Shown: positions 1 to 58,908 of the stretch, piece by piece | Layout of the letters: each line of letters begins with the position of its first letter | How positions within the stretch are numbered: the first letter of the stretch is position 1 | From: an uncultured Candidatus Saccharibacteria bacterium | Lineage (GTDB): Bacteria > Patescibacteriota > Minisyncoccia > JACPXH01 | DNA: 58,908 nt | Direction: 5' to 3' | Assembly (NCBI GenBank): GCA_964409225.1 | Contig: CAYPCM010000003.1 | Location: 1 to 58,908 of the forward strand | Position numbers and translations under genes: made by a program | Notes under the pieces: model-generated | Seen by the model: the letters and a program-made list of their open reading frames with translations, nothing else | Databases searched by the model: none | What the model was told of the DNA's origin: nothing

Positions 1-139
1 CCGCGGTCTCAACCACCGCGCGCAGTTGTTCATTGTCAGAAACGTTGAACTGGCCTACAGCCCAGTGTTCGACGAGGGCGCGCTGGAGGATCGAACGAAA
101 GTCCATCGTATCGTTAGCGGTCATGACAGAAGGTTTCAT
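1..139 (-). CDS. fba: Class II fructose-bisphosphate aldolase, N-terminal part (runs off window edge)
   Basis: Not in the ORF track. Manual translation from ATG at 139 gives MKPSVMTANDTMDFRSILQRALVEHWAVGQFNVSDNEQLRAVVETA, matching the class II aldolase N-terminal AVGxFN motif. ATGA overlap with the pfkB stop; glycolytic context. Confidence 0.7.
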   Translation of the reverse strand, partial: MKPSVMTANDTMDFRSILQRALVEHWAVGQFNVSDNEQLRAVVETA

Positions 140-1128
140 ATCGGCCTCGGTTCGTAGTCAGCCGGGGCGGTCTTCAAATACGCTTCCAGCTTCTCCCGCG
201 TCAGCAGCCCCCCGCGCGCGCCCACCTGCTGCACCACTGACATTGAATTAATGGGTCCCCACTTAAGAGCGGTCCGCACGTCAAACCCAAAACAGAGCGC
301 AACTGCAAAAGTGGACGAAAAGGCATCGCCAGCGCCCGTGCGCTCGTACGGGGGCTTGGGGTCCGGATAGGCGCGCATGAAGAGCGCCTCTTTGCCGTCA
401 AAAGCATAAGCGCCTTTGATGCCGTCGGTGATGACCACAATCTTGGGGCCAAGATCGTGCATGGCGAAAAGAAGCTTCTTTTTGTCCTGCTCTTCGGTGC
501 GCAGGATCTTGCGCGCTTCGCCGGTGTTACAGAAAAACACATCCGCGCGCTCATAGATGCGCTGAAGTCGTTCGCGGCCAAACTTCATCTGGAAAGTGCC
601 CGGCTGGAACGCGAGCTTTACCGCCGGACGCTTCTCGAGATAGTCAATGATGGCTTCGTGGTACGGCAGCGAGTATTCGCCTAAGGACGAAAGATACACC
701 CAGCCCGGATCGTTAATGTCTGGCAGCGCATACGGAAAGTCCTCGTGCTTCACCAAAATGGTGCGATCGTCTTCATACCACAAAACGTAGTGATAATTGG
801 TTTTGTGGTCTTGGTGGACGCGCACGAATTCCGCTGACACGCTTTCAACCTTCAACGCCTCAAGGCACTCGGTGCCAAAATAATCGCCGCCCACGTCCGA
901 AACCAGCGCGCTCTTGAGCCCCAGCCGTGAAGCGCTCACCGCGGCGTTGGGGCTATTGCCCACAGCCGGCACGATCGTAACCGACTCGTACGGAATCTTG
1001 TCGGTAAAGGCCATGCAGATTTCGCACTTCTCGCGATTGATTGTGCAGTGCACCGACGCTTCTTTCAAACGGATGAAGGCGTCAGTGACCACGTCGCCGA
1101 TGGCAAGGAAGTCGTATCGTTCGGCCAT
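136..1128 (-). CDS. PfkB/ribokinase-family carbohydrate kinase
   Basis: N-terminal GNSPNAAV..SRLG motif and C-terminal RTGAGDAF PfkB signature. Confidence 0.9.
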   Translation of the reverse strand: MAERYDFLAIGDVVTDAFIRLKEASVHCTINREKCEICMAFTDKIPYESVTIVPAVGNSPNAAVSASRLGLKSALVSDVGGDYFGTECLEALKVESVSAEFVRVHQDHKTNYHYVLWYEDDRTILVKHEDFPYALPDINDPGWVYLSSLGEYSLPYHEAIIDYLEKRPAVKLAFQPGTFQMKFGRERLQRIYERADVFFCNTGEARKILRTEEQDKKKLLFAMHDLGPKIVVITDGIKGAYAFDGKEALFMRAYPDPKPPYERTGAGDAFSSTFAVALCFGFDVRTALKWGPINSMSVVQQVGARGGLLTREKLEAYLKTAPADYEPRPI

Positions 1129-1133
1129 ACTAC

Positions 1134-1277
1134 AATTTCTAATGGCTAATTGATCTAATTTCTAATCAAATCCCAACGCTCAAATAACCAAAACCCTTTA
1201 CGATCTGGGATTTTCGACATTGGTCATTAGGATTTCTTTAGGTCAATCAGGAATTAGACATTAGACATTCGGATTTC
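1134..1277. repeat. AT-rich palindromic element with 7-nt periodicity (CTAATTT/CTAATGT-type units)
   Basis: Left arm aatttct-aatggct-aattgat-ctaattt-ctaatca-aatccca is an imperfect inverse of right arm tgggatt...caggaat-tagacat-tagacat. Same family as 57478-57596. Confidence 0.75.
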
Positions 1278-1287
1278 TCATCTTCGG

Positions 1288-2274
1288 CTACTTGCGTGCA
1301 ATGACTCGCTTCACCGCCTCCTTGATACTCCCCACGCCCATCCCAAAATGCTCGACGAGTTCATTGGGATCGCCCGACTCGCCAAACCGATCCCGCACGC
1401 CGATGCGTTCGACCGGCACGGGATAGTGTTCTGCCAATACCTCGCACACGGCCGATCCCATGCCGCCATTGATCTGGTGTTCCTCAACGGTTACGACCGC
1501 TCCGGTGTCTTTGGCTGCCTTCACAATGGTTTCCGCATCGAGAGGTTTGATGGTGTGATTATTGATTACGGTGCATTCAACTCCTTTTCTCGAAAGTTCG
1601 TCTGCCGCCGCCAGCGCGTTCCATATCAGCGACCCGCAGGCCACAATTGCCGCGTCCTTGCCTTCCCTGAACATCTCGGCACGACCAACCTGAAACGGCG
1701 TTTCTTCAGTCGTAACCAGCGGTGTTTTCTCGCGCGCAAAGCGAATATAGACCGGACCTTCAAGCGACATTGCAGCAAACGTGGCCTTTTTGGCCTCAAT
1801 CGCGTCGCAGGGGGCGATGACGGTCATGCTCGGCATCACCCGCATGATCGCCATATCTTCAACCGCCTGGTGCGTAGCGCCATCCGGCCCCACTGAAATA
1901 CCCGCGTGCGCTCCGGCGATAATCACGTGCCGACCGTTGTAGGCGATAGTCGTGCGAATTTGCTCCCAGTTGCGACCCGGCGAAAACATGGCGTAAGACG
2001 AGATGTACGGAATTTTACCCATCGCCGCCATGCCGGACGCGACGGTGGCCAAATTTTGCTCCGCCACTCCGAGTTCAACATACCGCTCCGGAAATTTTTT
2101 CTGGAAGGGCTGCGTACGCGTGGATTCCGAAAGATCTGCGCACAGCGCTACCACGTTCGGGTTCGCGTCGCCCACAAGCAAGAGCCCGTCGCCGTAGCCA
2201 TCGCGGATCGGCTTTTGCTGGAGCTTGGTTTTATCTAATAGATCGGGAGCGAGTTTTGCGTTTGGGTTGAGCAT
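1288..2274 (-). CDS. tkt: Transketolase, C-terminal (pyrimidine-binding) subunit
   Basis: LCADL, GVAEQN, GPDGATHQ and VTVEEHQ motifs. Start placed at MLNPN (2274) because the ATG at 2289 lies inside a palindromic element. Confidence 0.9.
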   Translation of the reverse strand: MLNPNAKLAPDLLDKTKLQQKPIRDGYGDGLLLVGDANPNVVALCADLSESTRTQPFQKKFPERYVELGVAEQNLATVASGMAAMGKIPYISSYAMFSPGRNWEQIRTTIAYNGRHVIIAGAHAGISVGPDGATHQAVEDMAIMRVMPSMTVIAPCDAIEAKKATFAAMSLEGPVYIRFAREKTPLVTTEETPFQVGRAEMFREGKDAAIVACGSLIWNALAAADELSRKGVECTVINNHTIKPLDAETIVKAAKDTGAVVTVEEHQINGGMGSAVCEVLAEHYPVPVERIGVRDRFGESGDPNELVEHFGMGVGSIKEAVKRVIARK

Positions 2275-2284
2275 AGTATGCGTA

Positions 2285-2364
2285 GTCATTGCGAGGAGTC
2301 CCGCCCAGCAGGACGACGAAGCAATCTCGAGATTGCCGCGCTCCCTTCGGTCGCTCGCAATGAC
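2285..2364. repeat. GTCATTGCGAG...CTCGCAATGAC palindromic miniature element (REP/RPE-like)
   Basis: Perfect 11-bp terminal inverted repeat; internal perfect palindrome GCAATCTC-GAGATTGC at 2321-2336. Confidence 0.85.
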
Positions 2365-2374
2365 GGAGTAAACT

Positions 2375-2986
2375 TCATAACAACGCTATCCCTACCTGCC
2401 CCACCAACCCCGCCACCACCGGAATCGCGAGGTTGTCGTCCAGGTATCTCGTGCTCATCTCGGCAATCGTGGCGGCTGCGGCCATAACCGGCGCCAGCCA
2501 AAACGTGGGCAAAAGCAGAAACCCGATGATAAGATCTACCGCAAACTCGGCTAAAGCCGCTTCCCAGTTTTTCTCCGGCCGCTCCGGCACGCGAAAACCC
2601 TCTTGGTTGTAACTCACAATGGCTGAAACCGAATCGCCGATTATTGCCATCAAAATTGCGGCATTGGCCACGCGCGGATCAAAAACAGCCAAAGCCACGG
2701 TCATGCCCAAAAAGAGGTGCACCGACGCGGCGACCGTGTGCCGCTCCTTCGCCCGCAGGACTCGTTGAAACGGCACGTGCCAACCCAGTTCCATCCGCGC
2801 AAATTCATAAAGCAAAATGAGCAGCACCAGCGCCACCATCCCAATGAGCGCCGCCTGCCTCGAGTATGTCGCTTCCACCTGCCAAAATGCGTACAGCACC
2901 CCGAAAGCAAGCAGGTGCAAAAGCTTACGGCTCCAAAAGTCGGGGGTTGGCTCTTTGGGTCCGAGTGTCGGAGAATCTTGCATCAT
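2375..2986 (-). CDS. Diacylglycerol/polyprenol (phytol/dolichol) kinase-family membrane protein
   Basis: Multipass hydrophobic protein with RKLLH, GDSVSA, EKNW and DDNL..P motifs typical of SEC59/VTE5/DGK1-like CTP-dependent kinases. Confidence 0.7.
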   Translation of the reverse strand: MMQDSPTLGPKEPTPDFWSRKLLHLLAFGVLYAFWQVEATYSRQAALIGMVALVLLILLYEFARMELGWHVPFQRVLRAKERHTVAASVHLFLGMTVALAVFDPRVANAAILMAIIGDSVSAIVSYNQEGFRVPERPEKNWEAALAEFAVDLIIGFLLLPTFWLAPVMAAAATIAEMSTRYLDDNLAIPVVAGLVGQVGIALL

Positions 2987-3010
2987 ATTAGTTCCGTTTC
3001 CAAGACCAAC

Positions 3011-3877
3011 TTACTCATGTTCGCTCCGAATCTTTCCACCTAATGTCCGCAGCGCCACAAGAAACTTTTCTGCCTCCTCGGGCTTGGGCGGAATGCCGTG
3101 CCATTTGTAGTCAAACTCGATCTCCGGCACGCCCTTGCCCGGAATTGTATGCGCGATGATGCAAGTGGGCTTTTCAAAAATGGCCTTCGCTTCGTTCACC
3201 GCATCCACGATCTCGCGGAAATTGTGGCCGTCAATTTCCAACACATGCCAATTGAACGCTTCGTATTTCGCGCGCAGGGGCTCAAGCGGCATCACGTCTT
3301 CGGTCATGCCGTTTATCTGGATGTTGTTACGGTCAATAATCGAAGTCAAATTGTGCAATTTGTTGCGGCCCGCAAACATGACGCCTTCCCACGTGTTGCC
3401 GGCTTGGTGCTCGGCGTCTGACGTGAGGCAATAAATCCGAATCTGCTTTTTATCCATGGCCGCGGCCAGTGCCATGCCGGCGGCCTGCGACGTGCCGGAA
3501 CCAAGCGGACCAGAAGTTGTTTCAATACCGGGGAGTGATCCGCGGTGCGGATGGCCCTGCAAACGCGTGCCGAACTTGCGCAACGTCATCAGTTCTTCTT
3601 TTTGAAAATATCCGGCGTGCGCGAGGGTTACGTACTGAATGGGACAGATATGGCCGTTCGAAAGAATAAGACGATCGCGTTCCGGCCAGTCTGGATTTTT
3701 CGGGTCATGGTTCAAAATGTGAAAATACATGGCCGTAAAAATGTCAGCCATGCCCAAGGGCCCGGCGGTGTGGCCGGATTTCGCCTCGGCGAGCATGGCG
3801 ATCAGATCCTGGCGGATCGCATTCGCCTTCTCTTCGAGGAACTTTATCTTGTCGTCGTGGAGGTTTTCTTCGGGCAT
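3011..3877 (-). CDS. tkt: Transketolase, N-terminal (ThDP-binding) subunit
   Basis: SGHTAG, SNGH, LQGHP, GPLGSG, SDAEHQAG..N and HTIPGKG motifs. Start at MPEE (3877); the ORF-track extension is repeat-derived. Confidence 0.9.
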   Translation of the reverse strand: MPEENLHDDKIKFLEEKANAIRQDLIAMLAEAKSGHTAGPLGMADIFTAMYFHILNHDPKNPDWPERDRLILSNGHICPIQYVTLAHAGYFQKEELMTLRKFGTRLQGHPHRGSLPGIETTSGPLGSGTSQAAGMALAAAMDKKQIRIYCLTSDAEHQAGNTWEGVMFAGRNKLHNLTSIIDRNNIQINGMTEDVMPLEPLRAKYEAFNWHVLEIDGHNFREIVDAVNEAKAIFEKPTCIIAHTIPGKGVPEIEFDYKWHGIPPKPEEAEKFLVALRTLGGKIRSEHE

Positions 3878-3883
3878 AGCCAA

Positions 3884-3992
3884 AATTTTCAATTTTGAAT
3901 TTTTAATTTCCAATGAATAATGAATATTGAATGGTCGAATTTTGAAACATTCAGTCATTCGAGTTTGATTCGAAATTCAGAATTCAAAATTC
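3884..3992. repeat. 7-nt-periodic AATTTTG/GAATT imperfect inverted-repeat element overlapping the 3' end of rpe
   Basis: Left arm aattttc-aattttg-aattttt-aatttcc-aatgaat-aatgaat; right arm cattcag...gaaattc-agaattc-aaaattc. Confidence 0.75.
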
Positions 3993-4647
3993 GCTCTCTC
4001 GCATCTTCTCGAAACGAGCGCAGCGCTTCTCCAAAATCCTCTGCCCCAAACAACGCCGATCCTGCTATAAGCCGCCCCGCGCCCGCAGCCACGACCTGAC
4101 GGGCGGTACCGACCCGGATGCCACCGTCTACGCTAATGATACCACTAGGCCATTTTTGGCGTAAGGAGACGATTTTGGGGATAACTGACTCATCGAATTT
4201 CTGACCCGCGAATCCGGGGTTAACCGACATGATGAGAACTGTATCAAGCTTGTCGAGATACGGTTCAACCGCCGAAATCGGGGTTTCGGGATTGAGGGCC
4301 AGCCCCACCTGTTTGCCGATCGCTTTCGTTGACTCGACCGTACGCTGCGCTTCGTCTGGCGAATCGAACGCTTCAATATGCCAAATCAAGCGCTCGGCTG
4401 GCGAATCAAACCAAGCGTTACGCACGTTTGGCTTGGCCACCACCATCAAGTGCGCTTCGATCTTGAGTTTCGTTTCGAGCTGGTGGAACAGAAGCGGATC
4501 CTGGATTGTCGTATTCGGCACGAACACGCCATCCATCACGTCCACGTGCAGCCACGCGCAATGCGGCTCGACGGTTTCGATTGCCGCCTTCAGTTCATCG
4601 AGGCTTTTCGGGATGACTGCGGGAATGATTTCGATTGCTTCTGCCAT
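3955..4647 (-). CDS. rpe: Ribulose-phosphate 3-epimerase
   Basis: HVDVMDGVFVPN, EAHLMV, MSVNPGFAGQ and VDGG motifs. Confidence 0.95.
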   Translation of the reverse strand: MAEAIEIIPAVIPKSLDELKAAIETVEPHCAWLHVDVMDGVFVPNTTIQDPLLFHQLETKLKIEAHLMVVAKPNVRNAWFDSPAERLIWHIEAFDSPDEAQRTVESTKAIGKQVGLALNPETPISAVEPYLDKLDTVLIMSVNPGFAGQKFDESVIPKIVSLRQKWPSGIISVDGGIRVGTARQVVAAGAGRLIAGSALFGAEDFGEALRSFREDARERILNSEFRIKLE

Positions 4648-4658
4648 GCATAGATGAC

Positions 4659-4754
4659 GTCATCCTGAACGAAGTGAAGGATCTCGCGCAATAATTGCTC
4701 CCGCCTTGAGATTCTTCGCTTCGGGACGCTGTGCGTCCCTTCGCTCAGAATGAC
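4659..4754. repeat. GTCATCCTGAACGAAG...CTTCGCTCAGAATGAC palindromic miniature element
   Basis: 16-bp terminal arms with two G-U-compatible mismatches; internal GAAGGATCTC/GAGATTCTTC arms and a small GGGACGC-tgt-GCGTCCC hairpin. Same GTCAT...ATGAC termini as 2285-2364. Confidence 0.85.
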
Positions 4755-4760
4755 GTGGCG

Positions 4761-5207
4761 CTAAGACTCAAACTCGGCTATCTTCTCCAGTCGCCGAATA
4801 TGACGCTCCTCGCCCGAAAACGGTGTTGCGAGCCATGCGTCCACCATTTTTTTCGCGTCTTCCTCCGAAAGCCAATCAGACGGAAGCGCGAGCACATTCG
4901 CGTCTTCATGCTCTCGCGACTGTTTCGCCACTGCTTCATTGAAGGCGAGTGCGGATTTCACGCCTTTGAATTTGTTCGCGACCATATCCACTCCGTGGCC
5001 AGACCCGCAAATTAAAATACCCCTATTTTCGCTGGGGTTTTCGGAAACCTTCGCCGCGACGTTCGCGGCGAAATCGACGTAGTCGTCGTTCGGATCTTCG
5101 ACCGTGTTCCCAAGATCTTCAACTTCAATACCGCACTCGGCCAGATGCGCCTTGAGCGATTCTTTCAACTTGAATCCGCGATGATCCGCGCCGAGAAAAA
5201 TTTGCAT
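4761..5207 (-). CDS. rpiB: Ribose-5-phosphate isomerase B
   Basis: GADHRG, DY, CGSGHG..MVANK..GV and A.QSREHEDANVL motifs. Start at MQIFLG (5207). Confidence 0.95.
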   Translation of the reverse strand: MQIFLGADHRGFKLKESLKAHLAECGIEVEDLGNTVEDPNDDYVDFAANVAAKVSENPSENRGILICGSGHGVDMVANKFKGVKSALAFNEAVAKQSREHEDANVLALPSDWLSEEDAKKMVDAWLATPFSGEERHIRRLEKIAEFES

Positions 5208-5233
5208 AGCGAGAAACCAGAAACTGTCTTTGT

Positions 5234-5308
5234 GGGGCCCGAGTGATGTTGCCGAGCAAAGCGTCGCGCAGGCCGACACGTCTTTGCGAGGCAATATCCG
5301 AGGGACCC
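5234..5308. repeat. GC-rich long intergenic hairpin element
   Basis: Nested arm pairs ggggccc/gggaccc, gatgttgcc/ggcaatatc and gcaaag/ctttgc. Confidence 0.6.
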
Positions 5309-5320
5309 ATTGACGACTCT

Positions 5321-6325
5321 TTAGTATTTTGCCGCTCGGATCACGTGTTCAACTAACGTCGTCGTGTACCCCCACTCGTTGTCGTACCACGCGAGGATCT
5401 TGACCAGATCGCCGTCCACAACCCGCGTGAATGAGAGGTCCGCGATCGATGCGTAGGGGTCTTTGATAATGTCGCTTGAGACGAGCGGCTCTTCGCTCAC
5501 CCGGAAGATGTTTTGCCAGCGTGGTTCCCCCGCTGCCTTGCGCAATAGGTCGTTTACCTCTTCGGCCGTTGTGGTACGGCCTGCGAGGAACGTGAGGTCG
5601 GCGATGGAGCCCGCCACCACCGGCACACGCAGCGAGATGCCGGTAAAAAGTTTGTCTAACTCCGTGAGCGCCTTGGCCACGGCTTCCGCCGCGCCGGTCG
5701 AAGAAGGCACGATGTTGACCGCCGCGGCGCGGCCGCGCAGAAAGTCATCGTCCTTGACCGAACCGTCCACCAAGTTCTGCGAGGCGGTATAGCCGTGCAC
5801 CGTGTTCAAGATCGCCTTTTTGACGCCTACGGTCTCCATCATAATGGCAGCCACGGGACTTGCGGCATTTGTGGTGCAAGAAGCATTACAGGTGATAGGG
5901 CCGGCGGCGAACTTGTCTTCGTTAATACCCACAAGCACAGTCGCCACCTCGCCCTTGGCCGGCGCCGAAATCACAACACGCTTCGCACCCGCCTCGAGGT
6001 GAAGCTTGGCTTTATCCGAGTGCGTAAATAAACCAGTTGATTCAACCACGACGTCAACACCCAAATCCTTCCACGGCAACGCCGCGGGATCTTTTTCTGC
6101 CAGCGCCTTAATACGTCTGCCGTCAACTATGAATGCGCCGTCCTCCACCGCAACTTCTCGTTCATAACGGCCATACACCGAATCGAACCGCAGCAAGTAC
6201 GCCAGGTTCTCGCACGAACCCAGATCGTTTACCGCGACCAACTCAATTTCAGGCCGCTCAAAGGCCTGCTTGAAAAAAGCGCGGCCGATTCTGCCGAAAC
6301 CGTTGATTGCAACTCGGATCGCCAT
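5321..6325 (-). CDS. gap: Type I glyceraldehyde-3-phosphate dehydrogenase
   Basis: INGFGRIGR, ASCTTN (catalytic Cys) and WYDNEWGY motifs. Confidence 0.97.
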   Translation of the reverse strand: MAIRVAINGFGRIGRAFFKQAFERPEIELVAVNDLGSCENLAYLLRFDSVYGRYEREVAVEDGAFIVDGRRIKALAEKDPAALPWKDLGVDVVVESTGLFTHSDKAKLHLEAGAKRVVISAPAKGEVATVLVGINEDKFAAGPITCNASCTTNAASPVAAIMMETVGVKKAILNTVHGYTASQNLVDGSVKDDDFLRGRAAAVNIVPSSTGAAEAVAKALTELDKLFTGISLRVPVVAGSIADLTFLAGRTTTAEEVNDLLRKAAGEPRWQNIFRVSEEPLVSSDIIKDPYASIADLSFTRVVDGDLVKILAWYDNEWGYTTTLVEHVIRAAKY

Positions 6326-6374
6326 ATAGAACGTTTACTTACTTCTGGAGCACTTCGCCCCTTCCAAGTCGCCG

Positions 6375-6545
6375 AATGCCAAATGTCAAAGCTCAAATGT
6401 CAACTTCTCGACTCGTCGCTCGGCAAGCTCGCGCCTCGCTCGAAGAATAATTTTAGTATTCGAGCAAGCGAGTCTCTCGATTCGACTCGAGATAGCCTTC
6501 ACGAGCGCGTCGAGAATTTGGCATTTGGATTTTGACATTTGAACT
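6375..6545. repeat. Nested palindromic element: 7-nt-periodic outer arms enclosing a TTCTCGAC...GTCGAGAA element
   Basis: Outer left arm aatgcca-aatgtca-aagctca-aatgtca; outer right arm tttggca-tttggat-tttgaca-tttgaac. Inner perfect 8-bp arms at 6405-6412 and 6509-6516. Confidence 0.8.
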
Positions 6546-6549
6546 TACG

Positions 6550-7515
6550 CTAATGTGGAAGCTTGTTCAAGTAACTGACCGTCGCCAACAAGGCCGCGAT
6601 CCCCTGCCCCACGGCAATGCCGATTTGTTTAAACGGAATATCGGTGACATCGCCAGCGGCGTAAAACCCGGGTAAATTGGTTTCGCCTATGCAGCTTGTT
6701 TTGATCTCGCCGAACTTATTTTTTTCGACTGCGGCCGGCGCAGAAGAACTGTTCGGTACCATGCCAATATGCACAAACACGCCCTCGGCTTCAATAGTTC
6801 TTGTTTCACCGCTTGCGTCTTTGTATTCAACGGCGCTGACGAATTTGTCGCCGATGATACCTGTGGTCTGCGCGCCGTAAATTATTTCGACATTCGGCAG
6901 TTTTACGAGTTTATCAATCAGCACCTGCTCGCCCTTGAACGCCGGGTTTTTATTGATCACGAACACTTTGGAGGCGATCCCTGAAAGCATGATAGCCGAT
7001 TCAAGAGCAGAGTTGCCGCCGCCTATCGTCACCACGGTTTTCTTGGGGAAAAGCGGGCCGTCGCAAACAGTGCAATAGGAAAGCCCTTTGGCGCGAAGTT
7101 CACGCTCGCCGGGCAAACCCAACTCACGAGGATGAACTCCGGTCGCAAAAATAACCGTTCGCGCCTGATACTGCTTTGCTTCGCCATCCTCGCGGGTTAC
7201 AACCTTATCGCCGGCCTTAAGCACGCCGTCGGCGCGAACGTTGACACTATAGTGACCTTCAGCTGGCTCGATAGAAACAACGTCTTCATCCAGTTTCATC
7301 CGGACACTGTTCTTCGCGAGGTGCTCGCGGAATTTTTCGGTCAGTTCAATGCCGTCCGTGTGCGGAAAGCCCGGATAGTTTTCGATCTCACCCGAGGTGG
7401 CAACTTCGCCGCCAAAATCTTTCGAAAGCAGAACAAAAGACAGATTCCGCCTCGCCGCATAGATAGATGCGGCAACGCCGGCGGCCGAACCCCCAATGAT
7501 GATAGTGTCGAACAT
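6550..7515 (-). CDS. trxB: Thioredoxin reductase (TrxB/AhpF C-terminal-like)
   Basis: FAD-binding GGSAAG, redox-active CTVCD, NAD(P)H-binding GGGNSA and AAGDVT motifs. Confidence 0.9.
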   Translation of the reverse strand: MFDTIIIGGSAAGVAASIYAARRNLSFVLLSKDFGGEVATSGEIENYPGFPHTDGIELTEKFREHLAKNSVRMKLDEDVVSIEPAEGHYSVNVRADGVLKAGDKVVTREDGEAKQYQARTVIFATGVHPRELGLPGERELRAKGLSYCTVCDGPLFPKKTVVTIGGGNSALESAIMLSGIASKVFVINKNPAFKGEQVLIDKLVKLPNVEIIYGAQTTGIIGDKFVSAVEYKDASGETRTIEAEGVFVHIGMVPNSSSAPAAVEKNKFGEIKTSCIGETNLPGFYAAGDVTDIPFKQIGIAVGQGIAALLATVSYLNKLPH

Positions 7516-7531
7516 GTCTCGATATATCGAC

Positions 7532-7771
7532 CTAATTATTCAGCCCCAAGGCGCGCGCAATTCTCGGTTTGTCAAACCCAACTATAATTTGGCCGTCAAT
7601 GTCTATGACCGGCACGCCGATCTGGCCGGACTTCGCTACCATTTCGTCAAGCATCTTCTGGTCTGCCGCGACGTCAATGTCGCGAAATGTAATTCGGTTG
7701 GCCTTCAAATACTCCCGAGCCATGTGGCAATAGGGGCAGGAAGGCGTGGAATAGACGATAACATTTGCCAT
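7532..7771 (-). CDS. Glutaredoxin-like protein (NrdH/YruB type)
   Basis: 79 aa; CPYC active site and GVPVI motif; directly upstream of trxB. Confidence 0.9.
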   Translation of the reverse strand: MANVIVYSTPSCPYCHMAREYLKANRITFRDIDVAADQKMLDEMVAKSGQIGVPVIDIDGQIIVGFDKPRIARALGLNN

Positions 7772-7779
7772 ACCTTTTC

Positions 7780-7788
7780 ATCTTATCA
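7780..7788 (-). promoter_or_regulatory. Putative extended -10 promoter for grx-trxB
   Basis: Minus strand reads TGA-TAAGAT, 8 nt before the grx ATG; no good -35. Confidence 0.4.
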
Positions 7789-7794
7789 CAGTCG

Positions 7795-8571
7795 TCAAGT
7801 CGGCGAAATACGGGGCCGCAGCAGACGACTGATTAAGGGGTTCAGAAGATTAATTACCAAAAGCGATCCGCTCAGACCGATACGGGGCAACGCTGCACCG
7901 AAAGCCGCAAACAAACCGCCAATCATACCGTAGCCGACCTGGGCGCGAGGAAAAGCGGGGGTAGTCATCGGTTCGATAAGCATAACCGAAACAAAAAATA
8001 ACGGCAGCGTACGCACAGCGCCCAAGACGGCGTGCGCCTGTGGCGCCTTCACCACCGCAATGAACATCCACGCGGCCGCAAATGCCGCGACCACAGGCCA
8101 TTTGCGCGTGCGCGTGATGATGAATGCTCCGAGTACGGCCACATACGCCGGCACAACGTCACCCCACCAGCCCTCAAGCGCACCGGCAAAGATAACCGTG
8201 GCCGCAAGGCCGAGTGCCGCGGGATTCAAGAGCTGCCGGCCGCGCCAACGGATAACGTGTTTGGACAGAATGCCCATGGCCGCAGCCGCCGCAACCTGCC
8301 AAAGCGGCGAAGCAGGCGCCAGCACAATGGCTACGATGAGTCCGGTTATTAAGCCGCTCTGCGGCAGGTACAGAACGCGCCTGCGCCACCAGGCCAGCGC
8401 CAGATCCAAGCCCCCGCCCACTGTAAGCCCCACCGCCACCTGCGGCCAGGTCTCAGCGAATAGCTTGGCTGAACTAAACCAAGCCGCAAGTACAATTACC
8501 GCCAAAATCCACAGCAGGTGGACCTTAATACCGAGCTGCCAAAAGCGCCGCGCAAAATCCACCACGCTCAT
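7795..8571 (-). CDS. RnfD/NqrB-family integral membrane protein (stand-alone)
   Basis: SGLITGLIVA, ILSKHVIR..G..L.NPAA.G and LIEPMTTP motifs; about 8-9 transmembrane segments. Confidence 0.75.
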   Translation of the reverse strand: MSVVDFARRFWQLGIKVHLLWILAVIVLAAWFSSAKLFAETWPQVAVGLTVGGGLDLALAWWRRRVLYLPQSGLITGLIVAIVLAPASPLWQVAAAAAMGILSKHVIRWRGRQLLNPAALGLAATVIFAGALEGWWGDVVPAYVAVLGAFIITRTRKWPVVAAFAAAWMFIAVVKAPQAHAVLGAVRTLPLFFVSVMLIEPMTTPAFPRAQVGYGMIGGLFAAFGAALPRIGLSGSLLVINLLNPLISRLLRPRISPT

Positions 8572-9062
8572 TCCGTGACTTCCAATGTGCCGCGCATGCC
8601 GCTGTGCCCGGAGCCGCAGAAGACCGTACAGGAAAAAGTGAAGGTGCCGACTTTGGAGGCCGTAAACTCAACCGTAGTTTCTGCGTTGGCCGACAGATTT
8701 GCGCTGACATCAAACTCCGGCAGTCCAAAGCCGTGAGTTACGTCAACGCTCGTGATGCGCAGCCGAACTCGTTCGCCTTTTTTAACGGTGATGGTATTTG
8801 GTTCAAACACAAACTGCCTGGCGATCATCGTAAACTCCCGCGTCACCAACTGTTCGTTTGCCGGTTGCGCCGAAACGTCTGTTCCTCCGGTTGATCCCGA
8901 AGGCATGCCCTCCGGAGCATTTCCGGACATTGGGTTAACCGGCGCAGATTCTGACTCACCCGGGGCAGATGGCGGCGCGGAAGCGGGACTGCTCCGCACA
9001 ATGAGTACCACGCCGACTGCCGCGACCACGACCAGTGCGACGACAATTAAAATCCGCTTCAT
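8568..9062 (-). CDS. Membrane-anchored cupredoxin with CuA-type site (COX2/NosZ-like domain)
   Basis: N-terminal TM, Pro/Ser-rich linker, DVTHGF and CTVFCGSGHSGM (H...CxxxCxxxHxxM). Start could be 9068. Confidence 0.85.
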   Translation of the reverse strand: MKRILIVVALVVVAAVGVVLIVRSSPASAPPSAPGESESAPVNPMSGNAPEGMPSGSTGGTDVSAQPANEQLVTREFTMIARQFVFEPNTITVKKGERVRLRITSVDVTHGFGLPEFDVSANLSANAETTVEFTASKVGTFTFSCTVFCGSGHSGMRGTLEVTE

Positions 9063-9079
9063 AGGCATTTTTTATTAGC

Positions 9080-9805
9080 TTATTTGCCAAGCTCTTCTTC
9101 AATTACGCGCGCAAAATCCTCGTACGGCCGCGCACCCACAATTATCCTGCCGTTGATAAAGACCGTGGGCGTTCCGGTTGCGCCGGCAAGTCGCGCATCG
9201 TCAGTGTCTTTCTCGACTTCGCTGCGATATTTCCTTGAGTCCAGGCAGCCATCGAACTTTGCGCTGTCCAGCTTCAGGTCGCGCGCGAATCGTTTGAGGT
9301 TGTCGTCTTTGAACGCGCCTTCGTTCTCGCCCGACTGATTAGTGAACAGCGCGTCGTGATATTCCCAAAATTTCCCCTGCTCAAAGGCGCACTGGGCCGC
9401 CTCGGCCGCGCGCAGGGACTCTTCACCGAGGAAGGCGAGATCGCGGTAGACAAACCGCACCTTGCCCGCTTTCACATAGTTCTCAACGATCTTGGGTTCT
9501 GTGTCGCGGAAAAAACGTCCGCAGAAAGGACACTGGAAATCGCTAAACTCGATGATCGTTACCTTCGCGTCTGCCGGGCCGAGCGTAGGATCGTCGTCCA
9601 CCGCAGGCGGTTGGGCTGCCGGCGGCGACAGCTCACCGTTCTGGCCGGTTTGCCCGGTTGGGGTTGCGGTCAATTGCCCGGGTCGCCCCTGCTGATTAGA
9701 CCAGAGAATAGCGCCGGCAATAATAATACCCGCAACCACAATCGCGGTTGGAACACCAAAAGAACGCCCCTCTCCTCCCCCTACAATTGGCTGGTCATCG
9801 GACAT
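9080..9805 (-). CDS. DsbA-family thiol-disulfide oxidoreductase, membrane anchored
   Basis: FSDFQCPFC and cis-Pro GTPT motifs; N-terminal TM. Confidence 0.92.
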   Translation of the reverse strand: MSDDQPIVGGGEGRSFGVPTAIVVAGIIIAGAILWSNQQGRPGQLTATPTGQTGQNGELSPPAAQPPAVDDDPTLGPADAKVTIIEFSDFQCPFCGRFFRDTEPKIVENYVKAGKVRFVYRDLAFLGEESLRAAEAAQCAFEQGKFWEYHDALFTNQSGENEGAFKDDNLKRFARDLKLDSAKFDGCLDSRKYRSEVEKDTDDARLAGATGTPTVFINGRIIVGARPYEDFARVIEEELGK

Positions 9806-9843
9806 ACACCGATCCTTTCGAAAGGCCTTAGAAATTATTCGCC

Positions 9844-9852
9844 ATTATAGCA
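9844..9852 (-). promoter_or_regulatory. Putative extended -10 promoter upstream of the dsbA operon
   Basis: Minus strand reads TGC-TATAAT, a perfect extended -10, about 40 nt upstream of the dsbA ATG. Confidence 0.6.
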
Positions 9853-9889
9853 TACTTTGTCAGCGGTACCCCAAGGGGCGCTTGAGACG

Positions 9890-12151
9890 CTACTTCTTAG
9901 CCGCGGTAGAACTCGCCTTAATGGCTTCGAGAAAGCGTTCGGCATCCTCGCGCAAACGCGGCTCGAGCTCGAGAGCTCGACTAAGTGCTTGTTCGGCCTT
10001 TTCAAACTCGCCAATTTCCTTGAGCACCGCCGCGAGCCGCGCCCAAGCGGTCGAATCGGCAGCGGTGACGCTGGTGAGGGCCAAGTATTTTTCAAGAATT
10101 TCAGCCATGCCTCGGTAATCTTTAATTTGACTCAAAACGAATAAATACCGGTTCAAACGCGCCGGGCTGTGCAAGGTGAAGCCCAACTCCTGGGCAAGTT
10201 GAAACTCCGCTTGCATGCGACCCAGATCTCCGGCAAAAGCATAGGCCGCGCCCAAGTTCCAATGCGCTTCGCCCACGTGCGGGGCCAGCGCAACCGCGCG
10301 CTCGATAAGTTCAGCGCCCTCGACGCCCCGACCTTGAGCAATTCGAGCTTGAGCCATGGCGTAGTAGACATGCGGCCGCGTGGGAGAGAGCCGACGCATC
10401 TCCTCGCCCAGAGCGACGGCGCGTTCGTATCGGGCCGGGTCGAATTCTGCGCCAATGTTCAAAAGCTCCATGAGTTGCAAACGATACTGGGCATCGTTTG
10501 GCACCTCACGCACGCTTGCTTCCATTGCGGTGATTGCCGCTTCGATGGCGTGGCGCCGATCGGGAGCTCCTTTCGGGACACCTCCGGCAAACTGCGCGAA
10601 CTGCGAACGCGTCTCGAAACGCTGATAGTCGCCGTAGCCGAGCACCTCCTCGAAGAGCGCGGTGGCACTCCCTACCACGTTCGCCTGTCCGGCCTTGATC
10701 GCCGTCGTGAGCGTAAGGTTTGCCGCAGCCGGACGGAATACAAAGACGATGAGTGCCGTGACCAGCACAACCCCGGCTGCCCCACCCAGCCACCCGGGGA
10801 TCCGACGCGGCGGCCGATCGGGTGCTGACCGAAGGTCCATGTCGCGGCGCGCCAGCCACGCGAGTACAAGCATGAACGGCAGGTAGCTTGCAAGCGTGTC
10901 GAACACGAACAGATTCTGGAGGAGGTATGCCGCCAGAAGTCCCCCGATGATCAATGCCAGCCAGCGATCAGCCGGGTTCGCTCGCGCCACACGCCTGAGA
11001 GTAAACGCTGCGGCGGCGAACATCGCGACATATGCCGCAAGCCCCGTAAGGCCGCTCGTGGTGCCCGCGTCGAAGACGATATTGTGCGCCCGATCAAACC
11101 AAATCTGCGAGCCCTCGTCGCGATAGATGGCGGTTGGAAAATGTTTGTTGAAGGGAATGTTGTAATTCTCGTATCCCCAACCAAACAGTAACCTCTCTTG
11201 CCAGCCGGCCCATGATGCGCGCCACGCCGCAAGGCGCGATTGGGTGGTGATATCGGCAGCCGAAATCGACACGAGCCGGCGCAACACCGCGTTTTCACGC
11301 ACCCATAGTTCCTCGCGACTTGCCCATACTATGCCAGTCAAAATTGCGAGCCCCGCAAGTACGCCGAGTGCGCCGTAACGGACTGAACGCCGAGGCGCTT
11401 TAAACAACGCGCAAAAAAGCAACGCGACTGAAACCACACCGAAAGCCAAAATGGCGCCGCGGGTGGCTGTGCCTAAAAGTGCCGCAAAAAGCATCAGCCA
11501 CGCCGCGCCGTACATTATCCGCCGCCATAATTCTGACCTTCTTATGAAAAGATAAGCTAAAAACGCAAGCTGGAACAAAAGGTACGCCGCAAAAAAACTC
11601 GGGTTGCCCACTGTGCTTGAAAACCGGCTACCGGTAGTGCTGGAAGCAACGAAAAAGGCACCCGCCGCTTGAGCAAAGGCCAAAAGCGTAATGAGCACTG
11701 CCGCGCCCACCGACACCTCCATCACGCGCCACCAATCTTTTTCACGCCTGTTCAAACTCGCGAGCATGACCACGAAAAGCGCAAGGTGCAACAGCATAAG
11801 CACTCCTTCGCCGCGTTCGACATTGCCCCAGAAGCTCCGCTCGGGATTGACGCCGAAGATGCTGGTCGTGATAACGACTACAAGATACGCCCCGCCTGTC
11901 CACCATAGGAGCGACCGGCGCGGACGGTACGCGGGATACCGGATGATGACAAGCAGGTATAAGAACGCCGCTACCTCAATGAGCAACCGGACGTAGAGGG
12001 TCTTCGTCGTGATGAACGGAAAAAAGAAGCGGCTGTTGACGAACAGCGGCGCCACGAATACTGCCGCAAGCAACCAATGCACAAATTTCTTAAGCCCCGG
12101 CTCGGCCATGACTGGGGCTGTCTCCCAATGTTGGCGGTGGTATTTAGCCAT
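9890..12151 (-). CDS. O-antigen ligase/PglL-like (Wzy_C) membrane protein with C-terminal TPR repeats
   Basis: About 12 TMs; STVGNPSFFAAY, TATRGA, SRL..W..SW and GWGYENY...DRAHN motifs; TPR-like C-terminus. Start at MAKYH (12151), overlapping the upstream GT stop. Confidence 0.85.
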   Translation of the reverse strand: MAKYHRQHWETAPVMAEPGLKKFVHWLLAAVFVAPLFVNSRFFFPFITTKTLYVRLLIEVAAFLYLLVIIRYPAYRPRRSLLWWTGGAYLVVVITTSIFGVNPERSFWGNVERGEGVLMLLHLALFVVMLASLNRREKDWWRVMEVSVGAAVLITLLAFAQAAGAFFVASSTTGSRFSSTVGNPSFFAAYLLFQLAFLAYLFIRRSELWRRIMYGAAWLMLFAALLGTATRGAILAFGVVSVALLFCALFKAPRRSVRYGALGVLAGLAILTGIVWASREELWVRENAVLRRLVSISAADITTQSRLAAWRASWAGWQERLLFGWGYENYNIPFNKHFPTAIYRDEGSQIWFDRAHNIVFDAGTTSGLTGLAAYVAMFAAAAFTLRRVARANPADRWLALIIGGLLAAYLLQNLFVFDTLASYLPFMLVLAWLARRDMDLRSAPDRPPRRIPGWLGGAAGVVLVTALIVFVFRPAAANLTLTTAIKAGQANVVGSATALFEEVLGYGDYQRFETRSQFAQFAGGVPKGAPDRRHAIEAAITAMEASVREVPNDAQYRLQLMELLNIGAEFDPARYERAVALGEEMRRLSPTRPHVYYAMAQARIAQGRGVEGAELIERAVALAPHVGEAHWNLGAAYAFAGDLGRMQAEFQLAQELGFTLHSPARLNRYLFVLSQIKDYRGMAEILEKYLALTSVTAADSTAWARLAAVLKEIGEFEKAEQALSRALELEPRLREDAERFLEAIKASSTAAKK

Positions 12152-13400
12152 GCAGAGCAAGTGCGTAATGTTTCTCGAGTGTATCGAGATACTGAGTAAG
12201 AGAAAACTGTGACCGAACGCGCGCGAGACCGGCACGACCAAAGACCTGGGCTCGCTCTGCATCCAAGAGAAGCTCGCGCAGACAGTCGGCGAGGGAGGAA
12301 ACGTCGAAAGGATTAACAATGAAACCGGTTTCTCCATGCACCACTGCCTCGCGACTCCCGCCGAAACAGGTGGCCACGACCGGTTTTGCGGCGGCCATGG
12401 CTTCAAGGACAACATTAGGAAACGAATCGAACACGATCGAAGGCACCGCGACCACATCCGCGACGCCATAGGCGGCGCGGATCTCTAGTGGTGTGAGCCA
12501 ACCAGTGACGCACACGTGCGCGCCGAGCTGCTGGCGCCTCGCTTGAGCGAGAAACGTCTCGCCATAGCCGGTTCGCTCGCCCGCGACAAGCAGTGCGGTC
12601 TGGGGTATGTCTTTGATAATGAGCGCTAGCGCTTCGAGGAGTTGCTTGGCTCCCTTGTCGCTACGCAACCGACCAGCCCACAGAATCACTTTTTTGCCGG
12701 CCAGTCCGAAGCGTTCTCGGAAAGCCGCGACTTCCGCCGGGGCAGACTGCCAAAGGCTTGCATCAATACCGTTATGTATAGTTTCAGTATTAGTAAAACT
12801 ATTTTGCCGAAGCGCTTCACGCAAGGCATCGCTGACCGGAAATATACGGCGAACACACGTAAGCGCTCGGCGAATGAAAAATCGCCGCAAGGGGTTGAAC
12901 TCGAGACGCGCTGCCCGCATCACTTCGTACCAGCGCGTCCGGTAATCAAAGTCGTCTCGTACGCGCAGATTGCCTGGCTGTAGGTACCGATGGGTGCCGA
13001 GCCGACCATAATAGAAAAGCCCCACATCATGAGTGGTCAAAAAGACGCCCTTCGCAAACCGTCGCGCGACCGCGAGAGCCGCATACGACAAATCTAGGTG
13101 GATATTGTGAGCGTGAACGATATCCGGTCGATACTCTGCCAGTAGACGCTTGAGATGCGGAATGGTCTGGTAGTTATAAAGGTTGAAGTAATAGCGGAGC
13201 GACTGCGGATAGCGCGAACGCAGTTCGTGAATAACGAAGCCATCAACACGCATTGGCTCCGGCGCGCCCTCGCGAGAGGCCCGGATTAAAATCACGCGCC
13301 AGCCGCGTCCGGCCAAGCCTCGGGCGTGTTCATGGGCGATCGCCGCGGCCCCACCCAATTCGCGGCTCGCCCGATCAGCGAGCAGACACAATGTCGGCAT
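12144..13400 (-). CDS. Glycosyltransferase family 4
   Basis: HAHN, GRL...KG and DSFPNVVLEAMAAAKPVV GT-B motifs. Start at MPTLC (13400). Confidence 0.9.
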   Translation of the reverse strand: MPTLCLLADRASRELGGAAAIAHEHARGLAGRGWRVILIRASREGAPEPMRVDGFVIHELRSRYPQSLRYYFNLYNYQTIPHLKRLLAEYRPDIVHAHNIHLDLSYAALAVARRFAKGVFLTTHDVGLFYYGRLGTHRYLQPGNLRVRDDFDYRTRWYEVMRAARLEFNPLRRFFIRRALTCVRRIFPVSDALREALRQNSFTNTETIHNGIDASLWQSAPAEVAAFRERFGLAGKKVILWAGRLRSDKGAKQLLEALALIIKDIPQTALLVAGERTGYGETFLAQARRQQLGAHVCVTGWLTPLEIRAAYGVADVVAVPSIVFDSFPNVVLEAMAAAKPVVATCFGGSREAVVHGETGFIVNPFDVSSLADCLRELLLDAERAQVFGRAGLARVRSQFSLTQYLDTLEKHYALALHG

Positions 13401-15129
13401 GGCTTTCCCGCACGGTGATAAAGGGTCCCAATACGAGCACGTCGAGGCGGCCATCAAGAAAGGCTCGCACCGCATCAGTGGGAGTGCAAACAATGGGCTC
13501 TTCGTGCATATTGAAGCTCGTGTTGATCAAGCTTGGCAACCCGGTGAGTCGTTCATACTCTTTAAGAATATCGTAGTAGAGAGAATCGATCTCACGACTG
13601 ATGAGCTGGGGCCGGGCGGTACCGTCAACGTGGACCGCGGCGGACATGTGCCGACGCATATACGGCTTCGCCCGAACAGCAATGGTCATAAATTCTGCTG
13701 CATGTCGACATTTCGATAAACCCTCGTAACACTCTTCAGCTCGTTCAGCGAGTGTCACGGGCGCAAACGGCATGAATTCGGTACGCCGCAGGCGCTGGTT
13801 GAGCCAATCATTAACCTTGGGATCGGTGGCGGGGTACAGAATGGAGCGATGCCCGAGCGCGCGAGGACCGTACTCCATTCGTCCTTGGAAGAGCGCCACC
13901 ACCTTCCCCGCCTGCAGTAACTCGGCAATTTCTCTGGCAGGATCAGTGAGGGTACGGTACGGCAGACCGGCGCGCTCAAAAGCATCGTGCAGCTCGCGCT
14001 CGCTGAAGGCAGGACCGAGGTACACGTTTTTCAGCGCCCGGGGCTCCGTATTGCGCGAGGCCTCGGCGCATGCTTGCAGGGCCGCGCCTAGCGCTTCCCC
14101 CATGTCGCCCATGCCCGGGTGCACAAAGATCTGCCGTACTGACGCAAGCTCCGCAATTAGCATGTTGAGTTTGACGTTCGCAAACACTCCGCCGGCCAGC
14201 GCCACGCGCTCAAGCGAAAATTCTCGCCCATACTCCTTGAATACGCCAAGAACCACCTCTTCGAGCCGCTTCTGGAAAGCCGCAGCCACATCTTCTCGGC
14301 TGAACTGACAGAAGGGCGGAGGTGTGCCGCGATAAAGGAAATGCGCATCAGCGAGAACAAAAAGCTCTGGGGAAACCCGCACCGATCTCCCCTCCTGCCA
14401 GACGAGTCGCGATACCTCTCGGTGGCACGCTTGCGAATCACCAAAAGCGGCGAGGCCCGTAATCTTACCGCCGTGTTTTTTGGGATGGAACCCAAGGATA
14501 CGCGTGACCACCTCGTAGTAACGACCAAGGCTATGGGGCAACGGAATCTCGCCTACTTTCCTCAAGCCTCCGGCCTCACCCCACCAAAAAGAAGCGGTGT
14601 TGGTGAAACTGGAACCCTCAATTACGGCCACGAAGCATTCGGGGAAGCCGGAGGTGTAGTAGGCCGTGGCCGCATGCGCCAAGTCGTGGGCGACGAACAC
14701 AACCCTCCCCCGGAAGCCATTACGGCGCAGGTGCGCGAGCAACCGGTGCAAGCCCCGGTTCGCGCGCGCACAACCGAAGATCGCGGCGATGCCGCTTTGC
14801 CGAAGCAGCCGACCGAAACTAAAGGACCGGGGCGAAAAACAAGAACGCAGGTACCGCCCCCGCGTCACCCACGCACGCTCAGCCTGCTGCCGGAAGCACC
14901 ACCAGTACTTGGCGAACCCCGGCCGCAAGCCGGACAGTGCCACCAGGTCAATCTGGGCTGGCGAGAGATTCGCCATTTCAAGCGCCGCGACAACGGACCG
15001 GAACGGCACCGCATCATCCATCTTCTTACGGCTCAGGCGTTCTTCGTTGATGGCCGCGAGGATGTGACCGTCCCGTACGATCGCTGCCCCACTATCGTGG
15101 GAATCGTATTGGATACCGAGAACAGTCAT
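13375..15129 (-). CDS. O-carbamoyltransferase (NodU/CmcH/TobZ family)
   Basis: HDSGAA, HDLAHAA, GRMEYGPRALGHRSIL, FMPFAP, HVDGTARPQ and NTSFN motifs. Confidence 0.93.
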   Translation of the reverse strand: MTVLGIQYDSHDSGAAIVRDGHILAAINEERLSRKKMDDAVPFRSVVAALEMANLSPAQIDLVALSGLRPGFAKYWWCFRQQAERAWVTRGRYLRSCFSPRSFSFGRLLRQSGIAAIFGCARANRGLHRLLAHLRRNGFRGRVVFVAHDLAHAATAYYTSGFPECFVAVIEGSSFTNTASFWWGEAGGLRKVGEIPLPHSLGRYYEVVTRILGFHPKKHGGKITGLAAFGDSQACHREVSRLVWQEGRSVRVSPELFVLADAHFLYRGTPPPFCQFSREDVAAAFQKRLEEVVLGVFKEYGREFSLERVALAGGVFANVKLNMLIAELASVRQIFVHPGMGDMGEALGAALQACAEASRNTEPRALKNVYLGPAFSERELHDAFERAGLPYRTLTDPAREIAELLQAGKVVALFQGRMEYGPRALGHRSILYPATDPKVNDWLNQRLRRTEFMPFAPVTLAERAEECYEGLSKCRHAAEFMTIAVRAKPYMRRHMSAAVHVDGTARPQLISREIDSLYYDILKEYERLTGLPSLINTSFNMHEEPIVCTPTDAVRAFLDGRLDVLVLGPFITVRESHADIVSAR

Positions 15130-15159
15130 GCAACGCACCACCTACGGTCGTATCGCGCC

Positions 15160-16098
15160 TCAGGACTTAATATTTACCGTGCGACTGATCAGGTACATCG
15201 GTCGCCGTTTCGATTCTTCAAAAATCCGACCGATGTACTCCGCCAAGAAACTCAAACACAAGAGCTGTACGCCGGAGAAGAACAGAACCGTAAGGATGAG
15301 GGTGGGGAAACCTGGAATTTGCCGCGTGAAGAAATACGCAATGAAATAAAAGAGCAGCCCCGCGAAGCTAAGCCCCACGGTGACCATGGCAAGGTACGAG
15401 ATAAACTCAAGCGGTGCATACGAGAATGAAAAAATAGCGAGCTTGGCCCACCGGATGTTCCTCAAAAGGTTGTTCGTGCTACGGCCGCTATAACGCGCAT
15501 CGCGCACGTAGGGTACGCCGGTCTGCCGAAATCCCACCCACGCGCGCAAACCCCGCATGAAGCGATCGCGCTCTGAAAAAAGTTTCATGGCCTCAACCAC
15601 TTTCCGATCGAGCAGCGCGAACTCGCCGGCATCCAAGGGGATGGGCACATACGACAGCGCCCGAAAGAGCCGATAGAAGAGCTTAAAGGCGATGCGCCGA
15701 AAGAGTGTTTCGCGACGCTTCGTGCGCACACCGTAAACCACTTCGTACCCTTCTTGCCATTTCGGAATGAAATCCATAATGAGTTCGGGTGGATCCTGCA
15801 GGTCGCCGTCCATCAACACCACCCCATCGCCGGTCGCATGATCGAGCCCGCAGGTGAAAACGCGATGGATGCCGAAGTTGCGCGAAAAACAAATCACCTT
15901 GAGGCGCGTATCAGTAGCTGCAAGTCTCTCCAGCACTGCCTGCGAGTTGTCGGGGCTCGCGTCGTTGACGTAGATCACCTCCCAGTGGGGGGTGACCCGC
16001 TCGAGGGCAGCCGAAAGTCGCTCCCAGAGAATTGGGATGATGTGCTCCTCCTGGTAGCAGGGTACGATGACGGTGATTTTCTTGTCAGTGAGAAGCAT
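15160..16098 (-). CDS. GT2 polyprenol-phosphate glycosyltransferase (GtrB type, two C-terminal TMs)
   Basis: VNDASPD, SRNFG, MDGDLQDPPE and RAWVGF motifs. Confidence 0.9.
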   Translation of the reverse strand: MLLTDKKITVIVPCYQEEHIIPILWERLSAALERVTPHWEVIYVNDASPDNSQAVLERLAATDTRLKVICFSRNFGIHRVFTCGLDHATGDGVVLMDGDLQDPPELIMDFIPKWQEGYEVVYGVRTKRRETLFRRIAFKLFYRLFRALSYVPIPLDAGEFALLDRKVVEAMKLFSERDRFMRGLRAWVGFRQTGVPYVRDARYSGRSTNNLLRNIRWAKLAIFSFSYAPLEFISYLAMVTVGLSFAGLLFYFIAYFFTRQIPGFPTLILTVLFFSGVQLLCLSFLAEYIGRIFEESKRRPMYLISRTVNIKS

Positions 16099-16195
16099 AA
16101 TGGCAACTCAAGTATCCCTTGCCCAATGAGGCCTACGAACTCTCCCTACTTGCTTACCGGCAAACAGAGCTCGGCAGCGCTGCTCGGAACATAAC

Positions 16196-17101
16196 TCAAG
16201 AAAAAGGCTTTTGCGCGATAAACCTCATATTACCAACCGGCATGGTGATCGGCAAGGCGGCAAGACCACTGAAACGGAGCAAGCGCTGAACCCAGGCAGG
16301 CAGCGAGGCGGCCTGGACAATGTAGCCCAGCCGAAACGTATTCCAGAGAGGCCCGACCGACTGCACCGAAAAACCTGCGCGCCCGAGCACCAGACGAATC
16401 GTGTGTCGGTCAAAGAGATAGATGTGCTGAATATCGTATGCGAGCGAACCTTCGCCCCAGAGCCGATGCGGCCAGGCGGCTAGGTCATGCGTGATGCCGT
16501 AGATGAATCCGCTGGGTTTGAGCGCTCTCCAGCATGCCTCGAGGAACGCGAGGGGTTCGAGCAGGTGGTCGAACACGTGGAAAAAGCAGATGAGATCGGC
16601 GCTGGCTGCCGAAACGGACACCGATTCAAACATGGCGGCCTCAAGACACCCCGCGATACGGGGGTCAGCCCGGGAGATCGCTTCGCGACTCGGTTCGTAG
16701 CCGACCAAGTTCTGCCAACCACGGTCACGCAATGCTTTTAGAAAAAAACCGTTGCCGCAACCGACTTCGATGATATGTGCAGTGCGCGGCAATTGAGCGA
16801 AGATGGCACCTCCTGCCTCGAGATACGTCGAGGCGAGGTGCGCCGATTCATCTCCGTAAACAAAGGGGCTCTCGACGTAGAGCTCCCCAATGGTCGCTGG
16901 ATCGAACACTGGATCAGAGCGCACGAGGCCACACTTTCGACAGCGCACAATTCGGTAATGGAAACGCCGGTGCGCCTTGCGGGCTGAAAAGTCAGCGGCA
17001 CGGGCTCGCCCGCCGTGCGTGGCCGGAAATAGTTCCTCTGTCGGAACGCCTGGACCGCACAGCAGGCACGAGGTCGAGATGAACTGGGGACTCAACGTCA
17101 C
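16196..17101 (-). CDS. Class I SAM-dependent methyltransferase with N-terminal CxxC...CxxC Zn motif
   Basis: CLLC, CRKC, EVGCGNG and FHVFDH motifs. GTG start at 17101 inferred just after the upstream stop. Confidence 0.8.
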   Translation of the reverse strand: MTLSPQFISTSCLLCGPGVPTEELFPATHGGRARAADFSARKAHRRFHYRIVRCRKCGLVRSDPVFDPATIGELYVESPFVYGDESAHLASTYLEAGGAIFAQLPRTAHIIEVGCGNGFFLKALRDRGWQNLVGYEPSREAISRADPRIAGCLEAAMFESVSVSAASADLICFFHVFDHLLEPLAFLEACWRALKPSGFIYGITHDLAAWPHRLWGEGSLAYDIQHIYLFDRHTIRLVLGRAGFSVQSVGPLWNTFRLGYIVQAASLPAWVQRLLRFSGLAALPITMPVGNMRFIAQKPFS

Positions 17102-17102
17102 A

Positions 17103-18059
17103 CTATTCAAGGTACGCGGGGTAGTCCCGCAGGTGCTCGGCGAACCAATGGTAGGTCGCCTCAAGGCCTGTCTCAAACGTGATCTTGGAACGCCAGCCGA
17201 GGCGCTCGGCAGCAAGGGTTGTATCGGCTACCCAGAGCGGCGTATCCCACTTATTGGGTGGTTTGGCGCCCCACCGAAGCGGCAGAGCTTTGCCGCAGAT
17301 TCGCTCGACGATCGTCGTCACCTCGGCGAGTGAATGCTGCACGCCGGTGCCCACGTTGTAAACCGCACCCGCATGCCGAGTTGGGTCGCGCAGGCAGGCC
17401 TCGATCGCCGCGATCACATCGGGAACCGCAATGAAGTCACGTTTCGTCTCGGGATTCGAAAGATTGATGGGTGTACCGACCAACGCCGCTCGCATGAGTC
17501 GCGGGATGAGACGCCGGGGCTGCTCGAAGGGACCGTAGACCCCAAAGAACCGCAGGGTCACGAGCGGCAATCCGAAAAACCGCGCGGCGTACTGCCCATA
17601 GAGCGTTTGGGCGTGCTTAGCCACTCCGTGCGCGCTCGTTGGATTTGGCAACAAGTCCTCGCGCATGGGCACCTCTTGGAAGCCGTACTCCGAAGAACTG
17701 CCGGCATTGATGACGGCCCGTAAGTTGGGCAGACCCCGAACTGCGGCCACGAGATGAACGAGCGGCAGGATCGTATGCGTGAACACTGCGGCTTCATCCC
17801 GTTCGTCAGGGAGCGCCGCATGCGCCGCCAGATGCATAACCACAGTCGGCTGGACCCTAGCCACAACGGTACGTACCGCCGCGCCGTCAACCAGGTCAAC
17901 CGCATGGACTCTCGCGCCTGCTACACCCTTAAGGCGCCAGATGTTCTCCGGCGTACGCACGAACGCATGGACCTCGTGGTCCTCGCGGACAAAGTGCCGG
18001 ACAACATTGGCTCCGATGAAACCGTTGGCGCCGGTGACGAGTATGCGTTCGGCCACCAT
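17103..18059 (-). CDS. NAD-dependent epimerase/dehydratase (extended SDR); catalytic YxxxK reads HxxxK
   Basis: GANGFIG, GSSSEYG and SAHGVAK. Start at MVAER (18059). Confidence 0.88.
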   Translation of the reverse strand: MVAERILVTGANGFIGANVVRHFVREDHEVHAFVRTPENIWRLKGVAGARVHAVDLVDGAAVRTVVARVQPTVVMHLAAHAALPDERDEAAVFTHTILPLVHLVAAVRGLPNLRAVINAGSSSEYGFQEVPMREDLLPNPTSAHGVAKHAQTLYGQYAARFFGLPLVTLRFFGVYGPFEQPRRLIPRLMRAALVGTPINLSNPETKRDFIAVPDVIAAIEACLRDPTRHAGAVYNVGTGVQHSLAEVTTIVERICGKALPLRWGAKPPNKWDTPLWVADTTLAAERLGWRSKITFETGLEATYHWFAEHLRDYPAYLE

Positions 18060-18060
18060 G

Positions 18061-19080
18061 CTACGCCTCCAACTGGCGGTAAAACTCAACGTACCGCGCC
18101 ACGCCATCTTCGAGCGCGAACTTGGGGTTGTAGCCAAGCGTCTTTCTCGCACGGCTGATGTCGAGGGTGCCGCGCTCGGGGCGCTTGACCGGATCTTCGC
18201 CCGCGAGTTTGATCTTCAGATTGGGAAGGTGATGCCGGACTATCTCGGATAACTCCAAAAGAGTCCGACCCTGCCCCCGCGTCAAATTGAATGTACCGCC
18301 CGCGGCCGCGGGGAGAGTGGCAGCGAGATAAAACCCTTCGGCCACATCTTCAACAAAAGTGAAATCGAGCCGTGAGGTGCCAGCATTAAACAGGGTTACT
18401 TCGCGGCCTTCTAGGCCGGACTCGATCACACGCTGCACGATCCGCCGGTTGCAGTCCGTGGGCCCGTAGACCGCCGATGGTCGGATAACCACCATTTCCA
18501 ACCCGAACATCGTCTGGAAGGAACTCGCAAGAATTTCACCGGCGAGTTTGGTGGCCCCGTACGTCTCGAGAGGCCTGGTGGGATGGTCTTCGGCCGCGGG
18601 GTTGCCTGAAGTGAAATCTCCGTACGCCATGCTCGAAGAGGTGTAAACCACGCGCCTAACCGCACCGTTCAAATCTTTGGCGGCAGTCAGGATGTTTGTA
18701 GTCCCCTGCAGATTGATGGCGAACATATCCTCGATGAAGCGCTTGGAGGCATCGGCAATCGGGATCGCCGCCAGATGCACAATCACGTTGGGGCGATCCT
18801 GCTCGAGGCTGCGCCGGAGCAGCGAAACGTTGCGGATGTCACCTTCGATAACGGTGAGCGCTTCGGTGCCGAGGGGATTGTTCTCAAGCGCCTGACGGAG
18901 CCTGGCGAGTCGCAAGTTGAGAAACTGGTGGTACCGGGGATTATCCCACGGCGGCAGGAAGGATTTGAAGGCATCGTAGATAACCACCCGGTGCCCGACC
19001 GCGAGCAATTTGGCGGCCAGGTGACTCCCAATAAGCCCGGCGCCGCCGGTGATAAAGAATGTCTCGGCTTTGTCCGTCAC
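18061..19080 (-). CDS. NAD-dependent epimerase/dehydratase (extended SDR)
   Basis: GGAGLIG, TSSSMAYG and YGATK motifs. GTG start at 19080 with AAGGA SD and GTGA overlap. Confidence 0.9.
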   Translation of the reverse strand: MTDKAETFFITGGAGLIGSHLAAKLLAVGHRVVIYDAFKSFLPPWDNPRYHQFLNLRLARLRQALENNPLGTEALTVIEGDIRNVSLLRRSLEQDRPNVIVHLAAIPIADASKRFIEDMFAINLQGTTNILTAAKDLNGAVRRVVYTSSSMAYGDFTSGNPAAEDHPTRPLETYGATKLAGEILASSFQTMFGLEMVVIRPSAVYGPTDCNRRIVQRVIESGLEGREVTLFNAGTSRLDFTFVEDVAEGFYLAATLPAAAGGTFNLTRGQGRTLLELSEIVRHHLPNLKIKLAGEDPVKRPERGTLDISRARKTLGYNPKFALEDGVARYVEFYRQLEA

Positions 19081-20696
19081 GTTGGCATTCCTTTCAAGAC
19101 ATAGATGCACCCCTCATTGGCCAGTACGACCCGCCTCACAACTTCAGCCGCGGGCAATTCCAGACACTTGCGGCTGACCACGATCGGAGCGGTAAACTCA
19201 CGAGCTACGCGTATCAGCTCCAAGCCGCCTTCGCCGTACGCGCGTTTGACCGCTTGGTAGCGGCGGTGCCACTCCAGCATCGTATCAGAACCGAGCGAGT
19301 AGGCAAACGCCCGATCCCGACTCTGAACCACTACCGGCCGGCGCGTGCAGATGCGCATAGCCGCCCACAGGTCGGGATCGTGCAGGATAGCACCGGGAGG
19401 AATATCCGCCTTGGCGAGCGCCCGATACATGTCAGCGTCACAAGTATGGTAACTATAGGCAGGGTGGAGCCGGCGATCCACCCAGTTTGTAAGACGCGCT
19501 TTCAGCCCCCAAGCCGCCACGACCAGCAAGACCAGGAAAACTCCGCCGAACACTTTCGCGCGTGGTCTTGTGAACCACCCGGCGAACTCAGGCCAGAACC
19601 GAGCGAGGAACAACGCCAGGTACGGCAGGAACACGAGATAGACATACTGCAGCCCGCGCGGTTGGTTCCAAAACGGAATTTTGTACCAAACATAAAGCCG
19701 AAAAATTTGGACGAGTGCGAAGGCCGCGTTAAAGACGAACGTGGCAACGAGAAACAAAAGGGCAAACCGATCGAAGACCGAGACCCCCTCCCGCCGGTGC
19801 CACCAACGCACCGCCGCCATCGCCGCCACGAACGGCCAAAACGCATACCACTGATTAAAAATCCAATACCTTAAGCTCCGCGCAAGCCCGGGGAGGGTGG
19901 TGTGGTGCGCCACGGCTAAAACTGCAGCGCGCGCGTCGGGATCGACTGGATTGAAGGCGGTCAGGTGCTGGACGCCTGGCACGTAGTGGGTGGTGAGGTA
20001 GGGAGCGCTCGCGAGTACGCTCACCAGCCCCGCGATCGTCACAAAACGCAAGGTTCTCCAACTCAAACCTTGCCAGAATACATAGGTAAGCATAAACGCT
20101 CCCACAATGTTAAAGGCGGTGATGATATGGAGGTTGCCCATGAGACCGGCGACCAGAAACACCAACAGCATTGTTCGTTCATCGGCGCGCGCGAGAGCTA
20201 AGAAAAACGCGAGGAACATTAGCGGCAGGATGGCCTGGTACAACGTCCAGGGATCAAGCCCAGACGGGCCAGGCAGACCCCACTCGGCGGTAAAAATGTA
20301 AAGGTGCCAGTTGGCAATGAAAGCAACGAACAGACTCACCGGCGCATTACCGGTGAGTCGCCAGTTGAGTTCGAAGAAACTGACGGTAAAAATCGCAAAC
20401 ACCACCGGCAGGAGCGCCCAGATCGCCACTTCATCGCTCCTAAACAGCCGTCCCAGCCACGCGAAAAACTGAAAAGCGAAGTGGTTATCCACGAGCGCAC
20501 GTTTGGGGTTGCCCAAAAGGTAATCCTGACTAAAGGGGTTGGGCTGGGCTTCGGCCATGACTACAAGCGTACGATCGATCTGGTCGTGCGTGAGACGATT
20601 GGGCCGCGCGAAAAAAAGCAAGGTGAGGCCCGCCACCGCAACGAGCGCGTAAACCAGGGCGCGCACCTGCCAGCGCTGGAGGGAGTTTACGCGCAT
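19077..20696 (-). CDS. Multipass membrane protein, putative GT-C-fold transferase
   Basis: About 11-12 TMs; acidic first loop (HDQIDR...FSQDYLL); soluble C-terminal domain; glycan-locus context. Family assignment is tentative. Confidence 0.55.
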   Translation of the reverse strand: MRVNSLQRWQVRALVYALVAVAGLTLLFFARPNRLTHDQIDRTLVVMAEAQPNPFSQDYLLGNPKRALVDNHFAFQFFAWLGRLFRSDEVAIWALLPVVFAIFTVSFFELNWRLTGNAPVSLFVAFIANWHLYIFTAEWGLPGPSGLDPWTLYQAILPLMFLAFFLALARADERTMLLVFLVAGLMGNLHIITAFNIVGAFMLTYVFWQGLSWRTLRFVTIAGLVSVLASAPYLTTHYVPGVQHLTAFNPVDPDARAAVLAVAHHTTLPGLARSLRYWIFNQWYAFWPFVAAMAAVRWWHRREGVSVFDRFALLFLVATFVFNAAFALVQIFRLYVWYKIPFWNQPRGLQYVYLVFLPYLALFLARFWPEFAGWFTRPRAKVFGGVFLVLLVVAAWGLKARLTNWVDRRLHPAYSYHTCDADMYRALAKADIPPGAILHDPDLWAAMRICTRRPVVVQSRDRAFAYSLGSDTMLEWHRRYQAVKRAYGEGGLELIRVAREFTAPIVVSRKCLELPAAEVVRRVVLANEGCIYVLKGMPT

Positions 20697-21442
20697 GTGA
20701 GGTAGTAGGCGCTCTGACCGTCGGTTTCTTGGCCGTAGTCGAAGCGGTGCACCTTGAGGCCGACAGCTGTCACCAGCCCTTCAAAAAACTGCTGCTCGTA
20801 GCGCACGCAGTGCAACGTCCCCTGCCAAACGCGCCTGTACCCTGGCGGGTTGACCGTCACCCCCGGAACCCCCGACTCAACAAAGGCGGTCAAGAATACG
20901 ATGCCGTTTGCAGCCAGCAGCCGCCGGAACTCCTGGAGGTACGCGCACACGTCTCGGACCATCATGTGGGAGAAAACCGAGTAAAGGTAGATAATATCGA
21001 AGGATTGATCGCCGAAAGGGAACCGAAAGTGTTCATTCAAGGGGCGGCCCGTCGGGTTGTAGCGCGGGTTCGCCAGATCTAAGTGCATGAAAGTACCAGA
21101 GGGGTGCGCGGGGGCGAGATAGTTCTCGCACCAGCGGATCGCGCCAGCATGCACATCAACCCCACAGTAACGTGCGATCTCCCCGACCCGGTCGGAAATG
21201 CCAATAGCAAGACGTCCCACCCCGCAACCCACATCTAAAACTCGACTCAGACGCTGCAGGCCGCAGTGACGGATGAGTCGATCAGCTTCGGCTCTCGCCG
21301 AAGCGAGAAACTGCGCCTCGGTCCGGAAATGTGTCCCGCCGAACCGAAGGTGGCGCGCCGGCAGGTACCTGCCTTCATACCAAACCGCTTGGGGCCGAAA
21401 GAGATTCCGCAGACGCTGCAGCGGGACGAAAAGACGGCGCAT
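20687..21442 (-). CDS. Class I SAM-dependent methyltransferase
   Basis: VLDVGCGVGR, GVDV and YSVFSHM motifs. Confidence 0.88.
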   Translation of the reverse strand: MRRLFVPLQRLRNLFRPQAVWYEGRYLPARHLRFGGTHFRTEAQFLASARAEADRLIRHCGLQRLSRVLDVGCGVGRLAIGISDRVGEIARYCGVDVHAGAIRWCENYLAPAHPSGTFMHLDLANPRYNPTGRPLNEHFRFPFGDQSFDIIYLYSVFSHMMVRDVCAYLQEFRRLLAANGIVFLTAFVESGVPGVTVNPPGYRRVWQGTLHCVRYEQQFFEGLVTAVGLKVHRFDYGQETDGQSAYYLTCA

Positions 21443-21446
21443 GGAG

Positions 21447-22784
21447 TTACGCTTCTTTGAGGCGCTGGAAGCGCCGGCGGAGCACGAGGAGGCTTACCGC
21501 TGTAGAAGCAAACGCATAGAGATCAACGAGCATCGCGGCCCCAATCTCTTGCCAGCGGGCGATGAAAAAGTAGCCTGCGGGCGTTAATACGACGAGCGCG
21601 ACCGCATTCGTATAGATGAGATTTTGAACCCGATCGAGCGCTCTAAACACCGGACCGATCCCCACGGCAAACCCCGAGGTGATGGCGAAGGGAACCAAGG
21701 CGTACACAACAAGAGCGGCGGCGCGGTACGAAGATCCGTAAACGAGTCCGATGAGCGGGGCGGCGGCCGCTGCAGCCGCGATAGTGGCGCCGGAACTCGC
21801 GAGACCACTCCAGATCGTACTCTGGCGAAAGTGAACTCGCAGACGTTCGATTCCAACTACCAAGGACTGCGGCAACTGAACCTGGAGCAGCCGAGAGATG
21901 ACACCCATGAGACGCCCGAGCAACTGAACGTAACTGAACGCAATCTTATAGTACCCCGCGACCCTAAGAGGCGCCAAAGACCCCAGCAGCATCACCGGCA
22001 AAGTGTAGAACAGATTCGAAATGTTTTTGTCGAGCGAAATTTTGATGCTAAAACGCAGATGCGAACGCAAACGAACATCAAAGCGGGCGCGCCAAACCTC
22101 TGCCAAACTCGGCAATAGCGCATCGGTGCGCTGCAGCCGCCGATACAACCAAACAGAGATAACGAGCATGACCGCCATGGCAACAAATTGTCCCGCGACC
22201 ACTCCGACCAACCCCTGGCCAGCAATGACGAACCCAATGGGCAAAAATGCCAGCAGCGCCTTGTTGCCGTTTTCGAACATCGTCAACACCGTCATACGAC
22301 GCTGCACCTGCAACACGATCGTGGTCAGGAAGAAAAGTGAAGCAACGAGCTGCCCGGCGAGCAACGGAACGGCAAGCAGCCCCATCCGGGAGCTCCCGTA
22401 GAGCGCTTGTGCCAGACCGACTGACCCCACCATGACTGGTACGCCGATCGCGAAAAAAATGAACCGCCAGGCCTTCACGAAAAAAGCGACGATTTCGACG
22501 ATCGTACTCCGATCGCGCCGACCATAAGCACTCGAGAGTAGCGTAATCGTGGCGTACCCCACCCCGAGATCAAATGGAATGCTCACGAGCGCAACAAAAG
22601 CGGTGAGCACCGCGTATTCGCCGAACGTCTGCGGGCCGAGCACACGCGCAAACACCGCTGAAGAGACCACCCCGAGGAGTGCCGAGAAGACCGTGCCCGC
22701 CTGCAGGGTCGCGACGTCCCGCACGAACCGATGCTGCGCAAAAATCCGCGCTTGATCGCTTAAGCGCCCGAGAAATTTCGTCAT
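21447..22784 (-). CDS. Wzx/MATE-like oligosaccharide flippase
   Basis: About 12 TMs; ARVLGPQTFGEY and VAGYYKIA motifs typical of polysaccharide exporters. Confidence 0.85.
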   Translation of the reverse strand: MTKFLGRLSDQARIFAQHRFVRDVATLQAGTVFSALLGVVSSAVFARVLGPQTFGEYAVLTAFVALVSIPFDLGVGYATITLLSSAYGRRDRSTIVEIVAFFVKAWRFIFFAIGVPVMVGSVGLAQALYGSSRMGLLAVPLLAGQLVASLFFLTTIVLQVQRRMTVLTMFENGNKALLAFLPIGFVIAGQGLVGVVAGQFVAMAVMLVISVWLYRRLQRTDALLPSLAEVWRARFDVRLRSHLRFSIKISLDKNISNLFYTLPVMLLGSLAPLRVAGYYKIAFSYVQLLGRLMGVISRLLQVQLPQSLVVGIERLRVHFRQSTIWSGLASSGATIAAAAAAAPLIGLVYGSSYRAAALVVYALVPFAITSGFAVGIGPVFRALDRVQNLIYTNAVALVVLTPAGYFFIARWQEIGAAMLVDLYAFASTAVSLLVLRRRFQRLKEA

Positions 22785-23929
22785 GCGCGGGGAGCGACAA
22801 GCTGCTCGCGGCTGATGAAATCTCTAGTGACATTCCACACCTGCTCGACCGAAATTGCCATAATGGCCGGATCACGCTCGGGACTGTCAGGAGCAGCCAT
22901 CATGGTAAGACTTGGTGCGATCCCCTCGGCGTGAACCACGGCGAACCGGCCGAGTGGCGTTTGCGAACGGATGTCGTGGGGGCCCGCGATGTCAATGACC
23001 GGCACCCCGACGGCATCAGCCATATAGAGGGGGCCAGTGTCCACGCTGATAAATAACGACAGGCGCTTCAACAGTGCGGATAGATCGCCCAGCGCAAACG
23101 CACCCGCAGCGGAAACTGCCTTATCTTTGTGGCGCATCGCTCGCTCGGCCACCGCAATCGCCGCTGCGTCTCCAGCAGAGCCGATCCAAACAATCTTGGC
23201 GCCGTACTGTTCAATGAGCAGATCCCCGAGTGCGCCGAACCGCTCTGGCGGCCACTCCTTGTTCGATTTGCCTGCAGCAACAGCAATGCCTACACACGGA
23301 TGGGCGCCCCCGAGGGCATGCTCGATTAGGAACCGCTCGGCGCGCGCAACGGCGGCATCACTCGGAAAAAGCTCGCGCGGATCGTCGCACTGAACCGAAC
23401 CCACAAGGCTCAACATGCGACAGTAGTGCGCAGCGGCAGAGGTCCGCAATTCATACGACACGTAATGGTTCGCGAACGCGAGAGCCGAGCGAGTAAGCCG
23501 CGGAAGCTGCGGAATGAGAGTCATGGCACGGTTCGGAATTCCGGCAAGGACCCCAATAATCACCCCGATCGCCGCAGGAGTGAACACCAATACCCAGTGG
23601 TAGCCGTGCTGGCGGATCTTCCGGATGAGCTTCAGTTTCCCCTTGAGCCCAGGTTCGTCGTTGAACAGCCATACGTCATCCACATACGGATTGCCCGAAA
23701 GGAGAGGCGCGACAAAGGCGGTTACTGCAACGCCAAGATCTGCATCTGGCCACGTGCGCTTGATTGCCCGGAAGATCGGGGTTGTGCACACGACATCCCC
23801 GATTTTGCCGGTTTGCACGATCAAAATGCCGGGTTTGCCCTGGGCAGGTTGGCGTTTGCGCCAACGCGAGAACGGCAACAGCGCATAGGCGACGGCAACC
23901 AGAATAAAAAACTGCCATCGTTCAGACAT
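22781..23929 (-). CDS. Glycosyltransferase family 9 (heptosyltransferase-like)
   Basis: KIGDVVCTTP, KEWPPERF and FISVDTGPLYMADAVGVP motifs. Start at MSERW (23929). Confidence 0.88.
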   Translation of the reverse strand: MSERWQFFILVAVAYALLPFSRWRKRQPAQGKPGILIVQTGKIGDVVCTTPIFRAIKRTWPDADLGVAVTAFVAPLLSGNPYVDDVWLFNDEPGLKGKLKLIRKIRQHGYHWVLVFTPAAIGVIIGVLAGIPNRAMTLIPQLPRLTRSALAFANHYVSYELRTSAAAHYCRMLSLVGSVQCDDPRELFPSDAAVARAERFLIEHALGGAHPCVGIAVAAGKSNKEWPPERFGALGDLLIEQYGAKIVWIGSAGDAAAIAVAERAMRHKDKAVSAAGAFALGDLSALLKRLSLFISVDTGPLYMADAVGVPVIDIAGPHDIRSQTPLGRFAVVHAEGIAPSLTMMAAPDSPERDPAIMAISVEQVWNVTRDFISREQLVAPRA

Positions 23930-23989
23930 AGCAGAACATACAGTATCACAAGCCATCAAGAAAATGAAGGGTGTTTAAACCGACCGGAT

Positions 23990-24019
23990 TTGACATACCA
24001 CAAACGCACGTGCTATTAA
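23990..24019 (+). promoter_or_regulatory. Putative sigma70 promoter for the Nudix-kinase operon
   Basis: TTGACA (23990-95), 18-nt spacer, TGc-TATTAA; the -10 is imperfect. Confidence 0.5.
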
Positions 24020-24071
24020 GATAGATCGGAATGCACAGCAATTCTCTGGGCAAACGCCCAAGGAGGGAGCG

Positions 24072-24680
24072 ATGGCGATCGTATATGATGGGTTCGTTCA
24101 GGTTGAGCGAGACGAACGAGGATACGAGACCGTGCGAACGAGAAACAAGGGGTCGGTCGCGTTCCTCATCTGTGTAACCCCATATGCGCAAGTTCCTTAC
24201 CCATACCGAACCCGATTCGATCGATACGACGGAAACGTCATCCTCATCACCCAGCCGCGTCCGCCCATGGTAAGCCCGGAACACCCCGACGGTGCCGTGA
24301 TTGATGTGCCGGGCGAGCGGCTAGACAAACAGAATCTCACGATCAGGCAGCATGTCGTGGAGGGAGCGCGGGAGGAAGTCGGAGTTCGCATAGGCGATGA
24401 TGACCTTGTGGCGATACTCAACGACCAGCGCCCCCTTGCCGCATCCCCGGGCTTGCTCACCGAACGCACGTACCTTGCCTACGCAGAGGTGCGGCCGGAC
24501 GCGGTGGCCGAGGGTCAAGAGGAATTCGGCCTGCGCCAGGAGGGCGAGCGCATCAAGCGGCTCGTCGTGCCCGTGCGAGAGTTCTGCAAGATGCCGTGCG
24601 AGACCATGGCCGCGTGGGGCCTCCAACAGTGGTTCCTCCGGTACCTGTATTCGGATGACCTCGTCGGATGTTTCGACTAG
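24072..24680 (+). CDS. Nudix hydrolase, ADP-ribose/NDP-sugar pyrophosphatase-like, degenerate Nudix box
   Basis: QPRPP, VPGERLD...AREEVG and SPGLLTE motifs; AAGGAGG SD. Confidence 0.75.
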   Translation: MAIVYDGFVQVERDERGYETVRTRNKGSVAFLICVTPYAQVPYPYRTRFDRYDGNVILITQPRPPMVSPEHPDGAVIDVPGERLDKQNLTIRQHVVEGAREEVGVRIGDDDLVAILNDQRPLAASPGLLTERTYLAYAEVRPDAVAEGQEEFGLRQEGERIKRLVVPVREFCKMPCETMAAWGLQQWFLRYLYSDDLVGCFD

Positions 24681-24713
24681 GCACAATGCCACAAGACAGA
24701 AAGGAGGGAGACG

Positions 24714-25292
24714 GTGCAGTTCCAAATTCACATCGCCGGCACGAAACGTTCAGGCAAGACCACAAAGGCACAGATGATTCAGGAGGGCCTTGAACGCGCG
24801 GGTTGCCGTACGGTTATCCTCGAGGTTGACAATATTCGCCGAGCGCTTTTCGGACGACTCGACGAAATGGCCACGATTGGCTCGCCGGAGAACCTTGCTC
24901 TCCACCTGCGCGCACTCGTAGCGATGTTCGATGTCGCCATACCGGGTGCCCTCGAAGTGGGTGGAACGCCCATCGTCGTTACTACGCATTCCCGGAGACG
25001 ATTGTACGACACCGCCCGCAAGTGCGCACAGCAGCATGCCGTTCCTTTCCGCTTCATTATGCTGGAGTCGCCGCCGTATGAGGAGGTGCAGCGCCGGGCA
25101 ACGACCGATACAGGCTCTCTGTCCGATACGCGTGACTTCAACGATCCGGCGGTCACGGAGGAGTACTGGGTTTCCAGAAGAAGGCTCGAGGCAGAATACG
25201 CCGAGCTGGAAATAGGGAAGGATTTCTTCCTCCTTCCGCAGGGAACCCCGGAACAAATGACGGCAACAGCGCTCCGCTTCATCTTTGCCTGA
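24714..25292 (+). CDS. P-loop small-molecule/nucleotide kinase (AAA_33-like)
   Basis: Walker A GTKRSGKT and DNIRRAL motif; GTG start with AAGGAGG SD. Confidence 0.75.
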   Translation: MQFQIHIAGTKRSGKTTKAQMIQEGLERAGCRTVILEVDNIRRALFGRLDEMATIGSPENLALHLRALVAMFDVAIPGALEVGGTPIVVTTHSRRRLYDTARKCAQQHAVPFRFIMLESPPYEEVQRRATTDTGSLSDTRDFNDPAVTEEYWVSRRRLEAEYAELEIGKDFFLLPQGTPEQMTATALRFIFA

Positions 25293-25300
25293 CGCAATGC

Positions 25301-25337
25301 ACAGGCGCTGCCCCAGGGGGCAGCGCCTGTTTTCTTT
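25301..25337 (+). terminator. Intrinsic terminator
   Basis: 13-bp perfect stem ACAGGCGCTGCCC/GGGCAGCGCCTGT with a 4-nt loop, followed by TTTCTTT, 8 nt after the kinase stop. Confidence 0.85.
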
Positions 25338-25389
25338 GAGTACCCTCCCAGGTCGAACTCATTGCGTCCAAGCGGCAAAATCGCGCCAG

Positions 25390-25590
25390 AGCTGTACAAT
25401 TGACTGAGATGTCCTCGCGAGCAAGCGCACGGACCACGGAAAGATTCTGCTGACCGTTACGACTCACGTGAATTTTAATTGCAAGATGTTCGTACGCAAG
25501 CACCTCCCAGAGCTCGCGCGCCTAACGCATCATTGTCGTTTGATCGTCCGTGAACACCTTAACGCTCACCGAGGCCCCCCGGCCATCGCG
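25390..25590 (-). pseudogene. Degenerate transaldolase/FSA-family fragment
   Basis: Minus-strand frame RDGRGASVSVKVFTDDQTTMMR*ARELWEVLAYEHLAIKIHVSRNGQQNLSVVRALAREDISVNCTA resembles TalC/FSA (S.EVF....M..QAREL......VKIP.....L......G..VN.T). In-frame TAG at 25522-24; no start. Confidence 0.55.
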
Positions 25591-25610
25591 CCGCGCCAAA
25601 CCACCCGGAC

Positions 25611-26978
25611 TCAAGCAAAACGTTTGGCCACCATCCGAACAACGTGATTCCAGAAGGCCGGGTTTACCGGATAGAATTTGCCGAACCGAATCTGAAACTT
25701 CGCATGCCGCTGCCAGAAGCGCGCGGCTGCGGGAGAAAGTTCTGTATCCACTAACCCGGCATAATCCTCCACGTTATCCCAATTGACCTCGGCCTGCGGC
25801 TTAAGTTGCTTCAACCGTTCGTGCATCTCGGTGCCCAGATACGGGATCGTAAGGTTAAAGTTCATCGCGTCAATGTGGTGCTTGGCCAGAAACGCCATGG
25901 TCTCACGAATCGTCTCCTTGGTTTCACCCGGGGCATTGATGAGCGCGTACATCCCAAGTTTGATGCCGAGCGTTCGCGTAAATTCAATCGCCGTTTCCAA
26001 GTCCTGAATACGAATGGCTTTTTTAATCGAATTAAGCACCTTCTGGCTGCCGGATTCAAACCCGATATTCACCCGCACGCAGCCGGCATCCGCCATCTTC
26101 TTGATGAGATCCTTGAAGAAAAAGTCATTCGCCCGCACGTTGCAGCCCCACTTTAGTTTGATCCCCTCCCGGATGATCGTGTCGCACAGTTCGTGGACGC
26201 GGGGCTTATTGATCACAAACTCCCAGTCCTGGAAATAAACCGACTGCACGCCAAAGTTTTTCTGCAGGTACCTAATCTCATCGATCACGCTTTTGGTCGA
26301 ACGCCAAATGAATTTGTCTTTCGACATGACCTTGAGACAAAACGTGCAGTGGTACGGGCAGCCGCGACTGGTCAACATAATTGAAAAGGGTTGCGGGAGA
26401 TCGCCGAACGAGTAGCGGTACCGCTCCATGGGCAGCATGTCATAGGCAGGCAGCGGCAGCACATCGAGGTTCTCGATGCGGGGTTCATCTTCGGTGTGCA
26501 CGAACCCCTCACCATCCCGGAAAGAAATCCCCTTGACCGTCTTGGGGTCGCCGCCAGCTGACAACGTATTCACGAGGTTTTTTACGATCATCTCTGGCTC
26601 GCCCCGCACGACGTATTTCACGGCGCACTTGCGCAGCATCCATTCGGGCGTTACCGACCCGTGTGAACCGGTCAAAACCGTGTTTTCAATTCCGGCGCGG
26701 TCGATAAGCTCGTAAACCGAATCAATGTGTGAATTCGGACATTCCCAGCGGTTGACCGGCGTTGAGGTGAGCACAAAGACATCGGGCCGAAACGCCTCAA
26801 TCTCCTCGAGCGTACGGTCCACGTCATACCCCAGAATATTCGCGTCAAGCAGGCGCACCTCGTGATCATGGCGCAGCAAGGCCGCGATATACGCCATATC
26901 CAAGGGCTGGCGGTCGCGCACCGTCATGATGTTGTTTTTGCCCGCGTAGATCGCGGGGTTTAGCACAAAAATCCGCAT
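25611..26978 (-). CDS. B12-binding-domain radical SAM protein (class B methyltransferase-like)
   Basis: N-terminal cobalamin-binding-like domain; SRGCPYHCTFC (CxxxCxxC) and GFESGSQKVL motifs. Confidence 0.88.
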   Translation of the reverse strand: MRIFVLNPAIYAGKNNIMTVRDRQPLDMAYIAALLRHDHEVRLLDANILGYDVDRTLEEIEAFRPDVFVLTSTPVNRWECPNSHIDSVYELIDRAGIENTVLTGSHGSVTPEWMLRKCAVKYVVRGEPEMIVKNLVNTLSAGGDPKTVKGISFRDGEGFVHTEDEPRIENLDVLPLPAYDMLPMERYRYSFGDLPQPFSIMLTSRGCPYHCTFCLKVMSKDKFIWRSTKSVIDEIRYLQKNFGVQSVYFQDWEFVINKPRVHELCDTIIREGIKLKWGCNVRANDFFFKDLIKKMADAGCVRVNIGFESGSQKVLNSIKKAIRIQDLETAIEFTRTLGIKLGMYALINAPGETKETIRETMAFLAKHHIDAMNFNLTIPYLGTEMHERLKQLKPQAEVNWDNVEDYAGLVDTELSPAAARFWQRHAKFQIRFGKFYPVNPAFWNHVVRMVAKRFA

Positions 26979-27042
26979 TACCGTGGTTCCACTGCCCCCT
27001 CTATTGTAAGAGGACGGAGGGATAGGTGTAAAGGTAACGTAT

Positions 27043-27071
27043 TTGCTTTTAGTGTCAGATGATGCTAGGGT
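27043..27071 (+). promoter_or_regulatory. Putative sigma70 promoter for the RmlD-like gene
   Basis: TTGCTT, 17-nt spacer, TGc-TAGGGT. Confidence 0.45.
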
Positions 27072-27210
27072 AACTCTGACGTCGCGGATAGAAACCGCCG
27101 TAAAATTGAGAGAATATCGAAGGTGCCCGCAGGTTTATCGAAGTACGCTGCCTGGCTTCGTAACAACCGCTAACGCCTCGCTTCCACCATAGTATGGGAA
27201 AAACCGACCG

Positions 27211-28080
27211 ATGAAAATGCTCATTACCGGAGGCACCGGGCTACTTGGCTCATGCCTCAAAAAGATATTCCCCACGGACGAGGTGTCCTTTACCTACCAT
27301 TCCCATCCGGTAGCGGGAGGCCACTGGCTTGATGTTTCTGATCGATCTGCCACGCTCTCCCTCATCTCCACCATGCAACCCGATATCACGATCCATACCG
27401 TTGCCGTCCCGAGCATGGATGTATGCGAAACGAACAAGTCTCTCGCGGAGCGGGTGAATATCGAGGGTACGCGGAACGTGATCGATGCCTGCCTTCGCGT
27501 TGGGAGCAAAATCGTCTATATCTCTACCCCCTGCGTGTTTGATGGAACGAAGGCTGTATTCACGGAAGACTCCCCCACCAACCCAATAAACTACTACGGC
27601 ATCACCAAACTCGAGGGAGAGAAAATCGTTGCGCGCTCGGGTCTGCCGTTCCTCATCATGAGAACCGATCAGCCGTACGGCTGGATCGAACCGTGGCAGA
27701 AAAAAAACTCTGTGGTGAGAGCCCTGGAGGTTTTGGACAAAGACGAGGAATTCAGAGAGGTGGTTGATTGGTACAACAACCCCACCTATGGAGAAGATTT
27801 TGCCGCCGCCGCAAAACAACTCATCGAAAAGAAGCGGGAAGGCATCTTCCACGTCGTAGGTCCCGACTACCTGAATCGGTACGAGTGGGCCCTCCGGATG
27901 GCAGAGGTGTTTGGGAAAGACGCAACGCTGATCAAACCAATCAACAGTCAAATGTTGCGCCTCAACGCAAAGAGAATAAACGCGAAGCTCAACACCGATA
28001 AGCTCGCGCGAGAAGGAATCAAGATGGCCGGCGTCTGGGAAGGGCTCCGGCGAATGAAGGCCGTACGGGAACGATCGTAG
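27211..28080 (+). CDS. dTDP-4-dehydrorhamnose reductase (RmlD/RfbD)-family SDR
   Basis: GGTGLLG, YIST..VFDG, PINYYGITKL.GE and NPTY..D.A motifs. Confidence 0.88.
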   Translation: MKMLITGGTGLLGSCLKKIFPTDEVSFTYHSHPVAGGHWLDVSDRSATLSLISTMQPDITIHTVAVPSMDVCETNKSLAERVNIEGTRNVIDACLRVGSKIVYISTPCVFDGTKAVFTEDSPTNPINYYGITKLEGEKIVARSGLPFLIMRTDQPYGWIEPWQKKNSVVRALEVLDKDEEFREVVDWYNNPTYGEDFAAAAKQLIEKKREGIFHVVGPDYLNRYEWALRMAEVFGKDATLIKPINSQMLRLNAKRINAKLNTDKLAREGIKMAGVWEGLRRMKAVRERS

Positions 28081-28086
28081 GCCGGC

Positions 28087-28536
28087 TTAGCGGTGTTTGA
28101 CTTCCCAATCGTAGGGAATCCGGGGATCAAAGGGGTCCATCCGCTCCATCTCTCCGTCTCGATGGGGTTCGGTCGCACAGTTAGCGAGGATTGCCGGCTG
28201 CGTGCCCATACCCTTGTGTCCGTTCACGACCCCGGGAGGAATTTTCACGAGGACATAGTTGTCGTCGCCGATGAATAGTTCCACAAGCTCACCGTGGGTT
28301 GTTGACGCCTCGCGGGCATCGTACAACACGAGCTTGATCATGCCGTGCACTACCGCATAGTTGAGTGTCGTCGTCCGATGGATGTGCCACCCCTTAATCA
28401 CTCCAGGATATATCTTGGAAAAATACACCTCCCCGAATTTCTCAAAATGGGGGGCATCGCTGCGAATCATATGCATAATAGTCCCTCGCTCATCGGGGAT
28501 TTTACGCAACGGTACTACTTCGACGCCGTCGATCAT
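28087..28536 (-). CDS. RmlC-like NDP-4-keto-6-deoxyhexose 3,5-epimerase (cupin)
   Basis: DERG, GVIKGWHIH and IPPGVVNG motifs. Confidence 0.85.
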   Translation of the reverse strand: MIDGVEVVPLRKIPDERGTIMHMIRSDAPHFEKFGEVYFSKIYPGVIKGWHIHRTTTLNYAVVHGMIKLVLYDAREASTTHGELVELFIGDDNYVLVKIPPGVVNGHKGMGTQPAILANCATEPHRDGEMERMDPFDPRIPYDWEVKHR

Positions 28537-28543
28537 ATTCTGT

Positions 28544-29557
28544 TCAAACTAATCGCAGTTGGGAATCGACCCTCTGCTCCGCGATGGCCTTCTTGAGGAA
28601 CGCAATGTTATGGAAGACGTCTTTCTCGAAATCGCCGGGGGAATACGGAAGTGAAGTGAGGAACCCGACAATTTCCCGGATCGACTTTTCTATCGTCATC
28701 TCTGGCTGGAAAGTTCCGAGTGTTTGGATCTTTAAAAAACTAACTCGGTAGGAACGCGGATCTCGCTGGGGATCCTTGGAGAACTCAATGTGCGCTCCGA
28801 GGACCGATTCGATCTGTGTTGCAATATCGATAACCCTAACATTCCCTGCATCCCAACCCACATTAAATACCTTTCCATGCACCTTTTCAGTTGGCTCGTG
28901 TAAGAGCACGAAGAACGCTTGCGCGATATCCCGAATGTGCACGAAGGGCCTCCAGGCGGTCCCGTCCGAGAGGATTTTTACCGTTCCGAATGCAAGCGCG
29001 TGTGCCACCATGTTGTTGATCGCGAGGTCGAACCGCATCCGCGGAGAAGCCCCATGCGCGGTCCCATTCCGGAGAATAACCGGGCAGAAGCGTTCATCGA
29101 CCAGACCGAGCAAGGCCTGTTCGGCAAGCACCTTAGACTTTGCATACTCCGAAACCGGCTCGGGTGCCGATGCTTCGTCCATGAGCTCGTCGCCGCGCGA
29201 CCCGTACACCGAACAGGACGAGGAGAACAGAAACCTTCCCACCCCCGCCGCTTTCGCGAGCACGGCCAACCGCTGGGTGGCAAGGAAGTTGATCTCCTGT
29301 GTCCAAGAGGAGTTCAACTCACCGGTTGGATCGTTCGAGAGCGCGGCCAGGTGGATGAGGGCGTCATGCCCGCGCAGGTCTTCTTCGGTCACATCCCGGA
29401 TGTCTTTGTAGAGTTGCCGCGCGGGCGGTTGGCGGAGTGGCCCAACCGAAGGGTAAAACCCGGTATCAATTCCCGTTACCGTAATGCCGCGTTCCGCCAG
29501 GAACGGCGCGAGCACGCTCCCGATGTAGCCGAGGTTTCCGGTAACGACAACCCTCAT
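28544..29557 (-). CDS. NAD-dependent epimerase/dehydratase (extended SDR)
   Basis: GNLGYIG, HLAALSNDP, SSCSVYG and YAKSK motifs; ATGA overlap with rfbF. Confidence 0.9.
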   Translation of the reverse strand: MRVVVTGNLGYIGSVLAPFLAERGITVTGIDTGFYPSVGPLRQPPARQLYKDIRDVTEEDLRGHDALIHLAALSNDPTGELNSSWTQEINFLATQRLAVLAKAAGVGRFLFSSSCSVYGSRGDELMDEASAPEPVSEYAKSKVLAEQALLGLVDERFCPVILRNGTAHGASPRMRFDLAINNMVAHALAFGTVKILSDGTAWRPFVHIRDIAQAFFVLLHEPTEKVHGKVFNVGWDAGNVRVIDIATQIESVLGAHIEFSKDPQRDPRSYRVSFLKIQTLGTFQPEMTIEKSIREIVGFLTSLPYSPGDFEKDVFHNIAFLKKAIAEQRVDSQLRLV

Positions 29558-30333
29558 ACTTTCCATATTTTCCAAGGGTGGTTGCCCGAACCCCACATGG
29601 CATTCAAATCCTCATAATCCCGTAACGTGTCCATGGAATGGAAAAACCCTTCATGGGGAAACATCATCAGCTGCCTGTCCTGAGCCAGTCGTACCAACGC
29701 ATCTTCAATGGTGTCCCCGGGCTTGAGATACTGAAATATTGCTGCCTCGAACACCATGAATCCGATATTGATGTAATTCGGGAGTCTCGGCTTCTGGGCG
29801 AATGCAGTAACCACCCCTCCCCCCCCCACCTCCAAAAGCCCGTATTTGTGGTGCCCGTGCCCTCCGGTGACGGTCGCGATCTTCCCCTGTTTCAAGTGGA
29901 ATTTCAGGAGCTCCGCAATGTTAACATCGGCAAGCCCATCCGCGTACGTCGCCATGAACCGCTGCTCGCCCTTGAGAAGATTTCGTACCCGAAGCAGCCG
30001 CTCACCGGTCTCGGCCTCCAAACCCGTATCAGCAAAACTGATCGTCCAATCGTCCACGTTATCGCTATGCGTCTTGATAGCGCCGGATTTGAGACTAAAG
30101 GTATAGTCATTCAACAAGTAGCGGTAGTTCGCGAAGTAGTGCTTGACGGTCTCCCCTTTATATCCCAGGGTAAGAATGAACTCCCGCAATCCAAACTTCC
30201 CGTACATTTTCATGATGTGCCAAAGAATTGGCTTTCCGCCAATGGGAACCATGGGCTTCGCGGTGAATTCTGTCATCTCCTTCAGCCGCGTTCCTTTCCC
30301 GCCGCAGAAGATGACTACCATGATGTCTCGCAT
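29554..30333 (-). CDS. rfbF: Glucose-1-phosphate cytidylyltransferase
   Basis: CGGKGTRLKE, KPMVPIGGKPILWHIMK, DTGL...TG.RL, TYADG and FHSMDTLRD motifs. Confidence 0.85.
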   Translation of the reverse strand: MRDIMVVIFCGGKGTRLKEMTEFTAKPMVPIGGKPILWHIMKMYGKFGLREFILTLGYKGETVKHYFANYRYLLNDYTFSLKSGAIKTHSDNVDDWTISFADTGLEAETGERLLRVRNLLKGEQRFMATYADGLADVNIAELLKFHLKQGKIATVTGGHGHHKYGLLEVGGGGVVTAFAQKPRLPNYINIGFMVFEAAIFQYLKPGDTIEDALVRLAQDRQLMMFPHEGFFHSMDTLRDYEDLNAMWGSGNHPWKIWKV

Positions 30334-30399
30334 ACGCCTAACTCGACGGTAACCCAACGAACGACCGAAATCAATATGGCCAGTGCGTGCTCCGTGATT

Positions 30400-31098
30400 T
30401 CAGCTCAGAAACAACGAATCTTTCCAGAATGCAAGGAGTTGCCTGAACATGAGGCCGGCCGTTGCAAAAGTAACATGTGATTTCCCACCCACCCGCCGCT
30501 GGTAGGGGATGGCAACGTGAACGATTCGCATGCCTCGTCGCCTCGCTTTCGTCAAAATCTCAATGTTGATCGCGAAGTTTGTTGACTGAATATCGAGAGC
30601 GTCGAAATCTTCCCGCGCAAGAACAAGCGGATGGCCATTGACGTCAGGAATCCACACGGAGAAGAGCGCGCTCGCCAGGAGACTGTAGCCGTAGCCCGTA
30701 AATTTCCGGAGGATGTTCTCCCGAGATATCCGTTTTGCCTTACACACCGCGTGCGGGTTTTTCCTTGCAGTATCAAAGATCTGTATCAGATACTCAGGGA
30801 GTACTTGGCCGCCCGCGGTGGTGAATCCGACATACTCCCCCCGGGCTATGCGCATCCCTGCGAGCACCCCTCCCCCCAACCCCGCATTCTCTCTGAGCGA
30901 AACTGTCCTTACCCGCGGGTTGTGCGCACATGATGCAAGAATCATTCCAGTGCGATCCCGGGAACCGTTATCCACGAGAATAAGTTCAGCATCCACCTCC
31001 TCCCCATCGCAGTAATCGAGGATTCTTTGGATAACAAAGGCGGCTTGGCGTTCTTCGTTATAGAAAGGGATAACAATTGAGTAGAGCGGTCGCCCCAT
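30400..31098 (-). CDS. GT2 glycosyltransferase (DPM1-like, soluble)
   Basis: VIPFYNEE, VDNGSRD, N.GLGG and EIL.KA motifs. The usual DxD reads TAGGQ. Start at MGRPL (31098). Confidence 0.8.
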   Translation of the reverse strand: MGRPLYSIVIPFYNEERQAAFVIQRILDYCDGEEVDAELILVDNGSRDRTGMILASCAHNPRVRTVSLRENAGLGGGVLAGMRIARGEYVGFTTAGGQVLPEYLIQIFDTARKNPHAVCKAKRISRENILRKFTGYGYSLLASALFSVWIPDVNGHPLVLAREDFDALDIQSTNFAINIEILTKARRRGMRIVHVAIPYQRRVGGKSHVTFATAGLMFRQLLAFWKDSLFLS

Positions 31099-31189
31099 AT
31101 CTCGATGCCCCATAGACGCTGAGCAACTCAAACAGGAAATCTTCGACAAAGTTCGAACGTATAATACCCTTACCCAGAAAGGGTTGTCC

Positions 31190-31651
31190 ACTGAACGCAT
31201 CCCCGCCTCGGGGAAGGTTTACGACGCGGAAGAACTCCTGAACCTGGTTGATACCTCACTCAAGTGATTCTGGACAGATGGCGAGGCGACGTCGCTCTTT
31301 GAAGCACGACTCGCCAAGTTCCTCGGGGTGCAGTACGCAGCCACCACGAACTCGGGTTCGTCCGCAAACCTTGTTGCCCTCTCCGCTTTCACTTCCCCGA
31401 TGCTCCCAGAAAAAAACGGCTACGCCCGGGAGATGAAGTAATAACAGTCGCCGCCGGGTTCCCAACCACCACCAAACAACCCTACTTTGTAAGCCATAAA
31501 TTCGCCTACCGGCTTACCTGGAACTTGGGAAACACCGACTTCATCATGCATAACGCCTTTTGGATCGGCGTGTATTCGGCCATGAAGGAACAACACATCG
31601 AAATACATCGGTTCGATATTCGACAGGTTCTTCAGAGAGAAAAAGCGGTAA
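31190..31651 (+). pseudogene. rfbH: rfbH/ddhC (CDP-4-keto-6-deoxyglucose 3-dehydrase E1) remnant with internal deletion, nonsense codon and two frameshifts
   Basis: RIPASGKVYDAEEL..LV..SL*FW...FE..LAKFLG....TNSGSSANL.AL..TSP.L...RLRPGDEVITVAAGFPTT is joined directly to KQPY.....YR....L.NTD.IM...FWIGVY......I.YI...F..FF. TGA at 31265; frameshifts at the A7 run (31410-16) and at 31601-03. Confidence 0.85.
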
Positions 31652-31680
31652 GCGGCAAACCCCCGAATATCGGGGTGGGA

Positions 31681-31702
31681 GCTGGACGACCAGCCACTTT
31701 TT
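31681..31702 (+). terminator. Possible weak terminator after the rfbH remnant
   Basis: GCTGG-acga-CCAGC followed by cacTTTTTc. Confidence 0.3.
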
Positions 31703-31814
31703 CTATTCTCAGAGCCCTTCCCATCGGGAAAGCGTTTGTGGTATAGGTAGAAGCGCCCTACGGCCCGCAACCTTGCAAGGGCCTCGGTTTCTCGCTAGCT
31801 TTTACTCATTCCCT

Positions 31815-33038
31815 ATGCGTAACAGATTTCGGCCGGGCGTTGACAGGGTACTCTACACCCAAGCCGTCTACGGCAAAGAAGAAATCAATGCCGTCGTGCA
31901 GTGCCTGAAAGACGGCTGGCTTGGCCCGGGCAAGTACACCGCCGAATTCGAAGGGCGCGTGGCAAAACTCTTTGGCAAAAAGTACGGCCTCTTTGTGAAT
32001 TCTGGCTCTTCGGCCAACTACATTGCCCTGGAAATCGCCAAACTCCCCAAAGGATCAGAGATCATCGCCCAGGCCTGTACGTTCCCCACGACCTTAAACC
32101 CCATCATCCAACATGGGTACGTACCTGTATTCGTGGATTCGCGAGTTGGCAACTACAATATTGACATCCGCAAGCTTGAACGCGCCATCGGCCCCAGAAC
32201 CAAGGCCATTTTCATCTCGCACACCATCGGCAACATCAATGACATGGCGCGGATTCGGAAAATCTGCGATCAGCATAAGCTGCTTTTCATCGAAGACGCG
32301 TGCGATACCATCGCGAGTAAGTTTCGGGGCGAGCCCACCGGCCGCTGGTCGGATATCGTAACGACCAGCTTCTACGCCGCGCACAACATGACAGCGGGTG
32401 GCGGAGGTGGGATGGTCATGACCGATGATAAAGAGCTTATCCGGGAAGCCAAGATCTGCCGCGACTGGGGCCGGGCGCTCCCTGAAAACGAAGACGAAAA
32501 CATTGAGGAACGTTTCAGCTTCAAGGTGGGCGGCCGCGACTTCGACGGAAAATTCACACACGTCAAGATCGCCCACAACTTCAAACCCGTTGAGATGCAG
32601 GCCGCCTTCGGCCTGGCGCAGCTCAAAAAGCTGCCGCGCTTTAACCGCATCCGGGCACACAACTTCAAAAAACTCTACAACTTCTTCAAACGCTACGAGC
32701 ACCACTTCATCCTGCCCCAAATACACCCTGAGGCCGAAAGCTACCTCATCGCTTTCCCGCTTACGATCCGCAAAGCATCTCCCATCAAACGCAAAGACCT
32801 GCTCACGTATCTCGAAAAAAATCATATCCAGACCAGACTCCTCTTTACCGGTAACATCCTTCACCAACCGGCCTACCATAAAATCCGGCATCGCTTGGGC
32901 AGCTCGCTGAACAATGCCGACTATATCATGGACCGTTCCTTCCTCGTCGGCACACACCACGGGTTGACCGATGCGCACGTACAGTACATGATGCACACGT
33001 TTGAACGTTACCTGAATGCCCTACCCCAATCAGCATGA
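31815..33038 (+). CDS. DegT/DnrJ-fold PLP/PMP enzyme, RfbH/ColD-like 3-dehydrase (His at the Schiff-base Lys position)
   Basis: NSGSSAN, TFPTT.NP, IEDACD, SFYAAHNMT, RDWGR and TRLLFTGN motifs. Start at MRNRF (31815). Confidence 0.85.
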   Translation: MRNRFRPGVDRVLYTQAVYGKEEINAVVQCLKDGWLGPGKYTAEFEGRVAKLFGKKYGLFVNSGSSANYIALEIAKLPKGSEIIAQACTFPTTLNPIIQHGYVPVFVDSRVGNYNIDIRKLERAIGPRTKAIFISHTIGNINDMARIRKICDQHKLLFIEDACDTIASKFRGEPTGRWSDIVTTSFYAAHNMTAGGGGGMVMTDDKELIREAKICRDWGRALPENEDENIEERFSFKVGGRDFDGKFTHVKIAHNFKPVEMQAAFGLAQLKKLPRFNRIRAHNFKKLYNFFKRYEHHFILPQIHPEAESYLIAFPLTIRKASPIKRKDLLTYLEKNHIQTRLLFTGNILHQPAYHKIRHRLGSSLNNADYIMDRSFLVGTHHGLTDAHVQYMMHTFERYLNALPQSA

Positions 33039-34864
33039 AGCTGACTGACTACCTCGCCCAATTCCTCACGGCACAAAAGATCAAACACGTATTCCTCGTC
33101 ACCGGCGGGGCCTGCGCTCATATTATTGACTCGCTCGGAAAACACCCACGCATCGGGTACGTCTGCACCCAGCACGAGCAGGCTGCCGCAATGGCCGCCG
33201 AGGCCTACAGCCGCGTCACTAAAAACCTCGGGGCGGCGGTCGCCACTTCTGGCCCCGGGGCGACAAACCTGATAACCGGCATCTGCTGCGCGTGGTTTGA
33301 TTCGATCCCGACACTCTTCATCACCGGCCAAGTCAATACCCATGAAACCAAGGGGAAGCGCAAAATCCGGCAGCTGGGCTTCCAAGAAACCGACATCGTG
33401 GACATTGTGCGTCCCATCACCAAGTTCGCCCAGCTCATCACCGATCCAAGCCAGATTAGGTACGTCCTGGAGAAAGCCGTATATCTCGCGCGCTCTGGCC
33501 GGCCGGGCCCGGTACTCATCGACATCCCCCTGAACGTACAGCACGCAGAGATCAATCCCGCGAAACTCAAACGGTTCAGTCCCCGCGAGATCGAACAACC
33601 CAGAAACGTGCGCCGCCTGCGCGTCCAAGCGGCTAAAGCCATCCAACTGCTCGGGAAGGCATCTCGACCGATTATCTTGGCGGGCGGGGGCATCAAACTC
33701 GGCCGGGCCGAAGGGCTCTTCCGGAACCTGATTGACAAGATCAAAATCCCGGTGGTCGCCTCTTGGAGCGGTATTGACGTCCTAGCGCACACGCATCCCG
33801 CCTACGTGGGGCAGATTGGCGTCTACGGCGGGCGAGCGGCAAACTTTGCCATTCAAAATTCGGATCTACTCCTCGCCATCGGCTCGCGTCTGGACACCCG
33901 CCAGACCGGCGGCCAGCCCCAAACCTTTGCCCGAGAAGCGACTAAAGTCGTCGTGGACATTGATCGGGCAGAACTGACCAAAAACTGGGTGAAACCCGAC
34001 CTCGCCATCGAGGCCGACGCCAATGATTTCATTGCCGAATTGCTCCGTGAGCTACCCCGGTTGAAGCGCCCCGACATCACCCCGTGGGTGAAGCGCTGCC
34101 GCACCTGGAAGCAACGGTACCCGGCGGTGCTGCCCGCGTGGCACCAGCAGCAAGGCTCGGTCAACTCGTACGTGTTCATAAAGACCCTCGCGGAAGAGCT
34201 CAAATCTTCGGACGTCATCATCACTGACATTGGCGGAGTTTCAACCTGGACGCTCCAGGCCTTTACCGTCAAGCCCAAGCAGATGCTATTTTCGGCCATG
34301 GGCCACGGCCCCATGGGCTATGCGTTGCCAGCCTCGATCGGGGCGTGGTTCGCGGCGCCGCGCCGGCGCATCGTCTGCATTGCCGGCGACGGCGGATTCC
34401 AGTTGAATCTCCAGGAACTTCAGACGGTCGCGAAATACCGAGTGCCGGTGAAAATATTCATCCTTAACAACGCGAGTTACGGCATCATTAAACAATTCCA
34501 AGAGACCTACTTTGGGGGTCGCTACGAAGCCACCTCGAAACGGTACGGCTATAGCTGTCCGGATTTTGTGAAAGTGGCGAAGGCCTATGGGCTTACGTCT
34601 GAACGGATCCGGAACCACGACGAAATGCGAACAAAAATCAGCAGGGTGTTACACGCCAAGGGGCCGGCGCTGTGCGATGTACAGATTGCCCAAGACCAGA
34701 AACTAATCCCGAAACTCATCGCCCACCGCACCAAAGACGGCCGCTACATCTCGAAACCCATTGAAGACCAGACCCCATTTCTTCCACGCAAAGAATTCCT
34801 TGCCAACATGATCGTTAAACCGGTCGATGAAACACCCGCGCCCAAGGCCTCCGAAATCCACTAA
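33035..34864 (+). CDS. ThDP-dependent enzyme, acetolactate synthase/YerE-like
   Basis: HEQAAAMAAE, TSGPGATN and GDGGFQ.N.QE...NN motifs; ATGA-coupled to the upstream gene. Confidence 0.9.
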   Translation: MKLTDYLAQFLTAQKIKHVFLVTGGACAHIIDSLGKHPRIGYVCTQHEQAAAMAAEAYSRVTKNLGAAVATSGPGATNLITGICCAWFDSIPTLFITGQVNTHETKGKRKIRQLGFQETDIVDIVRPITKFAQLITDPSQIRYVLEKAVYLARSGRPGPVLIDIPLNVQHAEINPAKLKRFSPREIEQPRNVRRLRVQAAKAIQLLGKASRPIILAGGGIKLGRAEGLFRNLIDKIKIPVVASWSGIDVLAHTHPAYVGQIGVYGGRAANFAIQNSDLLLAIGSRLDTRQTGGQPQTFAREATKVVVDIDRAELTKNWVKPDLAIEADANDFIAELLRELPRLKRPDITPWVKRCRTWKQRYPAVLPAWHQQQGSVNSYVFIKTLAEELKSSDVIITDIGGVSTWTLQAFTVKPKQMLFSAMGHGPMGYALPASIGAWFAAPRRRIVCIAGDGGFQLNLQELQTVAKYRVPVKIFILNNASYGIIKQFQETYFGGRYEATSKRYGYSCPDFVKVAKAYGLTSERIRNHDEMRTKISRVLHAKGPALCDVQIAQDQKLIPKLIAHRTKDGRYISKPIEDQTPFLPRKEFLANMIVKPVDETPAPKASEIH

Positions 34865-35825
34865 CCCCGATACCGATCGGGTGCTGATAACGGGTGCGAC
34901 GGGGTTTGTCGGCGCAAACCTGGCCCGCGCGCTCGTTCAACAGGGCCGGCAGGTCGCCGTCATCACGAGGCAAAACTCTAATCCTTGGCGGCTCGCCGAG
35001 GTGCAGGGTTCGCTCGAACAGCACGTGGCCGACCTCGCCGACGCGCCCGCGCTTCGGCAGATCGTCCAGAAGGTTCAACCCACCGTCATCTTTCATGCGG
35101 CGGCGGCTTCGGTCTACGGCGATCAAGTGCCTGCCACTGAATCGGAGATGGTCCGGAGTAATCTCATCGGCACCATGAACCTCATCCGCGCGTGCGCCGA
35201 CATCAACTACCGCTGTTTTGTGAACACCGGCAGCTCCTCGGAGTACGGTCCGAAAACCGAACCGATGGTCGAAACCGATCTAGCCGCACCCCGCGACATC
35301 TACGGCGTTACCAAGTGCGCGGCCACCCACTTCGCCGCGGCCGTCGCACGCCAAGAGCACAAACCCATTTTGACTCTTCGACTCTTCTCGCCATTCGGCC
35401 CCTATGACGACCCCCGGCGGCTGATTCCAACCGCTATAGTAGCCGCGCTCACAAGCCGCGATATCAAACTTGCGCGTCCGGAGATTGGCCGCGATTACGT
35501 TTTCATTGATGACGTGGTGGCCGCATATTTGGCTGCGGTCGAGCGCGCCCGGGAAAACGAAGGGGAAATTATTAACATCGGCTCTGGCCGGCAGACGACA
35601 CTCGAAGAAACCGTCGCCACCCTCTTCACGCTCGTGAAGTCGCCCGGCCGGGCGCTGTGGGGCGCGGCCCCGGGCTCGCCCCAGGATAACCCCCTCTGGC
35701 AGGCCGATATAGAGAAAGCCCGCGAGCGCCTGGGTTGGCAACCCCGGGTGGCGTTCCGGGAGGGCTTGCGCCAGACAGTAGAGTGGTTTCGCGAACACCT
35801 CGATCGCTACGCTTTTTCGCCATGA
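34827..35825 (+). CDS. NAD-dependent epimerase/reductase (extended SDR)
   Basis: GATGFVG, GSSSEYG and YGVTK motifs. Alternative GTG start at 34881. Confidence 0.9.
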   Translation: MKHPRPRPPKSTNPDTDRVLITGATGFVGANLARALVQQGRQVAVITRQNSNPWRLAEVQGSLEQHVADLADAPALRQIVQKVQPTVIFHAAAASVYGDQVPATESEMVRSNLIGTMNLIRACADINYRCFVNTGSSSEYGPKTEPMVETDLAAPRDIYGVTKCAATHFAAAVARQEHKPILTLRLFSPFGPYDDPRRLIPTAIVAALTSRDIKLARPEIGRDYVFIDDVVAAYLAAVERARENEGEIINIGSGRQTTLEETVATLFTLVKSPGRALWGAAPGSPQDNPLWQADIEKARERLGWQPRVAFREGLRQTVEWFREHLDRYAFSP

Positions 35826-36637
35826 CTCCCGCCCGGCTCAAAACACTTGAGCACCACGCTCGAAACATCCGACGGCAAACCCTCACCATGACGAGCCGGG
35901 TCAAGGCGGCGCACACGGGCGGGTCGCTGTCGGTAGCTGATATCCTGACGGTACTCTACTTTCAGATCCTCCGCCTGAATCCGAAACGGCCGCACGACCC
36001 AAGCCGCGACCGGCTGCTCTTCAGCAAGGGGCACGCCGCCGCAGCGCTCTACGCCACACTTGCCGAGCGCGGCTTTTTCTCGCCAAAAATGCTCGATGGT
36101 TTCTACCGCAACGGCACGCTGCTCACCGGGCACCCCACGCGTAACTGTCTCCCCGGGGTCGAAGTCACTTCTGGTTCGCTCGGACACGGTTTGGCTATGG
36201 GTGCGGGGCTGGCCTGGGCCGCGAAACTCGACCGTAAGCCCTACCGCACCTTCGCCATCTTGAGCGACGGGGAATGTGACGAGGGTTCAGTGTGGGAGGC
36301 GATACTCGCTGCCGGCCATCGCCGACTCGATAACCTCATCGCCATTATCGACTACAACAAGCTCCAGAGCTTCGGCACCACCAAAGAAGTGCTGGATTTG
36401 GAACCGTTCAAAGCGAAATGGGCTGCTTTTCGATGGACAGTGCGCGAGGTTGACGGACACGACCTGACCGCGCTTACTACGCTCTTGAGTCGCGTTCCAT
36501 TCCGGAAAGGCAGACCGAGTGCGATCATCGCGCATACGATCAAGGGCAAGGGAGTGTCATTTTATGAAAACACCCTCAAATCCCACTACCAGCCGCTCGA
36601 CGAGCAGCAACTCGCCGACGTACTCGCCACCCTATGA
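35822..36637 (+). CDS. Transketolase-like N-terminal subunit (second copy, glycan locus)
   Basis: HTGGSLS, SKGHA, GHP, GSLGHGL, SDGECDEG and HTIKGKG motifs; ATGA overlap fixes the start at 35822. Confidence 0.9.
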   Translation: MTPARLKTLEHHARNIRRQTLTMTSRVKAAHTGGSLSVADILTVLYFQILRLNPKRPHDPSRDRLLFSKGHAAAALYATLAERGFFSPKMLDGFYRNGTLLTGHPTRNCLPGVEVTSGSLGHGLAMGAGLAWAAKLDRKPYRTFAILSDGECDEGSVWEAILAAGHRRLDNLIAIIDYNKLQSFGTTKEVLDLEPFKAKWAAFRWTVREVDGHDLTALTTLLSRVPFRKGRPSAIIAHTIKGKGVSFYENTLKSHYQPLDEQQLADVLATL

Positions 36638-37560
36638 GACCTGCATTCGTTCGCGCCCTCACTGCTGCCGCTGCCAAAGACCGACGGATCGTGCTGCTCA
36701 CTGGCGACCTTGGCTATAACGCCCTCGAACCTTTCAAGGATAGGTTCCCGGACAGATTCCTCAACATGGGCTTGTCTGAACAGAACATGGTGGGGTTTGC
36801 GGCCGGGCTCGCGCTCGCCGGCAAAATCCCCGTCGTCTACTCCATCGCGACCTTCATGACGCTCAAAACCGTGGAGCAGCTGCGCAACGACGTTTGCTAC
36901 CAAGGACTCAATGTGAAAGTTGTGGGGGTTGGCGCGGGGCTCACCTATTCGCAGTACGGCGCGACCCACCACGCGACTGAAGACATTGCGCTGATGCGAC
37001 TCTTACCCTCCATGAAAGTTATCTGCCCGGGCGATCCTGTTGAGGTGACTGGGGCAACACATGCCCTGCTCAAGGATCCCGCACCCTGCTATTTGCGCAT
37101 TGGCGCACGGGGCGAACCCAACATCCACCCGAAATCCATTTCGTTCCGGATCGGCCGAGGGTACCTGGTGCGGCCGGGCAAAGATGCGGTGCTCATCGCA
37201 ACCGGCAATATGCTGGCCAACACCGTTGCGGCGGCTCAGATCCTGGCTAAACGCGCCGCCCACATGACGGTAGTCAGCATGCCAACGGTTAAACCCCTCG
37301 ACGAAGCACTCCTGCGCAAGCTTGGCCGCACCTTCCGCCATCTCTTTACCGTTGAAGAACACACGACCATCGGCGGATTCGGCAGCGCGGTGGCCGACTT
37401 TCTCGCGGACGAACATGAACAACCACGCCTGCACCGCATCGCGCTCGCAGACGAATTCCAGAAGACCACGGGCTGGCTCGATTGGCTACGAGCACAAAAC
37501 GGCCTCTCACCAGAAGGCATAGCCAAAACGGTATTGAGGACGCTCAAGAAACGCTCATGA
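36634..37560 (+). CDS. Transketolase-like C-terminal subunit (second copy)
   Basis: LTGDLG, GLSEQNM, GATHH and TVEEH motifs. Confidence 0.9.
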   Translation: MRPAFVRALTAAAAKDRRIVLLTGDLGYNALEPFKDRFPDRFLNMGLSEQNMVGFAAGLALAGKIPVVYSIATFMTLKTVEQLRNDVCYQGLNVKVVGVGAGLTYSQYGATHHATEDIALMRLLPSMKVICPGDPVEVTGATHALLKDPAPCYLRIGARGEPNIHPKSISFRIGRGYLVRPGKDAVLIATGNMLANTVAAAQILAKRAAHMTVVSMPTVKPLDEALLRKLGRTFRHLFTVEEHTTIGGFGSAVADFLADEHEQPRLHRIALADEFQKTTGWLDWLRAQNGLSPEGIAKTVLRTLKKRS

Positions 37561-38504
37561 TGACCGCGAAGAAAATTTCCGCCATCATTGCCTGCTACAA
37601 GGACGAACCGGCAATTCCGATCATGTACGAGCGGCTCACGCGGACCTTCCAGAAGATCGGCCCGAATTACGAGATCGTCTTCGTCAACGATGGCAGCCCG
37701 GACAACTCGGAAGCGGTACTCGCCGAATTAGCGGCTCAAGATCAACACGTGGTGGTAATCAACCACTCTCGTAATTTCAGCACCCAGAACGTTCATTTGA
37801 GCGGCATGGAAATCGCAACCGGCGATGCGGTGGTGCTACTCGACGGCGACTTGCAAGATCCGCCCGAACTCATTGAACAGTTCGCCGAGAAGTGGCTCGA
37901 GGGCTATGACGTGGTTTACGGCATCCGGGTCAAACGCGAGGCCCCGGGCTGGATGCAAATTGCCTATAAGCTTTTCTACCGAATTTTCCAGAAACTCGCG
38001 TACGTGAAGATCCCCCTTGATGCCGGCGATTTTTCGCTTCTGGACCGCAAAGTGGTACGCGTCTTAAACCAAATGCCAGAGGTAGATCGTTTCACCCGCG
38101 GCATGCGCGCTTGGGTAGGATTTCGTCAAACCGGCGTCCCCTACGTACGGCCCGAGCGAATGTTCGGCCGCTCCACCAATAATCTCTGGCGGAACATCCG
38201 GTGGGCGAAAAAGGGCATATTTTCCTTCTCGTACGCACCGCTTGAGTGGGTTTCGTTCATTGCGGGGGTCGTAACGGTGCTCGCCGCCCTCGCCATTGTG
38301 GTTTATATAGTCCTCGCCATCATATGGCCTGCCCCGCGCGGGTTCCTGTCAATACTCATGGCCATTCTCTTTTTCGGAGCAGTGCAGCTTTTGGCGCTTT
38401 CGGTCATCGGTGAATACATTGCCAAAATCTTCGAAGAGGTCAAACGCCGTCCAAAGTTCATTGTAAAAAGCATATTCAATGATCCTCGACAGAAGACGCC
38501 CTGA
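37557..38504 (+). CDS. GT2 polyprenol-phosphate glycosyltransferase (GtrB type), paralogue of 15160-16098
   Basis: VNDGSPD, SRNF, LDGDLQDPPE and RAWVGFRQTGVPYVR motifs; two C-terminal TMs; ATGA overlap start. Confidence 0.9.
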   Translation: MMTAKKISAIIACYKDEPAIPIMYERLTRTFQKIGPNYEIVFVNDGSPDNSEAVLAELAAQDQHVVVINHSRNFSTQNVHLSGMEIATGDAVVLLDGDLQDPPELIEQFAEKWLEGYDVVYGIRVKREAPGWMQIAYKLFYRIFQKLAYVKIPLDAGDFSLLDRKVVRVLNQMPEVDRFTRGMRAWVGFRQTGVPYVRPERMFGRSTNNLWRNIRWAKKGIFSFSYAPLEWVSFIAGVVTVLAALAIVVYIVLAIIWPAPRGFLSILMAILFFGAVQLLALSVIGEYIAKIFEEVKRRPKFIVKSIFNDPRQKTP

Positions 38505-38509
38505 AACTA

Positions 38510-38538
38510 TTGACGAAACAATGCAGTGATGCTACAGT
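38510..38538 (+). promoter_or_regulatory. Putative sigma70 promoter
   Basis: TTGACG, 17-nt spacer, TGc-TACAGT. Confidence 0.65.
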
Positions 38539-38581
38539 GGCCTAACCTGCGTGCCATGAACGAAAATAGAGGAGGAGAGGG

Positions 38582-39127
38582 ATGGACCAGACGGATGATG
38601 CGACCTTCTGCAGGCTTGGCGATCAGCTCATTGAAGAACGTAAGCGAGGGATCCGGTGGTCGCCGGATGTTTTTGAGGTGGCGCTGCGACTCATGTGTCC
38701 GGCTGCCTTCGAGGCGGTCATCCCGCGGTGGGTGCCCGACGGCACCCTGCGGGGATCGCTCGAGGTGTGGCTGGCCAAACGCAGCGCTGACGAGCTGGCC
38801 TTCCCGGACATGTGGCACGGCCCAGGCACTTACTTCGTGCCTGGCGAGAGCGACGAGGACACCGCACTGCGCCTCGTCAACAAGGAACTCGGGCCTGCTC
38901 GCCTCGTCAAATTCGAGCAGGTGACCTCTATTAACCTGCGCCACGACCTGCGCTTCCGTGCGAGCACGCGGAGCGTAATCTTCTGTTGCTGGCTCGACGG
39001 CCTTCCGGCCAAAGGCCGATGGTGGCGGGTTGACCGCCTCGGTGAGGTAAACCTCATCGACTCGCACCACGAGATCATCGCCCTTGGGCTCGCGCCTTTC
39101 CTGCGGAACCCACAGCGTTTCTACTAG
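38582..39127 (+). CDS. Nudix hydrolase, GDP-mannose mannosyl hydrolase (Gmm/NudD)-like
   Basis: WHGPGT....GES.ED..LRL..KELG variant Nudix box; AGGAGG SD. Confidence 0.65.
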   Translation: MDQTDDATFCRLGDQLIEERKRGIRWSPDVFEVALRLMCPAAFEAVIPRWVPDGTLRGSLEVWLAKRSADELAFPDMWHGPGTYFVPGESDEDTALRLVNKELGPARLVKFEQVTSINLRHDLRFRASTRSVIFCCWLDGLPAKGRWWRVDRLGEVNLIDSHHEIIALGLAPFLRNPQRFY

Positions 39128-39143
39128 CGCCTCGCACAAACTG

Positions 39144-39176
39144 CAGGTCCGACACCGTTCGACGGTGTCGGACCTG
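39144..39176. terminator. Perfect 15-bp hairpin between convergent genes (bidirectional terminator or REP-like element)
   Basis: CAGGTCCGACACCGT-tcg-ACGGTGTCGGACCTG. Confidence 0.7.
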
Positions 39177-39200
39177 AAATTTTGATATACCCTACGAGGC

Positions 39201-41261
39201 CTATCCGGTCGGACGCGCTACCTTTAGCCGATAAACATCAAGCGTGCGCAGCGTTTCAACCTTGTCGTACCGCTCTTGAACCCGCGCCATGAAGTATTGA
39301 ACCTGATCGTTTGGCTCGCGCGCGACGAACAGATACGGCGGCGGCTCGGCCCTTGTCTGCATAGCGAGCGCATCCATCTGGGAGGCAAAAAAGATGTTAA
39401 AAAGATAATAGGAGTCGAGGGCATTTGGCCGCTCGGCAGAAATGAGTACCTGCGTGTCGCGCGGGGAAATCACGGCGAGGCGTTTGAGCTGCGGGTAACG
39501 TCGTGCCATCGTCCTACCATCCTCGTATTCAGCCCGCCACGAGAGTTCTCGCTCCCCAAAACCGCTCAAGCTTTCAGAAATACGGCGGTAATCTCGCCCG
39601 GCGAACTCTACCGGCGCCTTGGCAATGAAAAGCAACGCCGCCAAGCAAACCAGGGCATAGGCAGCGGCAGTGAGCGTCCGGCTCGACCAAGCCGGCTCAA
39701 GCCGAACCTCGTCTCCAAGGGCATAGTGCTTAAAAAAATAGAGTAACACGAGTACCAGTGGACCCGTAGTCAGATACAGGTTCTGCCAGGACGATTCACC
39801 AACGTAATAGAGTAAGTTGAAAATTCCGAAGAAAAAGAGAAACACGAGCGGCAGGTCCAACGTACGACCTTGCTGATGCTCCGAGAAAAGCACGAGGCCA
39901 ACGACGAGGTACAAAAATACCATCACCTCAAAAACGCCGAGCGCCGGCAGCGGGGTCATGCCAATACCCGCTCCGAAGTGAGCAACCTCTCGCCAAATGA
40001 GCGCCCAATTCGGCAAGACCCCGAAGACAGCCGCGTTCACGAGACCGACAAGGGCAGCCACCACACCGATCGCCAGCGCATACTGTCCGGCAAGTCGCAG
40101 GAGCACGAGTACCGGTCGACTAGCAGAACGAGTGGCGCAATACGCAAAGGCGAGAAACGATGCGGCAACGACATATAAGCCCGCGTCAAAGACCCAAAAA
40201 AGCGCGACAGCCGAGCAGAAGATCGCGCCCGTGCGCCAGATGGGCCGACCCGTTTTGCTGAAAGCGAGAAGTAAAAAAAGTATCAGCAGGTACCAGCCGT
40301 AGCGCAGCGGCGTCATGGCCGGGAAAAACAGGGCTGAACGGGTTGGGCTCGTCTGGAAAAGGTACAGGATCGAATAGAGGCAGAAAATGCCGACCATGGC
40401 CAAGAGCCGTGAGTGGAGCCACTGCTTGATGAACAGATACATCCCCACAAAGAACGCGCCGAAGAAGAAGGTGATGATGAGGGCGGCCATCGGGTAGGTC
40501 AACGGAAGCAGGTACGTAAAGACGAAGGCGAGAAAGTATACGTCGAAGAGCCCGTACAGATGGGTGGTTTCGTAGAGCAGCGCCTTGCCGTAGAGCATGT
40601 CGTTGACCGACCCCAAGAAGAAATTGTAGTGGTGCGGATCCAACGGGAAATTTGGGTGGAAGACGGCGAGCGCAATCGCGAAAACGAGGAATGCCTCAAA
40701 CTTTCCCCACCCCGGATATGCAGCGGTGCGCCGCAGCCAGGCGAACCCGGGTCGGCGGCGCGAAAACAAAAACCATACGAATACGGCCGCACTCACCAAT
40801 AAGATAAGAGTGGTTATGAAAATGCGCTTGGTGAACAAAAGCCAGAGTGCTTGGCTGAATCCTGCCGTGGCTAGGTAGTCCAGGTAAAAACTGAAATTGA
40901 TGCGACTCAAGCGCCAGGCAACCAGCAGGACCCCCGAGACAGCTACCATAAGAAGCAACAAACGCAAAGCGCCCGGCGACACCTTCGGTACTCGTCGCAG
41001 ACCCGAATACAAAAACCAGGCCAGGAGCGGGATTACAAGGTAACCGGCAAGGTAGAGCGCCGCCTCGAGTGGCTCGGGTTGAGAAAGCCGGCTAAAACTC
41101 GCAAAGAGGTCGGGCGCCGACCGCGCCAAGCCGAACGTGTGATAAAGCCAGTCCTGCAGGAAACGACTGGCCGCAAAATACACCGCCACGGCCACGGCTA
41201 AGGCCGCGCCGTACTGCGGCCGCTCGAGAACTTGTTCGCTGAACCGTCGCCACCAACTCAT
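39201..41261 (-). CDS. Large multipass membrane protein, putative GT-C transferase (paralogue 1 of 3)
   Basis: PNFPLDPHHYNFFLGSVNDMLYGK.LLYET..LYGL loop; about 13-15 TMs; C-terminal TLDVYR. Confidence 0.7.
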   Translation of the reverse strand: MSWWRRFSEQVLERPQYGAALAVAVAVYFAASRFLQDWLYHTFGLARSAPDLFASFSRLSQPEPLEAALYLAGYLVIPLLAWFLYSGLRRVPKVSPGALRLLLLMVAVSGVLLVAWRLSRINFSFYLDYLATAGFSQALWLLFTKRIFITTLILLVSAAVFVWFLFSRRRPGFAWLRRTAAYPGWGKFEAFLVFAIALAVFHPNFPLDPHHYNFFLGSVNDMLYGKALLYETTHLYGLFDVYFLAFVFTYLLPLTYPMAALIITFFFGAFFVGMYLFIKQWLHSRLLAMVGIFCLYSILYLFQTSPTRSALFFPAMTPLRYGWYLLILFLLLAFSKTGRPIWRTGAIFCSAVALFWVFDAGLYVVAASFLAFAYCATRSASRPVLVLLRLAGQYALAIGVVAALVGLVNAAVFGVLPNWALIWREVAHFGAGIGMTPLPALGVFEVMVFLYLVVGLVLFSEHQQGRTLDLPLVFLFFFGIFNLLYYVGESSWQNLYLTTGPLVLVLLYFFKHYALGDEVRLEPAWSSRTLTAAAYALVCLAALLFIAKAPVEFAGRDYRRISESLSGFGERELSWRAEYEDGRTMARRYPQLKRLAVISPRDTQVLISAERPNALDSYYLFNIFFASQMDALAMQTRAEPPPYLFVAREPNDQVQYFMARVQERYDKVETLRTLDVYRLKVARPTG

Positions 41262-43273
41262 AGGTCAGCGCGCCGGTAAACATCGAGTGTCTGCCAGGAT
41301 TCGACTTTGGTGTACTGCGCGCCGAGACTCGCCGTAAACTGATCGAGTCGCACGTCGCGCACTCGCCCGATAAATACATGGGGCGCGCGCTCTCGGAAGA
41401 CCTGATCGGTGAGCACCTGAAGGTCTTTGGGCGTAACCACGTTGAGATGGTCATAGATGGGGAATGCATTGACGCGACCGGCCAAAATCAGGAGCTTCGC
41501 ATCGAACAGGTGCAGGAGCGGCACGCGCCCGAGAGTTGGAAAACGCTCGCGCAACTTCCGGGCATCCCCAAGGAGCTCTCGGTCTTCGACTCGGGTCGCC
41601 GTGAGGTTTTGCCGGACGTGACGATAGTCCCGACCCCAGAACTCCGTCGGGATTTTGATCGCAAGCACGAAGGCAACGAACACGAGACCTGCGGCAAAGA
41701 GATGGCCTGCGAGGAGCGGAGTCCGAGGACGCGGTTCGCGGATGAATACCGTGTGGAATACAAATAGTATAAGCAGTATGAACGGCGTCGCGACGGCTAA
41801 AAGGTACCCCCAGACGGAAGTGCCAACGTAGTAGACAAATGAGAAGATGCCATAAGCCAACACGAAGATCATGGTTGGTTCAAGCGGCCGCCCTGCTTTA
41901 AGCCGCCAGAGTACCCACAGACACGCGGCCACATACCCGAAGACAAACAGTTCAAAAATTCCGATTACCGGCAGCGGAATCTTGGCAAAACCAGAATTGA
42001 ATAACCCTACCGCCTGTAAAATAAGTCCCCAGTTGGGCCAAGCGCCGTAGCGAAGCGCATTGAGGACATTCACGACAGCGAACAGCGCCACAACGTAGAT
42101 CCCAAGCCGTGCCGCCACGAGCCCAAAGCGCCGCAGGCGGACGCGCCAGGGCTGACCGAGAGCGAGTTCTTGGTAGGCAAAGAAAGTAATCGTGGCAATC
42201 AAGACCGCCACGCCAGTATCGAAATTCCAAAACAGTGCGACTGAGGCAAGCCCAAGCACAAGCTCACGGCGCAGCCCTGAAGGACGCGCCACGTACCCGA
42301 GGAGCGCGAGCAATACCACCGCCACAAAACCATAGCGGAAAGGCGTGAGCCCAGGGTAGAACATGGCTGAACGGAAGGGATCCACGTGCAAAAAGTAGCT
42401 CACCGCGACGATGGCGGCGGTTCCGATCACCGCGAATATCTCTGACCGCAGCCAACGCCTGATAAACACGTACAGCGCCGTATAAAAGAGGATGTACGAA
42501 AGGGCAAAGATGAGCGAGAGATAACTGTAGCCGATGGGAAACACATACCGAAACAGGAAAGCGGCAGCATAGATGTTGAAGAGCCCATACTGATTGGTTG
42601 TTTCATAAAGCAGCGCTTTGCCGTGGAGCATGTCGTTGACGGTGCCGAGTACGAAATTGTAGTGGCCGTCGTAAGAAAAGTTTGGGTCAATCACGATCAC
42701 GGCCAGAATCAGGGGCACCCACGGCCGCAGCTTCCGACAGAATGTCTCGACCCCGGGCCGAGTGAGCCAGCCGAATGTCGGCTGACGCCACCAGACGCGA
42801 AAACCCACAAACGCAACCAGCGCCGTAAGCACGGCAAGCCGGGCGATGAAAAGTCGCTTGGTAAAAAGCAGCCACAGCATCTGCCCGATCCCCTGCCGAG
42901 AGACGTATCCACCAACGTCAAGTGCAGCGAAACGCTCAAGAGCAAACACCGCCGCAGCCACAAACAACAAGGCCAACCCACCAAAGAAGAATGTCCGCCG
43001 GTACGGCGCAAAGCGCGGAGCGAGACGCTGCCAGAGGACGTACAACCCCCACGCCATGAAAGGGATTACGAGGTAGCCCAGGAAATAAAGAGGGATTTCA
43101 TACGGTTCTGGGCGTACGGAAAAACCCGGAAAAGCTTCACGGACAAGATCAGAGGGGCCAGCCCGAACAGAAAGCCAATCCTGAACGAAACGGCTAACCA
43201 CATAGTAAAACACCGTGGCCCCAACGAGGCACCAAACGTACACCGTTAGGTTGAGTGCGCGTAGGAAACGCAT
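41258..43273 (-). CDS. Large multipass membrane protein, putative GT-C transferase (paralogue 2 of 3)
   Basis: PNFSYDGHYNFVLGTVNDMLHGK.LLYET..QYGL loop; C-terminal TLDVYR. Confidence 0.7.
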   Translation of the reverse strand: MRFLRALNLTVYVWCLVGATVFYYVVSRFVQDWLSVRAGPSDLVREAFPGFSVRPEPYEIPLYFLGYLVIPFMAWGLYVLWQRLAPRFAPYRRTFFFGGLALLFVAAAVFALERFAALDVGGYVSRQGIGQMLWLLFTKRLFIARLAVLTALVAFVGFRVWWRQPTFGWLTRPGVETFCRKLRPWVPLILAVIVIDPNFSYDGHYNFVLGTVNDMLHGKALLYETTNQYGLFNIYAAAFLFRYVFPIGYSYLSLIFALSYILFYTALYVFIRRWLRSEIFAVIGTAAIVAVSYFLHVDPFRSAMFYPGLTPFRYGFVAVVLLALLGYVARPSGLRRELVLGLASVALFWNFDTGVAVLIATITFFAYQELALGQPWRVRLRRFGLVAARLGIYVVALFAVVNVLNALRYGAWPNWGLILQAVGLFNSGFAKIPLPVIGIFELFVFGYVAACLWVLWRLKAGRPLEPTMIFVLAYGIFSFVYYVGTSVWGYLLAVATPFILLILFVFHTVFIREPRPRTPLLAGHLFAAGLVFVAFVLAIKIPTEFWGRDYRHVRQNLTATRVEDRELLGDARKLRERFPTLGRVPLLHLFDAKLLILAGRVNAFPIYDHLNVVTPKDLQVLTDQVFRERAPHVFIGRVRDVRLDQFTASLGAQYTKVESWQTLDVYRRADL

Positions 43274-43403
43274 GGCATATGCACGTACCCAAGAAGATTA
43301 TTGCTCCGACCTTTCACGGATTCTCCATCCTCCGTAGCGGCACCGAACGAGAATATCCGAAAATGCCAAAATAGTAGTCTTCGAGCTCATTGTCGAACGT
43401 GGT

Positions 43404-45515
43404 TTACCGCGTCTGCACGACAAGATCCTTCAAGCGGAGCACATCTAACGTTGACAGATGGCGATCAACCGTATAGAGATCCCCCACTCCGCCGAGGAAA
43501 TACGCTATTTTGTCGGTGTACTGAGCAAAGGGACGAAAACCCGGGCTACCGACACGCCCCACGAACAGGTAGGACGGTTTCTCAAGGCGCGTTTTCGCAA
43601 TAACCTTCTCCAGTTGCGGCTTGAGAAAAACAGACTGCAAGTTCATCATGGGCAGGAAATTCGTTTTATTGAGGTCAAGCAGAATTTTACCGTCGTACCA
43701 ATGTACCAACGCAGGCCGCTGAATGCCGGCGTAGTCTTTTTTGAGTATGGCAATGTCGCTTAATATTTCGGTGTACCCGCCATACACTTCACGGCGACCA
43801 ACAATCTCAGCAAAATAATTCTGCCGGATGGTGGCATAGTTGCGAGCGCTCAGCGTCCACCAAACTCTCGCACCCCCGTAGAATACCGCCATCGTAGCTA
43901 CCCCTACAAGGATTGCTGAAAAAGCGCGATAGAGCTCTGGCGATCGGCGCTGCGCAGTCAAAAAAACATGACACCACCACGCCACCAACACAATGAGAAA
44001 AATTGACATACGTGGCGCGAGATTGAAAGTGTGGGGGCGAACCAAATAATAGAAAAACTGTGATACTCCGAAGAGAACTATGAAAAGCGGCATCAGGAGC
44101 TCGTCGGTCTTTCGATGCTGATACGCCTGCCCAACGATGTAGCCGAGGCTGACGATAAATACAAAAATGTACACGTAATACAGGCCGTGACTCGGTAAAT
44201 CGATCAATTGATATCCCTTCCGATACACTGACGAGGCCTCATAGAGGAGCGACCACTGCGGCCATCTGCCCCAGCGCAAGTACTGCGTGACCGAATAAGA
44301 AAATGCTAACCCAACAATTCCGCCGATTAACTTGGTAACCTGCCACAGAAAAGATCGCACACGCTCTCGGAGCGGTTGATCTTGAAAAAGGGCCAAGAAG
44401 AAAAAAACTCCGAGCGTCGCAAAAACCAAATACATCCCGGTATCCACAAACCAGAAGAACCCGACTGCGGTTGCGAGGAGTATGGGGTTTTCCGTACGCG
44501 ATCGCACGGCAACACGCGTGCGGTAGCGCCACCACAGCCACGCGAGGGCAAGAAACATCAACTGATGGAACGGTGTATGGGCTGGCGGTCCGTACGCAAA
44601 GTCGAAGTGTGCAAGGGGGATGTTAAAGAAAATCACTATCGCGAGCACTACGCCGACTGCTAACACCTCGGAACGCAACCATTGCCTTACCAAGTAATAC
44701 CACCCCAGAGACCAGAGCATAAATGCCGCCGCCAACACCGCGGACAACGCATGGTAAGAAATCGGAATCAAAAAACGGAAGATGGCATAGAGGAAATAGG
44801 TGTTGAGTAAACCGTAGGGGCTGCTCGTATCGAAGAGGAATTGCTTGCCGTGCAGCAAATCGTTCACTGGTCCCAAATGATCGTTGTAATGGTCGAGGTC
44901 GATGGGGAAATTGGGTGAAAAAATAAAAAGTAGAACGAACAGCAGCACCCACCACCGAATTTTCTGCCACGGCAATCGCTCAAGCCTGGCTATAAAAGAT
45001 GCAACCCCATACCGCCTGTGGTACCACCACAGCGCGATGAGCAGAGCCGCGACCGTAAGCGCCTGAATTTTGAGATCGCCCTGCGGTCGAATCTGCCTCC
45101 AGAGCTGCAACGCGAACAGATGGAGGGCGATGGTGTACAGCAAAAACAACAGGACACTCGCGAATAGTCCCATTGGCCATCGCTTCACGAAGGCCGGGGT
45201 CAGGTACTCGTGTTCAAGCAACCAGCGGCAACCGGAGACGACCCCGAAGGCGAGCAGCGGGATGATCAGGTAACCCGCGAGGTAGACTGGGATGACGTAC
45301 GGCTGCGGCCGGAATACGAGCTGGGTGAAATAAAAAGCTTCCGGGAGAATCCGGGAGGTATGATGACGGGCGAAATCTAAGAGGGGTGCCGCCAGCTGAT
45401 AGTACAGAACGACCGATCCGGCGATCGCCGGAACCCACAGACCCTCTTGATTGCCGTGCTGGACTCTCCGAACCAGCGCTTTGCCGATCTCGGCCGCTCG
45501 GACGGACCAGCTCAT
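43404..45515 (-). CDS. Large multipass membrane protein, putative GT-C transferase (paralogue 3 of 3)
   Basis: PNFPIDLDHYNDHLGPVNDLLHGK..L.DT...YGL loop; C-terminal TLDVLR. Start at MSWSV (45515). Confidence 0.7.
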   Translation of the reverse strand: MSWSVRAAEIGKALVRRVQHGNQEGLWVPAIAGSVVLYYQLAAPLLDFARHHTSRILPEAFYFTQLVFRPQPYVIPVYLAGYLIIPLLAFGVVSGCRWLLEHEYLTPAFVKRWPMGLFASVLLFLLYTIALHLFALQLWRQIRPQGDLKIQALTVAALLIALWWYHRRYGVASFIARLERLPWQKIRWWVLLFVLLFIFSPNFPIDLDHYNDHLGPVNDLLHGKQFLFDTSSPYGLLNTYFLYAIFRFLIPISYHALSAVLAAAFMLWSLGWYYLVRQWLRSEVLAVGVVLAIVIFFNIPLAHFDFAYGPPAHTPFHQLMFLALAWLWWRYRTRVAVRSRTENPILLATAVGFFWFVDTGMYLVFATLGVFFFLALFQDQPLRERVRSFLWQVTKLIGGIVGLAFSYSVTQYLRWGRWPQWSLLYEASSVYRKGYQLIDLPSHGLYYVYIFVFIVSLGYIVGQAYQHRKTDELLMPLFIVLFGVSQFFYYLVRPHTFNLAPRMSIFLIVLVAWWCHVFLTAQRRSPELYRAFSAILVGVATMAVFYGGARVWWTLSARNYATIRQNYFAEIVGRREVYGGYTEILSDIAILKKDYAGIQRPALVHWYDGKILLDLNKTNFLPMMNLQSVFLKPQLEKVIAKTRLEKPSYLFVGRVGSPGFRPFAQYTDKIAYFLGGVGDLYTVDRHLSTLDVLRLKDLVVQTR

Positions 45516-45668
45516 CGCTTTTTTTTCGAACAAGAAAGGCGGGGGGACACGCTGCCCGCGAATCGGTCGCGTACCCGCCATTCGTCGAGCACAAAAATCT
45601 GCTCAGTGATTGACATGATCGTACAACGCACCGTGAAAACCCGCTGTTACTATAGCGTACCCGCTTGT

Positions 45669-48098
45669 CTAGGGCAAACCGAAAGGTGCAAAGCGAAACT
45701 CAATGCGATGGCGACCGGCAGGCACCTCAATGGCTTGCAGAATGTAGTTAGCGCGGTGTATCACCGCCGGCTTGCCATCCAGCGTGGCTGTCCAGCCCGG
45801 CAAAAAGTTCTGCCCGAACACAAACCAACTGGCCTCATCCAAGCTGACTTCAAATACATACTGTTGATTGCGGGTGATAGCTAAGGGCACGGAGCGTTGC
45901 GCACTGCTTGAAGACTGATGGGGGCACAAGACGCAGGTGATCAGTGTTGATGTTTTGCCGCCAAGTACGTGACTAGTAAATTGCTCCCACTCGCCGTCCT
46001 CGTCTGCCGGTGGCACGAACGTTACGTTGTTGGTGAGGTAGTAACGGGGCTCAACGCCGGTATTCTCGTAAAGGTATAGAGGAATTTTATGACGCGTAAC
46101 CTCCCAGCGATGCGCTTCGGTAAGCTGCGGATGCTCGAGCGGGTAAGCGCTGATAATGTACTTCACGTTAAAAACTGACAGCACCGGCAGCCGCGCCATA
46201 ATGAGGTCGAGCTTTCCTTCTAGCGGCAGTTTTTCCTTGGCCAGCCCCGTCCCCCCCGTGGCTCTGTCACTCCCCAAAAAACCTATAATCCGGCTGCTGC
46301 GCCGATCCATGAGGTTGTCGTAGCCGTCGAGCGAATCAATGCCATAGAGTAGTTGGAGGTTCGCGGCGAGCAACTCCTGGTGGAATCGCACATTGTCAGC
46401 GGGCTCAAAACCGTAAGGGGTATCGAGTTTCGAGAATGCCGTAAAACCGGGCAGCACGCTGAAAACCCGATACGGCTCGGCGCTGCGCTCCCGTACTTTG
46501 AGGAACTGGACCACCTCTGGCGGGCTCTTGAGGGTCTTGGCTAACACCATCGGAAAGCGACCAACCGCCAACGCCGTAAGGTTGATGGCGGTGAGTGCAA
46601 TCGCAATCATCGCGAAACGCGCGGCAGAGAGTGAACGGTGAACGTACCAATAGACGAGGACGGCGGCCGCGACCAAAGCGATGAAGCCCACGGTAAATTC
46701 CACACTGACGAAGGTGGTGCTCTGCCAAAGAACTCCGAGCTCACGGCTGATCACGTTGTGGTAATGCTCAAGGGGAAGCTGAGTAGTGCGGGAATAAAGG
46801 TGGGTATCGAAGTATCGCAATACAATCGCCAATAGGCGCTCGCGGAAGATAATACTCACGAGATTCCAAACTCCCATAATACCGACAAACACGCCTACGC
46901 CCACGGTGATTCGTTTACTCAAAGAGAAAAGCTTCCTTCTCCCCGCCTCGCTCAAGGGGTATTCAAAGCCAAAAGCCGCAAGCACCGCGAGTGCGAACGT
47001 GCCCACGTACATCCAGCGGCTCGGGACCCTAAAGAGCGCCAGAGCCGGGAGCTGATGAAACAATAAAAAGAGGGGTGAATATTGAAACGAAGCAATGAGC
47101 GCGAGTCCAAACAACCACCGGAAAAAATGCAGGGTTGGTTGCCGGGGTATGGCAAAGGAAAGAAGGAATAACAAAAAGGGCAAGGCGCCGACCGTAAGCA
47201 CCCCGGCCTGGGCGGTCAGACGCGGCACGTTGAAACCCGGCAGCAAGTAGCCGCCCAGATCAACGACGGTAAGCCCACCGCTAAACGCCTCGGAGATCCC
47301 GACTCCGCCCTGTCGGCTCGAGAGGGGCGAGACGAGGGCGGAAAGCAAAAGCTGGGGCGCTGCGACAACCACACCCACCACAACCATCGCGCCAAACCAA
47401 AGCGTGACGCTTCGCCACCACCAACTCCCGGTACTAGCCGTGCCAACGCGCCGGGATCGAATATCAAGAAATAACGCCCAAGCGAACACGGCCACGAGGT
47501 TCTGGAAGAGCCACTGGGGGTGAGCGCCGTAGAAATTGAAAGCCACCACAGCAGCCCCGACAGATCCCAGGAGCCACCGCGTTCGGCGAGCGGACGGATA
47601 TTCGGCAAGTCGCAGCGCAACCAAAAAGAGTACGGGCAGCGTCCAATAGGCGTTGGTCACAAGCAGGCTCGACCCAAACGACACATAGATCGCTGACCAA
47701 GGCACGATGAGTCCGGCGAAGATTGCCGCCGCACGCCCCAGGCCGAGCCGCCGCACGAACAGATACGTAAACCAACCCGTGAGGATGAAATTGCCGGCGG
47801 TGAAAACGTGGTAAAACGTAAAGGTATCGAAGATCCTCAAGAGCGCCACATTGATCGGCGACAGAAAAATGTTCAGCATGCCGCCCGCGAGCGTAAATCC
47901 GGTCAGCACACCGGGCGTCCACAACCACGATTGGCCACTCAAGAGCGACTGGCGCAGGAAGTGCAATGCCGGGTACAGAATCAGCAGCGCGTCACCGTCG
48001 GCAAAGACGCGGCCGAAAAACAACACCGGCGCAAAAACAATAAAAGCCGGCACGGCCAACAATAGGAACGGCCACGTTCTCTGCCAGCTAAATCTCAT
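45669..48098 (-). CDS. YfhO-family membrane protein (GT-C-like)
   Basis: LWTP....G, GAHPQ, FRVPSRW and PYRV...IDSLDGYD...QNFLPGW.AT.DG....I.RAN...A..VP.G.H.IEF.F motifs. Confidence 0.85.
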   Translation of the reverse strand: MRFSWQRTWPFLLLAVPAFIVFAPVLFFGRVFADGDALLILYPALHFLRQSLLSGQSWLWTPGVLTGFTLAGGMLNIFLSPINVALLRIFDTFTFYHVFTAGNFILTGWFTYLFVRRLGLGRAAAIFAGLIVPWSAIYVSFGSSLLVTNAYWTLPVLFLVALRLAEYPSARRTRWLLGSVGAAVVAFNFYGAHPQWLFQNLVAVFAWALFLDIRSRRVGTASTGSWWWRSVTLWFGAMVVVGVVVAAPQLLLSALVSPLSSRQGGVGISEAFSGGLTVVDLGGYLLPGFNVPRLTAQAGVLTVGALPFLLFLLSFAIPRQPTLHFFRWLFGLALIASFQYSPLFLLFHQLPALALFRVPSRWMYVGTFALAVLAAFGFEYPLSEAGRRKLFSLSKRITVGVGVFVGIMGVWNLVSIIFRERLLAIVLRYFDTHLYSRTTQLPLEHYHNVISRELGVLWQSTTFVSVEFTVGFIALVAAAVLVYWYVHRSLSAARFAMIAIALTAINLTALAVGRFPMVLAKTLKSPPEVVQFLKVRERSAEPYRVFSVLPGFTAFSKLDTPYGFEPADNVRFHQELLAANLQLLYGIDSLDGYDNLMDRRSSRIIGFLGSDRATGGTGLAKEKLPLEGKLDLIMARLPVLSVFNVKYIISAYPLEHPQLTEAHRWEVTRHKIPLYLYENTGVEPRYYLTNNVTFVPPADEDGEWEQFTSHVLGGKTSTLITCVLCPHQSSSSAQRSVPLAITRNQQYVFEVSLDEASWFVFGQNFLPGWTATLDGKPAVIHRANYILQAIEVPAGRHRIEFRFAPFGLP

Positions 48099-48817
48099 CG
48101 CCGTCGAAAACGATAATAGAGCAAGTTGCGCAGAAACTCCCAGATGGCCGACGGCGGCACGAACGAGGCTCGCCGTTCGTTCTTGAAAAAGATGGTTGAG
48201 GCCTCTCCGATTTTCAAATTATGACGAAGCGCTTCGATCATGATTTCGGCATCCGTAAACCAATCATTCGAAACGAGATGCATCTGCTCGAAGGCGGCGC
48301 GCGTCATGACCTTGGGCTTCGAGTTAACGTCACGCAGTTTCGCTTTAGGCCGAAAAAGAAACCAAAAGAGCCAGTTGTAAATGACCGAGATGGTACGCCG
48401 GTACAGGCCGTCGAAGCGCTGCGCCCGGAATGTTTTAACGAGGTCATACGTACCCACCTGCAAAAGTCGATAAACCTTAACGATATCGGAAGACGGCATC
48501 TGGCCATCGCCGTCGATAACACAAATGTGTTCACCCGCAGCTGCTTCGAGCCCGGAACGCATGTCCCAGCCCATCATCCCCTCTTTCGCTTTCGCGACGA
48601 CGACACAACGGGGGTTGACAGCGGCAATCTCGCGCACTATCTGCGGGGTGCGATCGCTCGAACCCGACCAGAAGTTAGCCACTAAGACGAGTTCGTAGTC
48701 AATCTTCGCCTCTTCGAGCTCGCGCACAATTTGCGCCACGAATTCTCGCGCGAGCTCCTCAGCTCGGTAACACAGAACCACGACCGAAAGTTCAGGCCGA
48801 GGGACAACGCTATTCAT
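48095..48817 (-). CDS. GT2 glycosyltransferase (DPM1-like, soluble)
   Basis: LSVVVLCY, IDGDGQ, R..RFDG.YR and WF.DAEI motifs; ATGA overlap start. Confidence 0.85.
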   Translation of the reverse strand: MNSVVPRPELSVVVLCYRAEELAREFVAQIVRELEEAKIDYELVLVANFWSGSSDRTPQIVREIAAVNPRCVVVAKAKEGMMGWDMRSGLEAAAGEHICVIDGDGQMPSSDIVKVYRLLQVGTYDLVKTFRAQRFDGLYRRTISVIYNWLFWFLFRPKAKLRDVNSKPKVMTRAAFEQMHLVSNDWFTDAEIMIEALRHNLKIGEASTIFFKNERRASFVPPSAIWEFLRNLLYYRFRRR

Positions 48818-49554
48818 GCCTTTCGCGCCAAACATACCACCGATGAGCCAACCGGGAGCCGCCCCCCGCGGACAAGAATCTTTGCTTCTACCTTAGACAG
48901 CCACACGAGGAATGCATCGAGCCACCGCGGCAATTCAACGTACGAAAATTGGGGGTGGAAGCGCCGCTCTTGGAATTGCCCCACGATCCGGTACGTAAAT
49001 ACCAGCGGGAAAACGAAGAAGAACAGATAGCTCGACTTAACAATCTCAAAGCCAGCTTTCTCCAGCTTCATCTCAAGTTCACGGCGCTTGTAGCGTCGGC
49101 GGTGGTGCAACGCCTCGTCCAATTCGCTCCAGAGCGTCTTGAAAGCCGGTACGCTGATAAGCGTATATCCCCCTGGCTTCAAAATCCGGCTGATCTCAGC
49201 TAGCGCGCGCAAATCATCGTCAAAATGCTCTAGCACGTCAAACATGGTGACCAGATCCACAGACCCGGTCCCGAGCCCCGTATCGTACACTCCCCGCATG
49301 AGCGCCACGTTCCTAGCGCCAGTGCGCCGACAAAACTCAAGGGCCTTATCCGAAATGTCAAGCCCGAGTACGGTCCCGAACTGCCCGAGCATAGAGAAGT
49401 TGCCACCCGTGCCGCAGCCGATGTCGACCACTCGGGCTTCCGTTGTCGGATGCAAGAAACGCTTAAGCAACCGATCAAACACATACCGCCTACCTACATA
49501 CCACCAGTAGCGGTTCTCGAGCTCGTAGGTTTTGTCGTACGCTTGATCTTGCAT
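48814..49554 (-). CDS. Class I SAM-dependent methyltransferase
   Basis: E...WWY.GRR, DIGCGTG, FDVLEH and HHRRRY motifs. Confidence 0.9.
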   Translation of the reverse strand: MQDQAYDKTYELENRYWWYVGRRYVFDRLLKRFLHPTTEARVVDIGCGTGGNFSMLGQFGTVLGLDISDKALEFCRRTGARNVALMRGVYDTGLGTGSVDLVTMFDVLEHFDDDLRALAEISRILKPGGYTLISVPAFKTLWSELDEALHHRRRYKRRELEMKLEKAGFEIVKSSYLFFFVFPLVFTYRIVGQFQERRFHPQFSYVELPRWLDAFLVWLSKVEAKILVRGGRLPVGSSVVCLARKA

Positions 49555-49561
49555 GCCAAGT

Positions 49562-49633
49562 CGCTACAACTTCGAATGAGAAATTGAGAAAAAATGCAAT
49601 GCCGTACCGCACTTCGTGTTCGAAGTTGTAGCG
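49562..49633. repeat. Intergenic element with perfect 15-bp terminal inverted repeats
   Basis: CGCTACAACTTCGAA ...42 nt... TTCGAAGTTGTAGCG, followed by a GACATGG/CCATGTC hairpin. Confidence 0.7.
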
Positions 49634-49670
49634 CTGGACATGGCTGTAATCAAAAATCTACCATGTCTTG

Positions 49671-50396
49671 TCAGCGCCGAAAAGGCCGGGTCAGAACAAT
49701 GTACCAACTATCCGGCAGAAATGAACTCAACCGGAAAACGAAAGCGGGCCAGAAAGGCGCATAATAGTCATGGCGTCGGCCCGGCATCGCCCGAAACACG
49801 GCGCGCGCGGCTCGATTAACCGAGATGACGAAAAGTTTCTTCGCCCTGGATCGCACCTCACCGAACCGTGGATCAATAAGCGTTGCCACCGGACCGAAGT
49901 AGATCGTCTTGAAACAAAGCCGGGTGGTGCGGTACCGAAGCCGCAGGCCACGCACAGCCATGGCGAGCGCCGCCTTGCTCGCCGCATAGGCAATGTTGTC
50001 TCCATCCGGCCGAAAGGCAGCGATGGAGGCAATGGCGATAAACTGCCCATGCCCGCGCTGGAGGAAACGTTCAACGAACCCCTCAATCCAACCGAGCACT
50101 CCGAGCACGTTCGTCTCGAAAACCTCTCGCGCGTCTGGCCCCATGGTGGCGGCATTGAGCACCACGACGTCGGGCAGGAACGCGCGGGCCTCGAGCATCC
50201 GCAACACCCGGTTTATGGCTTCCCCGCTTCGCACGTCACAGCGGGCGAAGGAGAACCGGGGGCCGAGCTCGCGCCCGAGGTCCGCCAGCTCGGCCTCGCG
50301 GCGCGCCACGCCAAAGACCTCGTGGCCGGCCCGAACAAGCTGCCTGGTGAGCTCCCGACCAATCCCAGAAGAGACACCGGTGATGAACACTCTCAT
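49671..50396 (-). CDS. Short-chain dehydrogenase/reductase (classical SDR)
   Basis: TGVSSGIG, NAA and YAASK motifs. Start at MRVFI (50396), ATGA overlap. Confidence 0.88.
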   Translation of the reverse strand: MRVFITGVSSGIGRELTRQLVRAGHEVFGVARREAELADLGRELGPRFSFARCDVRSGEAINRVLRMLEARAFLPDVVVLNAATMGPDAREVFETNVLGVLGWIEGFVERFLQRGHGQFIAIASIAAFRPDGDNIAYAASKAALAMAVRGLRLRYRTTRLCFKTIYFGPVATLIDPRFGEVRSRAKKLFVISVNRAARAVFRAMPGRRHDYYAPFWPAFVFRLSSFLPDSWYIVLTRPFRR

Positions 50397-51055
50397 GACT
50401 TGCGGGCTACGACGTAATACCCGGAAACCAAAATGGGGTGCTTCGACTGTTTGGCGTGCGTAACGTCGCCGTACTCGACACGGACGAGCCAAGAAAATCC
50501 CTGTACCAATCTCGCTCCCGCCAGAATGAAAAACTTCGTCAAACGTCCACCATAAAACTTGGCCTGCAACGCAAGCCGTTGCGTAAGCACCGCCAGTGTC
50601 CCCAACGACCCGACCTCTTCAACCAGTTCCACAATCTCCCAGTCACGACAGAGATACTCCAGTCCGTAACGCGTAAATCGCCAATAGTCATGCGGCTCGT
50701 CATGGAGCGGGAATACGAATCTGGTCGTGAGCACGAGCATGCCGCCGGGCCGTAACACGCGACGCATCTCGGCGATGGCCTTGGGCGGATCTACGAGATG
50801 CTCTAACACTTCGGTGCACAGAATCCGCTCAAAGGTGCCGTCGGTAAACGGCAGGGCGTGCGCATCCCCGACTACGTCCACGCCCGGCCCGGCGACGTGA
50901 TCAAACCCGACGCGATTCGGGAAGAATTTCGCATAGGGCGCTCCACCACAGCCGATATCGAGCGTCTTTGCGTCAGTCGCGTAGCGCTCAATAAACCTCG
51001 CGAGCCGCTCGCGGGTCATTTTGTTCGTGAGGCCGATTCGTTGCCAGAAGGACAT
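50393..51055 (-). CDS. Class I SAM-dependent methyltransferase (type 11)
   Basis: DIGCG, GDAHALPF, EVLEH and PHDYWRFT motifs. Confidence 0.9.
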   Translation of the reverse strand: MSFWQRIGLTNKMTRERLARFIERYATDAKTLDIGCGGAPYAKFFPNRVGFDHVAGPGVDVVGDAHALPFTDGTFERILCTEVLEHLVDPPKAIAEMRRVLRPGGMLVLTTRFVFPLHDEPHDYWRFTRYGLEYLCRDWEIVELVEEVGSLGTLAVLTQRLALQAKFYGGRLTKFFILAGARLVQGFSWLVRVEYGDVTHAKQSKHPILVSGYYVVARKS

Positions 51056-51096
51056 AATTGCCAACCACAACCGGACGACTTCTTGGTTTCACAGAC

Positions 51097-52260
51097 TTAA
51101 AACTGACTAGATTTCACTCTGGCCAGTATAAGTTCAGCCCGTCGGGACCAGGTGCATTGCTTGACAAGGTTGCGAGCGTTATTCGAAATCTTAGAAGAAA
51201 ACTGCTGATCGCGCAAGGCGCGGTCGATGCCTTCGGCGAGCGAGCTGGCGCTGTCTGGCCGCACGAAGATCGCGGTTTCCTCGGTGAGCACCTCACGGCT
51301 CGACGGCACGTCGGAGGCGACGATCGGCCGGCCCGCGGCCATGTACTCGAAGAGCTTGAGTGGCGAAGTAAAACGCGCGCCAATAGGCTCGCGGACGCTC
51401 GTGGGTAGCACAAGTACATCAGCCGCAGCCAGGTATAACGGCACGTCGGTAGGTGGCTGATAACCCACAAGTTGCACGTGTTCGATTGCGCGTCCCCGGG
51501 TAAAGCGGCGCACGCGCTCGAGCTGGTCGGGTGAGCCGCCGACGATGACGACCTCGGTACGATCCGGCAGGTCGGGTGTCGCTTCAATAAGAGTATCCAC
51601 CCCTTTCCAGGAAAACAGGTTGCCGGTGTATACGACAAGGTTCGCGTCGGCCGGTAGGTGCAGCGTCTCGCGCGCCGCGTCGCGGCTCGGGAGCCGTGCG
51701 AAGACGGCAAGATCCACCGCGTCTCGCGCCACGATTATCTTCTCTGGCCGCACGCCGCAGATTTCGAGGGCGCCCTGCACACCGTGTGAGATGGCTACAA
51801 TCAGCGCTGCACGTTCTCCCAGGGCCCGGTAGAGCCGTCTGCGGCGCTCGGAGACCGTGTGAACCTCCACAATCGTCTGCCGCCCTAACCGCGGCCGGAT
51901 TTTCAGGGTAAGATACGCCGCGGCCAAATCACGGAAATAATACCAATCGGCTCGCCGCCAGCCGATCGCGAGCGCCACCGCCAAAGCATACGACCATATC
52001 TGCCAGACGAAGGCGAAGTGTCCGAAGATCCGTAGGGGTGTGAGATCAATAGAAAAAACTTTTCGGATGGGAAACGTGCGTCTAACCCCGTAGTATGAAA
52101 ACGGGTCTGCACTGGCGCGGAACGGCCGGTTGCTCCGCCAGGGCAACAGCATCTCGAGCTCGGCGCCAGCGCCGACGAAGGCCTCGGCCATTTTCATAAT
52201 TTGGATACCGTGGGCTTTTTCGGTGGGGATCCGAGCGTTCGCGATATAGAGGAGTTTCAT
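51097..52260 (-). CDS. Glycosyltransferase family 4
   Basis: RIPTEKAHGIQIMKM, YTG.L..WKG and TSPLKLFEYMA motifs. Confidence 0.92.
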   Translation of the reverse strand: MKLLYIANARIPTEKAHGIQIMKMAEAFVGAGAELEMLLPWRSNRPFRASADPFSYYGVRRTFPIRKVFSIDLTPLRIFGHFAFVWQIWSYALAVALAIGWRRADWYYFRDLAAAYLTLKIRPRLGRQTIVEVHTVSERRRRLYRALGERAALIVAISHGVQGALEICGVRPEKIIVARDAVDLAVFARLPSRDAARETLHLPADANLVVYTGNLFSWKGVDTLIEATPDLPDRTEVVIVGGSPDQLERVRRFTRGRAIEHVQLVGYQPPTDVPLYLAAADVLVLPTSVREPIGARFTSPLKLFEYMAAGRPIVASDVPSSREVLTEETAIFVRPDSASSLAEGIDRALRDQQFSSKISNNARNLVKQCTWSRRAELILARVKSSQF

Positions 52261-52277
52261 GGGCATTCCCTGCGTGT

Positions 52278-55109
52278 TCAGTCAATTTCCCGCAGCTCCA
52301 CGATGGGTCCGAGACGATCAAAGGAGAATATCGCCCAAACTGGCTGAAGATCGTTCCCTAAGAAATCACGCGAGGCGCCATCCTGCCGACCGACAAATGC
52401 TTTGAGCAGCCGTGAACGGTCTCGCAGGGTTTTCGTCGCTGGGGTGATTTCGATCAACGACTGATACTGCACGAGTGCGAACTTCCGACCCGGCTGCTGG
52501 AGAAACTGCGCGAGGGCCGAGGAAGCGGCGGCATCGCTCAAGAAGTGAAGATTGGTAAGTTCGTAGCGCGGCTGGCGGGACTGCGGCCAGGACGTTTCCG
52601 GCACAGCCAAAAGCGCTCGATCAAAAGAGCGCAGCGACGTGGGATCAAGAGCTGCCTGGGCCTCGAGACTCGCGCGGGAGGGAGTAAGGCGCACTCCGCG
52701 CAGCAAACTTACGATGTTCGCTCCGGCCGGTACATACGCCTCAATATACTGTTTGGCGAGGAGTCGCGTGTCAGTTCGCAAGAGCAAAAAATCGAATCGC
52801 ACGAGGATCGCCGCCGCGAACGCTACGGGAATCACAAACGCTGGCCAGGTCACTACCGGCCATCGCTCGAGCAGGTAATCAATGAATGCCGCTGCGGCCA
52901 AGATCAAAACCGGCAACAGAAATAATGCGTAGCGAACCTCCTGATGCATAAAGAGATAAAAAGCCAGCAGGTACGCCACCGTAAATACTGCCAAGAATAC
53001 CACTATCCTCCGATCACGCCAGAAAAGATACCCGAGACCGGCAAGGCCGGCCACCAAAATGAGGGGTTCGTATGCCCAAAGCACCTGGGCGTAGTAGCCG
53101 AAGACAGCGAAGAACCCACCAACCGATTTTACCGCGGCAGCGGCACCGGCCTCACGCACGAGGATGCGAGAAAACGATTGGTGCAGCACAATCGAAAACG
53201 CACTGAGAGCGATTGCTGCCGTGACCGCCAGCCACAAGTTGGCCGACCGCAGCCGCGCCGACCATGCCTCGCGTCCCGAAGTGACGTGCGCCGTCAACAC
53301 AAAAAGAAGTCCCAAGACCGACACGTAGTCAATCCCGAACCCAAGGCCGGCCAACAGCCCGGCCGCAAGGTACTGGTGACGCAGGGCGCGCGGTGCAAGA
53401 CCTTGACGCAGGCCACTGCGGATTTTAACGCTCATCCACAGTCCCAAAAGCAGTACCAATAGCGATGGCGGCCAGTGCCGAGCGAAATGCGAAAGGCTTG
53501 CGGCAAAGAAACTCGTGGCGAGGAGGGCAGCCGCGATCAGTCCTGCCCGACGATTGAAAAGATCGCGGCCGATGAAGTACAGAACGCCCACCGAAACCGT
53601 GCCCAGCACGACCGACATAAACCGCGCCGCCAGCCACACCACGGTCGGATCAAGTGCAATCTCTTGCCGAAACTCCGCCAAGCTTTGAGCACCAGAAAAT
53701 AAATACTGCAGCCCGAGCACAGGCAGAAATAGGACGAGTTCGGCGTAGTATATAAGCGGCGGCAGGTAGAAGGGCGCAAAGGCCGGGCCGGCCAAAGCGG
53801 GCACAAGTTGTTTGAGCTCTAACATCTTGAGCGCTCCGCCCACGAACGTTTCTTCATCGCCCACGAGCCGGTACGGGAGGCCGTACGAGATTCCGACGAC
53901 GCGCAGAAGGAATGCAGCTACAACGATGACAAGGAGAAGCGCGCTCGTCGGATTTTTGATTTTTGATTTGTATTTTTGCTCTTTGATTTTTGATTTTTGA
54001 TTTTTCAAAGCCGCTGCTTGCTCCACGAACCCTACGAGCCGCTCGCCAATCCGTACCGTGGTAAATTCTCGCAGAAACAGCTTGTGTCCCGCCCGTGCGA
54101 TCCGATCGCGCAGTACCGGATCGTCGCGCAGCCGCCGAATGGCTGCCGCGAGCGCAGCTGGATCTTCCGACGGCACCAACAGCGCGTCAACTCCGTCGGT
54201 AAACACCTCGCGGCTGGCTGGAGAGTCCTGGGTAATGAGGGGCTTGGCGCAGGCAATCGCTTCGTAGGCCTTGTTGGGAACCACGCGCGCGCCTTTGGCA
54301 GTGGCGCCAAAAATGCCGAGACACACGTCTGCTTTAACCATTCGTTCGGGCAACTCCTCATACGGCACCGACTCTTCAAAACGAACATTTTGAAGATCCC
54401 AGCTAGCCGCGAGACGGCGCATCTCGCCGTACTGCTGGCCGCGACCTATGATGCTGAAACGCACCGATTCACGGGCGAGTTCCCGCGCCGCGCCCAGAAT
54501 AACACGCACTCCTTGCAAAGGAATAAAATGGCCGTGAAAGTGAACAGTGAAATCGCGCTGCGGCGCGATTTCACTGTTCGTCGCCTGCCCGGGCGCTGAA
54601 AACGCCGTAGGCCCTGATAGCGGCTGCATAATCGTCTCCACGCTTCCGACGGGCAATACACCTATTCGATCTGACCTCAAGCGGAACGCGCGGGTGTAGT
54701 ATTCGCGCTGCGCTTCGGTATCCACCAACACAAAATTCGCCAGATGCATCGAGAAAAAATCCAGCAAAAATCGCCACCACGCGCCGAACCCATGGGGCCG
54801 CACCACCGCGCGATCGTAAACATCAGAATCATATAGGGATGTAAACGCGTCAAAAACAATCGGCTTGCGGCTAATCAAGCGGGCAAGCAACATCGCGGTC
54901 TGGCCGGGAAAACAAACCACCATGACATCGTATTCGTCGCGCACAACGCGGTGTTTCTTGACGAGGTGCCAGTACTTGCGCCAGCCGGGCGTTCGGTCTT
55001 GAACCATCATCACGCGCCAGCCGACGCACTCAAGCCCAAGCCGAATCATGCGACTCCTCGAGTAACCGGGGCTGAAGATACCGAACATGCAGGCGGTTCG
55101 CTCACGCAT
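52278..55109 (-). CDS. Fusion ORF: GT4 domain + repeat-encoded linker + ArnT/PMT-like GT-C membrane domain
   Basis: First ~365 aa are GT-B (HGHFIPLQG, VPNKAYEAIA). Linker KNQKSKIKEQKYKSKIKN. Then a TM, GLPYRLVGDEE loop, ARFMSV.LG and about 10 more TMs. Confidence 0.75.
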   Translation of the reverse strand: MRERTACMFGIFSPGYSRSRMIRLGLECVGWRVMMVQDRTPGWRKYWHLVKKHRVVRDEYDVMVVCFPGQTAMLLARLISRKPIVFDAFTSLYDSDVYDRAVVRPHGFGAWWRFLLDFFSMHLANFVLVDTEAQREYYTRAFRLRSDRIGVLPVGSVETIMQPLSGPTAFSAPGQATNSEIAPQRDFTVHFHGHFIPLQGVRVILGAARELARESVRFSIIGRGQQYGEMRRLAASWDLQNVRFEESVPYEELPERMVKADVCLGIFGATAKGARVVPNKAYEAIACAKPLITQDSPASREVFTDGVDALLVPSEDPAALAAAIRRLRDDPVLRDRIARAGHKLFLREFTTVRIGERLVGFVEQAAALKNQKSKIKEQKYKSKIKNPTSALLLVIVVAAFLLRVVGISYGLPYRLVGDEETFVGGALKMLELKQLVPALAGPAFAPFYLPPLIYYAELVLFLPVLGLQYLFSGAQSLAEFRQEIALDPTVVWLAARFMSVVLGTVSVGVLYFIGRDLFNRRAGLIAAALLATSFFAASLSHFARHWPPSLLVLLLGLWMSVKIRSGLRQGLAPRALRHQYLAAGLLAGLGFGIDYVSVLGLLFVLTAHVTSGREAWSARLRSANLWLAVTAAIALSAFSIVLHQSFSRILVREAGAAAAVKSVGGFFAVFGYYAQVLWAYEPLILVAGLAGLGYLFWRDRRIVVFLAVFTVAYLLAFYLFMHQEVRYALFLLPVLILAAAAFIDYLLERWPVVTWPAFVIPVAFAAAILVRFDFLLLRTDTRLLAKQYIEAYVPAGANIVSLLRGVRLTPSRASLEAQAALDPTSLRSFDRALLAVPETSWPQSRQPRYELTNLHFLSDAAASSALAQFLQQPGRKFALVQYQSLIEITPATKTLRDRSRLLKAFVGRQDGASRDFLGNDLQPVWAIFSFDRLGPIVELREID
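53952..54006. repeat. Tandem heptamer array (ATTTTTG)n, about 8 imperfect units, inside a coding frame
   Basis: atttttg atttttg atttgt atttttg ctctttg atttttg atttttg atttttc. Confidence 0.85.
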
Positions 55110-56172
55110 GGTTGAACGCGGAAATGATTCGATCGGCGAGTGCCGAAAGATTGTGCTCTTTGACTACAATCTCCCGTAGCGCCTGACCGAGTTCGCGGCG
55201 TTCCTCTGGCGCCATCCGCCGGAGCTGCTCAAGCCGATCAGCAAGCTCATAGGCGTTGTCTTTCTCAAACGTAAGCAGATGCGTCCAAGGAGAGAGCATC
55301 TGCCTGAATGCCTCGGAAGAACTAACTACTGGCAGCCCGCACGCCATGGCTTCGAGCACTACTTTGTCCATGCTGCCGGTTTCGGAACTATGCACGAGAA
55401 CGTCTGCTTCCTGATACGAACGCACAATCCTATCATGCGCGACTCCGCCCAAAAACTGCACCGCCACCTCAACCCCGCGGTCGCGCGCCAAGCGCCTTAG
55501 TTTTTCGCGATACGACCCCTGCCCGGCCAGACCCGGATCGCCGATGATGGTTAGCGTAACGCCTTCTCGCTCTTCCGGTGCCATAACGGCAAGCGCGGCT
55601 ATGGGCAGTTCATAACGCTTGACCGGCGAAAGGCGTCCGACGGCAATCATTCGAAACCGCCGGCCAGAAGCCCTCTCCGACAAAATGTCCGCAGCCGGCC
55701 TAAACTCCTCCGTATCAATGCCGTGCCCCACCACGCGCGTTTTCTGGCTGGGGAGACGAAAACTTTCGGGCGAAGCCGTAAGCACAACGTCGGCTAGGCG
55801 ATGCATAAGCCGAAGTTTGAAATCAACGGATTTATGCGTGTACCAAGACACGAGCCGTCGCCGCCTCATCTTCGCCCACGGCGCAGCCAAAATCGTATAG
55901 ATCGGGTTTTGGTGACAGAACACGCCGTCTGCCTCGCGCGTAAGCTGCCAACCAAAACGCATGAACCCGAGCAGCTGGCGGAACTTTCCGGCGCCGGCTT
56001 CTTTGCCGAGCGAGAAAATTCTCACATTTGACGGCGCCACCCAGGTCCGGCGCTCCTGACAAATCACATCGAGACGCTGCACGCGTTCGGCCAACGCCGC
56101 AATCCAACGCACGGTAAAACCGGCGAGGGTGTCGGTGGGGTCAATTTTTCGCGTGATCATTAGGAGACGCAT
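55102..56172 (-). CDS. Glycosyltransferase family 4
   Basis: VGRLSPVK and GSMDKVVLEAMACG motifs. Confidence 0.92.
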   Translation of the reverse strand: MRLLMITRKIDPTDTLAGFTVRWIAALAERVQRLDVICQERRTWVAPSNVRIFSLGKEAGAGKFRQLLGFMRFGWQLTREADGVFCHQNPIYTILAAPWAKMRRRRLVSWYTHKSVDFKLRLMHRLADVVLTASPESFRLPSQKTRVVGHGIDTEEFRPAADILSERASGRRFRMIAVGRLSPVKRYELPIAALAVMAPEEREGVTLTIIGDPGLAGQGSYREKLRRLARDRGVEVAVQFLGGVAHDRIVRSYQEADVLVHSSETGSMDKVVLEAMACGLPVVSSSEAFRQMLSPWTHLLTFEKDNAYELADRLEQLRRMAPEERRELGQALREIVVKEHNLSALADRIISAFNHA

Positions 56173-56196
56173 GTCGTTTATTCGTTAACTATAAGT

Positions 56197-56317
56197 CATC
56201 TCAAAATTAGCTCACGCCATTATTGTTCAAGCTTGTCGAGAACAATAACTGCTTACATAAAGGCGTCTTCTCGACTTCGCTCGAAGAATAACGCCCCTTT
56301 TTGAGAATTTTGAGATG
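56197..56317. repeat. Nested palindromic element
   Basis: Outer perfect 12-bp arms CATCTCAAAATT/AATTTTGAGATG. Inner arms TTATTGTTCAAGCTTGTCGAGAA and TTCTCGACTTCGCTCGAAGAATAA are shared with 6405-6516. Confidence 0.75.
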
Positions 56318-56330
56318 GGTTCTAGTTGGC

Positions 56331-57473
56331 TTACTTTGCTTGGAAGGCAACCCGCTGCCAAAACGCGATCATGCGGCTGATGACAAAATCGGGGTCGAAT
56401 CGCTTACGGAGAATCGCGGCTGCGTTTTCGCCAAGCCGATGCGCTTCGTCCGGATGCTCGAGCGCCCACGCCAGTCGCTCAGTAAGTGCCGAGGTGTCCC
56501 CCACCGGCACGAGCCAGCCCGACTTGCCGTCCGAAACGATATCCTGCGCACCGATCGTGGCGGTCGCGATGACCGGACACCTCGCCATCCCCGCTTCGAT
56601 GAGCACCTTGCCTAAACTCTCGGCATAGGAAACGAGCACCGTTACCGCAGCAGCCCCATACAGTGCCGGCAGCTCCTCCTGGGAGATGCTTCCGAGGAAC
56701 GAAACGTCAGCCGCGATGCCCAACCGCGCTGCCCGGCGCTCGAGCGCTGCGCGCTCGGGGCCGTCGCCGACCATAACGAGGGCTGCGCGATGGGTACTGC
56801 GAACCGCCGCAAATGCATCCAACAGCATCGGCACGTTCTTAATTTTCACGAGGCGTCCCACGAAAAGCACGATGGGCCGCCCGGCCCAACGCGCTCGAAC
56901 TTTCTCAACTGCCGTCTGCTCCGGCTCGGCAAAACGATCAAGTACCACGGGTGTAGGAATCACTGTTATGCGCTCGGCTGGAATTCCGGAACGCCGCAAC
57001 GCGCCGGCTATGCCCGCAGAAATCGGCCGCAGGCCGTCAGCGCGCCTAACCACATACGACATAATCGGCCGGCAGAAAAAATAGACCAGCGACTCGCGCC
57101 AGTACACGGCGTTGCCCCAAAAGTCGCCGTGCAAATCAACAATAAGCGGGATGCCAAAACGCCGCTTAACCCGCAAACCGACAAGGCCGGTAAACAAAGG
57201 GTCTTGGGCCACAACCAAATTCGGCCGGTGACGCTCGCAGATGGCGCGGCCAATCCGCCAGGCGTCAACGGGGCGGCTCAAGCGGAAACGCGAATTGGTG
57301 GGCCAAATATCCACCTTGGCACTCGGGCTGGCCGGAAGAAAACCGCGCGGCGAAAAGACGATAATATCGAGTTTGCCCACGCGCTCGCCGTATTTTACGT
57401 GGCGCGTCAAAACATCCCCGGCACCAGGGACGCCGAGAAAACCGCGATCTAGACTGATCATGAGAACGCGCAT
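56331..57473 (-). CDS. Glycosyltransferase family 4
   Basis: FVGRL...K and ESLGKVLIEAG motifs. Confidence 0.92.
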   Translation of the reverse strand: MRVLMISLDRGFLGVPGAGDVLTRHVKYGERVGKLDIIVFSPRGFLPASPSAKVDIWPTNSRFRLSRPVDAWRIGRAICERHRPNLVVAQDPLFTGLVGLRVKRRFGIPLIVDLHGDFWGNAVYWRESLVYFFCRPIMSYVVRRADGLRPISAGIAGALRRSGIPAERITVIPTPVVLDRFAEPEQTAVEKVRARWAGRPIVLFVGRLVKIKNVPMLLDAFAAVRSTHRAALVMVGDGPERAALERRAARLGIAADVSFLGSISQEELPALYGAAAVTVLVSYAESLGKVLIEAGMARCPVIATATIGAQDIVSDGKSGWLVPVGDTSALTERLAWALEHPDEAHRLGENAAAILRKRFDPDFVISRMIAFWQRVAFQAK

Positions 57474-57477
57474 ACGA

Positions 57478-57596
57478 AAATTTCTAATTCCTAATGTCTA
57501 ATTTCTAATGAATGTCTAATGATAAATCTCTTTCGTCGTTTGGGGTTTAGTCATTGGGGCTTGATTTGACATTAGAAATTAGGAATTAGACATTCA
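57478..57596. repeat. 7-nt-periodic palindromic element (same family as 1134-1277); contains the stop codon of the upstream GT4
   Basis: Left arm aatttct-aattcct-aatgtct-aatttct-aatgaat; right arm tgacatt-agaaatt-aggaatt-agacatt. Confidence 0.8.
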
Positions 57597-58731
57597 TCCT
57601 CGTTGCCTTCCCCAAAATCGCGATAGTTTCGGTCATCATCCGCTCGAACGAAAACCGCTCTAGACCCGCAAACGCGTTTGCGGCAAGCCGTTCGCGCAGT
57701 GCGGGATCGGCCATTAGTTTTCGGATGGCGTCTGCTGCCGCCGCAGGTGTCGGTTCGACCACGAGGCCGCTTACGCCGTCTTCCACGACCTCGCGGTTGC
57801 CGCCAGCAGACGAGACGACAACCGGCGTGCGCGCCGCCATAGCCTCAAGCACCGTGTGCGGCAATCCTTCATAGGCAGAAAGCAATGCAAAAACATCCGC
57901 CCCTGCCAGATATTCGAACACCTGCCCGCGCGGCAAACGGCCGGTAAACCTAACCCGCCCCGAAATACCTTCATGTCCCGCAATCCGCTCAAGCCGAGAG
58001 CGATCCGGCCCGTCGCCAATAATAACAAGTCGCACGCCGTTGAGTCGCACCACTGCCGCAATCAAAGTGTCAAATCCCTTCCACGGCACCAGCCGCCCTA
58101 CGGACACGACGACCGATCCGGAAAAGTCCAACTCGCGGCGCGCCGCGTCCCGCTCCGGGACTGTGAGTGCGTCAAACGCATTATAAACCACCACGATCCG
58201 CTCCGGCCCGACTCCCCAACCCGCAACGATACGGGCAAGGTACTGACTCGGCACGATGACGCGGCTCGCGCTACGCGCGACCAGCCGTTCGAAGAACCGG
58301 AGCAGCCGCACGCGAAGCCCGCCTGCGCTCCGGCGTTGGAACTCGTCAATGCCGTGGCGGCCGCCTGCATGCTGGTACGCCTCCCAAGCGTAATCACCCA
58401 CCACTTTTACGACGAAGGGAACCCCTGTCTTCCGACTCACCCACAATGCAGGCAACCCGCTACCAATGGGCCCCTGCGCGTAGATAACGCTTGCTTCATG
58501 CGTCCAGGCGGCGAGTGCGCGCGTATACGCACGGTACTGCCCGAACTTGCCACGGCGCACGACACGCACGACAGGAAACGAGTACGGCCGCCCGTCCGCA
58601 CGATCGCTGTAACAGACAAGCCGCACCGGCACGCCGCGCCGATGCAGTTCCTCGGCGAGCGATTCCGAGTAGCTCGCGGGGCCCCCGATGTCGGGCGGAA
58701 AAATTTCAGCGGCGATGAGAATACGAATCAT
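57586..58731 (-). CDS. Glycosyltransferase family 4
   Basis: FPPDIGGPA, GRLVPWKG and YEGLPHTVLEAMAA motifs. Confidence 0.92.
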   Translation of the reverse strand: MIRILIAAEIFPPDIGGPASYSESLAEELHRRGVPVRLVCYSDRADGRPYSFPVVRVVRRGKFGQYRAYTRALAAWTHEASVIYAQGPIGSGLPALWVSRKTGVPFVVKVVGDYAWEAYQHAGGRHGIDEFQRRSAGGLRVRLLRFFERLVARSASRVIVPSQYLARIVAGWGVGPERIVVVYNAFDALTVPERDAARRELDFSGSVVVSVGRLVPWKGFDTLIAAVVRLNGVRLVIIGDGPDRSRLERIAGHEGISGRVRFTGRLPRGQVFEYLAGADVFALLSAYEGLPHTVLEAMAARTPVVVSSAGGNREVVEDGVSGLVVEPTPAAAADAIRKLMADPALRERLAANAFAGLERFSFERMMTETIAILGKATRMNV

Positions 58732-58794
58732 GCAAGTATAGAATGATGAGCCGCCGCATGTCGGCTAAGCAAAATTTCGCGCAGCCGCGATACC

Positions 58795-58862
58795 TTAATC
58801 CCAAAATCAATGCTCTCGAACGCGGCGAGCGAAAGCGGCGAAGGGACGTAAGCTCGAATACT
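58795..58862. repeat. Partial relative of the 6375-6545 element
   Basis: Reverse complement contains TAGTATTCGAGC (12 nt identical to about 6454-6465) and CGCGTTCGAGA..TTTTGGGATT, resembling CGCGTCGAGAA..TTTGGATT. Confidence 0.4.
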
Positions 58863-58908
58863 ACATGGGGTGGCGACCGCGGTTTTGCGTGCCGACTGCG
58901 GCGGCTCT

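What the first reader, a model, noticed from the sequence alone, without database searches (positions are those of the whole stretch)
9890..58731. About 49-kb lipid-carrier glycan assembly system with an unusually large set of GT-C-type transferases
Seen in sequence: a WaaL/PglL-like TPR protein, a Wzx-like flippase, four GT2s of polyprenol-P-sugar synthase type, five stand-alone GT4s plus one fused GT4, a GT9, and at least six large multipass proteins with acidic first loops (19077, 39201, 41258, 43404, YfhO 45669, and the ArnT-like half of 52278). Established: GT-C enzymes transfer sugars from polyprenol-P donors outside the membrane, and GtrB/DPM1-type GT2s make those donors. Inference: this is a core glycan plus several parallel decoration channels (NDP-sugar to polyprenol-P-sugar to GT-C) for protein or envelope glycosylation in a probable CPR organism, where such a system is largely uncharacterised.
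Basis: partly seen in the sequence, partly recalled or inferred. Interest (0 to 1): 0.7.

Follow-up and report, generated by a model that had tools for sequence, protein, structure and literature searches.

The report
CPR surface-glycan locus, six GT-C transferases
This groundwater Parcubacteria-type (CPR) bacterium has a sugar-coat gene cluster of more than 60 kb in which lipid-carrier sugar loaders sit beside six membrane transferases of the GT-C fold, four of them from two families with no database model; it is a rich example of a known type of pathway in a group whose cell envelope is almost unstudied.

Summary
Every listed gene class is present at the stated coordinates.

**The four unannotated multipass proteins are GT-C fold.**
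- AlphaFold models of 41258-43273 (pLDDT 84) and 19077-20696 (pLDDT 81) give only GT-C structures as their top 20 Foldseek hits: ArnT, STT3/PglB, DPY19, AftA/AftD, Emb, ALG.
- 39201 and 43404 are tandem paralogs of 41258.
- YfhO and the PMT_2 half of the fusion pass the Pfam thresholds.
- All four families keep acidic residues just after TM1.

- Only two of the four GT2s (15160, 37482) are full-length GtrB/ArnC/PgfS type with two C-terminal TM helices.
- The locus runs about 17 kb past the window. That stretch adds a second Wzy_C-TPR paralog and a secreted, Thr/Ser-rich 1193-aa protein, which is a candidate acceptor.
- The same GT2/GT-C modules recur in Parcubacteria, Doudnabacteria and Roizmanbacteria genomes, so the set is not unusual within CPR.

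[quoted passage not shown] It is a new variant of a known kind.

The parts
9890..12151 (-). Wzy_C (O-antigen-ligase / O-oligosaccharyltransferase-type) membrane domain plus C-terminal TPR domain. The ORF runs to 12469, but the likely start is the ATG at 12151.
   Evidence: Pfam Wzy_C 61 bits (cutoff 31.7) plus several TPR models. It is 39.5% identical to a second Wzy_C-TPR paralog beyond the window.
12144..13493 (-). GT4 glycosyltransferase; part of conserved module B.
   Evidence: Pfam Glycos_transf_1 and Glyco_transf_4. 42% identical orthologs lie next to the carbamoyltransferase and a 41258-family GT-C in L003, L007 and L010.
13375..15141 (-). NodU-like O-carbamoyltransferase (sugar carbamoylation).
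   Evidence: Pfam Carbam_trans_N/C; NCBIfam NodU 146 bits, below the cutoff.
15160..16098 (-). GT2, GtrB/ArnC/PgfS-type polyprenol-phosphate sugar synthase with two C-terminal TM helices.
   Evidence: NCBIfam PgfS 252 bits and ArnC 155 bits, both full-length but below the equivalog cutoffs. TM helices at 236-254 and 267-285. 81% identical orthologs in L003, L005 and L006.
16196..19110 (-). SAM methyltransferase (16196-17215) and two SDR sugar dehydratase/epimerase genes (17103-18152, 18061-19110).
   Evidence: Pfam; NCBIfam dTDP-glucose 4,6-dehydratase / LegB-like, below cutoffs. Syntenic with the GT2 and the GT-C in L003, L005 and L006.
19077..20696 (-). GT-C-fold membrane glycosyltransferase of a small family with no Pfam model. 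The first loop has invariant H37-D38 and the C-terminal domain has four invariant Cys.
   Evidence: No Pfam or NCBIfam hit. Eight homologs. AF2 pLDDT 80.9, pTM 0.79. Foldseek top 20 are all GT-C: STT3 6ezn TMq 0.53, PglB, DPY19, ALG12, AftD, Emb.
20687..21442 (-). SAM methyltransferase.
   Evidence: Pfam.
21447..22784 (-). Wzx-type (MOP superfamily) lipid-linked sugar flippase.
   Evidence: Pfam Polysacc_synt 59.8 bits and Polysacc_synt_3. About 12 hydrophobic segments.
22781..23959 (-). GT9-family glycosyltransferase (heptosyltransferase family).
   Evidence: Pfam Glyco_transf_9 65 bits. NCBIfam heptosyltransferase III/II 84/77 bits, below cutoffs.
24072..25292 (+). Two plus-strand ORFs: an unknown 202-aa protein and a P-loop kinase-like 192-aa protein.
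   Evidence: Pfam AAA_33 30.5 bits and APS_kinase 23.5 bits for 24714-25292; nothing for 24072-24680.
25611..26978 (-). B12-binding radical SAM enzyme (probable C-methyltransferase type).
   Evidence: Pfam Radical_SAM plus B12-binding. NCBIfam HpnJ/BchE-like, below cutoffs. A 92% identical ortholog lies in L012.
27211..30357 (.). NDP-deoxyhexose genes: RmlD-like (27211-28080, +), RmlC-like cupin (28087-28536, -), SDR (28544-29596, -) and glucose-1-phosphate cytidylyltransferase-like (29554-30357, -).
   Evidence: Pfam. NCBIfam rmlD 175 bits and G1P_cyt_trans 259.5 bits, both just below cutoff.
30400..31200 (-). Short GT2 without TM helices; possibly a DPM1/GtrB-catalytic-domain type, not proven.
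   Evidence: Pfam GT2. PDB best hits are GtrB 5ekp (1.8e-10), ArnC and DPMS 5mlz. No TM helices.
31560..37560 (+). Branched-chain deoxysugar genes: RfbH/E1-like 3-dehydrase, ThDP enzyme of the acetolactate-synthase/YerE type, SDR, and a split transketolase-like pair.
   Evidence: NCBIfam RfbH 403.6 bits (cutoff 423) and acolac_lg 466 bits (cutoff 538). Transketolase N and C halves.
37482..38504 (+). Second GtrB/ArnC/PgfS-type GT2 with two C-terminal TM helices.
   Evidence: NCBIfam PgfS 236 bits and ArnC 150 bits, full-length. TM helices at 263-281 and 283-301. The TK-TK-GT2 adjacency is also found in L016 and L022.
39201..41261 (-). GT-C paralog 1 of the tandem triplet.
   Evidence: 37% identical to 41258-43273 over 661 aa, E 5e-119. 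It has the family's D, E..E and HYN..VND..GK..LLYET motifs.
41258..43273 (-). GT-C paralog 2; the modelled member of a large CPR-centred family with no Pfam model.
   Evidence: AF2 pLDDT 84, pTM 0.87. Foldseek top 20 are all GT-C: ArnT 5f15 E 1.8e-5, DPY19, AftA, STT3, PglB, PIGU, ALG9, Pmt4. The family profile finds 2547 representatives at E<=1e-3. Distant members have no Pfam model for the membrane part.
43404..45581 (-). GT-C paralog 3, divergent. It keeps D32 but lacks the two otherwise invariant loop-1 glutamates.
   Evidence: 29% identical to 41258, E 9e-64. E56 is Q and E59 is V, the only such case in 20 sequences.
45669..48098 (-). YfhO-family GT-C.
   Evidence: Pfam YfhO 47.2 bits (cutoff 28.5). 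Invariant FADGD after TM1. Orthologs lie beside the 48095-type GT2 in L003, L007, L010 and L012; in L011 a YfhO-like gene is present without that GT2 next to it.
48095..48835 (-). Short GT2 overlapping the YfhO start by 4 bp. It is the likely donor synthase for YfhO (inferred).
   Evidence: Pfam GT2. PDB ArnC and 3bcv partial matches. 74-85% identical orthologs are always adjacent to the YfhO-like gene.
48814..51070 (-). Methyltransferase, SDR and methyltransferase.
   Evidence: Pfam. Syntenic in L003, L007, L010 and L012.
51097..52266 (-). GT4.
   Evidence: Pfam.
52278..55109 (-). Fusion of a cytoplasmic GT4 domain (about residues 1-365) to a PMT_2 (ArnT/PMT-type) GT-C domain (about 385-943).
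   Evidence: Pfam Glyco_trans_1_4 72.7 bits plus PMT_2 34.9 bits (cutoff 26.1). The D-E motif is invariant. The fusion is kept in a 60% identical homolog.
55102..58731 (-). Three tandem GT4 genes (55102-56172, 56331-57473, 57586-58731). The array continues beyond the window.
   Evidence: Pfam. Continuation on JACPLK010000008.1.

Best explanation
This is the larger part of a surface-glycoconjugate biosynthesis super-locus of about 66 kb in a groundwater Parcubacteria-type CPR bacterium. It combines two modes of lipid-carrier glycosylation.

(1) Cytoplasmic mode. Enzymes make unusual NDP-sugars: a CDP-linked 3-deoxy/branched-chain route with an RfbH-like and a YerE-like ThDP enzyme, a transketolase-like pair, rhamnose-type genes, methyl- and carbamoyl-transferases and a B12 radical SAM enzyme. 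GT4 and GT9 transferases assemble an oligosaccharide on a polyprenol carrier. A Wzx-type protein flips it. A Wzy_C-TPR protein ligates it to its acceptor.

(2) Extracytoplasmic mode. In parallel, GT2 enzymes load single modified sugars onto polyprenol phosphate. Two of them are clear GtrB/ArnC/PgfS type; two are short forms. After flipping, six GT-C-fold enzymes transfer these sugars to the glycan or directly to protein outside the membrane. The six are one 19077-type, three tandem 41258-type, one YfhO, and one PMT_2 domain fused to a GT4.

What is shown: domain identities, the GT-C fold of two families, conserved acidic loop-1 residues, and conserved GT2/GT-C gene pairing across CPR genomes.

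What is inferred: donor sugars, order of action, which protein flips what, and the acceptor. My favoured acceptor, at about 45%, is the secreted Thr/Ser-rich 1193-aa protein encoded next to the second Wzy_C-TPR gene just beyond the window.
For: - Domain content.
- GT-C fold: AF2 models with pLDDT 84 and 81. The Foldseek top 20 are exclusively GT-C at probability >=0.84, and probability falls to <=0.13 from rank 21.
- Paralogy of 39201 and 43404 to 41258.
- Weak profile link between the 41258 family and PMT_2 (hhalign probability 41%, E 2.8e-4).
- Conserved acidic loop-1 residues in all four GT-C families.
- Two GT2s align full-length with PgfS and ArnC and have two C-terminal TM helices.
- Conserved modules in other CPR genomes: GT2(48095)-YfhO-41258-type GT-C; Wzx-carbamoyltransferase-GT4-41258-type GT-C; and GT2(15160)-MT-SDR-SDR-split TK-19077-type GT-C.
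- The GT2s are far more conserved (74-85% identity) than their GT-C partners (35-50%), as expected for a shared donor and diverging acceptors or linkages.
- Distant members of the 41258 family carry CBM96, Laminin_G_3 or disaggregatase-repeat domains, which fits work on extracellular carbohydrate.
- Published precedent for GT-A/GT-C gene pairs, TM-less GT-A variants and Wzx-type flippases for C55-P-sugars: PMC8035078, PMC5836110, PMC11127046, PMC12041528.
- A secreted protein with 24% Thr+Ser and no Cys lies next to Wzy_C-TPR.
Against: - There is no biochemical evidence of any kind.
- No initiating phosphoglycosyl transferase (PF00953 or PF02397) and no GtrA-type flippase was seen in the window or in the 17-kb extension.
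- TM-scores to solved GT-Cs are moderate (0.35-0.53).
- GT2 30400 and GT2 48095 cannot be told apart from ordinary cytoplasmic GT2s by sequence.
- Copy 3 (43404) lacks two family-invariant glutamates and may be inactive or differently specific.
- The candidate acceptor protein was found only in this genome's extended locus, not in the other fetched loci.
Confidence: 0.75

Rival explanations
1. Extracytoplasmic assembly line. The six GT-C enzymes do not decorate a pre-made core. Instead they build most of a polymer stepwise outside the membrane from polyprenol-P-monosaccharides, as in mycobacterial arabinogalactan, lipomannan and LAM. The Wzx-like protein flips the monosaccharide donors.
For: - No initiating phosphoglycosyl transferase was found in about 77 kb examined.
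- There are several GT-C families and tandem paralogs, as in the Emb/Aft/Mpt sets. Foldseek hits include AftA, AftD and EmbA/B/C.
- MOP/MATE-type flippases can carry polyprenol-P-sugars (PMC11127046, PMC8035078).
- Earlier scan notes report even larger GT-C arrays in Microgenomates (unchecked).
Against: - Eight or more GT4 genes, a GT9 and two Wzy_C-TPR proteins point to a cytoplasmically built, en bloc-transferred oligosaccharide as well.
- The initiating enzyme may simply lie elsewhere in the genome, which could not be checked.
Confidence: 0.15
2. Ordinary O-antigen/LPS locus of a diderm bacterium: Wzx, a WaaL-type ligase, a GT9 core heptosyltransferase, and Gtr-type O-antigen modification.
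For: Wzy_C, Wzx, GT9 and GtrB-like GT2s are all classical LPS-locus components.
Against: - All close relatives of the locus genes come from CPR/Patescibacteria MAGs.
- A curated Parcubacteria genome lacks lipid A and LPS genes, including lpxC and kdsA, and the CPR envelope is described as unclear (PMC5220378).
- The ligase carries a TPR domain, and a secreted Thr/Ser-rich protein sits beside its paralog.
- No ADP-heptose genes are in the window. The PfkB kinase gives only 44 bits to rfaE domain I against a cutoff of 345.
Confidence: 0.03
3. Some or all of the unannotated multipass proteins are not active glycosyltransferases. They could be GT-C-fold pseudoenzymes, scaffolds (like PIGU) or transporters.
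For: - PIGU, a non-GT member of the fold, is among the Foldseek hits.
- Copy 3 has lost two invariant glutamates.
- There is no sequence-level match to any solved GT-C.
Against: - The acidic loop-1 residues and an invariant Lys plus always-acidic positions in a second outside loop are strictly conserved in 19 of 20 family members.
- Linkage to GT2 donor synthases is constant.
- Carbohydrate-binding modules are fused in distant members.
Confidence: 0.05

Closest known systems
Multi-component (three-component) transmembrane glycosylation systems of Gram-positive bacteria: CsbB/GtcA/YfhO, GtlA/GtlB, GacI-J-K-L, CsdAB/CD/EF (PMC8035078, PMC5836110).
   Same: - A GT-A (GT2) polyprenol-P-sugar synthase is encoded next to a GT-C transferase.
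- YfhO and PMT_2 families are used.
- TM-less GT2 variants and Wzx-type flippases are known in these systems.
- One cell can have several parallel pairs.
   Different: - Four GT-C families with six genes sit in one locus.
- Two of the families have no Pfam model.
- No GtrA flippase is seen.
- Sugar-tailoring genes (methyltransferases, SDRs, split transketolase) lie inside the GT2/GT-C modules.
- The host is a CPR bacterium with no known teichoic acid or rhamnan acceptor.
Streptococcal protein O-glycosylation of Ser/Thr-rich regions by GtrB/PgtC2 and PgfS/PgfM1/PgfM2 (PMC12041528).
   Same: - The two long GT2s score best against the PgfS model (252 and 236 bits).
- GT-C enzymes act on extracytoplasmic Ser/Thr-rich protein segments.
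- A Thr/Ser-rich secreted protein is encoded in the extended locus.
   Different: - The scores are below the PgfS equivalog cutoff of 500.
- The acceptor here is only a candidate.
- The locus also has a Wzx/GT4/Wzy_C branch, which the Pgf system lacks.
Mycobacterial and corynebacterial arabinogalactan/LAM machinery: Emb, AftA-D, Mpt, PimE with decaprenyl-P-Araf and polyprenol-P-Man (own knowledge; structures 8if8, 6w98, 7bvf appear).
   Same: - Many GT-C enzymes from several families work outside the membrane from polyprenol-P-monosaccharide donors.
- Paralogs occur in tandem.
   Different: - There is no sequence relationship.
- The donors are different: no UbiA-type PRPP transferase or DprE genes are seen.
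- The genome is much smaller.
O-antigen modification by GtrA/GtrB/Gtr(type) and the GT136 pentofuranose three-component system (PMC11127046).
   Same: - The same logic applies: lipid-linked donor synthase, flippase (MATE/MOP type in GT136 systems), then GT-C acting after export.
- Auxiliary epimerases diversify the sugar.
   Different: - The acceptor there is LPS O-antigen in diderms; here the organism is presumably LPS-free.
- The synthases here are GT2s, not PRPP-dependent enzymes.
S-layer glycoprotein glycosylation (slg) clusters of Geobacillus and Paenibacillus with the Wzy_C-type O-oligosaccharyltransferase WsfB (own knowledge, not checked here).
   Same: - A monoderm context.
- A Wzy_C-domain enzyme, rhamnose and deoxysugar genes, and a surface-protein gene close to the cluster.
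   Different: - The ligases here carry C-terminal TPR domains and occur twice.
- A large GT-C complement is added.
- The S-layer nature of the 1193-aa protein is unproven.

Membership tests
GT-C fold glycosyltransferase superfamily | Polytopic membrane protein (8-13 or more TM helices) structurally similar to solved GT-C enzymes. | tested here: met
   Models of 41258-43273 and 19077-20696 give only GT-C structures as their top 20 Foldseek PDB hits, at probability >=0.84 and TM 0.35-0.53. 39201 and 43404 are included by 37% and 29% identity to 41258; they were not modelled.
GT-C fold glycosyltransferase superfamily | Conserved acidic residue(s) (DxD-like motif) in the first extracytoplasmic loop after TM1. 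| tested here: met
   D32/E56/E59 in the 41258 family (19 of 20); H37-D38 invariant in the 19077 family; D36 in FADGD in the YfhO-like family; D-E invariant in the PMT_2 half. Exception: 43404 has Q and V at the two Glu positions.
GT-C fold glycosyltransferase superfamily | Uses a polyprenol-phosphate-linked sugar donor on the outer face of the membrane. | not testable with these tools
   Inferred only from conserved adjacency to GT2 genes.
YfhO (PF09586) | Score above the Pfam gathering threshold. | tested here: met
   47.2 bits against a cutoff of 28.5, but in two partial stretches, the best at the C-terminus. The ortholog in L003 has no Pfam hit on record.
PMT_2 (PF13231; ArnT/PMT-type GT-C) | Score above the Pfam gathering threshold, plus the loop-1 D-E motif. 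| tested here: met
   34.9 bits against a cutoff of 26.1 for residues 493-639 of the fusion. Invariant D-E in the alignment with stand-alone PMT_2 homologs.
GtrB/ArnC/PgfS-type polyprenol-phosphate glycosyltransferases | GT2 catalytic domain followed by juxtamembrane helices and two C-terminal TM helices, with full-length similarity to GtrB, ArnC or PgfS. | tested here: met
   Met for 15160-16098 and 37482-38504: the PgfS and ArnC models are aligned end to end and two C-terminal TM helices are present. The scores (252 and 236 bits) are below the equivalog cutoff of 500, so these are family-level members, not PgfS or ArnC orthologs.
GtrB/ArnC/PgfS-type polyprenol-phosphate glycosyltransferases | The same feature, applied to the two short GT2s (30400-31200, 48095-48835). 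| tested here: not met
   Only the N-terminal catalytic domain matches and there are no TM helices. A DPM1- or GacI-like TM-less role remains possible for 48095, because it is always adjacent to the YfhO-like gene.
Three-/multi-component transmembrane glycosylation system | A dedicated flippase for the polyprenol-P-sugar (GtrA-type or Wzx/MATE-type). | tested here: inconclusive
   No small 4-TM GtrA-like ORF was found in the window. One Wzx-type protein is present, but its substrate cannot be assigned.
Wzx/Wzy-dependent LPS O-antigen locus | An initiating phosphoglycosyl transferase and a lipid A/core pathway in the genome. | not testable with these tools
   No PF00953 or PF02397 protein was seen in the window or in the 17-kb extension. 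Published Parcubacteria genomes lack lpxC and kdsA (PMC5220378).
Wzy_C (PF04932) ligase / O-oligosaccharyltransferase | Score above the Pfam gathering threshold in a polytopic protein. | tested here: met
   61 bits against a cutoff of 31.7. Whether it is a ligase, an O-OTase or a polymerase cannot be told from sequence. PDB search matched only the TPR part.

The most novel reading that the evidence does not exclude
CPR bacteria may build their surface coat mainly outside the membrane. In this reading, lineage-specific GT-C families do the work: the 41258 type (at least 2,500 sequence clusters, no Pfam model) and the 19077 type. They are fed by polyprenol-P-linked sugars that are heavily tailored (branched by transketolase/ThDP enzymes, methylated, carbamoylated). 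The product is attached to a Thr/Ser-rich S-layer-like protein by TPR-bearing Wzy_C enzymes. That would define two or more new CAZy GT families and a distinct envelope-glycosylation strategy for a major bacterial radiation.
Probability: 0.3. Interest if true: 0.75.

Novelty: new variant of a known kind. Interest (0 to 1): 0.55.

Why it matters
The envelope of CPR/Patescibacteria is essentially undescribed. PMC5220378 says its formation and structure 'remain unclear', and my searches found no relevant paper linking Patescibacteria or the Candidate Phyla Radiation with GT-C enzymes (the single hit is an unrelated chicken-microbiota study). Yet these episymbionts live by surface contact with their hosts.

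This locus gives concrete, testable parts:
- two GtrB-type donor synthases;
- four GT-C families, two of them without any database model and one very large;
- a rare GT4-GT-C fusion;
- two TPR-bearing ligases;
- a candidate glycoprotein substrate.

Characterising the new GT-C families would add glycosyltransferase families and could explain strain-level surface variation in CPR.

Tried and rejected
- **Sequence and profile searches against the PDB.** The 41258, 19077, YfhO-like and PMT_2 alignments gave nothing useful. Only fold comparison revealed the GT-C relationship.
- **Profile-profile comparisons among the four GT-C families.** These gave no relation, except a weak 41258-family/PMT_2 link. 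I treat them as four separate families.
- **Relaxed Pfam thresholds (E<=5).** Nothing credible appeared for the four unannotated proteins. There was a non-significant DUF6798 hit for 19077.
- **PDB search with the Wzy_C-TPR protein.** Only TPR proteins matched.
- **The 1193-aa protein.** No Pfam hit is on record for the called gene, and NCBIfam and PDB searches gave no match.
- **Exact look-up of the GT9 product.** This failed, probably because the start codon differs.
- **Expression evidence.** No RNA run holds the sequence; only groundwater DNA runs do.
- **Rfam and tRNA scans.** The window is empty for both.
- **The ORFs at 38507-39139 and 24779-25399.** I considered and rejected them as genes. 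They have no family hit, no TM helices and a low-complexity, out-of-frame look.
- **PfkB at 136-1128 as a heptose kinase for the GT9.** I rejected this. It scores 44 bits against a cutoff of 345, and ribokinase scores better.

Full report
**Where the window comes from**

The window is a 58,908-bp assembly of a groundwater metagenome population.
- Identical or near-identical DNA lies on two contigs of NCBI assembly GCA_016186535.1. The left part, including GAPDH, is on JACPLK010000016.1. The part from window 49,836 to the end is on JACPLK010000008.1 at 99.98% identity.
- A Logan contig covers window 41,146-51,355 at 100% identity. This shows that the join between the two NCBI contigs is real.
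- GC content is 53-60%.
- Upstream of the finding (1-9,805) lie pentose-phosphate and glycolysis genes with a split transketolase, thioredoxin reductase, a cupredoxin and DsbA. These do not belong to the glycan system.
- Named relatives of the locus proteins are from Candidatus Parcubacteria, Doudnabacteria, Uhrbacteria, Roizmanbacteria and 'Patescibacteria group' MAGs.
- Earlier notes of this scan also call this genome Parcubacteria (not independent evidence).

**Checking the inventory**

- Wzy_C+TPR, a Wzx-type Polysacc_synt protein, four GT2s, five stand-alone GT4s, a GT4 fused to PMT_2, a GT9 and a YfhO protein.
- A dense set of sugar-nucleotide and tailoring enzymes: a NodU-like carbamoyltransferase, five methyltransferases, six SDRs, RmlC-like and RmlD-like genes, a glucose-1-phosphate cytidylyltransferase-like gene, an RfbH-like 3-dehydrase, an acetolactate-synthase/YerE-type ThDP enzyme, a second split transketolase-like pair and a B12 radical SAM enzyme.
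- Four large multipass proteins (19077, 39201, 41258, 43404) with no Pfam or NCBIfam match, even at E<=5.

**Are the unannotated membrane proteins GT-C?**

*The tandem triplet.* 39201, 41258 and 43404 are tandem paralogs, 37% and 29% identical to 41258.
- A 20-sequence alignment gave an AF2 model of 41258 with pLDDT 84 and pTM 0.87.
- Its 20 best Foldseek matches in the PDB are all GT-C fold: ArnT 5f15, DPY19, AftA, STT3, PglB, PIGU, ALG9 and Pmt4. Probabilities are >=0.99 and TM-scores 0.35-0.53. From rank 21 the probability falls to <=0.13.

*19077.* It is unrelated to the triplet by sequence and has only eight homologs.
- Its model (pLDDT 81, pTM 0.79) likewise matches only GT-C structures in the top 20: STT3, PglB, DPY19, ALG12, AftD and Emb.

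*Conserved residues.* Each family conserves acidic residues directly after TM1.
- 41258 family: D32 and E56/E59. It also has an invariant Lys and two always-acidic positions in the HYN..VND..GK..LLYET loop, which lies outside the membrane by my helix count.
- 19077 family: H37-D38.
- YfhO-like: D36 in FADGD.
- PMT_2 half: D-E.

The four families show no profile-level relation to one another, except a weak 41258-family/PMT_2 link (probability 41%). The count of six GT-C genes therefore stands. Two were modelled, two rest on paralogy, and two rest on Pfam thresholds.

**How large are the new families?**

A profile of the 41258 family finds 2,547 representatives at E<=1e-3 and 279 at E<=1e-30, among 1.84 billion 50%-identity cluster representatives.
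- Thirty-five distant members have no Pfam model for the membrane domain. A few carry CBM96, Laminin_G_3 or disaggregatase repeats.
- The few that have names are called 'hypothetical protein', from CPR MAGs.

**The GT2s**

- 15160 and 37482 align end to end with the PgfS and ArnC models (252/155 and 236/150 bits, below the equivalog cutoffs). Each has two C-terminal TM helices. They are GtrB/ArnC-type polyprenol-phosphate sugar synthases at family level.
- 30400 and 48095 are short, have no TM helices, and match only the catalytic domain of GtrB, ArnC or DPMS. Sequence alone does not show that they are donor synthases.
- 48095 overlaps the YfhO start codon. Its 74-85% identical orthologs always sit beside a YfhO-like gene in other CPR genomes. 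This mirrors the csbB-yfhO operon of B. subtilis (PMC5836110) and the TM-less GacI type (PMC8035078).

**Conserved neighbourhoods**

I ran tblastn with all window proteins against loci from other genomes. Three modules recur:
- (A) SDR-MT-GT2(48095)-YfhO-like, followed by one to three 41258-type GT-Cs.
- (B) Wzx-carbamoyltransferase-GT4-41258-type GT-C.
- (C) GT2(15160)-MT-SDR-SDR-split transketolase-19077-type GT-C.

The donor-side GT2s are much more conserved than the GT-Cs (35-50% identity). Tandem duplication of the 41258 type is common (L008, L009, L011, L012, L013). The system is therefore a recurrent CPR design, not a peculiarity of this genome. Earlier scan notes report 19-20 GT-C genes per 64 kb in Microgenomates (unchecked).

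**Beyond the window**

JACPLK010000008.1 continues the locus for about 17 kb. It adds:
- an epimerase-GT4 fusion and another GT4;
- a second Wzy_C-TPR gene, 39.5% identical to the first, and a TPR protein;
- a 1193-aa protein with a signal peptide, 24% Thr+Ser and no Cys; no Pfam hit is on record for it, and NCBIfam and PDB searches found nothing;
- a DeoR regulator, a long-form RmlA (381 bits, above the cutoff), a dehydratase, a methyltransferase and a GT2.

No initiating phosphoglycosyl transferase and no GtrA-type flippase appear anywhere in the roughly 77 kb examined.

**Mechanism**

- Modified NDP-sugars are made in the cytoplasm.
- Some are used by GT4 and GT9 enzymes to build a lipid-linked oligosaccharide, which is flipped and then ligated by Wzy_C-TPR.
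- Others are loaded singly on polyprenol phosphate by GT2s, flipped, and transferred by the GT-C enzymes outside the membrane.

Domain identity, fold, conserved residues and gene linkage are shown here. Donors, order of action, flippase assignment and acceptor are inferred.

The Thr/Ser-rich secreted protein next to the second ligase is my favoured acceptor, at about 45%. Precedents are streptococcal GtrB/PgtC2 and PgfS/PgfM glycosylation of Ser/Thr-rich regions (PMC12041528) and, from my own knowledge, S-layer glycosylation by Wzy_C-type enzymes.

The main rival is stepwise extracytoplasmic polymerisation, as in mycobacterial arabinan and mannan synthesis.

**Verdict**

- Corrections: two of the four GT2s are not proven donor synthases; the locus is larger than the window; and the GT-C set is large for bacteria in general but typical for CPR.
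- Novelty: a new variant of a known kind. It contains two GT-C families without database models and a rare GT4-GT-C fusion. I found only one other fused homolog, at 60% identity and with a different linker.

Noticed in passing
L019:588-17954 (JACPLK010000008.1, beyond window position 58908): The locus continues for about 17 kb. It adds an epimerase-GT4 fusion (724 aa), a GT4, a second Wzy_C-TPR paralog (39.5% identical to the window's), a TPR protein, a DeoR regulator, a long-form RmlA, a dehydratase, a methyltransferase and a GT2. It ends at a Trypsin_2 protease gene.
   Followed up: partly
L019:6273-9854: A 1193-aa protein with an N-terminal signal peptide, 14.7% Thr, 9.1% Ser and no Cys. 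No Pfam hit is on record for it, and NCBIfam and PDB searches found nothing. It is a candidate S-layer-like glycoprotein substrate and sits directly upstream of the TPR and Wzy_C-TPR genes.
   Followed up: partly
window 43404-45581: Copy 3 of the tandem GT-C triplet is the only one of 20 family members that lacks the two otherwise invariant loop-1 glutamates (E56 is Q, E59 is V). It also has NDH instead of NF(F/V) in the HYN motif. It may have a changed specificity or be a pseudoenzyme.
   Followed up: partly
window 35735-38504; also L016:1970-4655, L022:5901-11319, L005:10195-15811: A split transketolase-like pair is repeatedly encoded next to a GtrB-type GT2 in Parcubacteria and Roizmanbacteria; L022 has two pairs. 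This suggests that a two-carbon-branched or chain-extended sugar is the one loaded onto polyprenol phosphate.
   Followed up: partly
window 28544-34864: A CDP-sugar route resembling yersiniose or 3,6-dideoxyhexose synthesis: G1P cytidylyltransferase-like (259 bits), RfbH/E1-like 3-dehydrase (404 bits) and a YerE/acetolactate-synthase-type ThDP enzyme. No E3 reductase gene is in the window.
   Followed up: partly
window 53952-54010: The linker between the GT4 and PMT_2 domains (KNQKSKIKEQKYKSKIKN) is encoded by AAAAATC 7-nt repeats. The fusion itself is real, because a 60% identical homolog is also fused, with a different linker.
   Followed up: yes
window 19077-20696 and 9080-9805: The 19077 family has four invariant cysteines in its C-terminal soluble domain, which fits an extracytoplasmic, disulfide-bonded domain. 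A DsbA gene abuts the locus.
   Followed up: no
window 24072-25292 (+): Two plus-strand ORFs lie inside the otherwise minus-strand block. One is an unknown 202-aa protein. The other is a P-loop kinase-like protein (AAA_33 / APS-kinase-like) that could phosphorylate or help sulfate a sugar.
   Followed up: no
L020:1-9769: In a sibling genome (GCA_964373035.1), eight GT4 genes, with one unannotated 367-aa gene among them, precede the GT4-PMT_2 fusion gene. They include what looks like a duplicated 381/384-aa pair. This suggests rapid turnover of the cytoplasmic GT set.
   Followed up: no
window 2375-2986: A 203-aa protein with five TM helices and no family match is encoded between the two halves of the housekeeping split transketolase.
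   Followed up: no
window 38505-39200: A convergent intergenic gap of about 700 bp lies between GT2 37482 and GT-C 39201, with no credible ORF. Its content was not examined.
   Followed up: no

Follow-up and report, generated by a model that had tools for sequence, protein, structure and literature searches.

The YerE-like branching enzymes to which we compared this locus are those of the CDP-yersiniose A pathway of Yersinia pseudotuberculosis (DdhA-D/E1-E3, YerE and YerF), together with ErwE, MMAR_2332, MyGE and JanthE (PMC9306805, PMC12247030, PMC12188165). Regarding transketolases (TKs), it has been proposed that the split-gene enzymes of miharamycin and amipurimycin biosynthesis attach hydroxyacetyl to a keto-sugar as a branch (PMC12247030), and 13 Streptomyces sequences were predicted to be such split TKs by Krug et al. 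(2024), as their work is summarized in that review (PMC12247030). A natural split TK carrying D469L is active with hydroxypyruvate (PMC13663882). Finally, GDP-heptose tailoring in Campylobacter jejuni employs the C4-dehydrogenase Cj1427 and a PLP/glutamate-dependent C3-dehydratase (PMC10680097).

Organization of the gene run and recurrence of its modules

We analyzed a window of 58,908 nucleotides from the metagenome assembly (0.88 Mb, 98% complete) of an uncultured Patescibacteria bacterium. Profile searches against Pfam and NCBIfam confirmed all the domains that an earlier note had assigned to six plus-strand genes at 31815-38504:

31815-33038, plus strand: predicted RfbH-like PMP/PLP-dependent NDP-4-keto-sugar 3-dehydratase (DegT family, NF011936)
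33035-34864, plus strand: YerE-like ThDP-dependent lyase of the decarboxylase superfamily (TPP_enzyme_N/M/C)
34827-35825, plus strand: extended SDR of the 'N[TA]G[ST]SSEYG / YG..K' type (domain and motif); start at ATG 34827 or GTG 34881
35822-36637, plus strand: TK-N chain of a non-housekeeping split transketolase (Transketolase_N)
36634-37560, plus strand: TK-C chain of the same split transketolase (Transket_pyr and Transketolase_C)
37557-38504, plus strand: GtrB/ArnC-type polyprenyl-phosphate glycosyltransferase, GT2 (best NCBIfam models PgfS and ArnC)

The ATGA overlaps described in that note are present at four of the five junctions (33035, 35822, 36634 and 37557), and the ThDP and SDR genes overlap by 38 nt if the SDR starts at ATG 34827. 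The same gene sets were found again in many unrelated contigs, so the grouping is not due to chance. We read the run as a composite operon, with a probability of about 0.6 for this explanation as a whole. Module A (31815-34864) consists of an Fe-S-free RfbH-like 3-dehydratase and a YerE-like ThDP lyase, and module B (34827-38504), uncharacterised and widespread, combines an SSSEYG-type SDR, a remodelled split TK and a GtrB-type polyprenyl-phosphate glycosyltransferase. Both carboligases most likely branch NDP-keto-sugars.

The SDR-TK-GT2 cassette recurs in loci L009, L072, L103, L104 and L105, with 38-64% identity for the SDR and 53-79% for the GT2. SDR orthologues immediately precede the TK pair in these loci and in L013 and L019 (38-43% identity, 64% in L009), and GT2 orthologues of 53-60% identity lie directly 3' of it in L072, L103, L104 and L105. 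The cassettes of L072, L103 and L105 have no YerE-like, aldolase or RfbH-like gene, and there the SDR and the polyprenyl-P GT2 still flank the TK. Since SDR, TK and GT2 stand by themselves elsewhere without RfbH or YerE, the SDR is the partner of the TK and not demonstrably YerF. It is an 'SSSEYG'-type protein, conserved at 38-43% identity also in TK cassettes lacking YerE. A 4,6-dehydratase identity for this SDR was rejected, as neither the TDE nor the SDK motif is found in it. RfbH-like genes adjoin TK pairs in L009, L013, L019, L020, L022, L024, L032, L050 and L071. L009 is the closest relative (its RfbH-like gene is 83% identical at the nucleotide level), and in it a second split TK fills the slot of the YerE-like gene. 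L024 is a second locus in which all parts are present, with a DmpF/DmpG/ThDP trio that resembles ErwJ/ErwI/ErwE (PMC9306805).

It could be argued that a single nucleotide sugar is processed by the enzymes in the order of their genes, with 3-dehydration, YerE-like acyl addition at C4, a second carbonyl made or unmasked by the SDR, a second two-carbon unit added by the TK, and transfer by the GT2. Such a route would yield a doubly branched or higher-carbon sugar containing a pair of different ThDP-derived C-C bonds. We regard this sequence of events as possible and rather unlikely. The translational coupling of five enzymes, the single SDR, located between both carboligases, and the single GT2 would suit it, but either module is also found by itself at other loci, accompanied by a GtrB-like GT2 of its own, which makes each self-sufficient. 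Two carboligases per locus are found in the window, in L009 and L013 (TK plus TK in both) and in L024 (YerE-like plus TK), but the L024 modules form separate operons in opposite orientation. Erwiniose, caryophyllose and gastriose are natural long branched sugars (PMC9306805), but the long branches known so far are accounted for by keto acids that aldolases make and not by a second ThDP step. After one addition C4 would be a tertiary alcohol and both carboligases need a ketone, so that the enzymes would either compete or depend on the formation of a second ketone, a point that also weighs against our preferred explanation. In our ranking, a keto intermediate shared by two alternative branched sugars comes slightly ahead of a single sugar that receives two C-C bonds in succession; the earlier proposal of two ThDP-derived extensions on one sugar is still one of two live readings, and is not supported as written.

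A split transketolase with a remodelled acceptor site

The window encodes another TK:

3011-3958 / 1288-2289: second (housekeeping) split TK, sharing only 42% / 36% identity with the pair of the operon

This second pair has Rpe, GAPDH and PfkB genes as neighbours. In the tree, 100/100 support separates the clade of the operon TK from canonical split TKs, which bears out the earlier distinction between the two pairs. The TK-N chain retains its ThDP/metal site and the His residues of the donor side: among 120 relatives, H26 is conserved in 119, H66, H100 and N185 in all, D155 in 118 and H261 in 113. The residue following H261 is Tyr in 119/120 of them and Gly in the housekeeping chain. The acceptor site of the TK-C chain (E. 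coli numbering) is remodelled, with His461 replaced by Gly (Gly in 120/120 relatives) and Asp469 by Tyr (Asp in 0/120). E411, H473 and R358 are kept, and the R520 position is variable. Given the conserved R358, a phosphorylated substrate is possible.

The best PDB match of the TK-C chain is ChyTK from Carboxydothermus hydrogenoformans (6yaj, 206 bits). With this enzyme and the housekeeping pair of the window, the operon TK shares the two-chain architecture, the ThDP/metal motif, H26/H66/H100/H261, E411 and H473; it differs from them at positions 461, 469 and 520, in its separate clade and in its glycan, not pentose-phosphate, context. Its type is rare and patchy (4/400 genomes of the phylum), and cassette hosts include Patescibacteria, Bacillota, Pseudomonadota MAGs and others. 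The distribution of the clade is HGT-like, in which it also differs from the housekeeping enzymes.

By their description, the Streptomyces miharamycin/amipurimycin TKs resemble this system in having a two-gene TK and an oxidoreductase, possibly creating a ketone, within a sugar-tailoring gene set, and in both the function has been inferred, not demonstrated. Theirs are secondary-metabolite clusters, whereas the operon's TK sits in what would be a cell-envelope glycan cassette tied to a polyprenyl-P GT2.

A role of the split TK in metabolic support seems improbable to us, whether it made or recycled a small aldehyde or ketose (feeding either the hexose pool or the keto-acid donor used by the YerE-like enzyme) or gave extra pentose-phosphate capacity. 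The cofactor site, the donor-side residues and R358 are canonical, and ordinary ketol transfer to aldehydes persists in D469 variants, both natural and engineered, but both His461 and Asp469 are gone in every relative and a housekeeping TK is already present in a pentose-phosphate context. Transaldolase or aldolase genes do occur near some cassettes (TAL_FSA in L106 and DmpG in L104), but in L072, L103 and L105 the TK is flanked by the SDR and the polyprenyl-P GT2 with no aldolase, YerE-like or RfbH-like gene present, a TK of L009 takes the place of the YerE-like gene, and the type is rare and patchy.

An RfbH-like 3-dehydratase and a YerE-like lyase

Among the proteins of the genome, 33035-34864 is the only one with a TPP_enzyme_C domain. 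Its best PDB matches are JanthE (8rph, 415 bits) and 5ahk (365 bits), with true AHAS at 280-295 bits, and it carries the insertion of 6-10 residues after 'GQV' found in YerE-like enzymes and missing in E. coli AHAS I. A biosynthetic or catabolic acetolactate synthase, in a run that would be a chance mix of amino-acid and sugar genes, is effectively refuted: TIGR00118 (acetolactate synthase large subunit) is the best NCBIfam model, but its 466 bits fall under the cut-off of 538, the nearest structures and the insertion are YerE-like, homologues repeatedly adjoin RfbH-like genes, and neither ilvN nor ilvC, the partners whose search had been suggested, was found in the 98%-complete genome, with positive search controls. 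The YerE-like, not IlvB, assignment made from the first reading agrees with these results, and we predict that the enzyme attaches an acyl branch to an NDP-keto-sugar.

Its neighbour 31815-33038 scores 403.6 bits against the RfbH model NF011936, under the cut-off of 423, and matches E1 (3bcx) at 291 bits and ColD at 171 bits. It has the active-site His in place of Lys ('SFYAAHNMT'). The original DdhC/RfbH label is not supported as written: the [2Fe-2S] cysteine motif of E1 is absent here and in about 45 clade members (where E1 has a 21-letter segment, the aligned enzyme reads RDWGRALPENEDENIEERF), and no E3-type reductase domain was detected across the genome. We infer that the dehydratase works ColD-style with PLP and glutamate, in which case E3 would be unnecessary. 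The upstream region comprises the following features:

about 31133-31651, plus strand: decayed canonical (E1-type) rfbH remnant (direct reading, tblastn)
30400-31200, minus strand: GT2 of the divergent operon (domain)
29554-30357, minus strand: RfbF-like glucose-1-P cytidylyltransferase (TIGR02623, 259.5 bits, cut-off 300)
28544-29596, minus strand: GalE/C4-dehydrogenase-like SDR (best PDB match 6vo6, which we take to be Cj1427, 105.8 bits)
28087-28536, minus strand: small RmlC-like cupin (divergent operon 28087..31200)

The remnant retains N- and C-terminal pieces, with an in-frame stop and a large internal deletion. By tblastn it matches the canonical Fe-S-type RfbH of L050/L056 at 79-83 bits, and the 'TSP.L....GDEVITVAAGFPTT' insert is part of this match; the neighbouring intact gene reaches 46 bits.

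Nucleotide-sugar supply

The divergent operon probably supplies the nucleotide sugar. The RfbF reported near the run is indeed there, as an RfbF-like gene below the model cut-off. The SDR at 28544-29596 lacks a TDE/SDK dehydratase motif, and no CDP-glucose 4,6-dehydratase could be recognized in the genome, so that the CDP-yersiniose-like CDP route first envisaged is not supported as written, and more than one option exists for the nucleotide carrier and for the 6-deoxy status of the sugar. This leaves a gap in the route to the 4-keto substrate, which counts against our preferred explanation. RmlA and RmlB are encoded on contig C8.

Like the CDP-yersiniose A locus, the operon has a glucose-1-P cytidylyltransferase-like gene nearby, and its gene for an AHAS-like ThDP enzyme is immediately preceded by that of an E1-family 3-dehydratase retaining the catalytic His and is followed by an SDR gene. 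It differs in its dehydratase without [2Fe-2S] cysteines, in having neither E3 nor CDP-glucose 4,6-dehydratase, in an SDR that belongs to the TK cassette, in the second carboligase, and in its host, a Patescibacteria genome instead of a Gram-negative with LPS. Nor does it have an aldolase, in contrast to the Erw, MMAR and Myg clusters. With the Campylobacter jejuni GDP-heptose system, a precedent for the combination of a C4-dehydrogenase and a PLP/Glu C3-dehydratase (PMC10680097), it shares an Fe-S-free 3-dehydratase predicted to act on a 4-keto sugar, which could come from the C4-dehydrogenase-like SDR, and a small cupin epimerase-like gene alongside. Instead of GDP, our system probably uses CDP or dTDP as the nucleotide; its dehydratase is nearer E1 than ColD, and the C. 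jejuni pathway has no ThDP enzymes.

Transfer to the lipid carrier and downstream genes

The GT2 at 37557-38504 aligns over its full length (residues 6-307) with Synechocystis GtrB sll0501 (5ekp, 250 bits; ArnC, 141 bits) and has two C-terminal TM segments (238-256 and 266-284), in agreement with the GtrB-type polyprenyl-phosphate transferase initially proposed. Downstream of it we found:

38582-39127, plus strand: NUDIX hydrolase, seventh plus-strand gene (PF00293, 27.2 bits, cut-off 21.1)
39144-39176, no strand: strong hairpin terminator (15-pair stem with 10 G-C, then a T-rich tail)
39201-41261, 41258-43273 and 43404-45581, minus strand: three paralogous polytopic membrane proteins of 671-725 aa (GT-C fold)
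45669-48098, minus strand: YfhO-like (GT-C family) membrane protein (PF09586, 47.2 bits, C-terminus)

The NUDIX protein, possibly an NDP-sugar pyrophosphatase, has its own promoter-like site (38510-38538) and a strong Shine-Dalgarno, GAGGAGGAGAGGG, before the ATG; a homologue of 30% identity lies between the YerE-like gene and the GT2 in L001/L011. The terminator separates the plus-strand run from the convergent membrane-protein genes. The three paralogues, syntenic with L009, have 10-15 hydrophobic segments and no Pfam match. The AF2 model of 39201-41261 (pLDDT 92, pTM 0.92) retrieved GT-C enzymes as its top 15 Foldseek PDB matches, with ArnT (5f15, E 1.9e-4, TMt 0.52) followed by PglB, STT3, DPY19 and ALG9, at TM-scores that are modest (0.35-0.52). 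The three paralogues are candidate users of the polyprenyl-P-sugar.

This arrangement recalls GtrA/GtrB/GtrC and ArnC/ArnT, with a full-length GtrB match, two C-terminal TM helices and GT-C-fold proteins encoded alongside. The predicted donor differs, being a tailored C-branched NDP-sugar in place of UDP-glucose or UDP-Ara4FN; the membrane proteins with the GT-C fold form a small family without a Pfam model, and there is no GtrA-type flippase within the window (the only one in the genome is at C6:9062-9448). A further difference from CDP-yersiniose A is the predicted recipient of the product, here a GtrB-type polyprenyl-P transferase together with GT-C enzymes in place of an O-unit glycosyltransferase.

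Proposed pathway

In the composite operon that we favor, with predicted substrates and a presumed order of steps, an NDP-4-keto-hexose from the divergent RfbF/SDR/cupin operon or the contig C8 RmlA/RmlB would be 3-deoxygenated. The YerE-like enzyme would then decarboxylate a 2-oxo acid, probably pyruvate since no aldolase is present, and put the acyl group on the sugar ketone. The TK-like enzyme may put a two-carbon unit on an NDP-keto-sugar, without the His461/Asp469 acceptor pair, and the SDR would either create the ketone or reduce the new side-chain carbonyl. The GT2 would move the finished sugar or sugars to polyprenyl phosphate and, after flipping, the three GT-C-fold paralogues and the YfhO-like protein might link them to envelope acceptors.

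Hence, the operon probably builds rare C-branched sugars that are passed to a membrane lipid carrier and decorate the cell surface. Sugar branching of the TK type is to date a proposal, made for Streptomyces antibiotics and not yet demonstrated; here, one Patescibacteria operon joins a YerE-like branching enzyme, of a known type, to an uncharacterised, remodelled two-piece transketolase.

Gene content of the locus

The genome comprises 883,525 bp in 60 contigs and is 98% complete, and the window is its entire contig C3. The bulk of it is a glycan-biosynthesis island, with GT2, GT4 and GT9 glycosyltransferases, a Wzx-like flippase, methyltransferases, a B12-radical-SAM enzyme, a carbamoyltransferase, a Wzy_C/TPR protein and PMT_2/YfhO-like proteins. 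The operon under study and the features that follow it are:

31815-33038, plus strand, RfbH-like protein
33035-34864, plus strand, AHAS-like ThDP enzyme
34827/34881-35825, plus strand, extended SDR
35822-36637, plus strand, N-terminal chain of a split transketolase (TK-N)
36634-37560, plus strand, C-terminal chain of the same transketolase (TK-C)
37557-38504, plus strand, GT2 glycosyltransferase
38582-39127, plus strand, NUDIX hydrolase, the seventh gene
39144-39176, terminator with a 15-bp stem, downstream of the NUDIX gene

The first six, described in the earlier note as one plus-strand run, are real genes, and four of their five junctions are ATGA overlaps, including the one that joins the RfbH-like and ThDP enzyme genes. 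Nearly all of the nearest homologues of the operon proteins are from Patescibacteria. Unlike the ATGA-coupled genes, the NUDIX gene has a promoter-like site of its own and a strong Shine-Dalgarno sequence. Two other ORFs, 38507-39139 (minus strand) and 38526-38924 (plus strand), gave no family match and were discarded, the true gene there being the plus-strand NUDIX hydrolase. A NUDIX gene also accompanies YerE-like and GT2 genes in a Yanofskybacteria locus (L001, 11889-12428, minus strand), with 30% identity to that of the window.

The ThDP enzyme is related to YerE

Families PF02776, PF00205 and PF02775 each match the ThDP enzyme, which has at full length the three-domain AHAS-like fold. The catalytic Glu and the GDG...NN ThDP motif are present, the sequence reading 'HEQAAAMAAEAY' and 'GDGGFQLN...ILNNASYG'. 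Among solved structures, JanthE (8rph) and 5ahk, which we take to be the Pseudomonas protegens YerE homologue (PpYerE), scored 415 and 365 bits, compared with 280-295 bits for true acetohydroxyacid synthases (E. coli AHAS I, 295; the yeast enzyme, 280). The structure of JanthE is described in PMC12188165. An insertion of 6-10 residues after 'GQV' is common to the window enzyme, both YerE-like structures and every RfbH-linked homologue that we collected, and E. coli AHAS I does not have it. The score against TIGR00118 was 466 bits, under the curated cut-off of 538.

The content of the genome points in the same direction. No match to ilvN (TIGR00119) or ilvC (TIGR00465) was found in this 98%-complete genome, while the same searches detected them in 13 and 14, respectively, of 14 control genomes. 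Nor did we find a second TPP_enzyme_C protein in the genome, with control genomes again positive. By bit-score ranking, shared insertion and genome content, the enzyme is YerE-like and not IlvB. This upholds the assignment of the earlier note against that of a biosynthetic IlvB with IlvN/IlvC partners, because the best structural matches are YerE-like, the 'GQV' insertion is shared, TIGR00118 stays below its cut-off and ilvC and ilvN are missing from the genome. Homologues of the enzyme adjoin RfbH-like genes in ten further loci (L001, L014, L023, L024, L025, L030, L053, L055, L056 and L061), and sugar branching by YerE-type enzymes is established (PMC9306805).

A cysteine-less RfbH-like dehydratase

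The enzyme encoded at the head of the operon, put forward earlier as a DdhC/RfbH dehydratase, is indeed closest to E1 (3bcx, 291 bits), the more distant ColD scoring 171 bits, and it retains the Lys to His exchange of the aminotransferase lysine, with 'SFYAAHNMT' aligning to E1 'SFYPAHHIT'. The RfbH-like enzyme has none of the [2Fe-2S] cysteines, the cysteine segment of E1 aligning to 'ALPENEDENIE'. This segment holds 0-1 Cys across some 45 members of the clade, which come from Patescibacteria, SAR11 and some gammaproteobacterial MAGs; in Firmicutes E1-type homologues it holds 3-4. The FNR-type reductase domain (PF00175, NAD_binding_1) had no match in the genome and was found in 11 of 14 control genomes, so the genome has no E3 partner. 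A His base, no Fe-S cysteines and no reductase in the genome would fit a ColD-type enzyme, but the similarity to E1 is higher. We infer that the enzyme would work ColD-style, with PLP and glutamate; a PLP/glutamate C3-dehydratase acting after the C4-dehydrogenase Cj1427 has been demonstrated in C. jejuni (PMC10680097).

Immediately upstream of the intact cysteine-less gene lies a decayed rfbH of the canonical E1 type (31133-31651, plus strand), with a 'TSP.L...GDEVITVAAGFPTT' insert. The position of this wreck suggests that the locus replaced its dehydratase by exchanging one rfbH gene for another. The cysteine-less, His-bearing clade is also common in SAR11 single-cell genomes (Pelagibacteraceae loci L033-L052, L059 and L060), where it has no transketolase or YerE-like neighbour.

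Possible supply of the nucleotide sugar

Neither near the operon nor anywhere in the genome did we find a CDP-glucose 4,6-dehydratase, whether of the SDK or of the TDE type, a gap in the supply of substrate that leaves the 'CDP' and 'deoxy' of the earlier note unproven. The sole 4,6-dehydratase of the genome is RmlB, encoded beside a long-form RmlA on contig C8 (13180-15413, minus strand). The dTDP-rhamnose-type genes are thus divided between loci, since RmlC-like (28087-28536) and RmlD-like (27211-28080) proteins are encoded in the window. The operon SDR was considered for the absent 4,6-dehydratase and rejected: it is the top TIGR02622 match of the genome, but at 91 bits, and it carries 'SSSEYG' in place of TDE or SDK.

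A divergent operon encodes an RfbF-like protein, an SDR and a small cupin. This SDR (28544-29596, minus strand), which shares its operon with RfbF, is devoid of a dehydratase motif. Among solved structures it comes closest to 6vo6 (105.8 bits), presumably the C4-dehydrogenase Cj1427, a hint that a 4-keto sugar may be formed with no 6-deoxygenation step. Since RmlB is the sole 4,6-dehydratase and the divergent SDR is nearest to 6vo6, the acceptor of the pathway could be either a dTDP-4-keto-6-deoxyhexose or a CDP-4-keto-hexose with its 6-OH intact.

A split transketolase with a rebuilt acceptor side

The transketolase pair of the operon (35822-37560) shares only 42% and 36% identity with the other split transketolase of the window, the housekeeping pair at 3011-3958 and 1288-2289. 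The latter has Rpe, GAPDH and PfkB genes as neighbours, whereas the operon pair lies between the SDR and the GT2. In an IQ-TREE phylogeny of 71 TK-C chains, one branch with 100/100 support separates the glycan-linked chains from the canonical group, formed by the housekeeping chain of the window, 27 relatives and ChyTK. The sister of the housekeeping chain is the orthologue from the same genus, and the operon chain falls within a clade that mixes phyla. The tree therefore bears out the earlier claim that the operon pair is distinct from the housekeeping one. A 203-aa ORF without a Pfam match (2375-2986, minus strand) separates the two genes of the housekeeping transketolase.

The position of E. 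coli His461 is Gly in the window TK-C and in all 120 of its nearest relatives. At the position of Asp469 the window has Tyr, and none of the 120 relatives has Asp (Y in 49, L in 27, N in 18, A in 12 and others in 14). Both residues, which serve in binding of acceptor and phosphate, are retained in the housekeeping transketolase of the window, its 27 relatives and ChyTK. The window pair has all of the ThDP/metal and catalytic residues (H26, H66, H100, D155, N185, H261, E411 and H473), as do 113-120 of the 120 relatives at each position; R358 is retained, with E411 and H473, among the 120 nearest TK-C relatives, and the first six among the 120 nearest TK-N chains. With ThDP and donor residues kept and His461 and Asp469 lost, the enzyme has a canonical cofactor and donor side and a rebuilt acceptor side. 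Substitutions of D469, both in natural transketolases and in engineered ones, move the acceptor preference away from 2-hydroxyaldehydes (PMC13663882).

Transketolases of this glycan type are rare: in an even sample of 400 species genomes of Patescibacteria, 4 had one, as did one of 40 class relatives. A genome of the same genus (G001) has neither such a transketolase nor a YerE-like gene, so contig L009 does not come from it. Outside the phylum, the cultured Bacillota Cohnella rhizosphaerae DSM 28161 (L050, 13779-15280) encodes a glycan-type split transketolase together with RfbF and a canonical Fe-S RfbH. The transketolase region looks frameshifted or garbled in the assembly, and this locus, considered as a cultured model, was therefore given no weight. 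In gene context, the operon pair can be likened to the split transketolases proposed for miharamycin- and amipurimycin-type antibiotics, which also lie beside an oxidoreductase in a sugar-tailoring cluster (PMC12247030). For the nucleoside antibiotics of Streptomyces, and for 13 enzymes predicted in that genus, branching of this type has only been proposed, none of the enzymes having been characterised (PMC12247030).

Modules recur in different combinations

Five loci (L009, L072, L103, L104 and L105) have an orthologue of the 'SSSEYG' SDR at 34827-35825 (38-64% identity) just upstream of the transketolase pair and an orthologue of the GtrB-like GT2 at 37557-38504 (53-79% identity) just downstream of it. 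A methyltransferase is often interposed, and the RfbH-like and YerE-like genes are dispensable. SDR, transketolase and GT2 therefore form a cassette of their own, and the SDR, proposed as the counterpart of the reductase YerF, cannot simply be equated with it, as its orthologues recur in transketolase cassettes that have no YerE-like gene. Elsewhere in the window, an SDR paralogue (17103-18152, minus strand) reads 'AGSSSEYG' but has His for the catalytic Tyr of YxxxK ('HGVAK'), and may be inactive or mechanistically altered.

Other combinations occur as well. The transketolase pair is found with RfbF, SDK-type dehydratase and RfbH-like genes in L019, L020 and L071, and L001 has YerE-like, RfbH-like and GtrB-like GT2 genes and no transketolase. 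In the nearest relative of the window locus, L009, a second split transketolase occupies the slot of the YerE-like gene; the RfbH-like gene of L009 is 83% identical to that of the window at the nucleotide level, and synteny extends to the membrane genes downstream. All parts of the set are present in L024, a locus from an uncultured bacterium, with the SDR-transketolase operon separate from the YerE-like genes. There, acetaldehyde dehydrogenase and DmpG-type aldolase genes precede that of a YerE-like ThDP enzyme (13937-17613, plus strand), adjoining the SDR-transketolase operon and two PTPS_related membrane proteins. This erwiniose-like trio follows the same gene logic as ErwJ/ErwI/ErwE (Steitz et al.). 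Two carboligases per locus are seen in the window, L009, L013 and L024.

Proposed export of the product

That the run ends in a GtrB-type transferase, as noted earlier, is confirmed by a full-length match of the GT2 to Synechocystis GtrB (5ekp; 250 bits over residues 6-307 of 315, compared with 141 bits for ArnC) and by a GT-A domain with two C-terminal TM segments (238-256 and 266-284). Convergent to the operon are three tandem paralogues of 671-725 aa (39201-45581, minus strand), from a small family, represented 337 times in a set of 1.84 billion proteins, of which the 60 members searched gave no Pfam family. A YfhO-like protein follows them; kinship with it was considered, but BLASTP gave no similarity, and a fold search was used instead. 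For the AF2 model of 39201-41261 (pLDDT 92), the top 15 Foldseek matches in the PDB, including ArnT, PglB, STT3, DPY19 and ALG9, are all GT-C structures with probability 1.00, although with TM-scores of only 0.35-0.52. The paralogues are thus predicted to fold as GT-C glycosyltransferases. The window encodes no GtrA flippase, the only one of the genome being at 9062-9448 on contig C6. The gene set fits a route in which an NDP-sugar would be loaded onto polyprenyl phosphate, flipped and transferred by GT-C enzymes outside the membrane.

A possible pathway and its significance

The family assignments, signatures, linkage and folds are observed; the substrates and reactions that follow are inferred. 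Both carboligases would extend NDP-keto-sugars by carbon units. In the case of the YerE-like enzyme, the reaction would join a 2-oxo acid to an NDP-4-keto-sugar or ketone, with pyruvate as the probable donor because no aldolase is present. For the transketolase, whose donor-side histidines are intact, the donor would be a ketol, for instance hydroxypyruvate or a ketose. Within this branching framework, we slightly favor, with a probability of roughly 0.45, that both enzymes draw in competition on a single 3-deoxy-4-keto intermediate and so give two sugars. It is rather unlikely that they act in sequence to yield one doubly extended sugar. Also rather unlikely is the boldest proposal, that split transketolases with Gly461 and without Asp469 form a third class of nucleotide-sugar C-branching enzymes, large but so far unrecognised, here following a YerE-like lyase on the same sugar, so that the lipid carrier would bear a sugar with two different ThDP-derived C-C bonds, a sugar and pathway type not yet described.

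Among the determinants of surface antigenicity, carbon-branched sugars are rare, and the tertiary-alcohol-forming enzymes that make them are sought as biocatalysts. To our knowledge, sugar branching has been demonstrated only for YerE-type and PDH-E1-type enzymes, the transketolase type being merely proposed for a few Streptomyces antibiotics. The locus and its relatives provide a testable sequence signature and a conserved SDR-transketolase-GtrB cassette for a putative transketolase-type branching enzyme. What is new in the window is the translationally coupled operon of YerE-like enzyme and transketolase, the exchange of one for the other in near-identical operons, as in its near relative, and the tie to GtrB and GT-C proteins. 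Sequential action of the carboligases, if true, would create a new class of sugar. The transketolase would also be placed in the cell envelope of ultra-small Patescibacteria, a group whose surface chemistry is, as far as we know, essentially unknown.

Follow-up and report, generated by a model that had tools for sequence, protein, structure and literature searches.

A candidate nucleotide-sugar C-3 dehydratase of the E1 lineage without the [2Fe-2S] site in a glycan locus of a CPR bacterium

Introduction

A gene in a large glycan locus of a Candidatus Saccharibacteria bacterium encodes a protein, here called P0001, that keeps the scaffold of the sugar dehydrase E1 and has lost most of its iron-sulfur site. 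From its sequence and gene context we predict that P0001 belongs to the E1 lineage and acts as a functional nucleotide-sugar C-3 dehydratase without a [2Fe-2S] cluster, with a ColD-like turnover driven by L-glutamate. We give this reading a probability of about 0.55.

E1 is the textbook PMP enzyme that needs an Fe-S cluster and a reductase for the radical deoxygenation at C-3. ColD is the cluster-free alternative. Interconversion of the two mechanisms has reportedly been addressed by Liu through retro-evolution mutagenesis of E1.

We analysed a stretch of 58,908 nucleotides (the window), which constitutes the glycan locus. The host genome has 883 kb, a size typical of CPR bacteria, and is 98% complete.

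Results

The dehydratase gene and the lost cluster site

The features of the gene are the following.

31815..33038, plus strand: gene of P0001 (407 aa), a Cys-less E1/RfbH-like protein of the PMP/PLP-dependent sugar 3-dehydratase type (Pfam, NCBIfam, AlphaFold2 model and PDB match)
32292..32306, plus strand: EDACD, residues 160-164, aligned to EDCCD of E1
32367..32393, plus strand: SFYAAHNMT motif, residues 185-193 (alignment with Yersinia E1)
32460..32516, plus strand: loop RDWGRALPENEDENIEERF, residues 216-234, in place of the E1 Fe-S loop RDWGRDCxCxxxxxxxC (alignment with E1)

The reading frame is intact; it opens with the ATG at 31815 and closes with the TGA at 33036-33038. A longer frame would open with a TTG at 31560; the homologues start at the ATG at 31815 instead. 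P0001 scores 282 bits with the Pfam family DegT_DnrJ_EryC1. With the NCBIfam equivalog for RfbH (NF011936) it reaches 403.4 bits, under the cut-off of 423, and canonical E1 sequences obtain 580-754 bits. Among solved structures, the sequence search places Yersinia E1 first (3bcx and 3bb8; E ~1e-85) and ColD after it (3e-49). The AlphaFold2 model (pLDDT 92) gives the same order in the structural ranking, with E1 3bcx at the top (TM 0.91, 36% identity), followed by ColD (TM 0.85, 29% identity).

The first-pass annotation had pointed out three departures from ordinary aminotransferases and from E1, and the alignments bear them out. First, the histidine of SFYAAHNMT was said to occupy the Schiff-base lysine position. 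It is His190 (codon 32382-32384), and it aligns to H220 of E1, the residue changed to lysine in the H220K mutant 3bb8. Second, the cysteine loop of E1 was said to be replaced. The stretch RDWGRALPENEDENIEERF aligns there and is free of cysteine; its E1 counterpart holds three of the four [2Fe-2S] cysteines. Third, EDCCD of E1 reads EDACD in P0001, as the alignment with 3bcx confirms. By alignment offset, Cys163 of P0001 corresponds to C193 of E1 and is the sole ligand position retained. In terms of the E1 ligand motif C-X57-C-X1-C-X7-C, the first cysteine is present and the three of the loop are missing. We take these three to be C251, C253 and C261 in the published numbering, which agrees with the alignment of P0001 and E1. 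The sequence comparison supports P0001 as an E1-type scaffold that would be unable to bind the [2Fe-2S] cluster of E1.

Conservation across the Cys-less clade

We aligned 207 members of the Cys-less clade with five canonical E1 and eight ColD-like sequences. The three columns of the loop ligands have 0% cysteine among the 207 members, and therefore the loss is not a sequencing error or the mark of a pseudogene. The position of His190 is invariant in the 207 Cys-less, five canonical and eight ColD-like sequences, and none has lysine there. Asp164 and Tyr187 are likewise invariant in the Cys-less clade. They are the same residues as in E1, whereas ColD has Glu and Phe.

Other cysteines could have taken over as ligands. 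A column-by-column scan of the 207 members yielded no conserved set of substitutes, so the cluster loss stands. With three of four ligands gone and no conserved replacement, the earlier proposal of an E1-like scaffold without an Fe-S site is upheld. The only conserved cysteine of the clade is Cys163. It is also invariant in the ColD-like sequences sampled, a family without an Fe-S cluster (PMC8987622), and for this reason its presence does not point to a cluster. The median number of cysteines is 4 in the Cys-less clade and 10 in canonical E1.

P0001 had been presented as a singular oddity, and this did not last. It belongs to a conserved clade of very large size, of which we examined the 207 members. 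The best 120 database relatives of P0001 (50-86% identity) all have the histidine and all lack the loop cysteines. The same holds for 80 species-level loci from GTDB genomes, with the histidine in every one and the E1 loop-cysteine triad in 0/80. Their hosts include many CPR lineages, Micrarchaeota, Woesearchaeota, Nanoarchaeota, Halorhabdus salina, a Gemmatimonadota MAG and Proteobacteria. The range of the clade thus comprises CPR bacteria, DPANN archaea, one haloarchaeon and Proteobacteria. About 60 positions are invariant across phyla, the cofactor-binding and catalytic residues among them. Such a robust clade, conserved across phyla, must be under selection.

The loop that replaces the Fe-S loop differs among subclades. 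It is acidic in P0001 and basic or neutral elsewhere, and because of this variation it offers no conserved docking surface. In a separate observation, raw residue frequencies at Pro188, Phe312 and other positions differ with cluster loss. For Pro188, the only position submitted to an independent-pairs test, the pairs were too few for significance, and we did not retain it as co-varying with cluster loss.

Phylogeny and number of cluster losses

Two trees were built. The first combined the Cys-less proteins with canonical E1 and ColD-like genes sampled from Gammaproteobacteria. In it, the Cys-less proteins make up a single clade (SH-aLRT 99) next to that of canonical E1 (100), and the ColD-like sequences fall outside. 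The second tree was broader and drew on a set of cluster representatives (50% identity, 1.8 billion proteins) in which 1,096 have E <= 1e-30; neither tree contains SpnQ-type sequences. There, P0001 falls within an all-Cys-less clade of 37 representatives (SH-aLRT 99), and lineages of the Fe-S type are interleaved with Cys-less ones. The single Cys-less clade sister to E1 was therefore abandoned. In neither tree is P0001 placed inside the ColD-like clade.

Loop cysteines are missing from about half of the sampled E1-family representatives. Constraining all Fe-S rows together cost 120 log-likelihood units, with p-AU 0.0499 for a group that was named after the tree had been seen. Since the AU value is borderline and the group was defined post hoc, multiple losses are not proven. 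The interleaving suggests that the cluster site of the E1 family may have been lost repeatedly.

A decayed rfbH upstream

Directly upstream of the dehydratase lies a broken gene of the canonical type.

31190..31651, plus strand: remnant of a decayed canonical-type rfbH (matches to Cys-bearing E1 sequences)

The remnant covers residues ~27-118 and ~375-416 of canonical E1 (L094 numbering). Its first piece (residues ~27-98) carries an in-frame TGA at 31265. A frameshift follows near 31400-31411, and then GDEVITVAAGFPTT is fused straight to the C-terminal piece (residues ~375-416). About 256 central codons are deleted, and the histidine and the Fe-S loop region were among them. The three pieces show 54%, 82% and 43% identity to Cys-bearing E1, versus 37-47% to the Cys-less clade; Cys-bearing sequences are the best match of all three. 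The genome of the same genus has no such remnant. This single case is consistent with the replacement of an iron-dependent rfbH by a cluster-free gene.

The locus and its ThDP enzymes

The genes around the dehydratase are listed below.

27211..28080, plus strand: RmlD-like 4-ketoreductase (domain searches)
28544..29596, minus strand: GalE-like extended SDR, in the same orientation as the RfbF-like gene (domain searches)
29554..30357, minus strand: glucose-1-phosphate cytidylyltransferase-like (RfbF-like) gene (TIGR02623, 259.5 bits, cut-off 300)
33035..34864, plus strand: YerE/JanthE-like ThDP carboligase, 609 aa (best solved relative JanthE, 8rph)
34827..35825, plus strand: extended SDR with GSSSEYG ... 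YGVTK, a candidate 4,6-dehydratase or branch or 4-keto reductase (profile search)
35735..37560, plus strand: split transketolase, N subunit 35735-36637 and C subunit 36634-37560 (domain searches)
37482..38504, plus strand: GT2 polyprenyl-phosphate glycosyltransferase, PgfS/ArnC-like (domain searches)

On the plus strand the order is dehydratase, ThDP enzyme of the ALS family, extended SDR, split transketolase and PgfS/ArnC-like GT2. The minus strand upstream of the dehydratase carries a GT2, the RfbF-like gene and the GalE-like SDR. The stop of the dehydratase overlaps the start of the ThDP gene (ATGA at 33035-33038), an arrangement of translational coupling.

Against solved chains, the ThDP enzyme scores 415 bits with JanthE 8rph, 365 with 5ahk, which we take to be PpYerE, and 295 with the first named true acetolactate synthase large subunit. 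JanthE (8rph) has been identified as a YerE-like enzyme (PMC12188165, PMC12247030). Enzymes of this type accept ketones and put acyl branches on their natural acceptor, CDP-4-keto-3,6-dideoxyglucose (PMC9306805). For split transketolases, a proposed role is the attachment of hydroxyacetyl branches to keto sugars (PMC12247030).

A clear CDP-glucose 4,6-dehydratase (RfbG) was not found in the genome with TIGR02622. The best match is the SDR at 34827..35825, yet it reaches only 91 bits. For lack of such an enzyme, the substrate of P0001 is not secure.

Related loci and gene fusions

The coupling to ThDP enzymes recurs in related loci. Within 10 kb, a YerE-like enzyme is present in 21 of the 80 loci and a split transketolase in 21 of the 80, with either or both in 39/80. 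About half of the related loci have no ThDP enzyme at this distance. When only loci of at least 15 kb are counted, a YerE-like enzyme or a split transketolase appears in 28/46. The first close relative has the order dehydratase, TK-N, TK-C, SDR, TK-N, TK-C, GT2, and the second has dehydratase, YerE-like enzyme, GT2, SDR. In the window and in these two closest relatives, the next gene after the dehydratase thus belongs to a ThDP enzyme.

The gammaproteobacterial loci can be compared with canonical ones. An RfbF-like gene occurs in 8/10 Cys-less loci and a YerE-like gene in 5/10; among five canonical E1 loci, RfbF is present in 5/5 and a YerE-like gene in 1/5.

Natural fusions are found as well. 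Cys-less members are joined to RmlC, RmlD, RmlC+RmlD or 4,6-dehydratase-like SDR domains, and canonical E1 sequences to RmlD-like or SDR domains. Among ten fused proteins scanned per group (Cys-less and canonical), none was fused to E3.

The reductase partner

It had been noted that the window has no E3, and this holds and extends to the whole genome. A six-frame search with PF00175 (NAD_binding_1), our proxy for the E3/FNR family, gave no match in the 883 kb. Likewise, no Old Yellow Enzyme (PF00724) was matched in the genome.

E3 was also considered as a discriminator between canonical and Cys-less enzymes and was discarded. In genomes of the same CPR class, PF00175 is mixed in both sets, present in 3/5 with canonical E1 and 2/5 with Cys-less enzymes. 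Moreover, E3 is adjacent in 0/5 gammaproteobacterial canonical loci. Because genomes with canonical E1 (2/5 in CPR) also have no gene of the FNR family, the absence of E3 is a weak argument. As weak evidence, the absence of E3/FNR fits a reductase-free mechanism.

Discussion

Proposed function and mechanism

Two routes are described, and both begin with a PMP-dependent elimination of the 3-OH. The intermediate is then either reduced through the enzyme's own cluster (E1, SpnQ) or hydrolysed to PLP and an enamine, with L-glutamate restoring PMP (ColD, Campylobacter) (PMC8987622). ColD and the Campylobacter C3-dehydratases are of the His type and finish the reaction with PLP and L-glutamate alone (PMC8987622). 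P0001 has neither a cluster nor a conserved docking loop, and its genome gave no match to an E3-type reductase; for these reasons the ColD-like route is the most economical. Chemistry of this kind, driven by PLP and L-glutamate, is our best inference for the enzyme. One published result counts against it, namely that E1 showed no transaminase activity under conditions where SpnQ did (PMC8987622). P0001 itself has an E1-type active-site signature and lies outside the ColD clade (29% identity), which are also observations against a ColD-like reading.

The RfbF-like gene, the ThDP coupling, the fusions and the decayed rfbH point to a true C-3 dehydratase, with a CDP-4-keto-6-deoxyhexose as the probable substrate. 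We infer this substrate, a turnover driven by glutamate and the later use of the product as follows. The nearby RfbF-like enzyme would make a CDP-hexose, and a putative SDR 4,6-dehydratase would convert it to the CDP-4-keto-6-deoxyhexose. On P0001, PMP would form a ketimine at C4. His190 would take the C4' proton and the 3-OH would be expelled. With neither a cluster nor an E3-type reductase available for its re-reduction, the PMP-glucoseen adduct would be hydrolysed as in ColD, giving PLP and a sugar enamine. The enamine would then yield the 3,6-dideoxy-4-keto sugar and ammonia, and L-glutamate would regenerate PMP. The 4-keto product may pass to the coupled YerE-like ThDP enzyme, to the split transketolase or to both, for branching at C-4. 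Finally, the branched sugar would be reduced, the GT2 would load it onto polyprenyl phosphate, and it would end up as a decoration of the cell surface.

Alternative readings

P0001 might carry out only the dehydration half-reaction. A partner would complete or divert the reaction to another product, either an SDR with hydride from NAD(P)H or a ThDP enzyme by interception. This idea agrees with the close linkage, repeated across loci, to ThDP enzymes and to an SDR whose SSSE motif is dehydratase-like. Against it, the genome has no Old Yellow Enzyme. In addition, the fusions to RmlC or RmlD alone and the loci without a ThDP enzyme imply that a normal 4-keto product is released unaided. We know of no precedent for a partner enzyme that intercepts such a dehydratase intermediate, and we hold this possibility to be unlikely.

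An ordinary aminotransferase role is also unlikely, judging from the sequences. The reasons are the invariant histidine, the absence of lysine, the retention of Asp164 and Tyr187, the ketoreductase and epimerase fusions and the ThDP coupling. A related reading is a 4-aminotransferase in disguise, with PLP/glutamate transamination at C-4 as the main reaction and a 4-amino-4,6-dideoxy sugar as product. Sugar aminotransferases share the DegT fold, and SpnQ transaminates in vitro when the reductase is absent (PMC8987622). Nevertheless, no member of the clade has lysine in place of the histidine. Nor is any N-acyltransferase or N-methyltransferase of amino-sugar tailoring coupled to the gene. The ketone-accepting ThDP coupling and the fusions to RmlD and RmlC demand a 4-keto and not a 4-amino product. 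From the fusions it follows that the DegT domain must release a 4-keto sugar, as a true 3-dehydratase does and a 4-aminotransferase does not. On this balance, transamination as the main reaction is quite improbable.

It is somewhat more doubtful still that P0001 is reductive, with an external ferredoxin, flavodoxin or small donor docking at the lost-cluster site and feeding the PMP-glucoseen. SpnQ does use general ferredoxin or flavodoxin reductase pairs and not a dedicated E3 (PMC8987622), and the active-site residues of P0001 are E1-like rather than ColD-like. However, both reductase-dependent enzymes, E1 and SpnQ, have their own cluster as a relay (PMC8987622). The replacement loop, variable between subclades, leaves a donor no conserved surface to dock on, and a reductase of the FNR family is absent from the genome.

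Lastly, an inactive relic or non-catalytic scaffold would account for the loss of a cofactor site deemed essential in E1, but it is hardly credible for an intact, translationally coupled frame that keeps its cofactor-binding and catalytic residues among ~60 positions invariant across phyla, beside a true relic, the rfbH remnant, that is visibly broken.

Novelty and meaning

The preferred reading remains that P0001 has an E1 scaffold and, most probably, the mode of action of ColD. It has neither the Fe-S motif nor the equivalog score that mark E1, and it is not a member of the ColD family. A 2022 review of sugar dehydratases gives only the E1, ColD and SpnQ types (PMC8987622). Our full-text literature search, with key subscription papers outside its reach, turned up no account of an E1-type clade without a cluster.

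We also put forward a wider and more tentative proposal, which we consider possible and somewhat less probable than its opposite. The E1 family may have lost its [2Fe-2S] cluster several times independently. The largest of these lineages, that of P0001, would then stand as a third mechanistic class among sugar C-3 deoxygenases, with an E1-type site that finishes the reaction without cluster or reductase. In CPR and DPANN organisms, it might have specialised in feeding the ThDP-dependent C-branching of surface sugars. The decayed rfbH might be a snapshot of the replacement of an iron-dependent enzyme by an iron-free one.

The cluster-free half of the sampled E1-family diversity is a natural experiment on the interconversion of the two mechanisms. 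If our reading is true, the annotation of thousands of proteins labelled 'E1' or 'aminotransferase' would need correction. It would also provide a route to CDP-3,6-dideoxy-4-keto sugars that requires neither iron nor a reductase, for chemoenzymatic use with YerE-type carboligases. Furthermore, it would indicate branched deoxysugars on the cell surfaces of CPR and DPANN organisms.

Comparison with known systems

The closest known enzyme is E1 (AscC/DdhC/RfbH of Yersinia and Salmonella; CDP-6-deoxy-L-threo-D-glycero-4-hexulose 3-dehydrase). P0001 shares with it the fold, the histidine, and the Asp and Tyr near the cofactor. The surroundings are also similar, with an RfbF-like neighbour, RmlD-like or SDR fusion partners and a probable downstream use of the YerE type, as in the yersiniose pathway. 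The difference is that E1 has the three [2Fe-2S] ligands missing in P0001, and P0001 belongs to a separate, well-supported clade.

ColD (GDP-4-keto-6-deoxy-D-mannose 3-dehydratase of E. coli O55, 2gms) and the C3-dehydratases of Campylobacter jejuni HS:5/HS:11 are, like P0001, His-type DegT proteins without Fe-S or reductase. They represent the only demonstrated Fe-S-free deoxygenation at C-3, which uses PLP and L-glutamate and releases 2-oxoglutarate and ammonia. However, Asp164, Tyr187 and Phe90 of P0001, which E1 shares, are replaced by Glu, Phe and Trp in ColD, and ColD forms a clade with an HGW motif that P0001 does not join. The context of ColD is GDP-mannose, whereas that of P0001 is probably CDP-hexose.

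SpnQ (TDP-4-keto-2,6-dideoxyglucose 3-dehydrase of the spinosyn forosamine pathway) is also of the His type, has no dedicated E3 gene and transaminates with PLP and glutamate. Unlike P0001, it carries the [2Fe-2S] motif, needs ferredoxin/flavodoxin reductase pairs for deoxygenation and belongs to the secondary metabolism of actinomycetes.

At the pathway level, yersiniose A, erwiniose and caryophyllose are made by E1/E3, then YerE, ErwE or MMAR_2332, and then a reductase. The operon of P0001 follows the same logic, with a 3-dehydratase, an ALS-family ThDP carboligase and an SDR, and an RfbF-like gene nearby. It differs from the yersiniose type in its cluster-free dehydratase, in the split transketolase as a second ThDP system, in the probable loading of polyprenyl phosphate by a GT2 and in its CPR host.

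Substitutions and insertions in the dehydratase family

The 407-aa Cys-less dehydratase P0001 and its subclade present changes immediately after the catalytic histidine (His190).

32382-32417, Gly-rich segment of P0001 (residues 190-201), read as 'HNMTAGGGGGM' in its subclade

At this site, the canonical, Cys-bearing E1 sequences sampled have 'H-x-x-T-x-GEGG'. The P0001 subclade has lost the conserved glutamate and gained one extra glycine.

Other homologues carry long insertions. Nine homologues (P0164, P0179, P0209, P0222, P0229, P0235, P0253, P0258, and P0260) reach about 730-830 aa. In them, 'WGR(D/E/S)C' runs on into 'F(P/T/L)(A/E)(G/N)(T/A)…' or a comparable sequence, and several hundred additional residues come after it. 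From its sequence, this insertion looks like a putative intein placed exactly at the first Fe-S ligand cysteine of E1-type enzymes. The Cys-less member P0124 has a Hint/intein, confirmed with Pfam, at a different site from that of the nine.

Gene remnants and paralogues in the window

31190-31651, forward strand, rfbH pseudogene of the canonical (Cys-type) kind, a remnant with N- and C-terminal parts fused

17103-18152, reverse strand, extended SDR, paralogue of the operon SDR, with 'AHGVAKH' at the expected catalytic YxxxK position

The rfbH remnant lacks about 256 central codons, and its reading frame is interrupted by a TGA at 31265 and by a single frameshift. The intact Cys-less gene lies immediately 3' of it. 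In the SDR, histidine replaces the tyrosine of the expected motif, and YxxxK is absent from the entire protein.

Comparison with related loci

L122:1417-5885, operon of the closest relative, whose dehydratase is 86% identical to P0001

This operon contains two tandem split-transketolase pairs with an SDR between them, and no ALS-family enzyme.

Against the same-genus genome (L006/L147), the B12-radical-SAM gene (25611-26978) shows 92% identity and the Cys-less dehydratase (31815-33038) only 62%. Within 10 kb at L006, matches to the YerE-like enzyme, the transketolase, and the GT2 are all absent. Judged by sequence comparison, the glycan locus is a mosaic, resembling O-antigen clusters.

Follow-up and report, generated by a model that had tools for sequence, protein, structure and literature searches.

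Three old paralogues of a membrane protein family with a predicted GT-C fold in the glycan locus of a CPR bacterium

Bacteria of the Candidate Phyla Radiation (CPR, Patescibacteria) have very small genomes and poorly understood envelopes, yet in the bacterium described here, with a 0.88-Mb genome, three old paralogues of one membrane protein inside a 59-kb glycan locus take up about 0.7% of the DNA. The window (the whole 58,908-nucleotide stretch of DNA that was analysed) carries them as three adjacent, intact open reading frames on the minus strand, with products of 671-703 aa that are 27-38% identical. Copy 1 (P0001, 39201..41261, 686 aa), defined by open reading frame and translation, is the last gene of the operon and matches the family HMM with E=6e-250; copy 2 (P0002, 41258..43273, 671 aa) shares 4 bp at its 3' end with the start of copy 1; and copy 3 (P0003, 43404..45515, 703 aa) is the most divergent of the three. 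The longest reading frame for copy 3 would begin at 45581, but the start at 45515, as given by the first-pass annotation, yields an "MSW" N-terminus resembling that of copy 1. Copies 2 and 3 are 38% and 29% identical to copy 1 in a three-way alignment, and copies 1 and 3 align over their full length by BLASTP (E=2e-58, 27% identity), so that at the level of sequence their homology is far above chance. A family HMM search of the genome found exactly 3 members. A strong hairpin with a 15-bp stem (39144..39176), lying between a convergent NUDIX gene and copy 1, is a probable bidirectional terminator closing the operon.

Searches against curated families gave no identity to these proteins. Copies 1-3 had no match in Pfam or NCBIfam at E<1 beyond chance-level noise, confirming the earlier description of three adjacent paralogues of an uncharacterised membrane protein family, and neither 20 relatives searched against Pfam at E<=10 nor 10 distant members searched against Pfam could be assigned to a family. 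Profile searches of the PDB with 20- and 116-sequence alignments returned hydrophobic noise only (for example heliorhodopsin, E=0.0017) and no ArnT, PMT or STT3. PMT_2/ArnT-like domains (PF13231, PF02366; GT83, GT39) had no Pfam match in the copies or their relatives, and hhalign of the 116-sequence family profile with the PMT_2 protein of a related locus (L003) gave a probability of 0.25%, so the catalytic Asp could not be mapped by this route. Wzy_C was likewise not matched in the three copies, while the window's own Wzy_C-TPR gene was picked up. The gene directly upstream (P0004, 45669..48098, minus strand, 809 aa) encodes a GT-C protein of the YfhO family (PF09586, E=1.5e-12) and was suspected of being a fourth paralogue because a family match, P0052, has the same length of 809 aa; P0052 is, however, a different protein, neither the three copies nor 20 relatives matched YfhO with the cut-off relaxed to E<=10, and aligning the family profile to the operon's YfhO with hhalign gave a probability of 0.3%, so this candidate was rejected as lying outside the three-copy family. 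A literature search combining GT-C with Patescibacteria or Candidate Phyla Radiation found nothing. Because sequence and profile searches link the family to no characterised GT-C family, its assignment to this class comes entirely from predicted structure.

Copies 2 and 3 were modelled with AlphaFold (AF2) from different alignments (pLDDT 85 and pTM 0.88 for copy 2, pLDDT 90.7 and pTM 0.91 for copy 3) and Foldseek was run against the PDB. At E<=1e-3 all 14 matches of copy 2 and all 10 of copy 3 were GT-C enzymes, namely ArnT, DPY19, AftA and STT3/PglB. Copy 2 was best matched by ArnT (5f15, E=5e-6, target TM-score 0.51), followed by DPY19, AftA, STT3 and PglB, and copy 3 by STT3A, with AftA, ArnT, DPY19 and PglB among its other matches; no WaaL, RodA or FtsW chain was among the matches listed for these two copies. 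The TM-scores of the predicted models against solved GT-C structures were moderate (0.35-0.51). The proposal that the proteins are GT-C-like holds for the fold, as two independent high-confidence models match GT-C enzymes only.

Weaker Foldseek matches were PIG-U, ALG9, Pmt4, PIG-M and ALG3. PIG-U is a non-catalytic, scaffold or substrate-binding-type subunit of the GPI transamidase, and its chains among the matches, together with the lack of sequence similarity to any proven enzyme, could be read as pointing to proteins which have the GT-C fold but are not transferases, serving instead, alongside the operon's YfhO or its PMT_2 enzyme, as a scaffold, as a substrate-binding subunit or in handling lipid-linked sugars. 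The suggestion that in some GT-C systems acceptor binding might call for a second protein (PMC8035078) would suit this, as does the YfhO gene that constantly precedes the array, with orthologues before family copies in four other genomes (L001, L011, L012, L013). We consider such a non-catalytic role quite improbable, since the PIG-U matches (E about 1e-2, query TM-score about 0.27-0.31) are weaker than those to enzymes, family copies occur without YfhO in L003, L014, L016 and L020, and a near-invariant set of outward D/E, K, R, D/E and Y residues looks like an active site.

That these residues face outward follows from the topology of the models. By definition GT-C proteins are polytopic in the membrane, have an extracytoplasmic domain and count 7-13 or more TM helices (PMC11127046), and the models of copies 2 and 3, from which TM helices were read because crude hydropathy calling was too noisy, have this architecture: their long helices number about 15, and the C-terminal domain, of about 125-150 aa, is alpha/beta. 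Loop charge, taken from sequence and model, places the N-terminus inside and the C-terminal domain outside; short K/R-rich loops alternate with conserved loops, which puts the superfamily-conserved polar residues all on the outer face. The share of fully conserved columns is 15% in outer loops, against 5% in TM helices and 2% in inner loops.

All the motifs listed in the first-pass annotation are present, including the NDH of copy 3 in place of NFF/NFV. They comprise an N-terminal PExxE...Y..GYL.IP (copy 3 being without the PExxE glutamates), a main motif PNF..D..HYN..LG.VND.L.GK..L..T...YG at P0002 residues 197-230, and further on P..TPxR and, at the C-terminus, TLDV.R. The main motif, taken from the outset to be extracytoplasmic, does sit in an outward-facing loop according to model and loop charge; its codons lie on the minus strand at 42584..42685 in copy 2 (PNFSYD-GHYNFVLGTVND-MLHGK...QYG), at about 40551-40655 in copy 1 and at about 44811-44915 in copy 3. 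Conservation was scored over 147 family representatives, with copy 2 numbering. The D/H/N/D set that had been put forward stood in part: its second Asp, D214, is kept family-wide (94% D/E), but the first is acidic in only 57% and the H and N are variable. Beyond that list K219 (98% K/R), Y229 and G230 (both 100%), R313, D/E352, W415 and Y481 are near-invariant. Copy 3 has His317 at the position of a near-invariant (96%) Arg.

The model of copy 2 runs from a TM helix (173-194) through a helix carrying the main motif (203-216) and a second short helix (231-243) to another TM helix (249-275), after which come six more TM helices, followed by a loop that includes a helix and a stretch of low confidence; D202 forms the N-terminal tip of helix 203-216 and D214 its C-terminal end. 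In the conserved TM1-7 module of GT-C-A enzymes TM1 and TM2 are separated by two juxtamembrane helices, of which JM1 bears the catalytic Asp at its tip (PMC12041299), and the modelled pattern of TM helix, two short helices and TM helix with an acidic helix tip fits that definition, although the equivalence of the loops is our inference. Should loop 195-248 be the counterpart of the canonical first outward loop (EL1), the catalytic module would come after four additional N-terminal TM helices, an atypical arrangement.

ArnT (GT83; PDB 5EZM/5F15, the undecaprenyl-phosphate-L-Ara4N transferase), the best structural match of copy 2, is also polytopic with an outward C-terminal domain, and from its 2016 structure an Asp with a Lys/Arg constellation is reportedly to be expected at the outer membrane face. 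Structurally aligned, the copies are only 12-13% identical to it, and HMM comparison shows no similarity; they also differ from it in having about 15 predicted TM helices rather than 13, and in that the conserved, catalytic-looking loop follows the fifth helix and not the first; the window genes scanned included none for lipid A. The mycobacterial arabinofuranosyltransferases AftA/AftB/Emb (GT85, GT89, GT53) and the C-mannosyltransferase DPY19 (GT98) resemble the copies in GT-C-A fold and, on the proposed loop mapping, in a juxtamembrane helix whose tip carries a conserved acidic residue, but share no sequence similarity with them, and the C-terminal domain here is small (about 125-150 aa), alpha/beta and without a recognisable CBM. 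Neither a DPA pathway nor a PRPP-dependent synthase turned up in the window.

The neighbouring genes suggest where a donor might come from. Upstream of YfhO a short GT2 gene (48095..48835, minus strand, 246 aa, PF00535), whose product has no TM helix or hydrophobic segment and partially matches PgfS, ArnC and AglJ, heads a cassette of GT2, YfhO and family copies that recurs in L001, L011 and L013, and it is a candidate synthase of the lipid-linked sugar donor. A second candidate is a GT2 of PgfS/ArnC/GtrB type (37482..38504, plus strand, 340 aa) convergent with copy 1, which has a C-terminal hydrophobic region (252-314) and matches PgfS over its full length (6.5e-70, profile 2-303 of 308) as well as ArnC (8e-44), neither match reaching its equivalog cut-off. 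Split transketolase genes precede it, and this TK-TK-GT2 cassette also adjoins family copies in L019 and L017, while in L001 and L011 the transketolase genes pair with a short GT2 instead. By Pfam and profile matches, then, GT2 genes of the polyprenyl-phosphate-sugar-synthase type are present in the locus as had been supposed, and ArnC/PgfS-type GT2 flank family copies both in the window and in no fewer than 8 further genomes (L001, L003, L011, L013, L016, L017, L019, L020). The window also holds a Wzx flippase, a Wzy_C-TPR protein and many GT4 and GT2 enzymes; it contains no GtrA gene, a GtrA homologue being found on another contig of the genome and, in L003, next to a family copy.

The Wzx flippase and the numerous GT4 and GT2 enzymes would be capable of producing an oligosaccharide on a lipid carrier, and with STT3 and PglB among the best structural matches (STT3A being the top one for copy 3) this raises the alternative that the copies act like oligosaccharyltransferases, moving a preassembled glycan en bloc from polyprenyl diphosphate to a protein such as an S-layer protein or pilin, or to another acceptor. 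Such a function seems improbable, as the tightest and most conserved gene partners are GT2 of the ArnC/PgfS/DPM1 type, enzymes which make monophosphate-linked single sugars. The locus moreover already has a possible ligase in the Wzy_C-TPR protein, three to five paralogues per genome suit decoration better than en-bloc transfer, and no OST motif of WWDxG type was seen in the conserved columns.

We therefore think it probable, from the models and the gene neighbourhood, that the copies belong to an uncurated family of GT-C-A fold, so far found mostly in CPR/Patescibacteria, of extracytoplasmic transferases using polyprenyl-phosphate sugars, and that the paralogues most likely decorate the cell's sugar coat. 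A GT2 at the cytoplasmic face would load a sugar onto polyprenyl phosphate, a flippase (the GtrA homologue on the other contig and Wzx in the window are candidates) would carry the lipid-linked sugar outward, and each paralogue would then place that one sugar, outside the membrane, on a different position or in a different linkage of a surface glycan or glycoprotein, presumably built by the remainder of the 59-kb locus. The outward loop with the main motif would form the active site, helix 203-216 being JM1 with D202 and D214 as its acidic ends; K219 and R313 may bind the donor phosphate, and D/E352, W415 and Y481 may join from later outward loops. Points against this reading are the absence of any sequence-level link to a characterised GT-C family, the extra N-terminal helices which the loop mapping would imply, the His of copy 3, the lack of GtrA in the window and the moderate structural scores.

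A congeneric genome (L013) bears on the choice between donor and acceptor. The short GT2 is 85% identical between the two genomes, the adjacent methyltransferase 83% and YfhO 50%, whereas the family copies are only 48, 35 and 28% identical, that is, the GT-C set has been swapped. With the adjacent GT2 kept and the GT-C set replaced, a shared donor with different acceptors or linkages is indicated, and of the two explanations offered for the divergence of the copies, different donors matching the several GT2 is the less likely half. Diverged GT-C paralogues which draw on a single lipid-linked donor but have different acceptors or linkages are known from arabinan synthesis (PMC12041299), and AftA/AftB/Emb would be like the present copies in this respect.

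Conservation of the GT2 and methyltransferase beside a swapped GT-C set also resembles Gtr systems, in which the donor side is kept and the transferases vary. Systems in which a GT2 loads polyprenyl phosphate and a variable GT-C transfers the sugar have been described (PMC8035078, PMC11127046), and several GT-A/GT-C pairs may occur in one genome, as in B. subtilis and L. lactis (PMC8035078). Those compared were GtrA-GtrB-Gtr(type) of Shigella and Salmonella, CsbB-GtcA-YfhO and GtlA-GtlB of Bacillus and Listeria, PgfS-PgfM1/M2 of Streptococcus mutans and GT136 of Citrobacter youngae. In these, as here, a polytopic GT-C-fold protein with a conserved outward loop lies beside a GT2 which loads polyprenyl phosphate, or in the present locus would do so, and variation falls on the GT-C partner, the type-specific part, with the donor-side genes conserved. 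Unlike them, the copies here have no sequence relation to YfhO, PMT_2 or other curated GT-C families and are arrayed three to five behind a single GT2-YfhO pair, the array-adjacent GT2 has no usual C-terminal TM helices, GtrA lies outside the locus and the host is a CPR bacterium.

The genes had been described as a tandem triplication followed by divergence, and their adjacency, common strand and similar length, with the 4-bp overlap of copies 1 and 2, would suit a recent, lineage-specific triplication with rapid divergence. The tree contradicts this. The three copies fall in three separate starred clades, copy 1 with L013_6607 (48% identity) and P0031, copy 2 nearest to its orthologue P0005 (76%) and copy 3 with P0040 (47%), so that each is closer to relatives in other genomes (48-76%) than to its neighbours (27-38%) and the paralogy is ancient. 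The DNA of the copies is alike only over a single 129-nt stretch (76%, 40504-40632 against 42537-42665) which codes for the main motif in copies 1 and 2, and the congeneric genome holds a different trio; recent triplication is thus highly improbable, and tree and absence of DNA repeats likewise rule out gene conversion or recent duplication. The family numbers about 2,500 clusters at 50% identity, and the named members and fetched loci all trace to CPR lineages, except for two oddly labelled bins. It occurs in few genomes, yet is multi-copy wherever seen, with three to five paralogues per genome in one array and different subfamily combinations in other genomes.

This is a new family within a well-known enzyme class and not a new kind of system, but the predicted GT-C fold puts a name and a testable function on about 2,500 protein clusters so far without annotation, and this sequence-distinct addition to the class could qualify for an entry of its own in CAZy or Pfam. 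It also suggests that surface-glycan variation here shares the logic of O-antigen serotype conversion, with a conserved donor and a swappable transferase. A bolder reading, which we think rather unlikely, is that the family is a CPR-specific GT-C branch acting as a combinatorial, rapidly exchanged "serotype cassette", in which the subfamily members carried by a strain place one donor sugar at different sites to give a variable surface glycan. That sugar would be a conserved one made by the short GT2 (85% identical in L013) or else an unusual, branched or extended one from the recurrent split-transketolase/ThDP/GT2 module. If so, the additional four N-terminal TM helices, like the replacement of Arg by His in the copy 3 clade, would be genuine mechanistic differences from canonical GT-C-A enzymes, and episymbiotic bacteria with tiny genomes would gain a variable glycan for host attachment or phage evasion.

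Intact open reading frames (ORFs) lie on the minus strand at 39201-41261 (copy 1, 686 aa), 41258-43273 (copy 2, 671 aa, its stop sharing 4 bp with the start of copy 1) and 43404-45515 (copy 3, 703 aa); the longest ORF for copy 3 begins at 45581, and the start used in the first-pass annotation gives an 'MSW...' N-terminus, as in copy 1. Alignment and BLASTP confirmed that these are three adjacent homologous genes, and every motif that the first-pass annotation had listed is present. In the three-way alignment, which has 105 invariant columns, copies 2 and 3 show 38% and 29% identity to copy 1, and BLASTP matches copy 1 to copy 3 over the full length (E=2e-58), while likeness at the DNA level is limited to a single 129-nt stretch (76% identity) coding for the main motif (PNF..D..HYN..LG.VND.L.GK..L..T...YG). 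The host genome (883 kb, a CPR size, 98% complete) has exactly three copies of the family. The proteins had been described as uncharacterised, and this held: Pfam and NCBIfam gave no match for copies 1-3, Pfam gave none for 20 close relatives with the threshold relaxed to E<=10 or for 10 distant relatives when their membrane core was searched, and a profile search of all PDB sequences with 20- and 116-sequence alignments returned hydrophobic noise only. The upstream 809-aa gene product (45669-48098, minus strand) belongs to the YfhO family (PF09586, E=1.5e-12); profile comparison shows no relationship between it and copies 1-3, or between a PMT_2 protein and the family.

AlphaFold2 models of copy 2 (pLDDT 85, pTM 0.88, from a 20-sequence alignment) and copy 3 (pLDDT 90.7, pTM 0.91, from a 66-sequence alignment) both consist of some 15 long helices and, at the C-terminus, an alpha/beta domain of about 125-150 residues. 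When compared with the PDB using Foldseek, both models matched solely GT-C glycosyltransferases at E<=1e-3 (ArnT, the C-mannosyltransferase DPY19, AftA, STT3 of the yeast and human OST, and PglB), the ArnT match (5f15) having E=5e-6 and a target TM-score of 0.51; PIG-U, ALG9, Pmt4, PIG-M and ALG3 were matched more weakly, and the transporters and receptors that appeared all had E>0.03 and TM-scores near 0.1. Because nothing other than GT-C enzymes reached this threshold with either model, assignment of the predicted structures to the GT-C fold is robust, with moderate TM-scores (0.35-0.51). Thus the earlier suggestion of GT-C-like transferases is supported at the fold level, and also by the gene context described below. 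With STT3 and PglB among the matches alongside ArnT, an OST-like enzyme transferring its substrate en bloc was considered as an alternative and is judged improbable.

Topology was read from the model helices and the charge of the connecting loops. Charged short loops (RR, RQ..R..RK.R, RR..R, R..RR, R.R.RR, R.K..R and R..R.R) are interleaved with the conserved ones, which gives a predicted N-in, C-out orientation with the conserved loops outside. The outer face would then carry the main motif (residues 195-248 in copy 2, whose numbering is used unless stated), the 'P..TPxR' motif (293-315), 'FWNxD' (348-354), 'G.WP.W...G..PLP' (410-439), 'YYxGxS' (481-486) and the C-terminal domain. Across 147 representatives of the wider family, aligned to the profile, the best conserved polar residues were D214 (94% D/E), K219 (98% K/R), Y229 and G230 (both 100%), R313 (96%), D352 (98% D/E), P413 and W415 (96-97%) and Y481 (97%), and fully conserved columns were more frequent in outer loops (15%) than in TM helices (5%) or inner loops (2%). 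Of the D/H/N/D residues previously singled out in the main motif, the second Asp (D214) is therefore upheld, but the first (D202) is acidic in only 57% of representatives and the H and N are variable across the wider family. That the proteins are non-catalytic GT-C-like subunits, a reading to be set beside the weak PIG-U match and this conservation, seems slightly less probable still than en-bloc transfer, and some other, unspecified explanation also counts among the rivals.

In the copy 2 model the motif loop runs TM(173-194), helix(203-216), short strands, helix(231-243) and TM(249-275), the first short helix having an acidic residue at either end. The defining feature of GT-C-A enzymes is a TM1-7 module in which TM1 and TM2 are separated by two juxtamembrane helices, the first of which (JM1) bears a catalytic Asp at its tip (PMC12041299). 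As the profile match of many distant family members starts only at position 150-190, it is fairly likely that the putative catalytic module begins at the fifth helix, the first four helices being a family-specific addition. After the motif loop come six TM helices and then an outer loop containing a short helix and a stretch modelled at low confidence (428-430), which we take to resemble the flexible loop that orders the substrate in ArnT and PglB.

Copy 3 departs from this pattern in having a His (H317, also a His in P0040, its nearest orthologue) at the position of the TPFR motif where 96% of the 147 representatives have Arg, and in lacking, together with P0040, at least one of the two glutamates of the PExxE motif near the N-terminus; both proteins retain D219, K224, Y234, D358 and W421. 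Use of a Tyr and a His has been proposed for GT136 (PMC11127046). The His-for-Arg change in copy 3 may reflect another mode of phosphate binding or another donor.

A maximum likelihood tree of 56 sequences (IQ-TREE, LG+C20, SH-aLRT support) assigned copies 1-3 to three different clades, all strongly supported, and grouped each copy with proteins of other genomes that are closer to it than its neighbours are: copy 1 with L013_6607 (48%) and P0031, copy 2 with P0005 (76%) and P0006, and copy 3, in a basal clade, with P0040 (47%). Copies in other multi-copy genomes are likewise scattered over different clades. The array is thus an assembly of three old subfamilies, and a recent local triplication, which the first-pass annotation had proposed to be followed by divergence, was rejected. 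At L019 (GCA_964373035.1, 2132-4233), the closest relative found, the copy-1 orthologue consists of two overlapping ORFs, split near residue 210-220 within the main motif region, and lies next to an intact, 76% identical copy-2 orthologue; one family copy in genome G420 is split likewise, and these cases represent either turnover (frameshift) or assembly error.

Only 20 close relatives came from a word-indexed search, of which the few named were all 'hypothetical' (two with Parcubacteria in their names). A full search with an HMM across 1.84 billion cluster representatives matched 2,543 at E<=1e-3 (1,584 at E<=1e-10, 281 at E<=1e-30), the named ones being hypothetical proteins, one from Uhrbacteria. 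Loci fetched from species-representative genomes came from Parcubacteria, Doudnabacteria and, more distantly, Roizmanbacteria, with two further bins oddly labelled. Distribution is patchy: in a sample of 401 genomes from the phylum, at least 3 have a match at E<=1e-10, a lower bound from a loose first look because at most 2 candidates were scored per genome, and among near relatives 3 of 31 match, with 3-4 copies each. Multiple copies are the rule wherever flanking DNA could be inspected, with three in tandem at the congeneric locus L013, two in tandem at L012, L009 and L020, two at L001, L011, L003 and L014, and five, of a distant subfamily, at L016. The L016 copies lie together in a 13-kb stretch of Candidatus Roizmanbacteria MGAN01000001.1 (E 1e-18 to 1e-37 against the profile), and so large arrays also occur outside Parcubacteria.

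Copies 3, 2 and 1 are, in that order, the final genes of a long minus-strand operon (58731 to 39201) which begins with three GT4 genes, a GT4-PMT_2 fusion, a further GT4, a methyltransferase, an SDR and a second methyltransferase, and continues with a short GT2 and YfhO. It is closed by a strong hairpin (39144-39176, perfect 15-bp stem) between a convergent NUDIX gene and copy 1, likely a bidirectional terminator. Convergent with it is a plus-strand run encoding a DegT-like enzyme, a ThDP enzyme, an epimerase, a split transketolase and a 340-aa GT2 (37482-38504), which matched the entire length of PgfS and of ArnC and is hydrophobic towards its C-terminus; a second GT2 of PgfS/ArnC-like type lies at 15160-16098. 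Two short GT2s (48095-48835, 246 aa; 30400-31200, 266 aa) lack TM helices and align with the catalytic half of PgfS, ArnC, AglJ and Dol-P-hexose transferase, which are polyprenyl-phosphate sugar synthases. The window also encodes Wzx, Wzy_C-TPR, a GT9 and a carbamoyltransferase. Within this glycan locus, a 539-aa membrane protein with at least 6 hydrophobic segments (19077-20696) had no Pfam or NCBIfam match; its clear L001 orthologue (4e-142) has itself only a faint match to Pfam DUF6798.

Parts of this arrangement recur. A cassette of short GT2, YfhO and one or more family copies is found again at L001, L011 and L013, and at least four other genomes (L001, L011, L017 and L019) have a split transketolase with GT2, mostly together with an epimerase, beside copies of the family. 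In the window (35735-38504), L017 and L019 this GT2 is of the PgfS/ArnC-like type, and L019 has the transketolase pair twice. The recurrent module suggests that an unusual sugar is made for lipid-linked transfer. L003 has a GT2 and GtrA pair 1 kb from a family copy, L020 a short GT2 directly after the copy-3 orthologue, and the host genome a single GtrA homologue, on another contig.

L013, whose coordinates coincide with those of the same-genus genome G401, has the same GT2-YfhO-three copies layout as the window. Compared with their best L013 matches, the methyltransferase and the short GT2 (48095-48835) are 83% and 85% identical, the GT2 being far more conserved than its GT-C neighbours, while identity falls to 52% for the SDR, 50% for YfhO, 48% for copy 1, 35% for copy 2 and 28% for copy 3, and therefore two of the three positions are occupied by different subfamilies. 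The gtr clusters of Shigella and Salmonella combine conserved gtrA and gtrB genes with a serotype-specific GT-C gene, and the two loci resemble these in that the GT2 is conserved and the GT-C set varies. Such a gtr-type glycosylation system has been outlined (PMC11127046, PMC8035078). This pattern favours a shared donor with a different acceptor or linkage over different donors, the latter, as first proposed, being disfavoured by a GT2 that is retained while the GT-C set is replaced. The first-pass annotation thus stands in its observation and its GT-C-like inference, but not in its evolutionary story or its donor argument.

Taken with the fold and the gene context, the three proteins are probably extracytoplasmic enzymes of different specificity which decorate a surface glycan using polyprenyl-phosphate-linked sugars. 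The family is new by sequence and lies inside a well-known enzyme class and system type.
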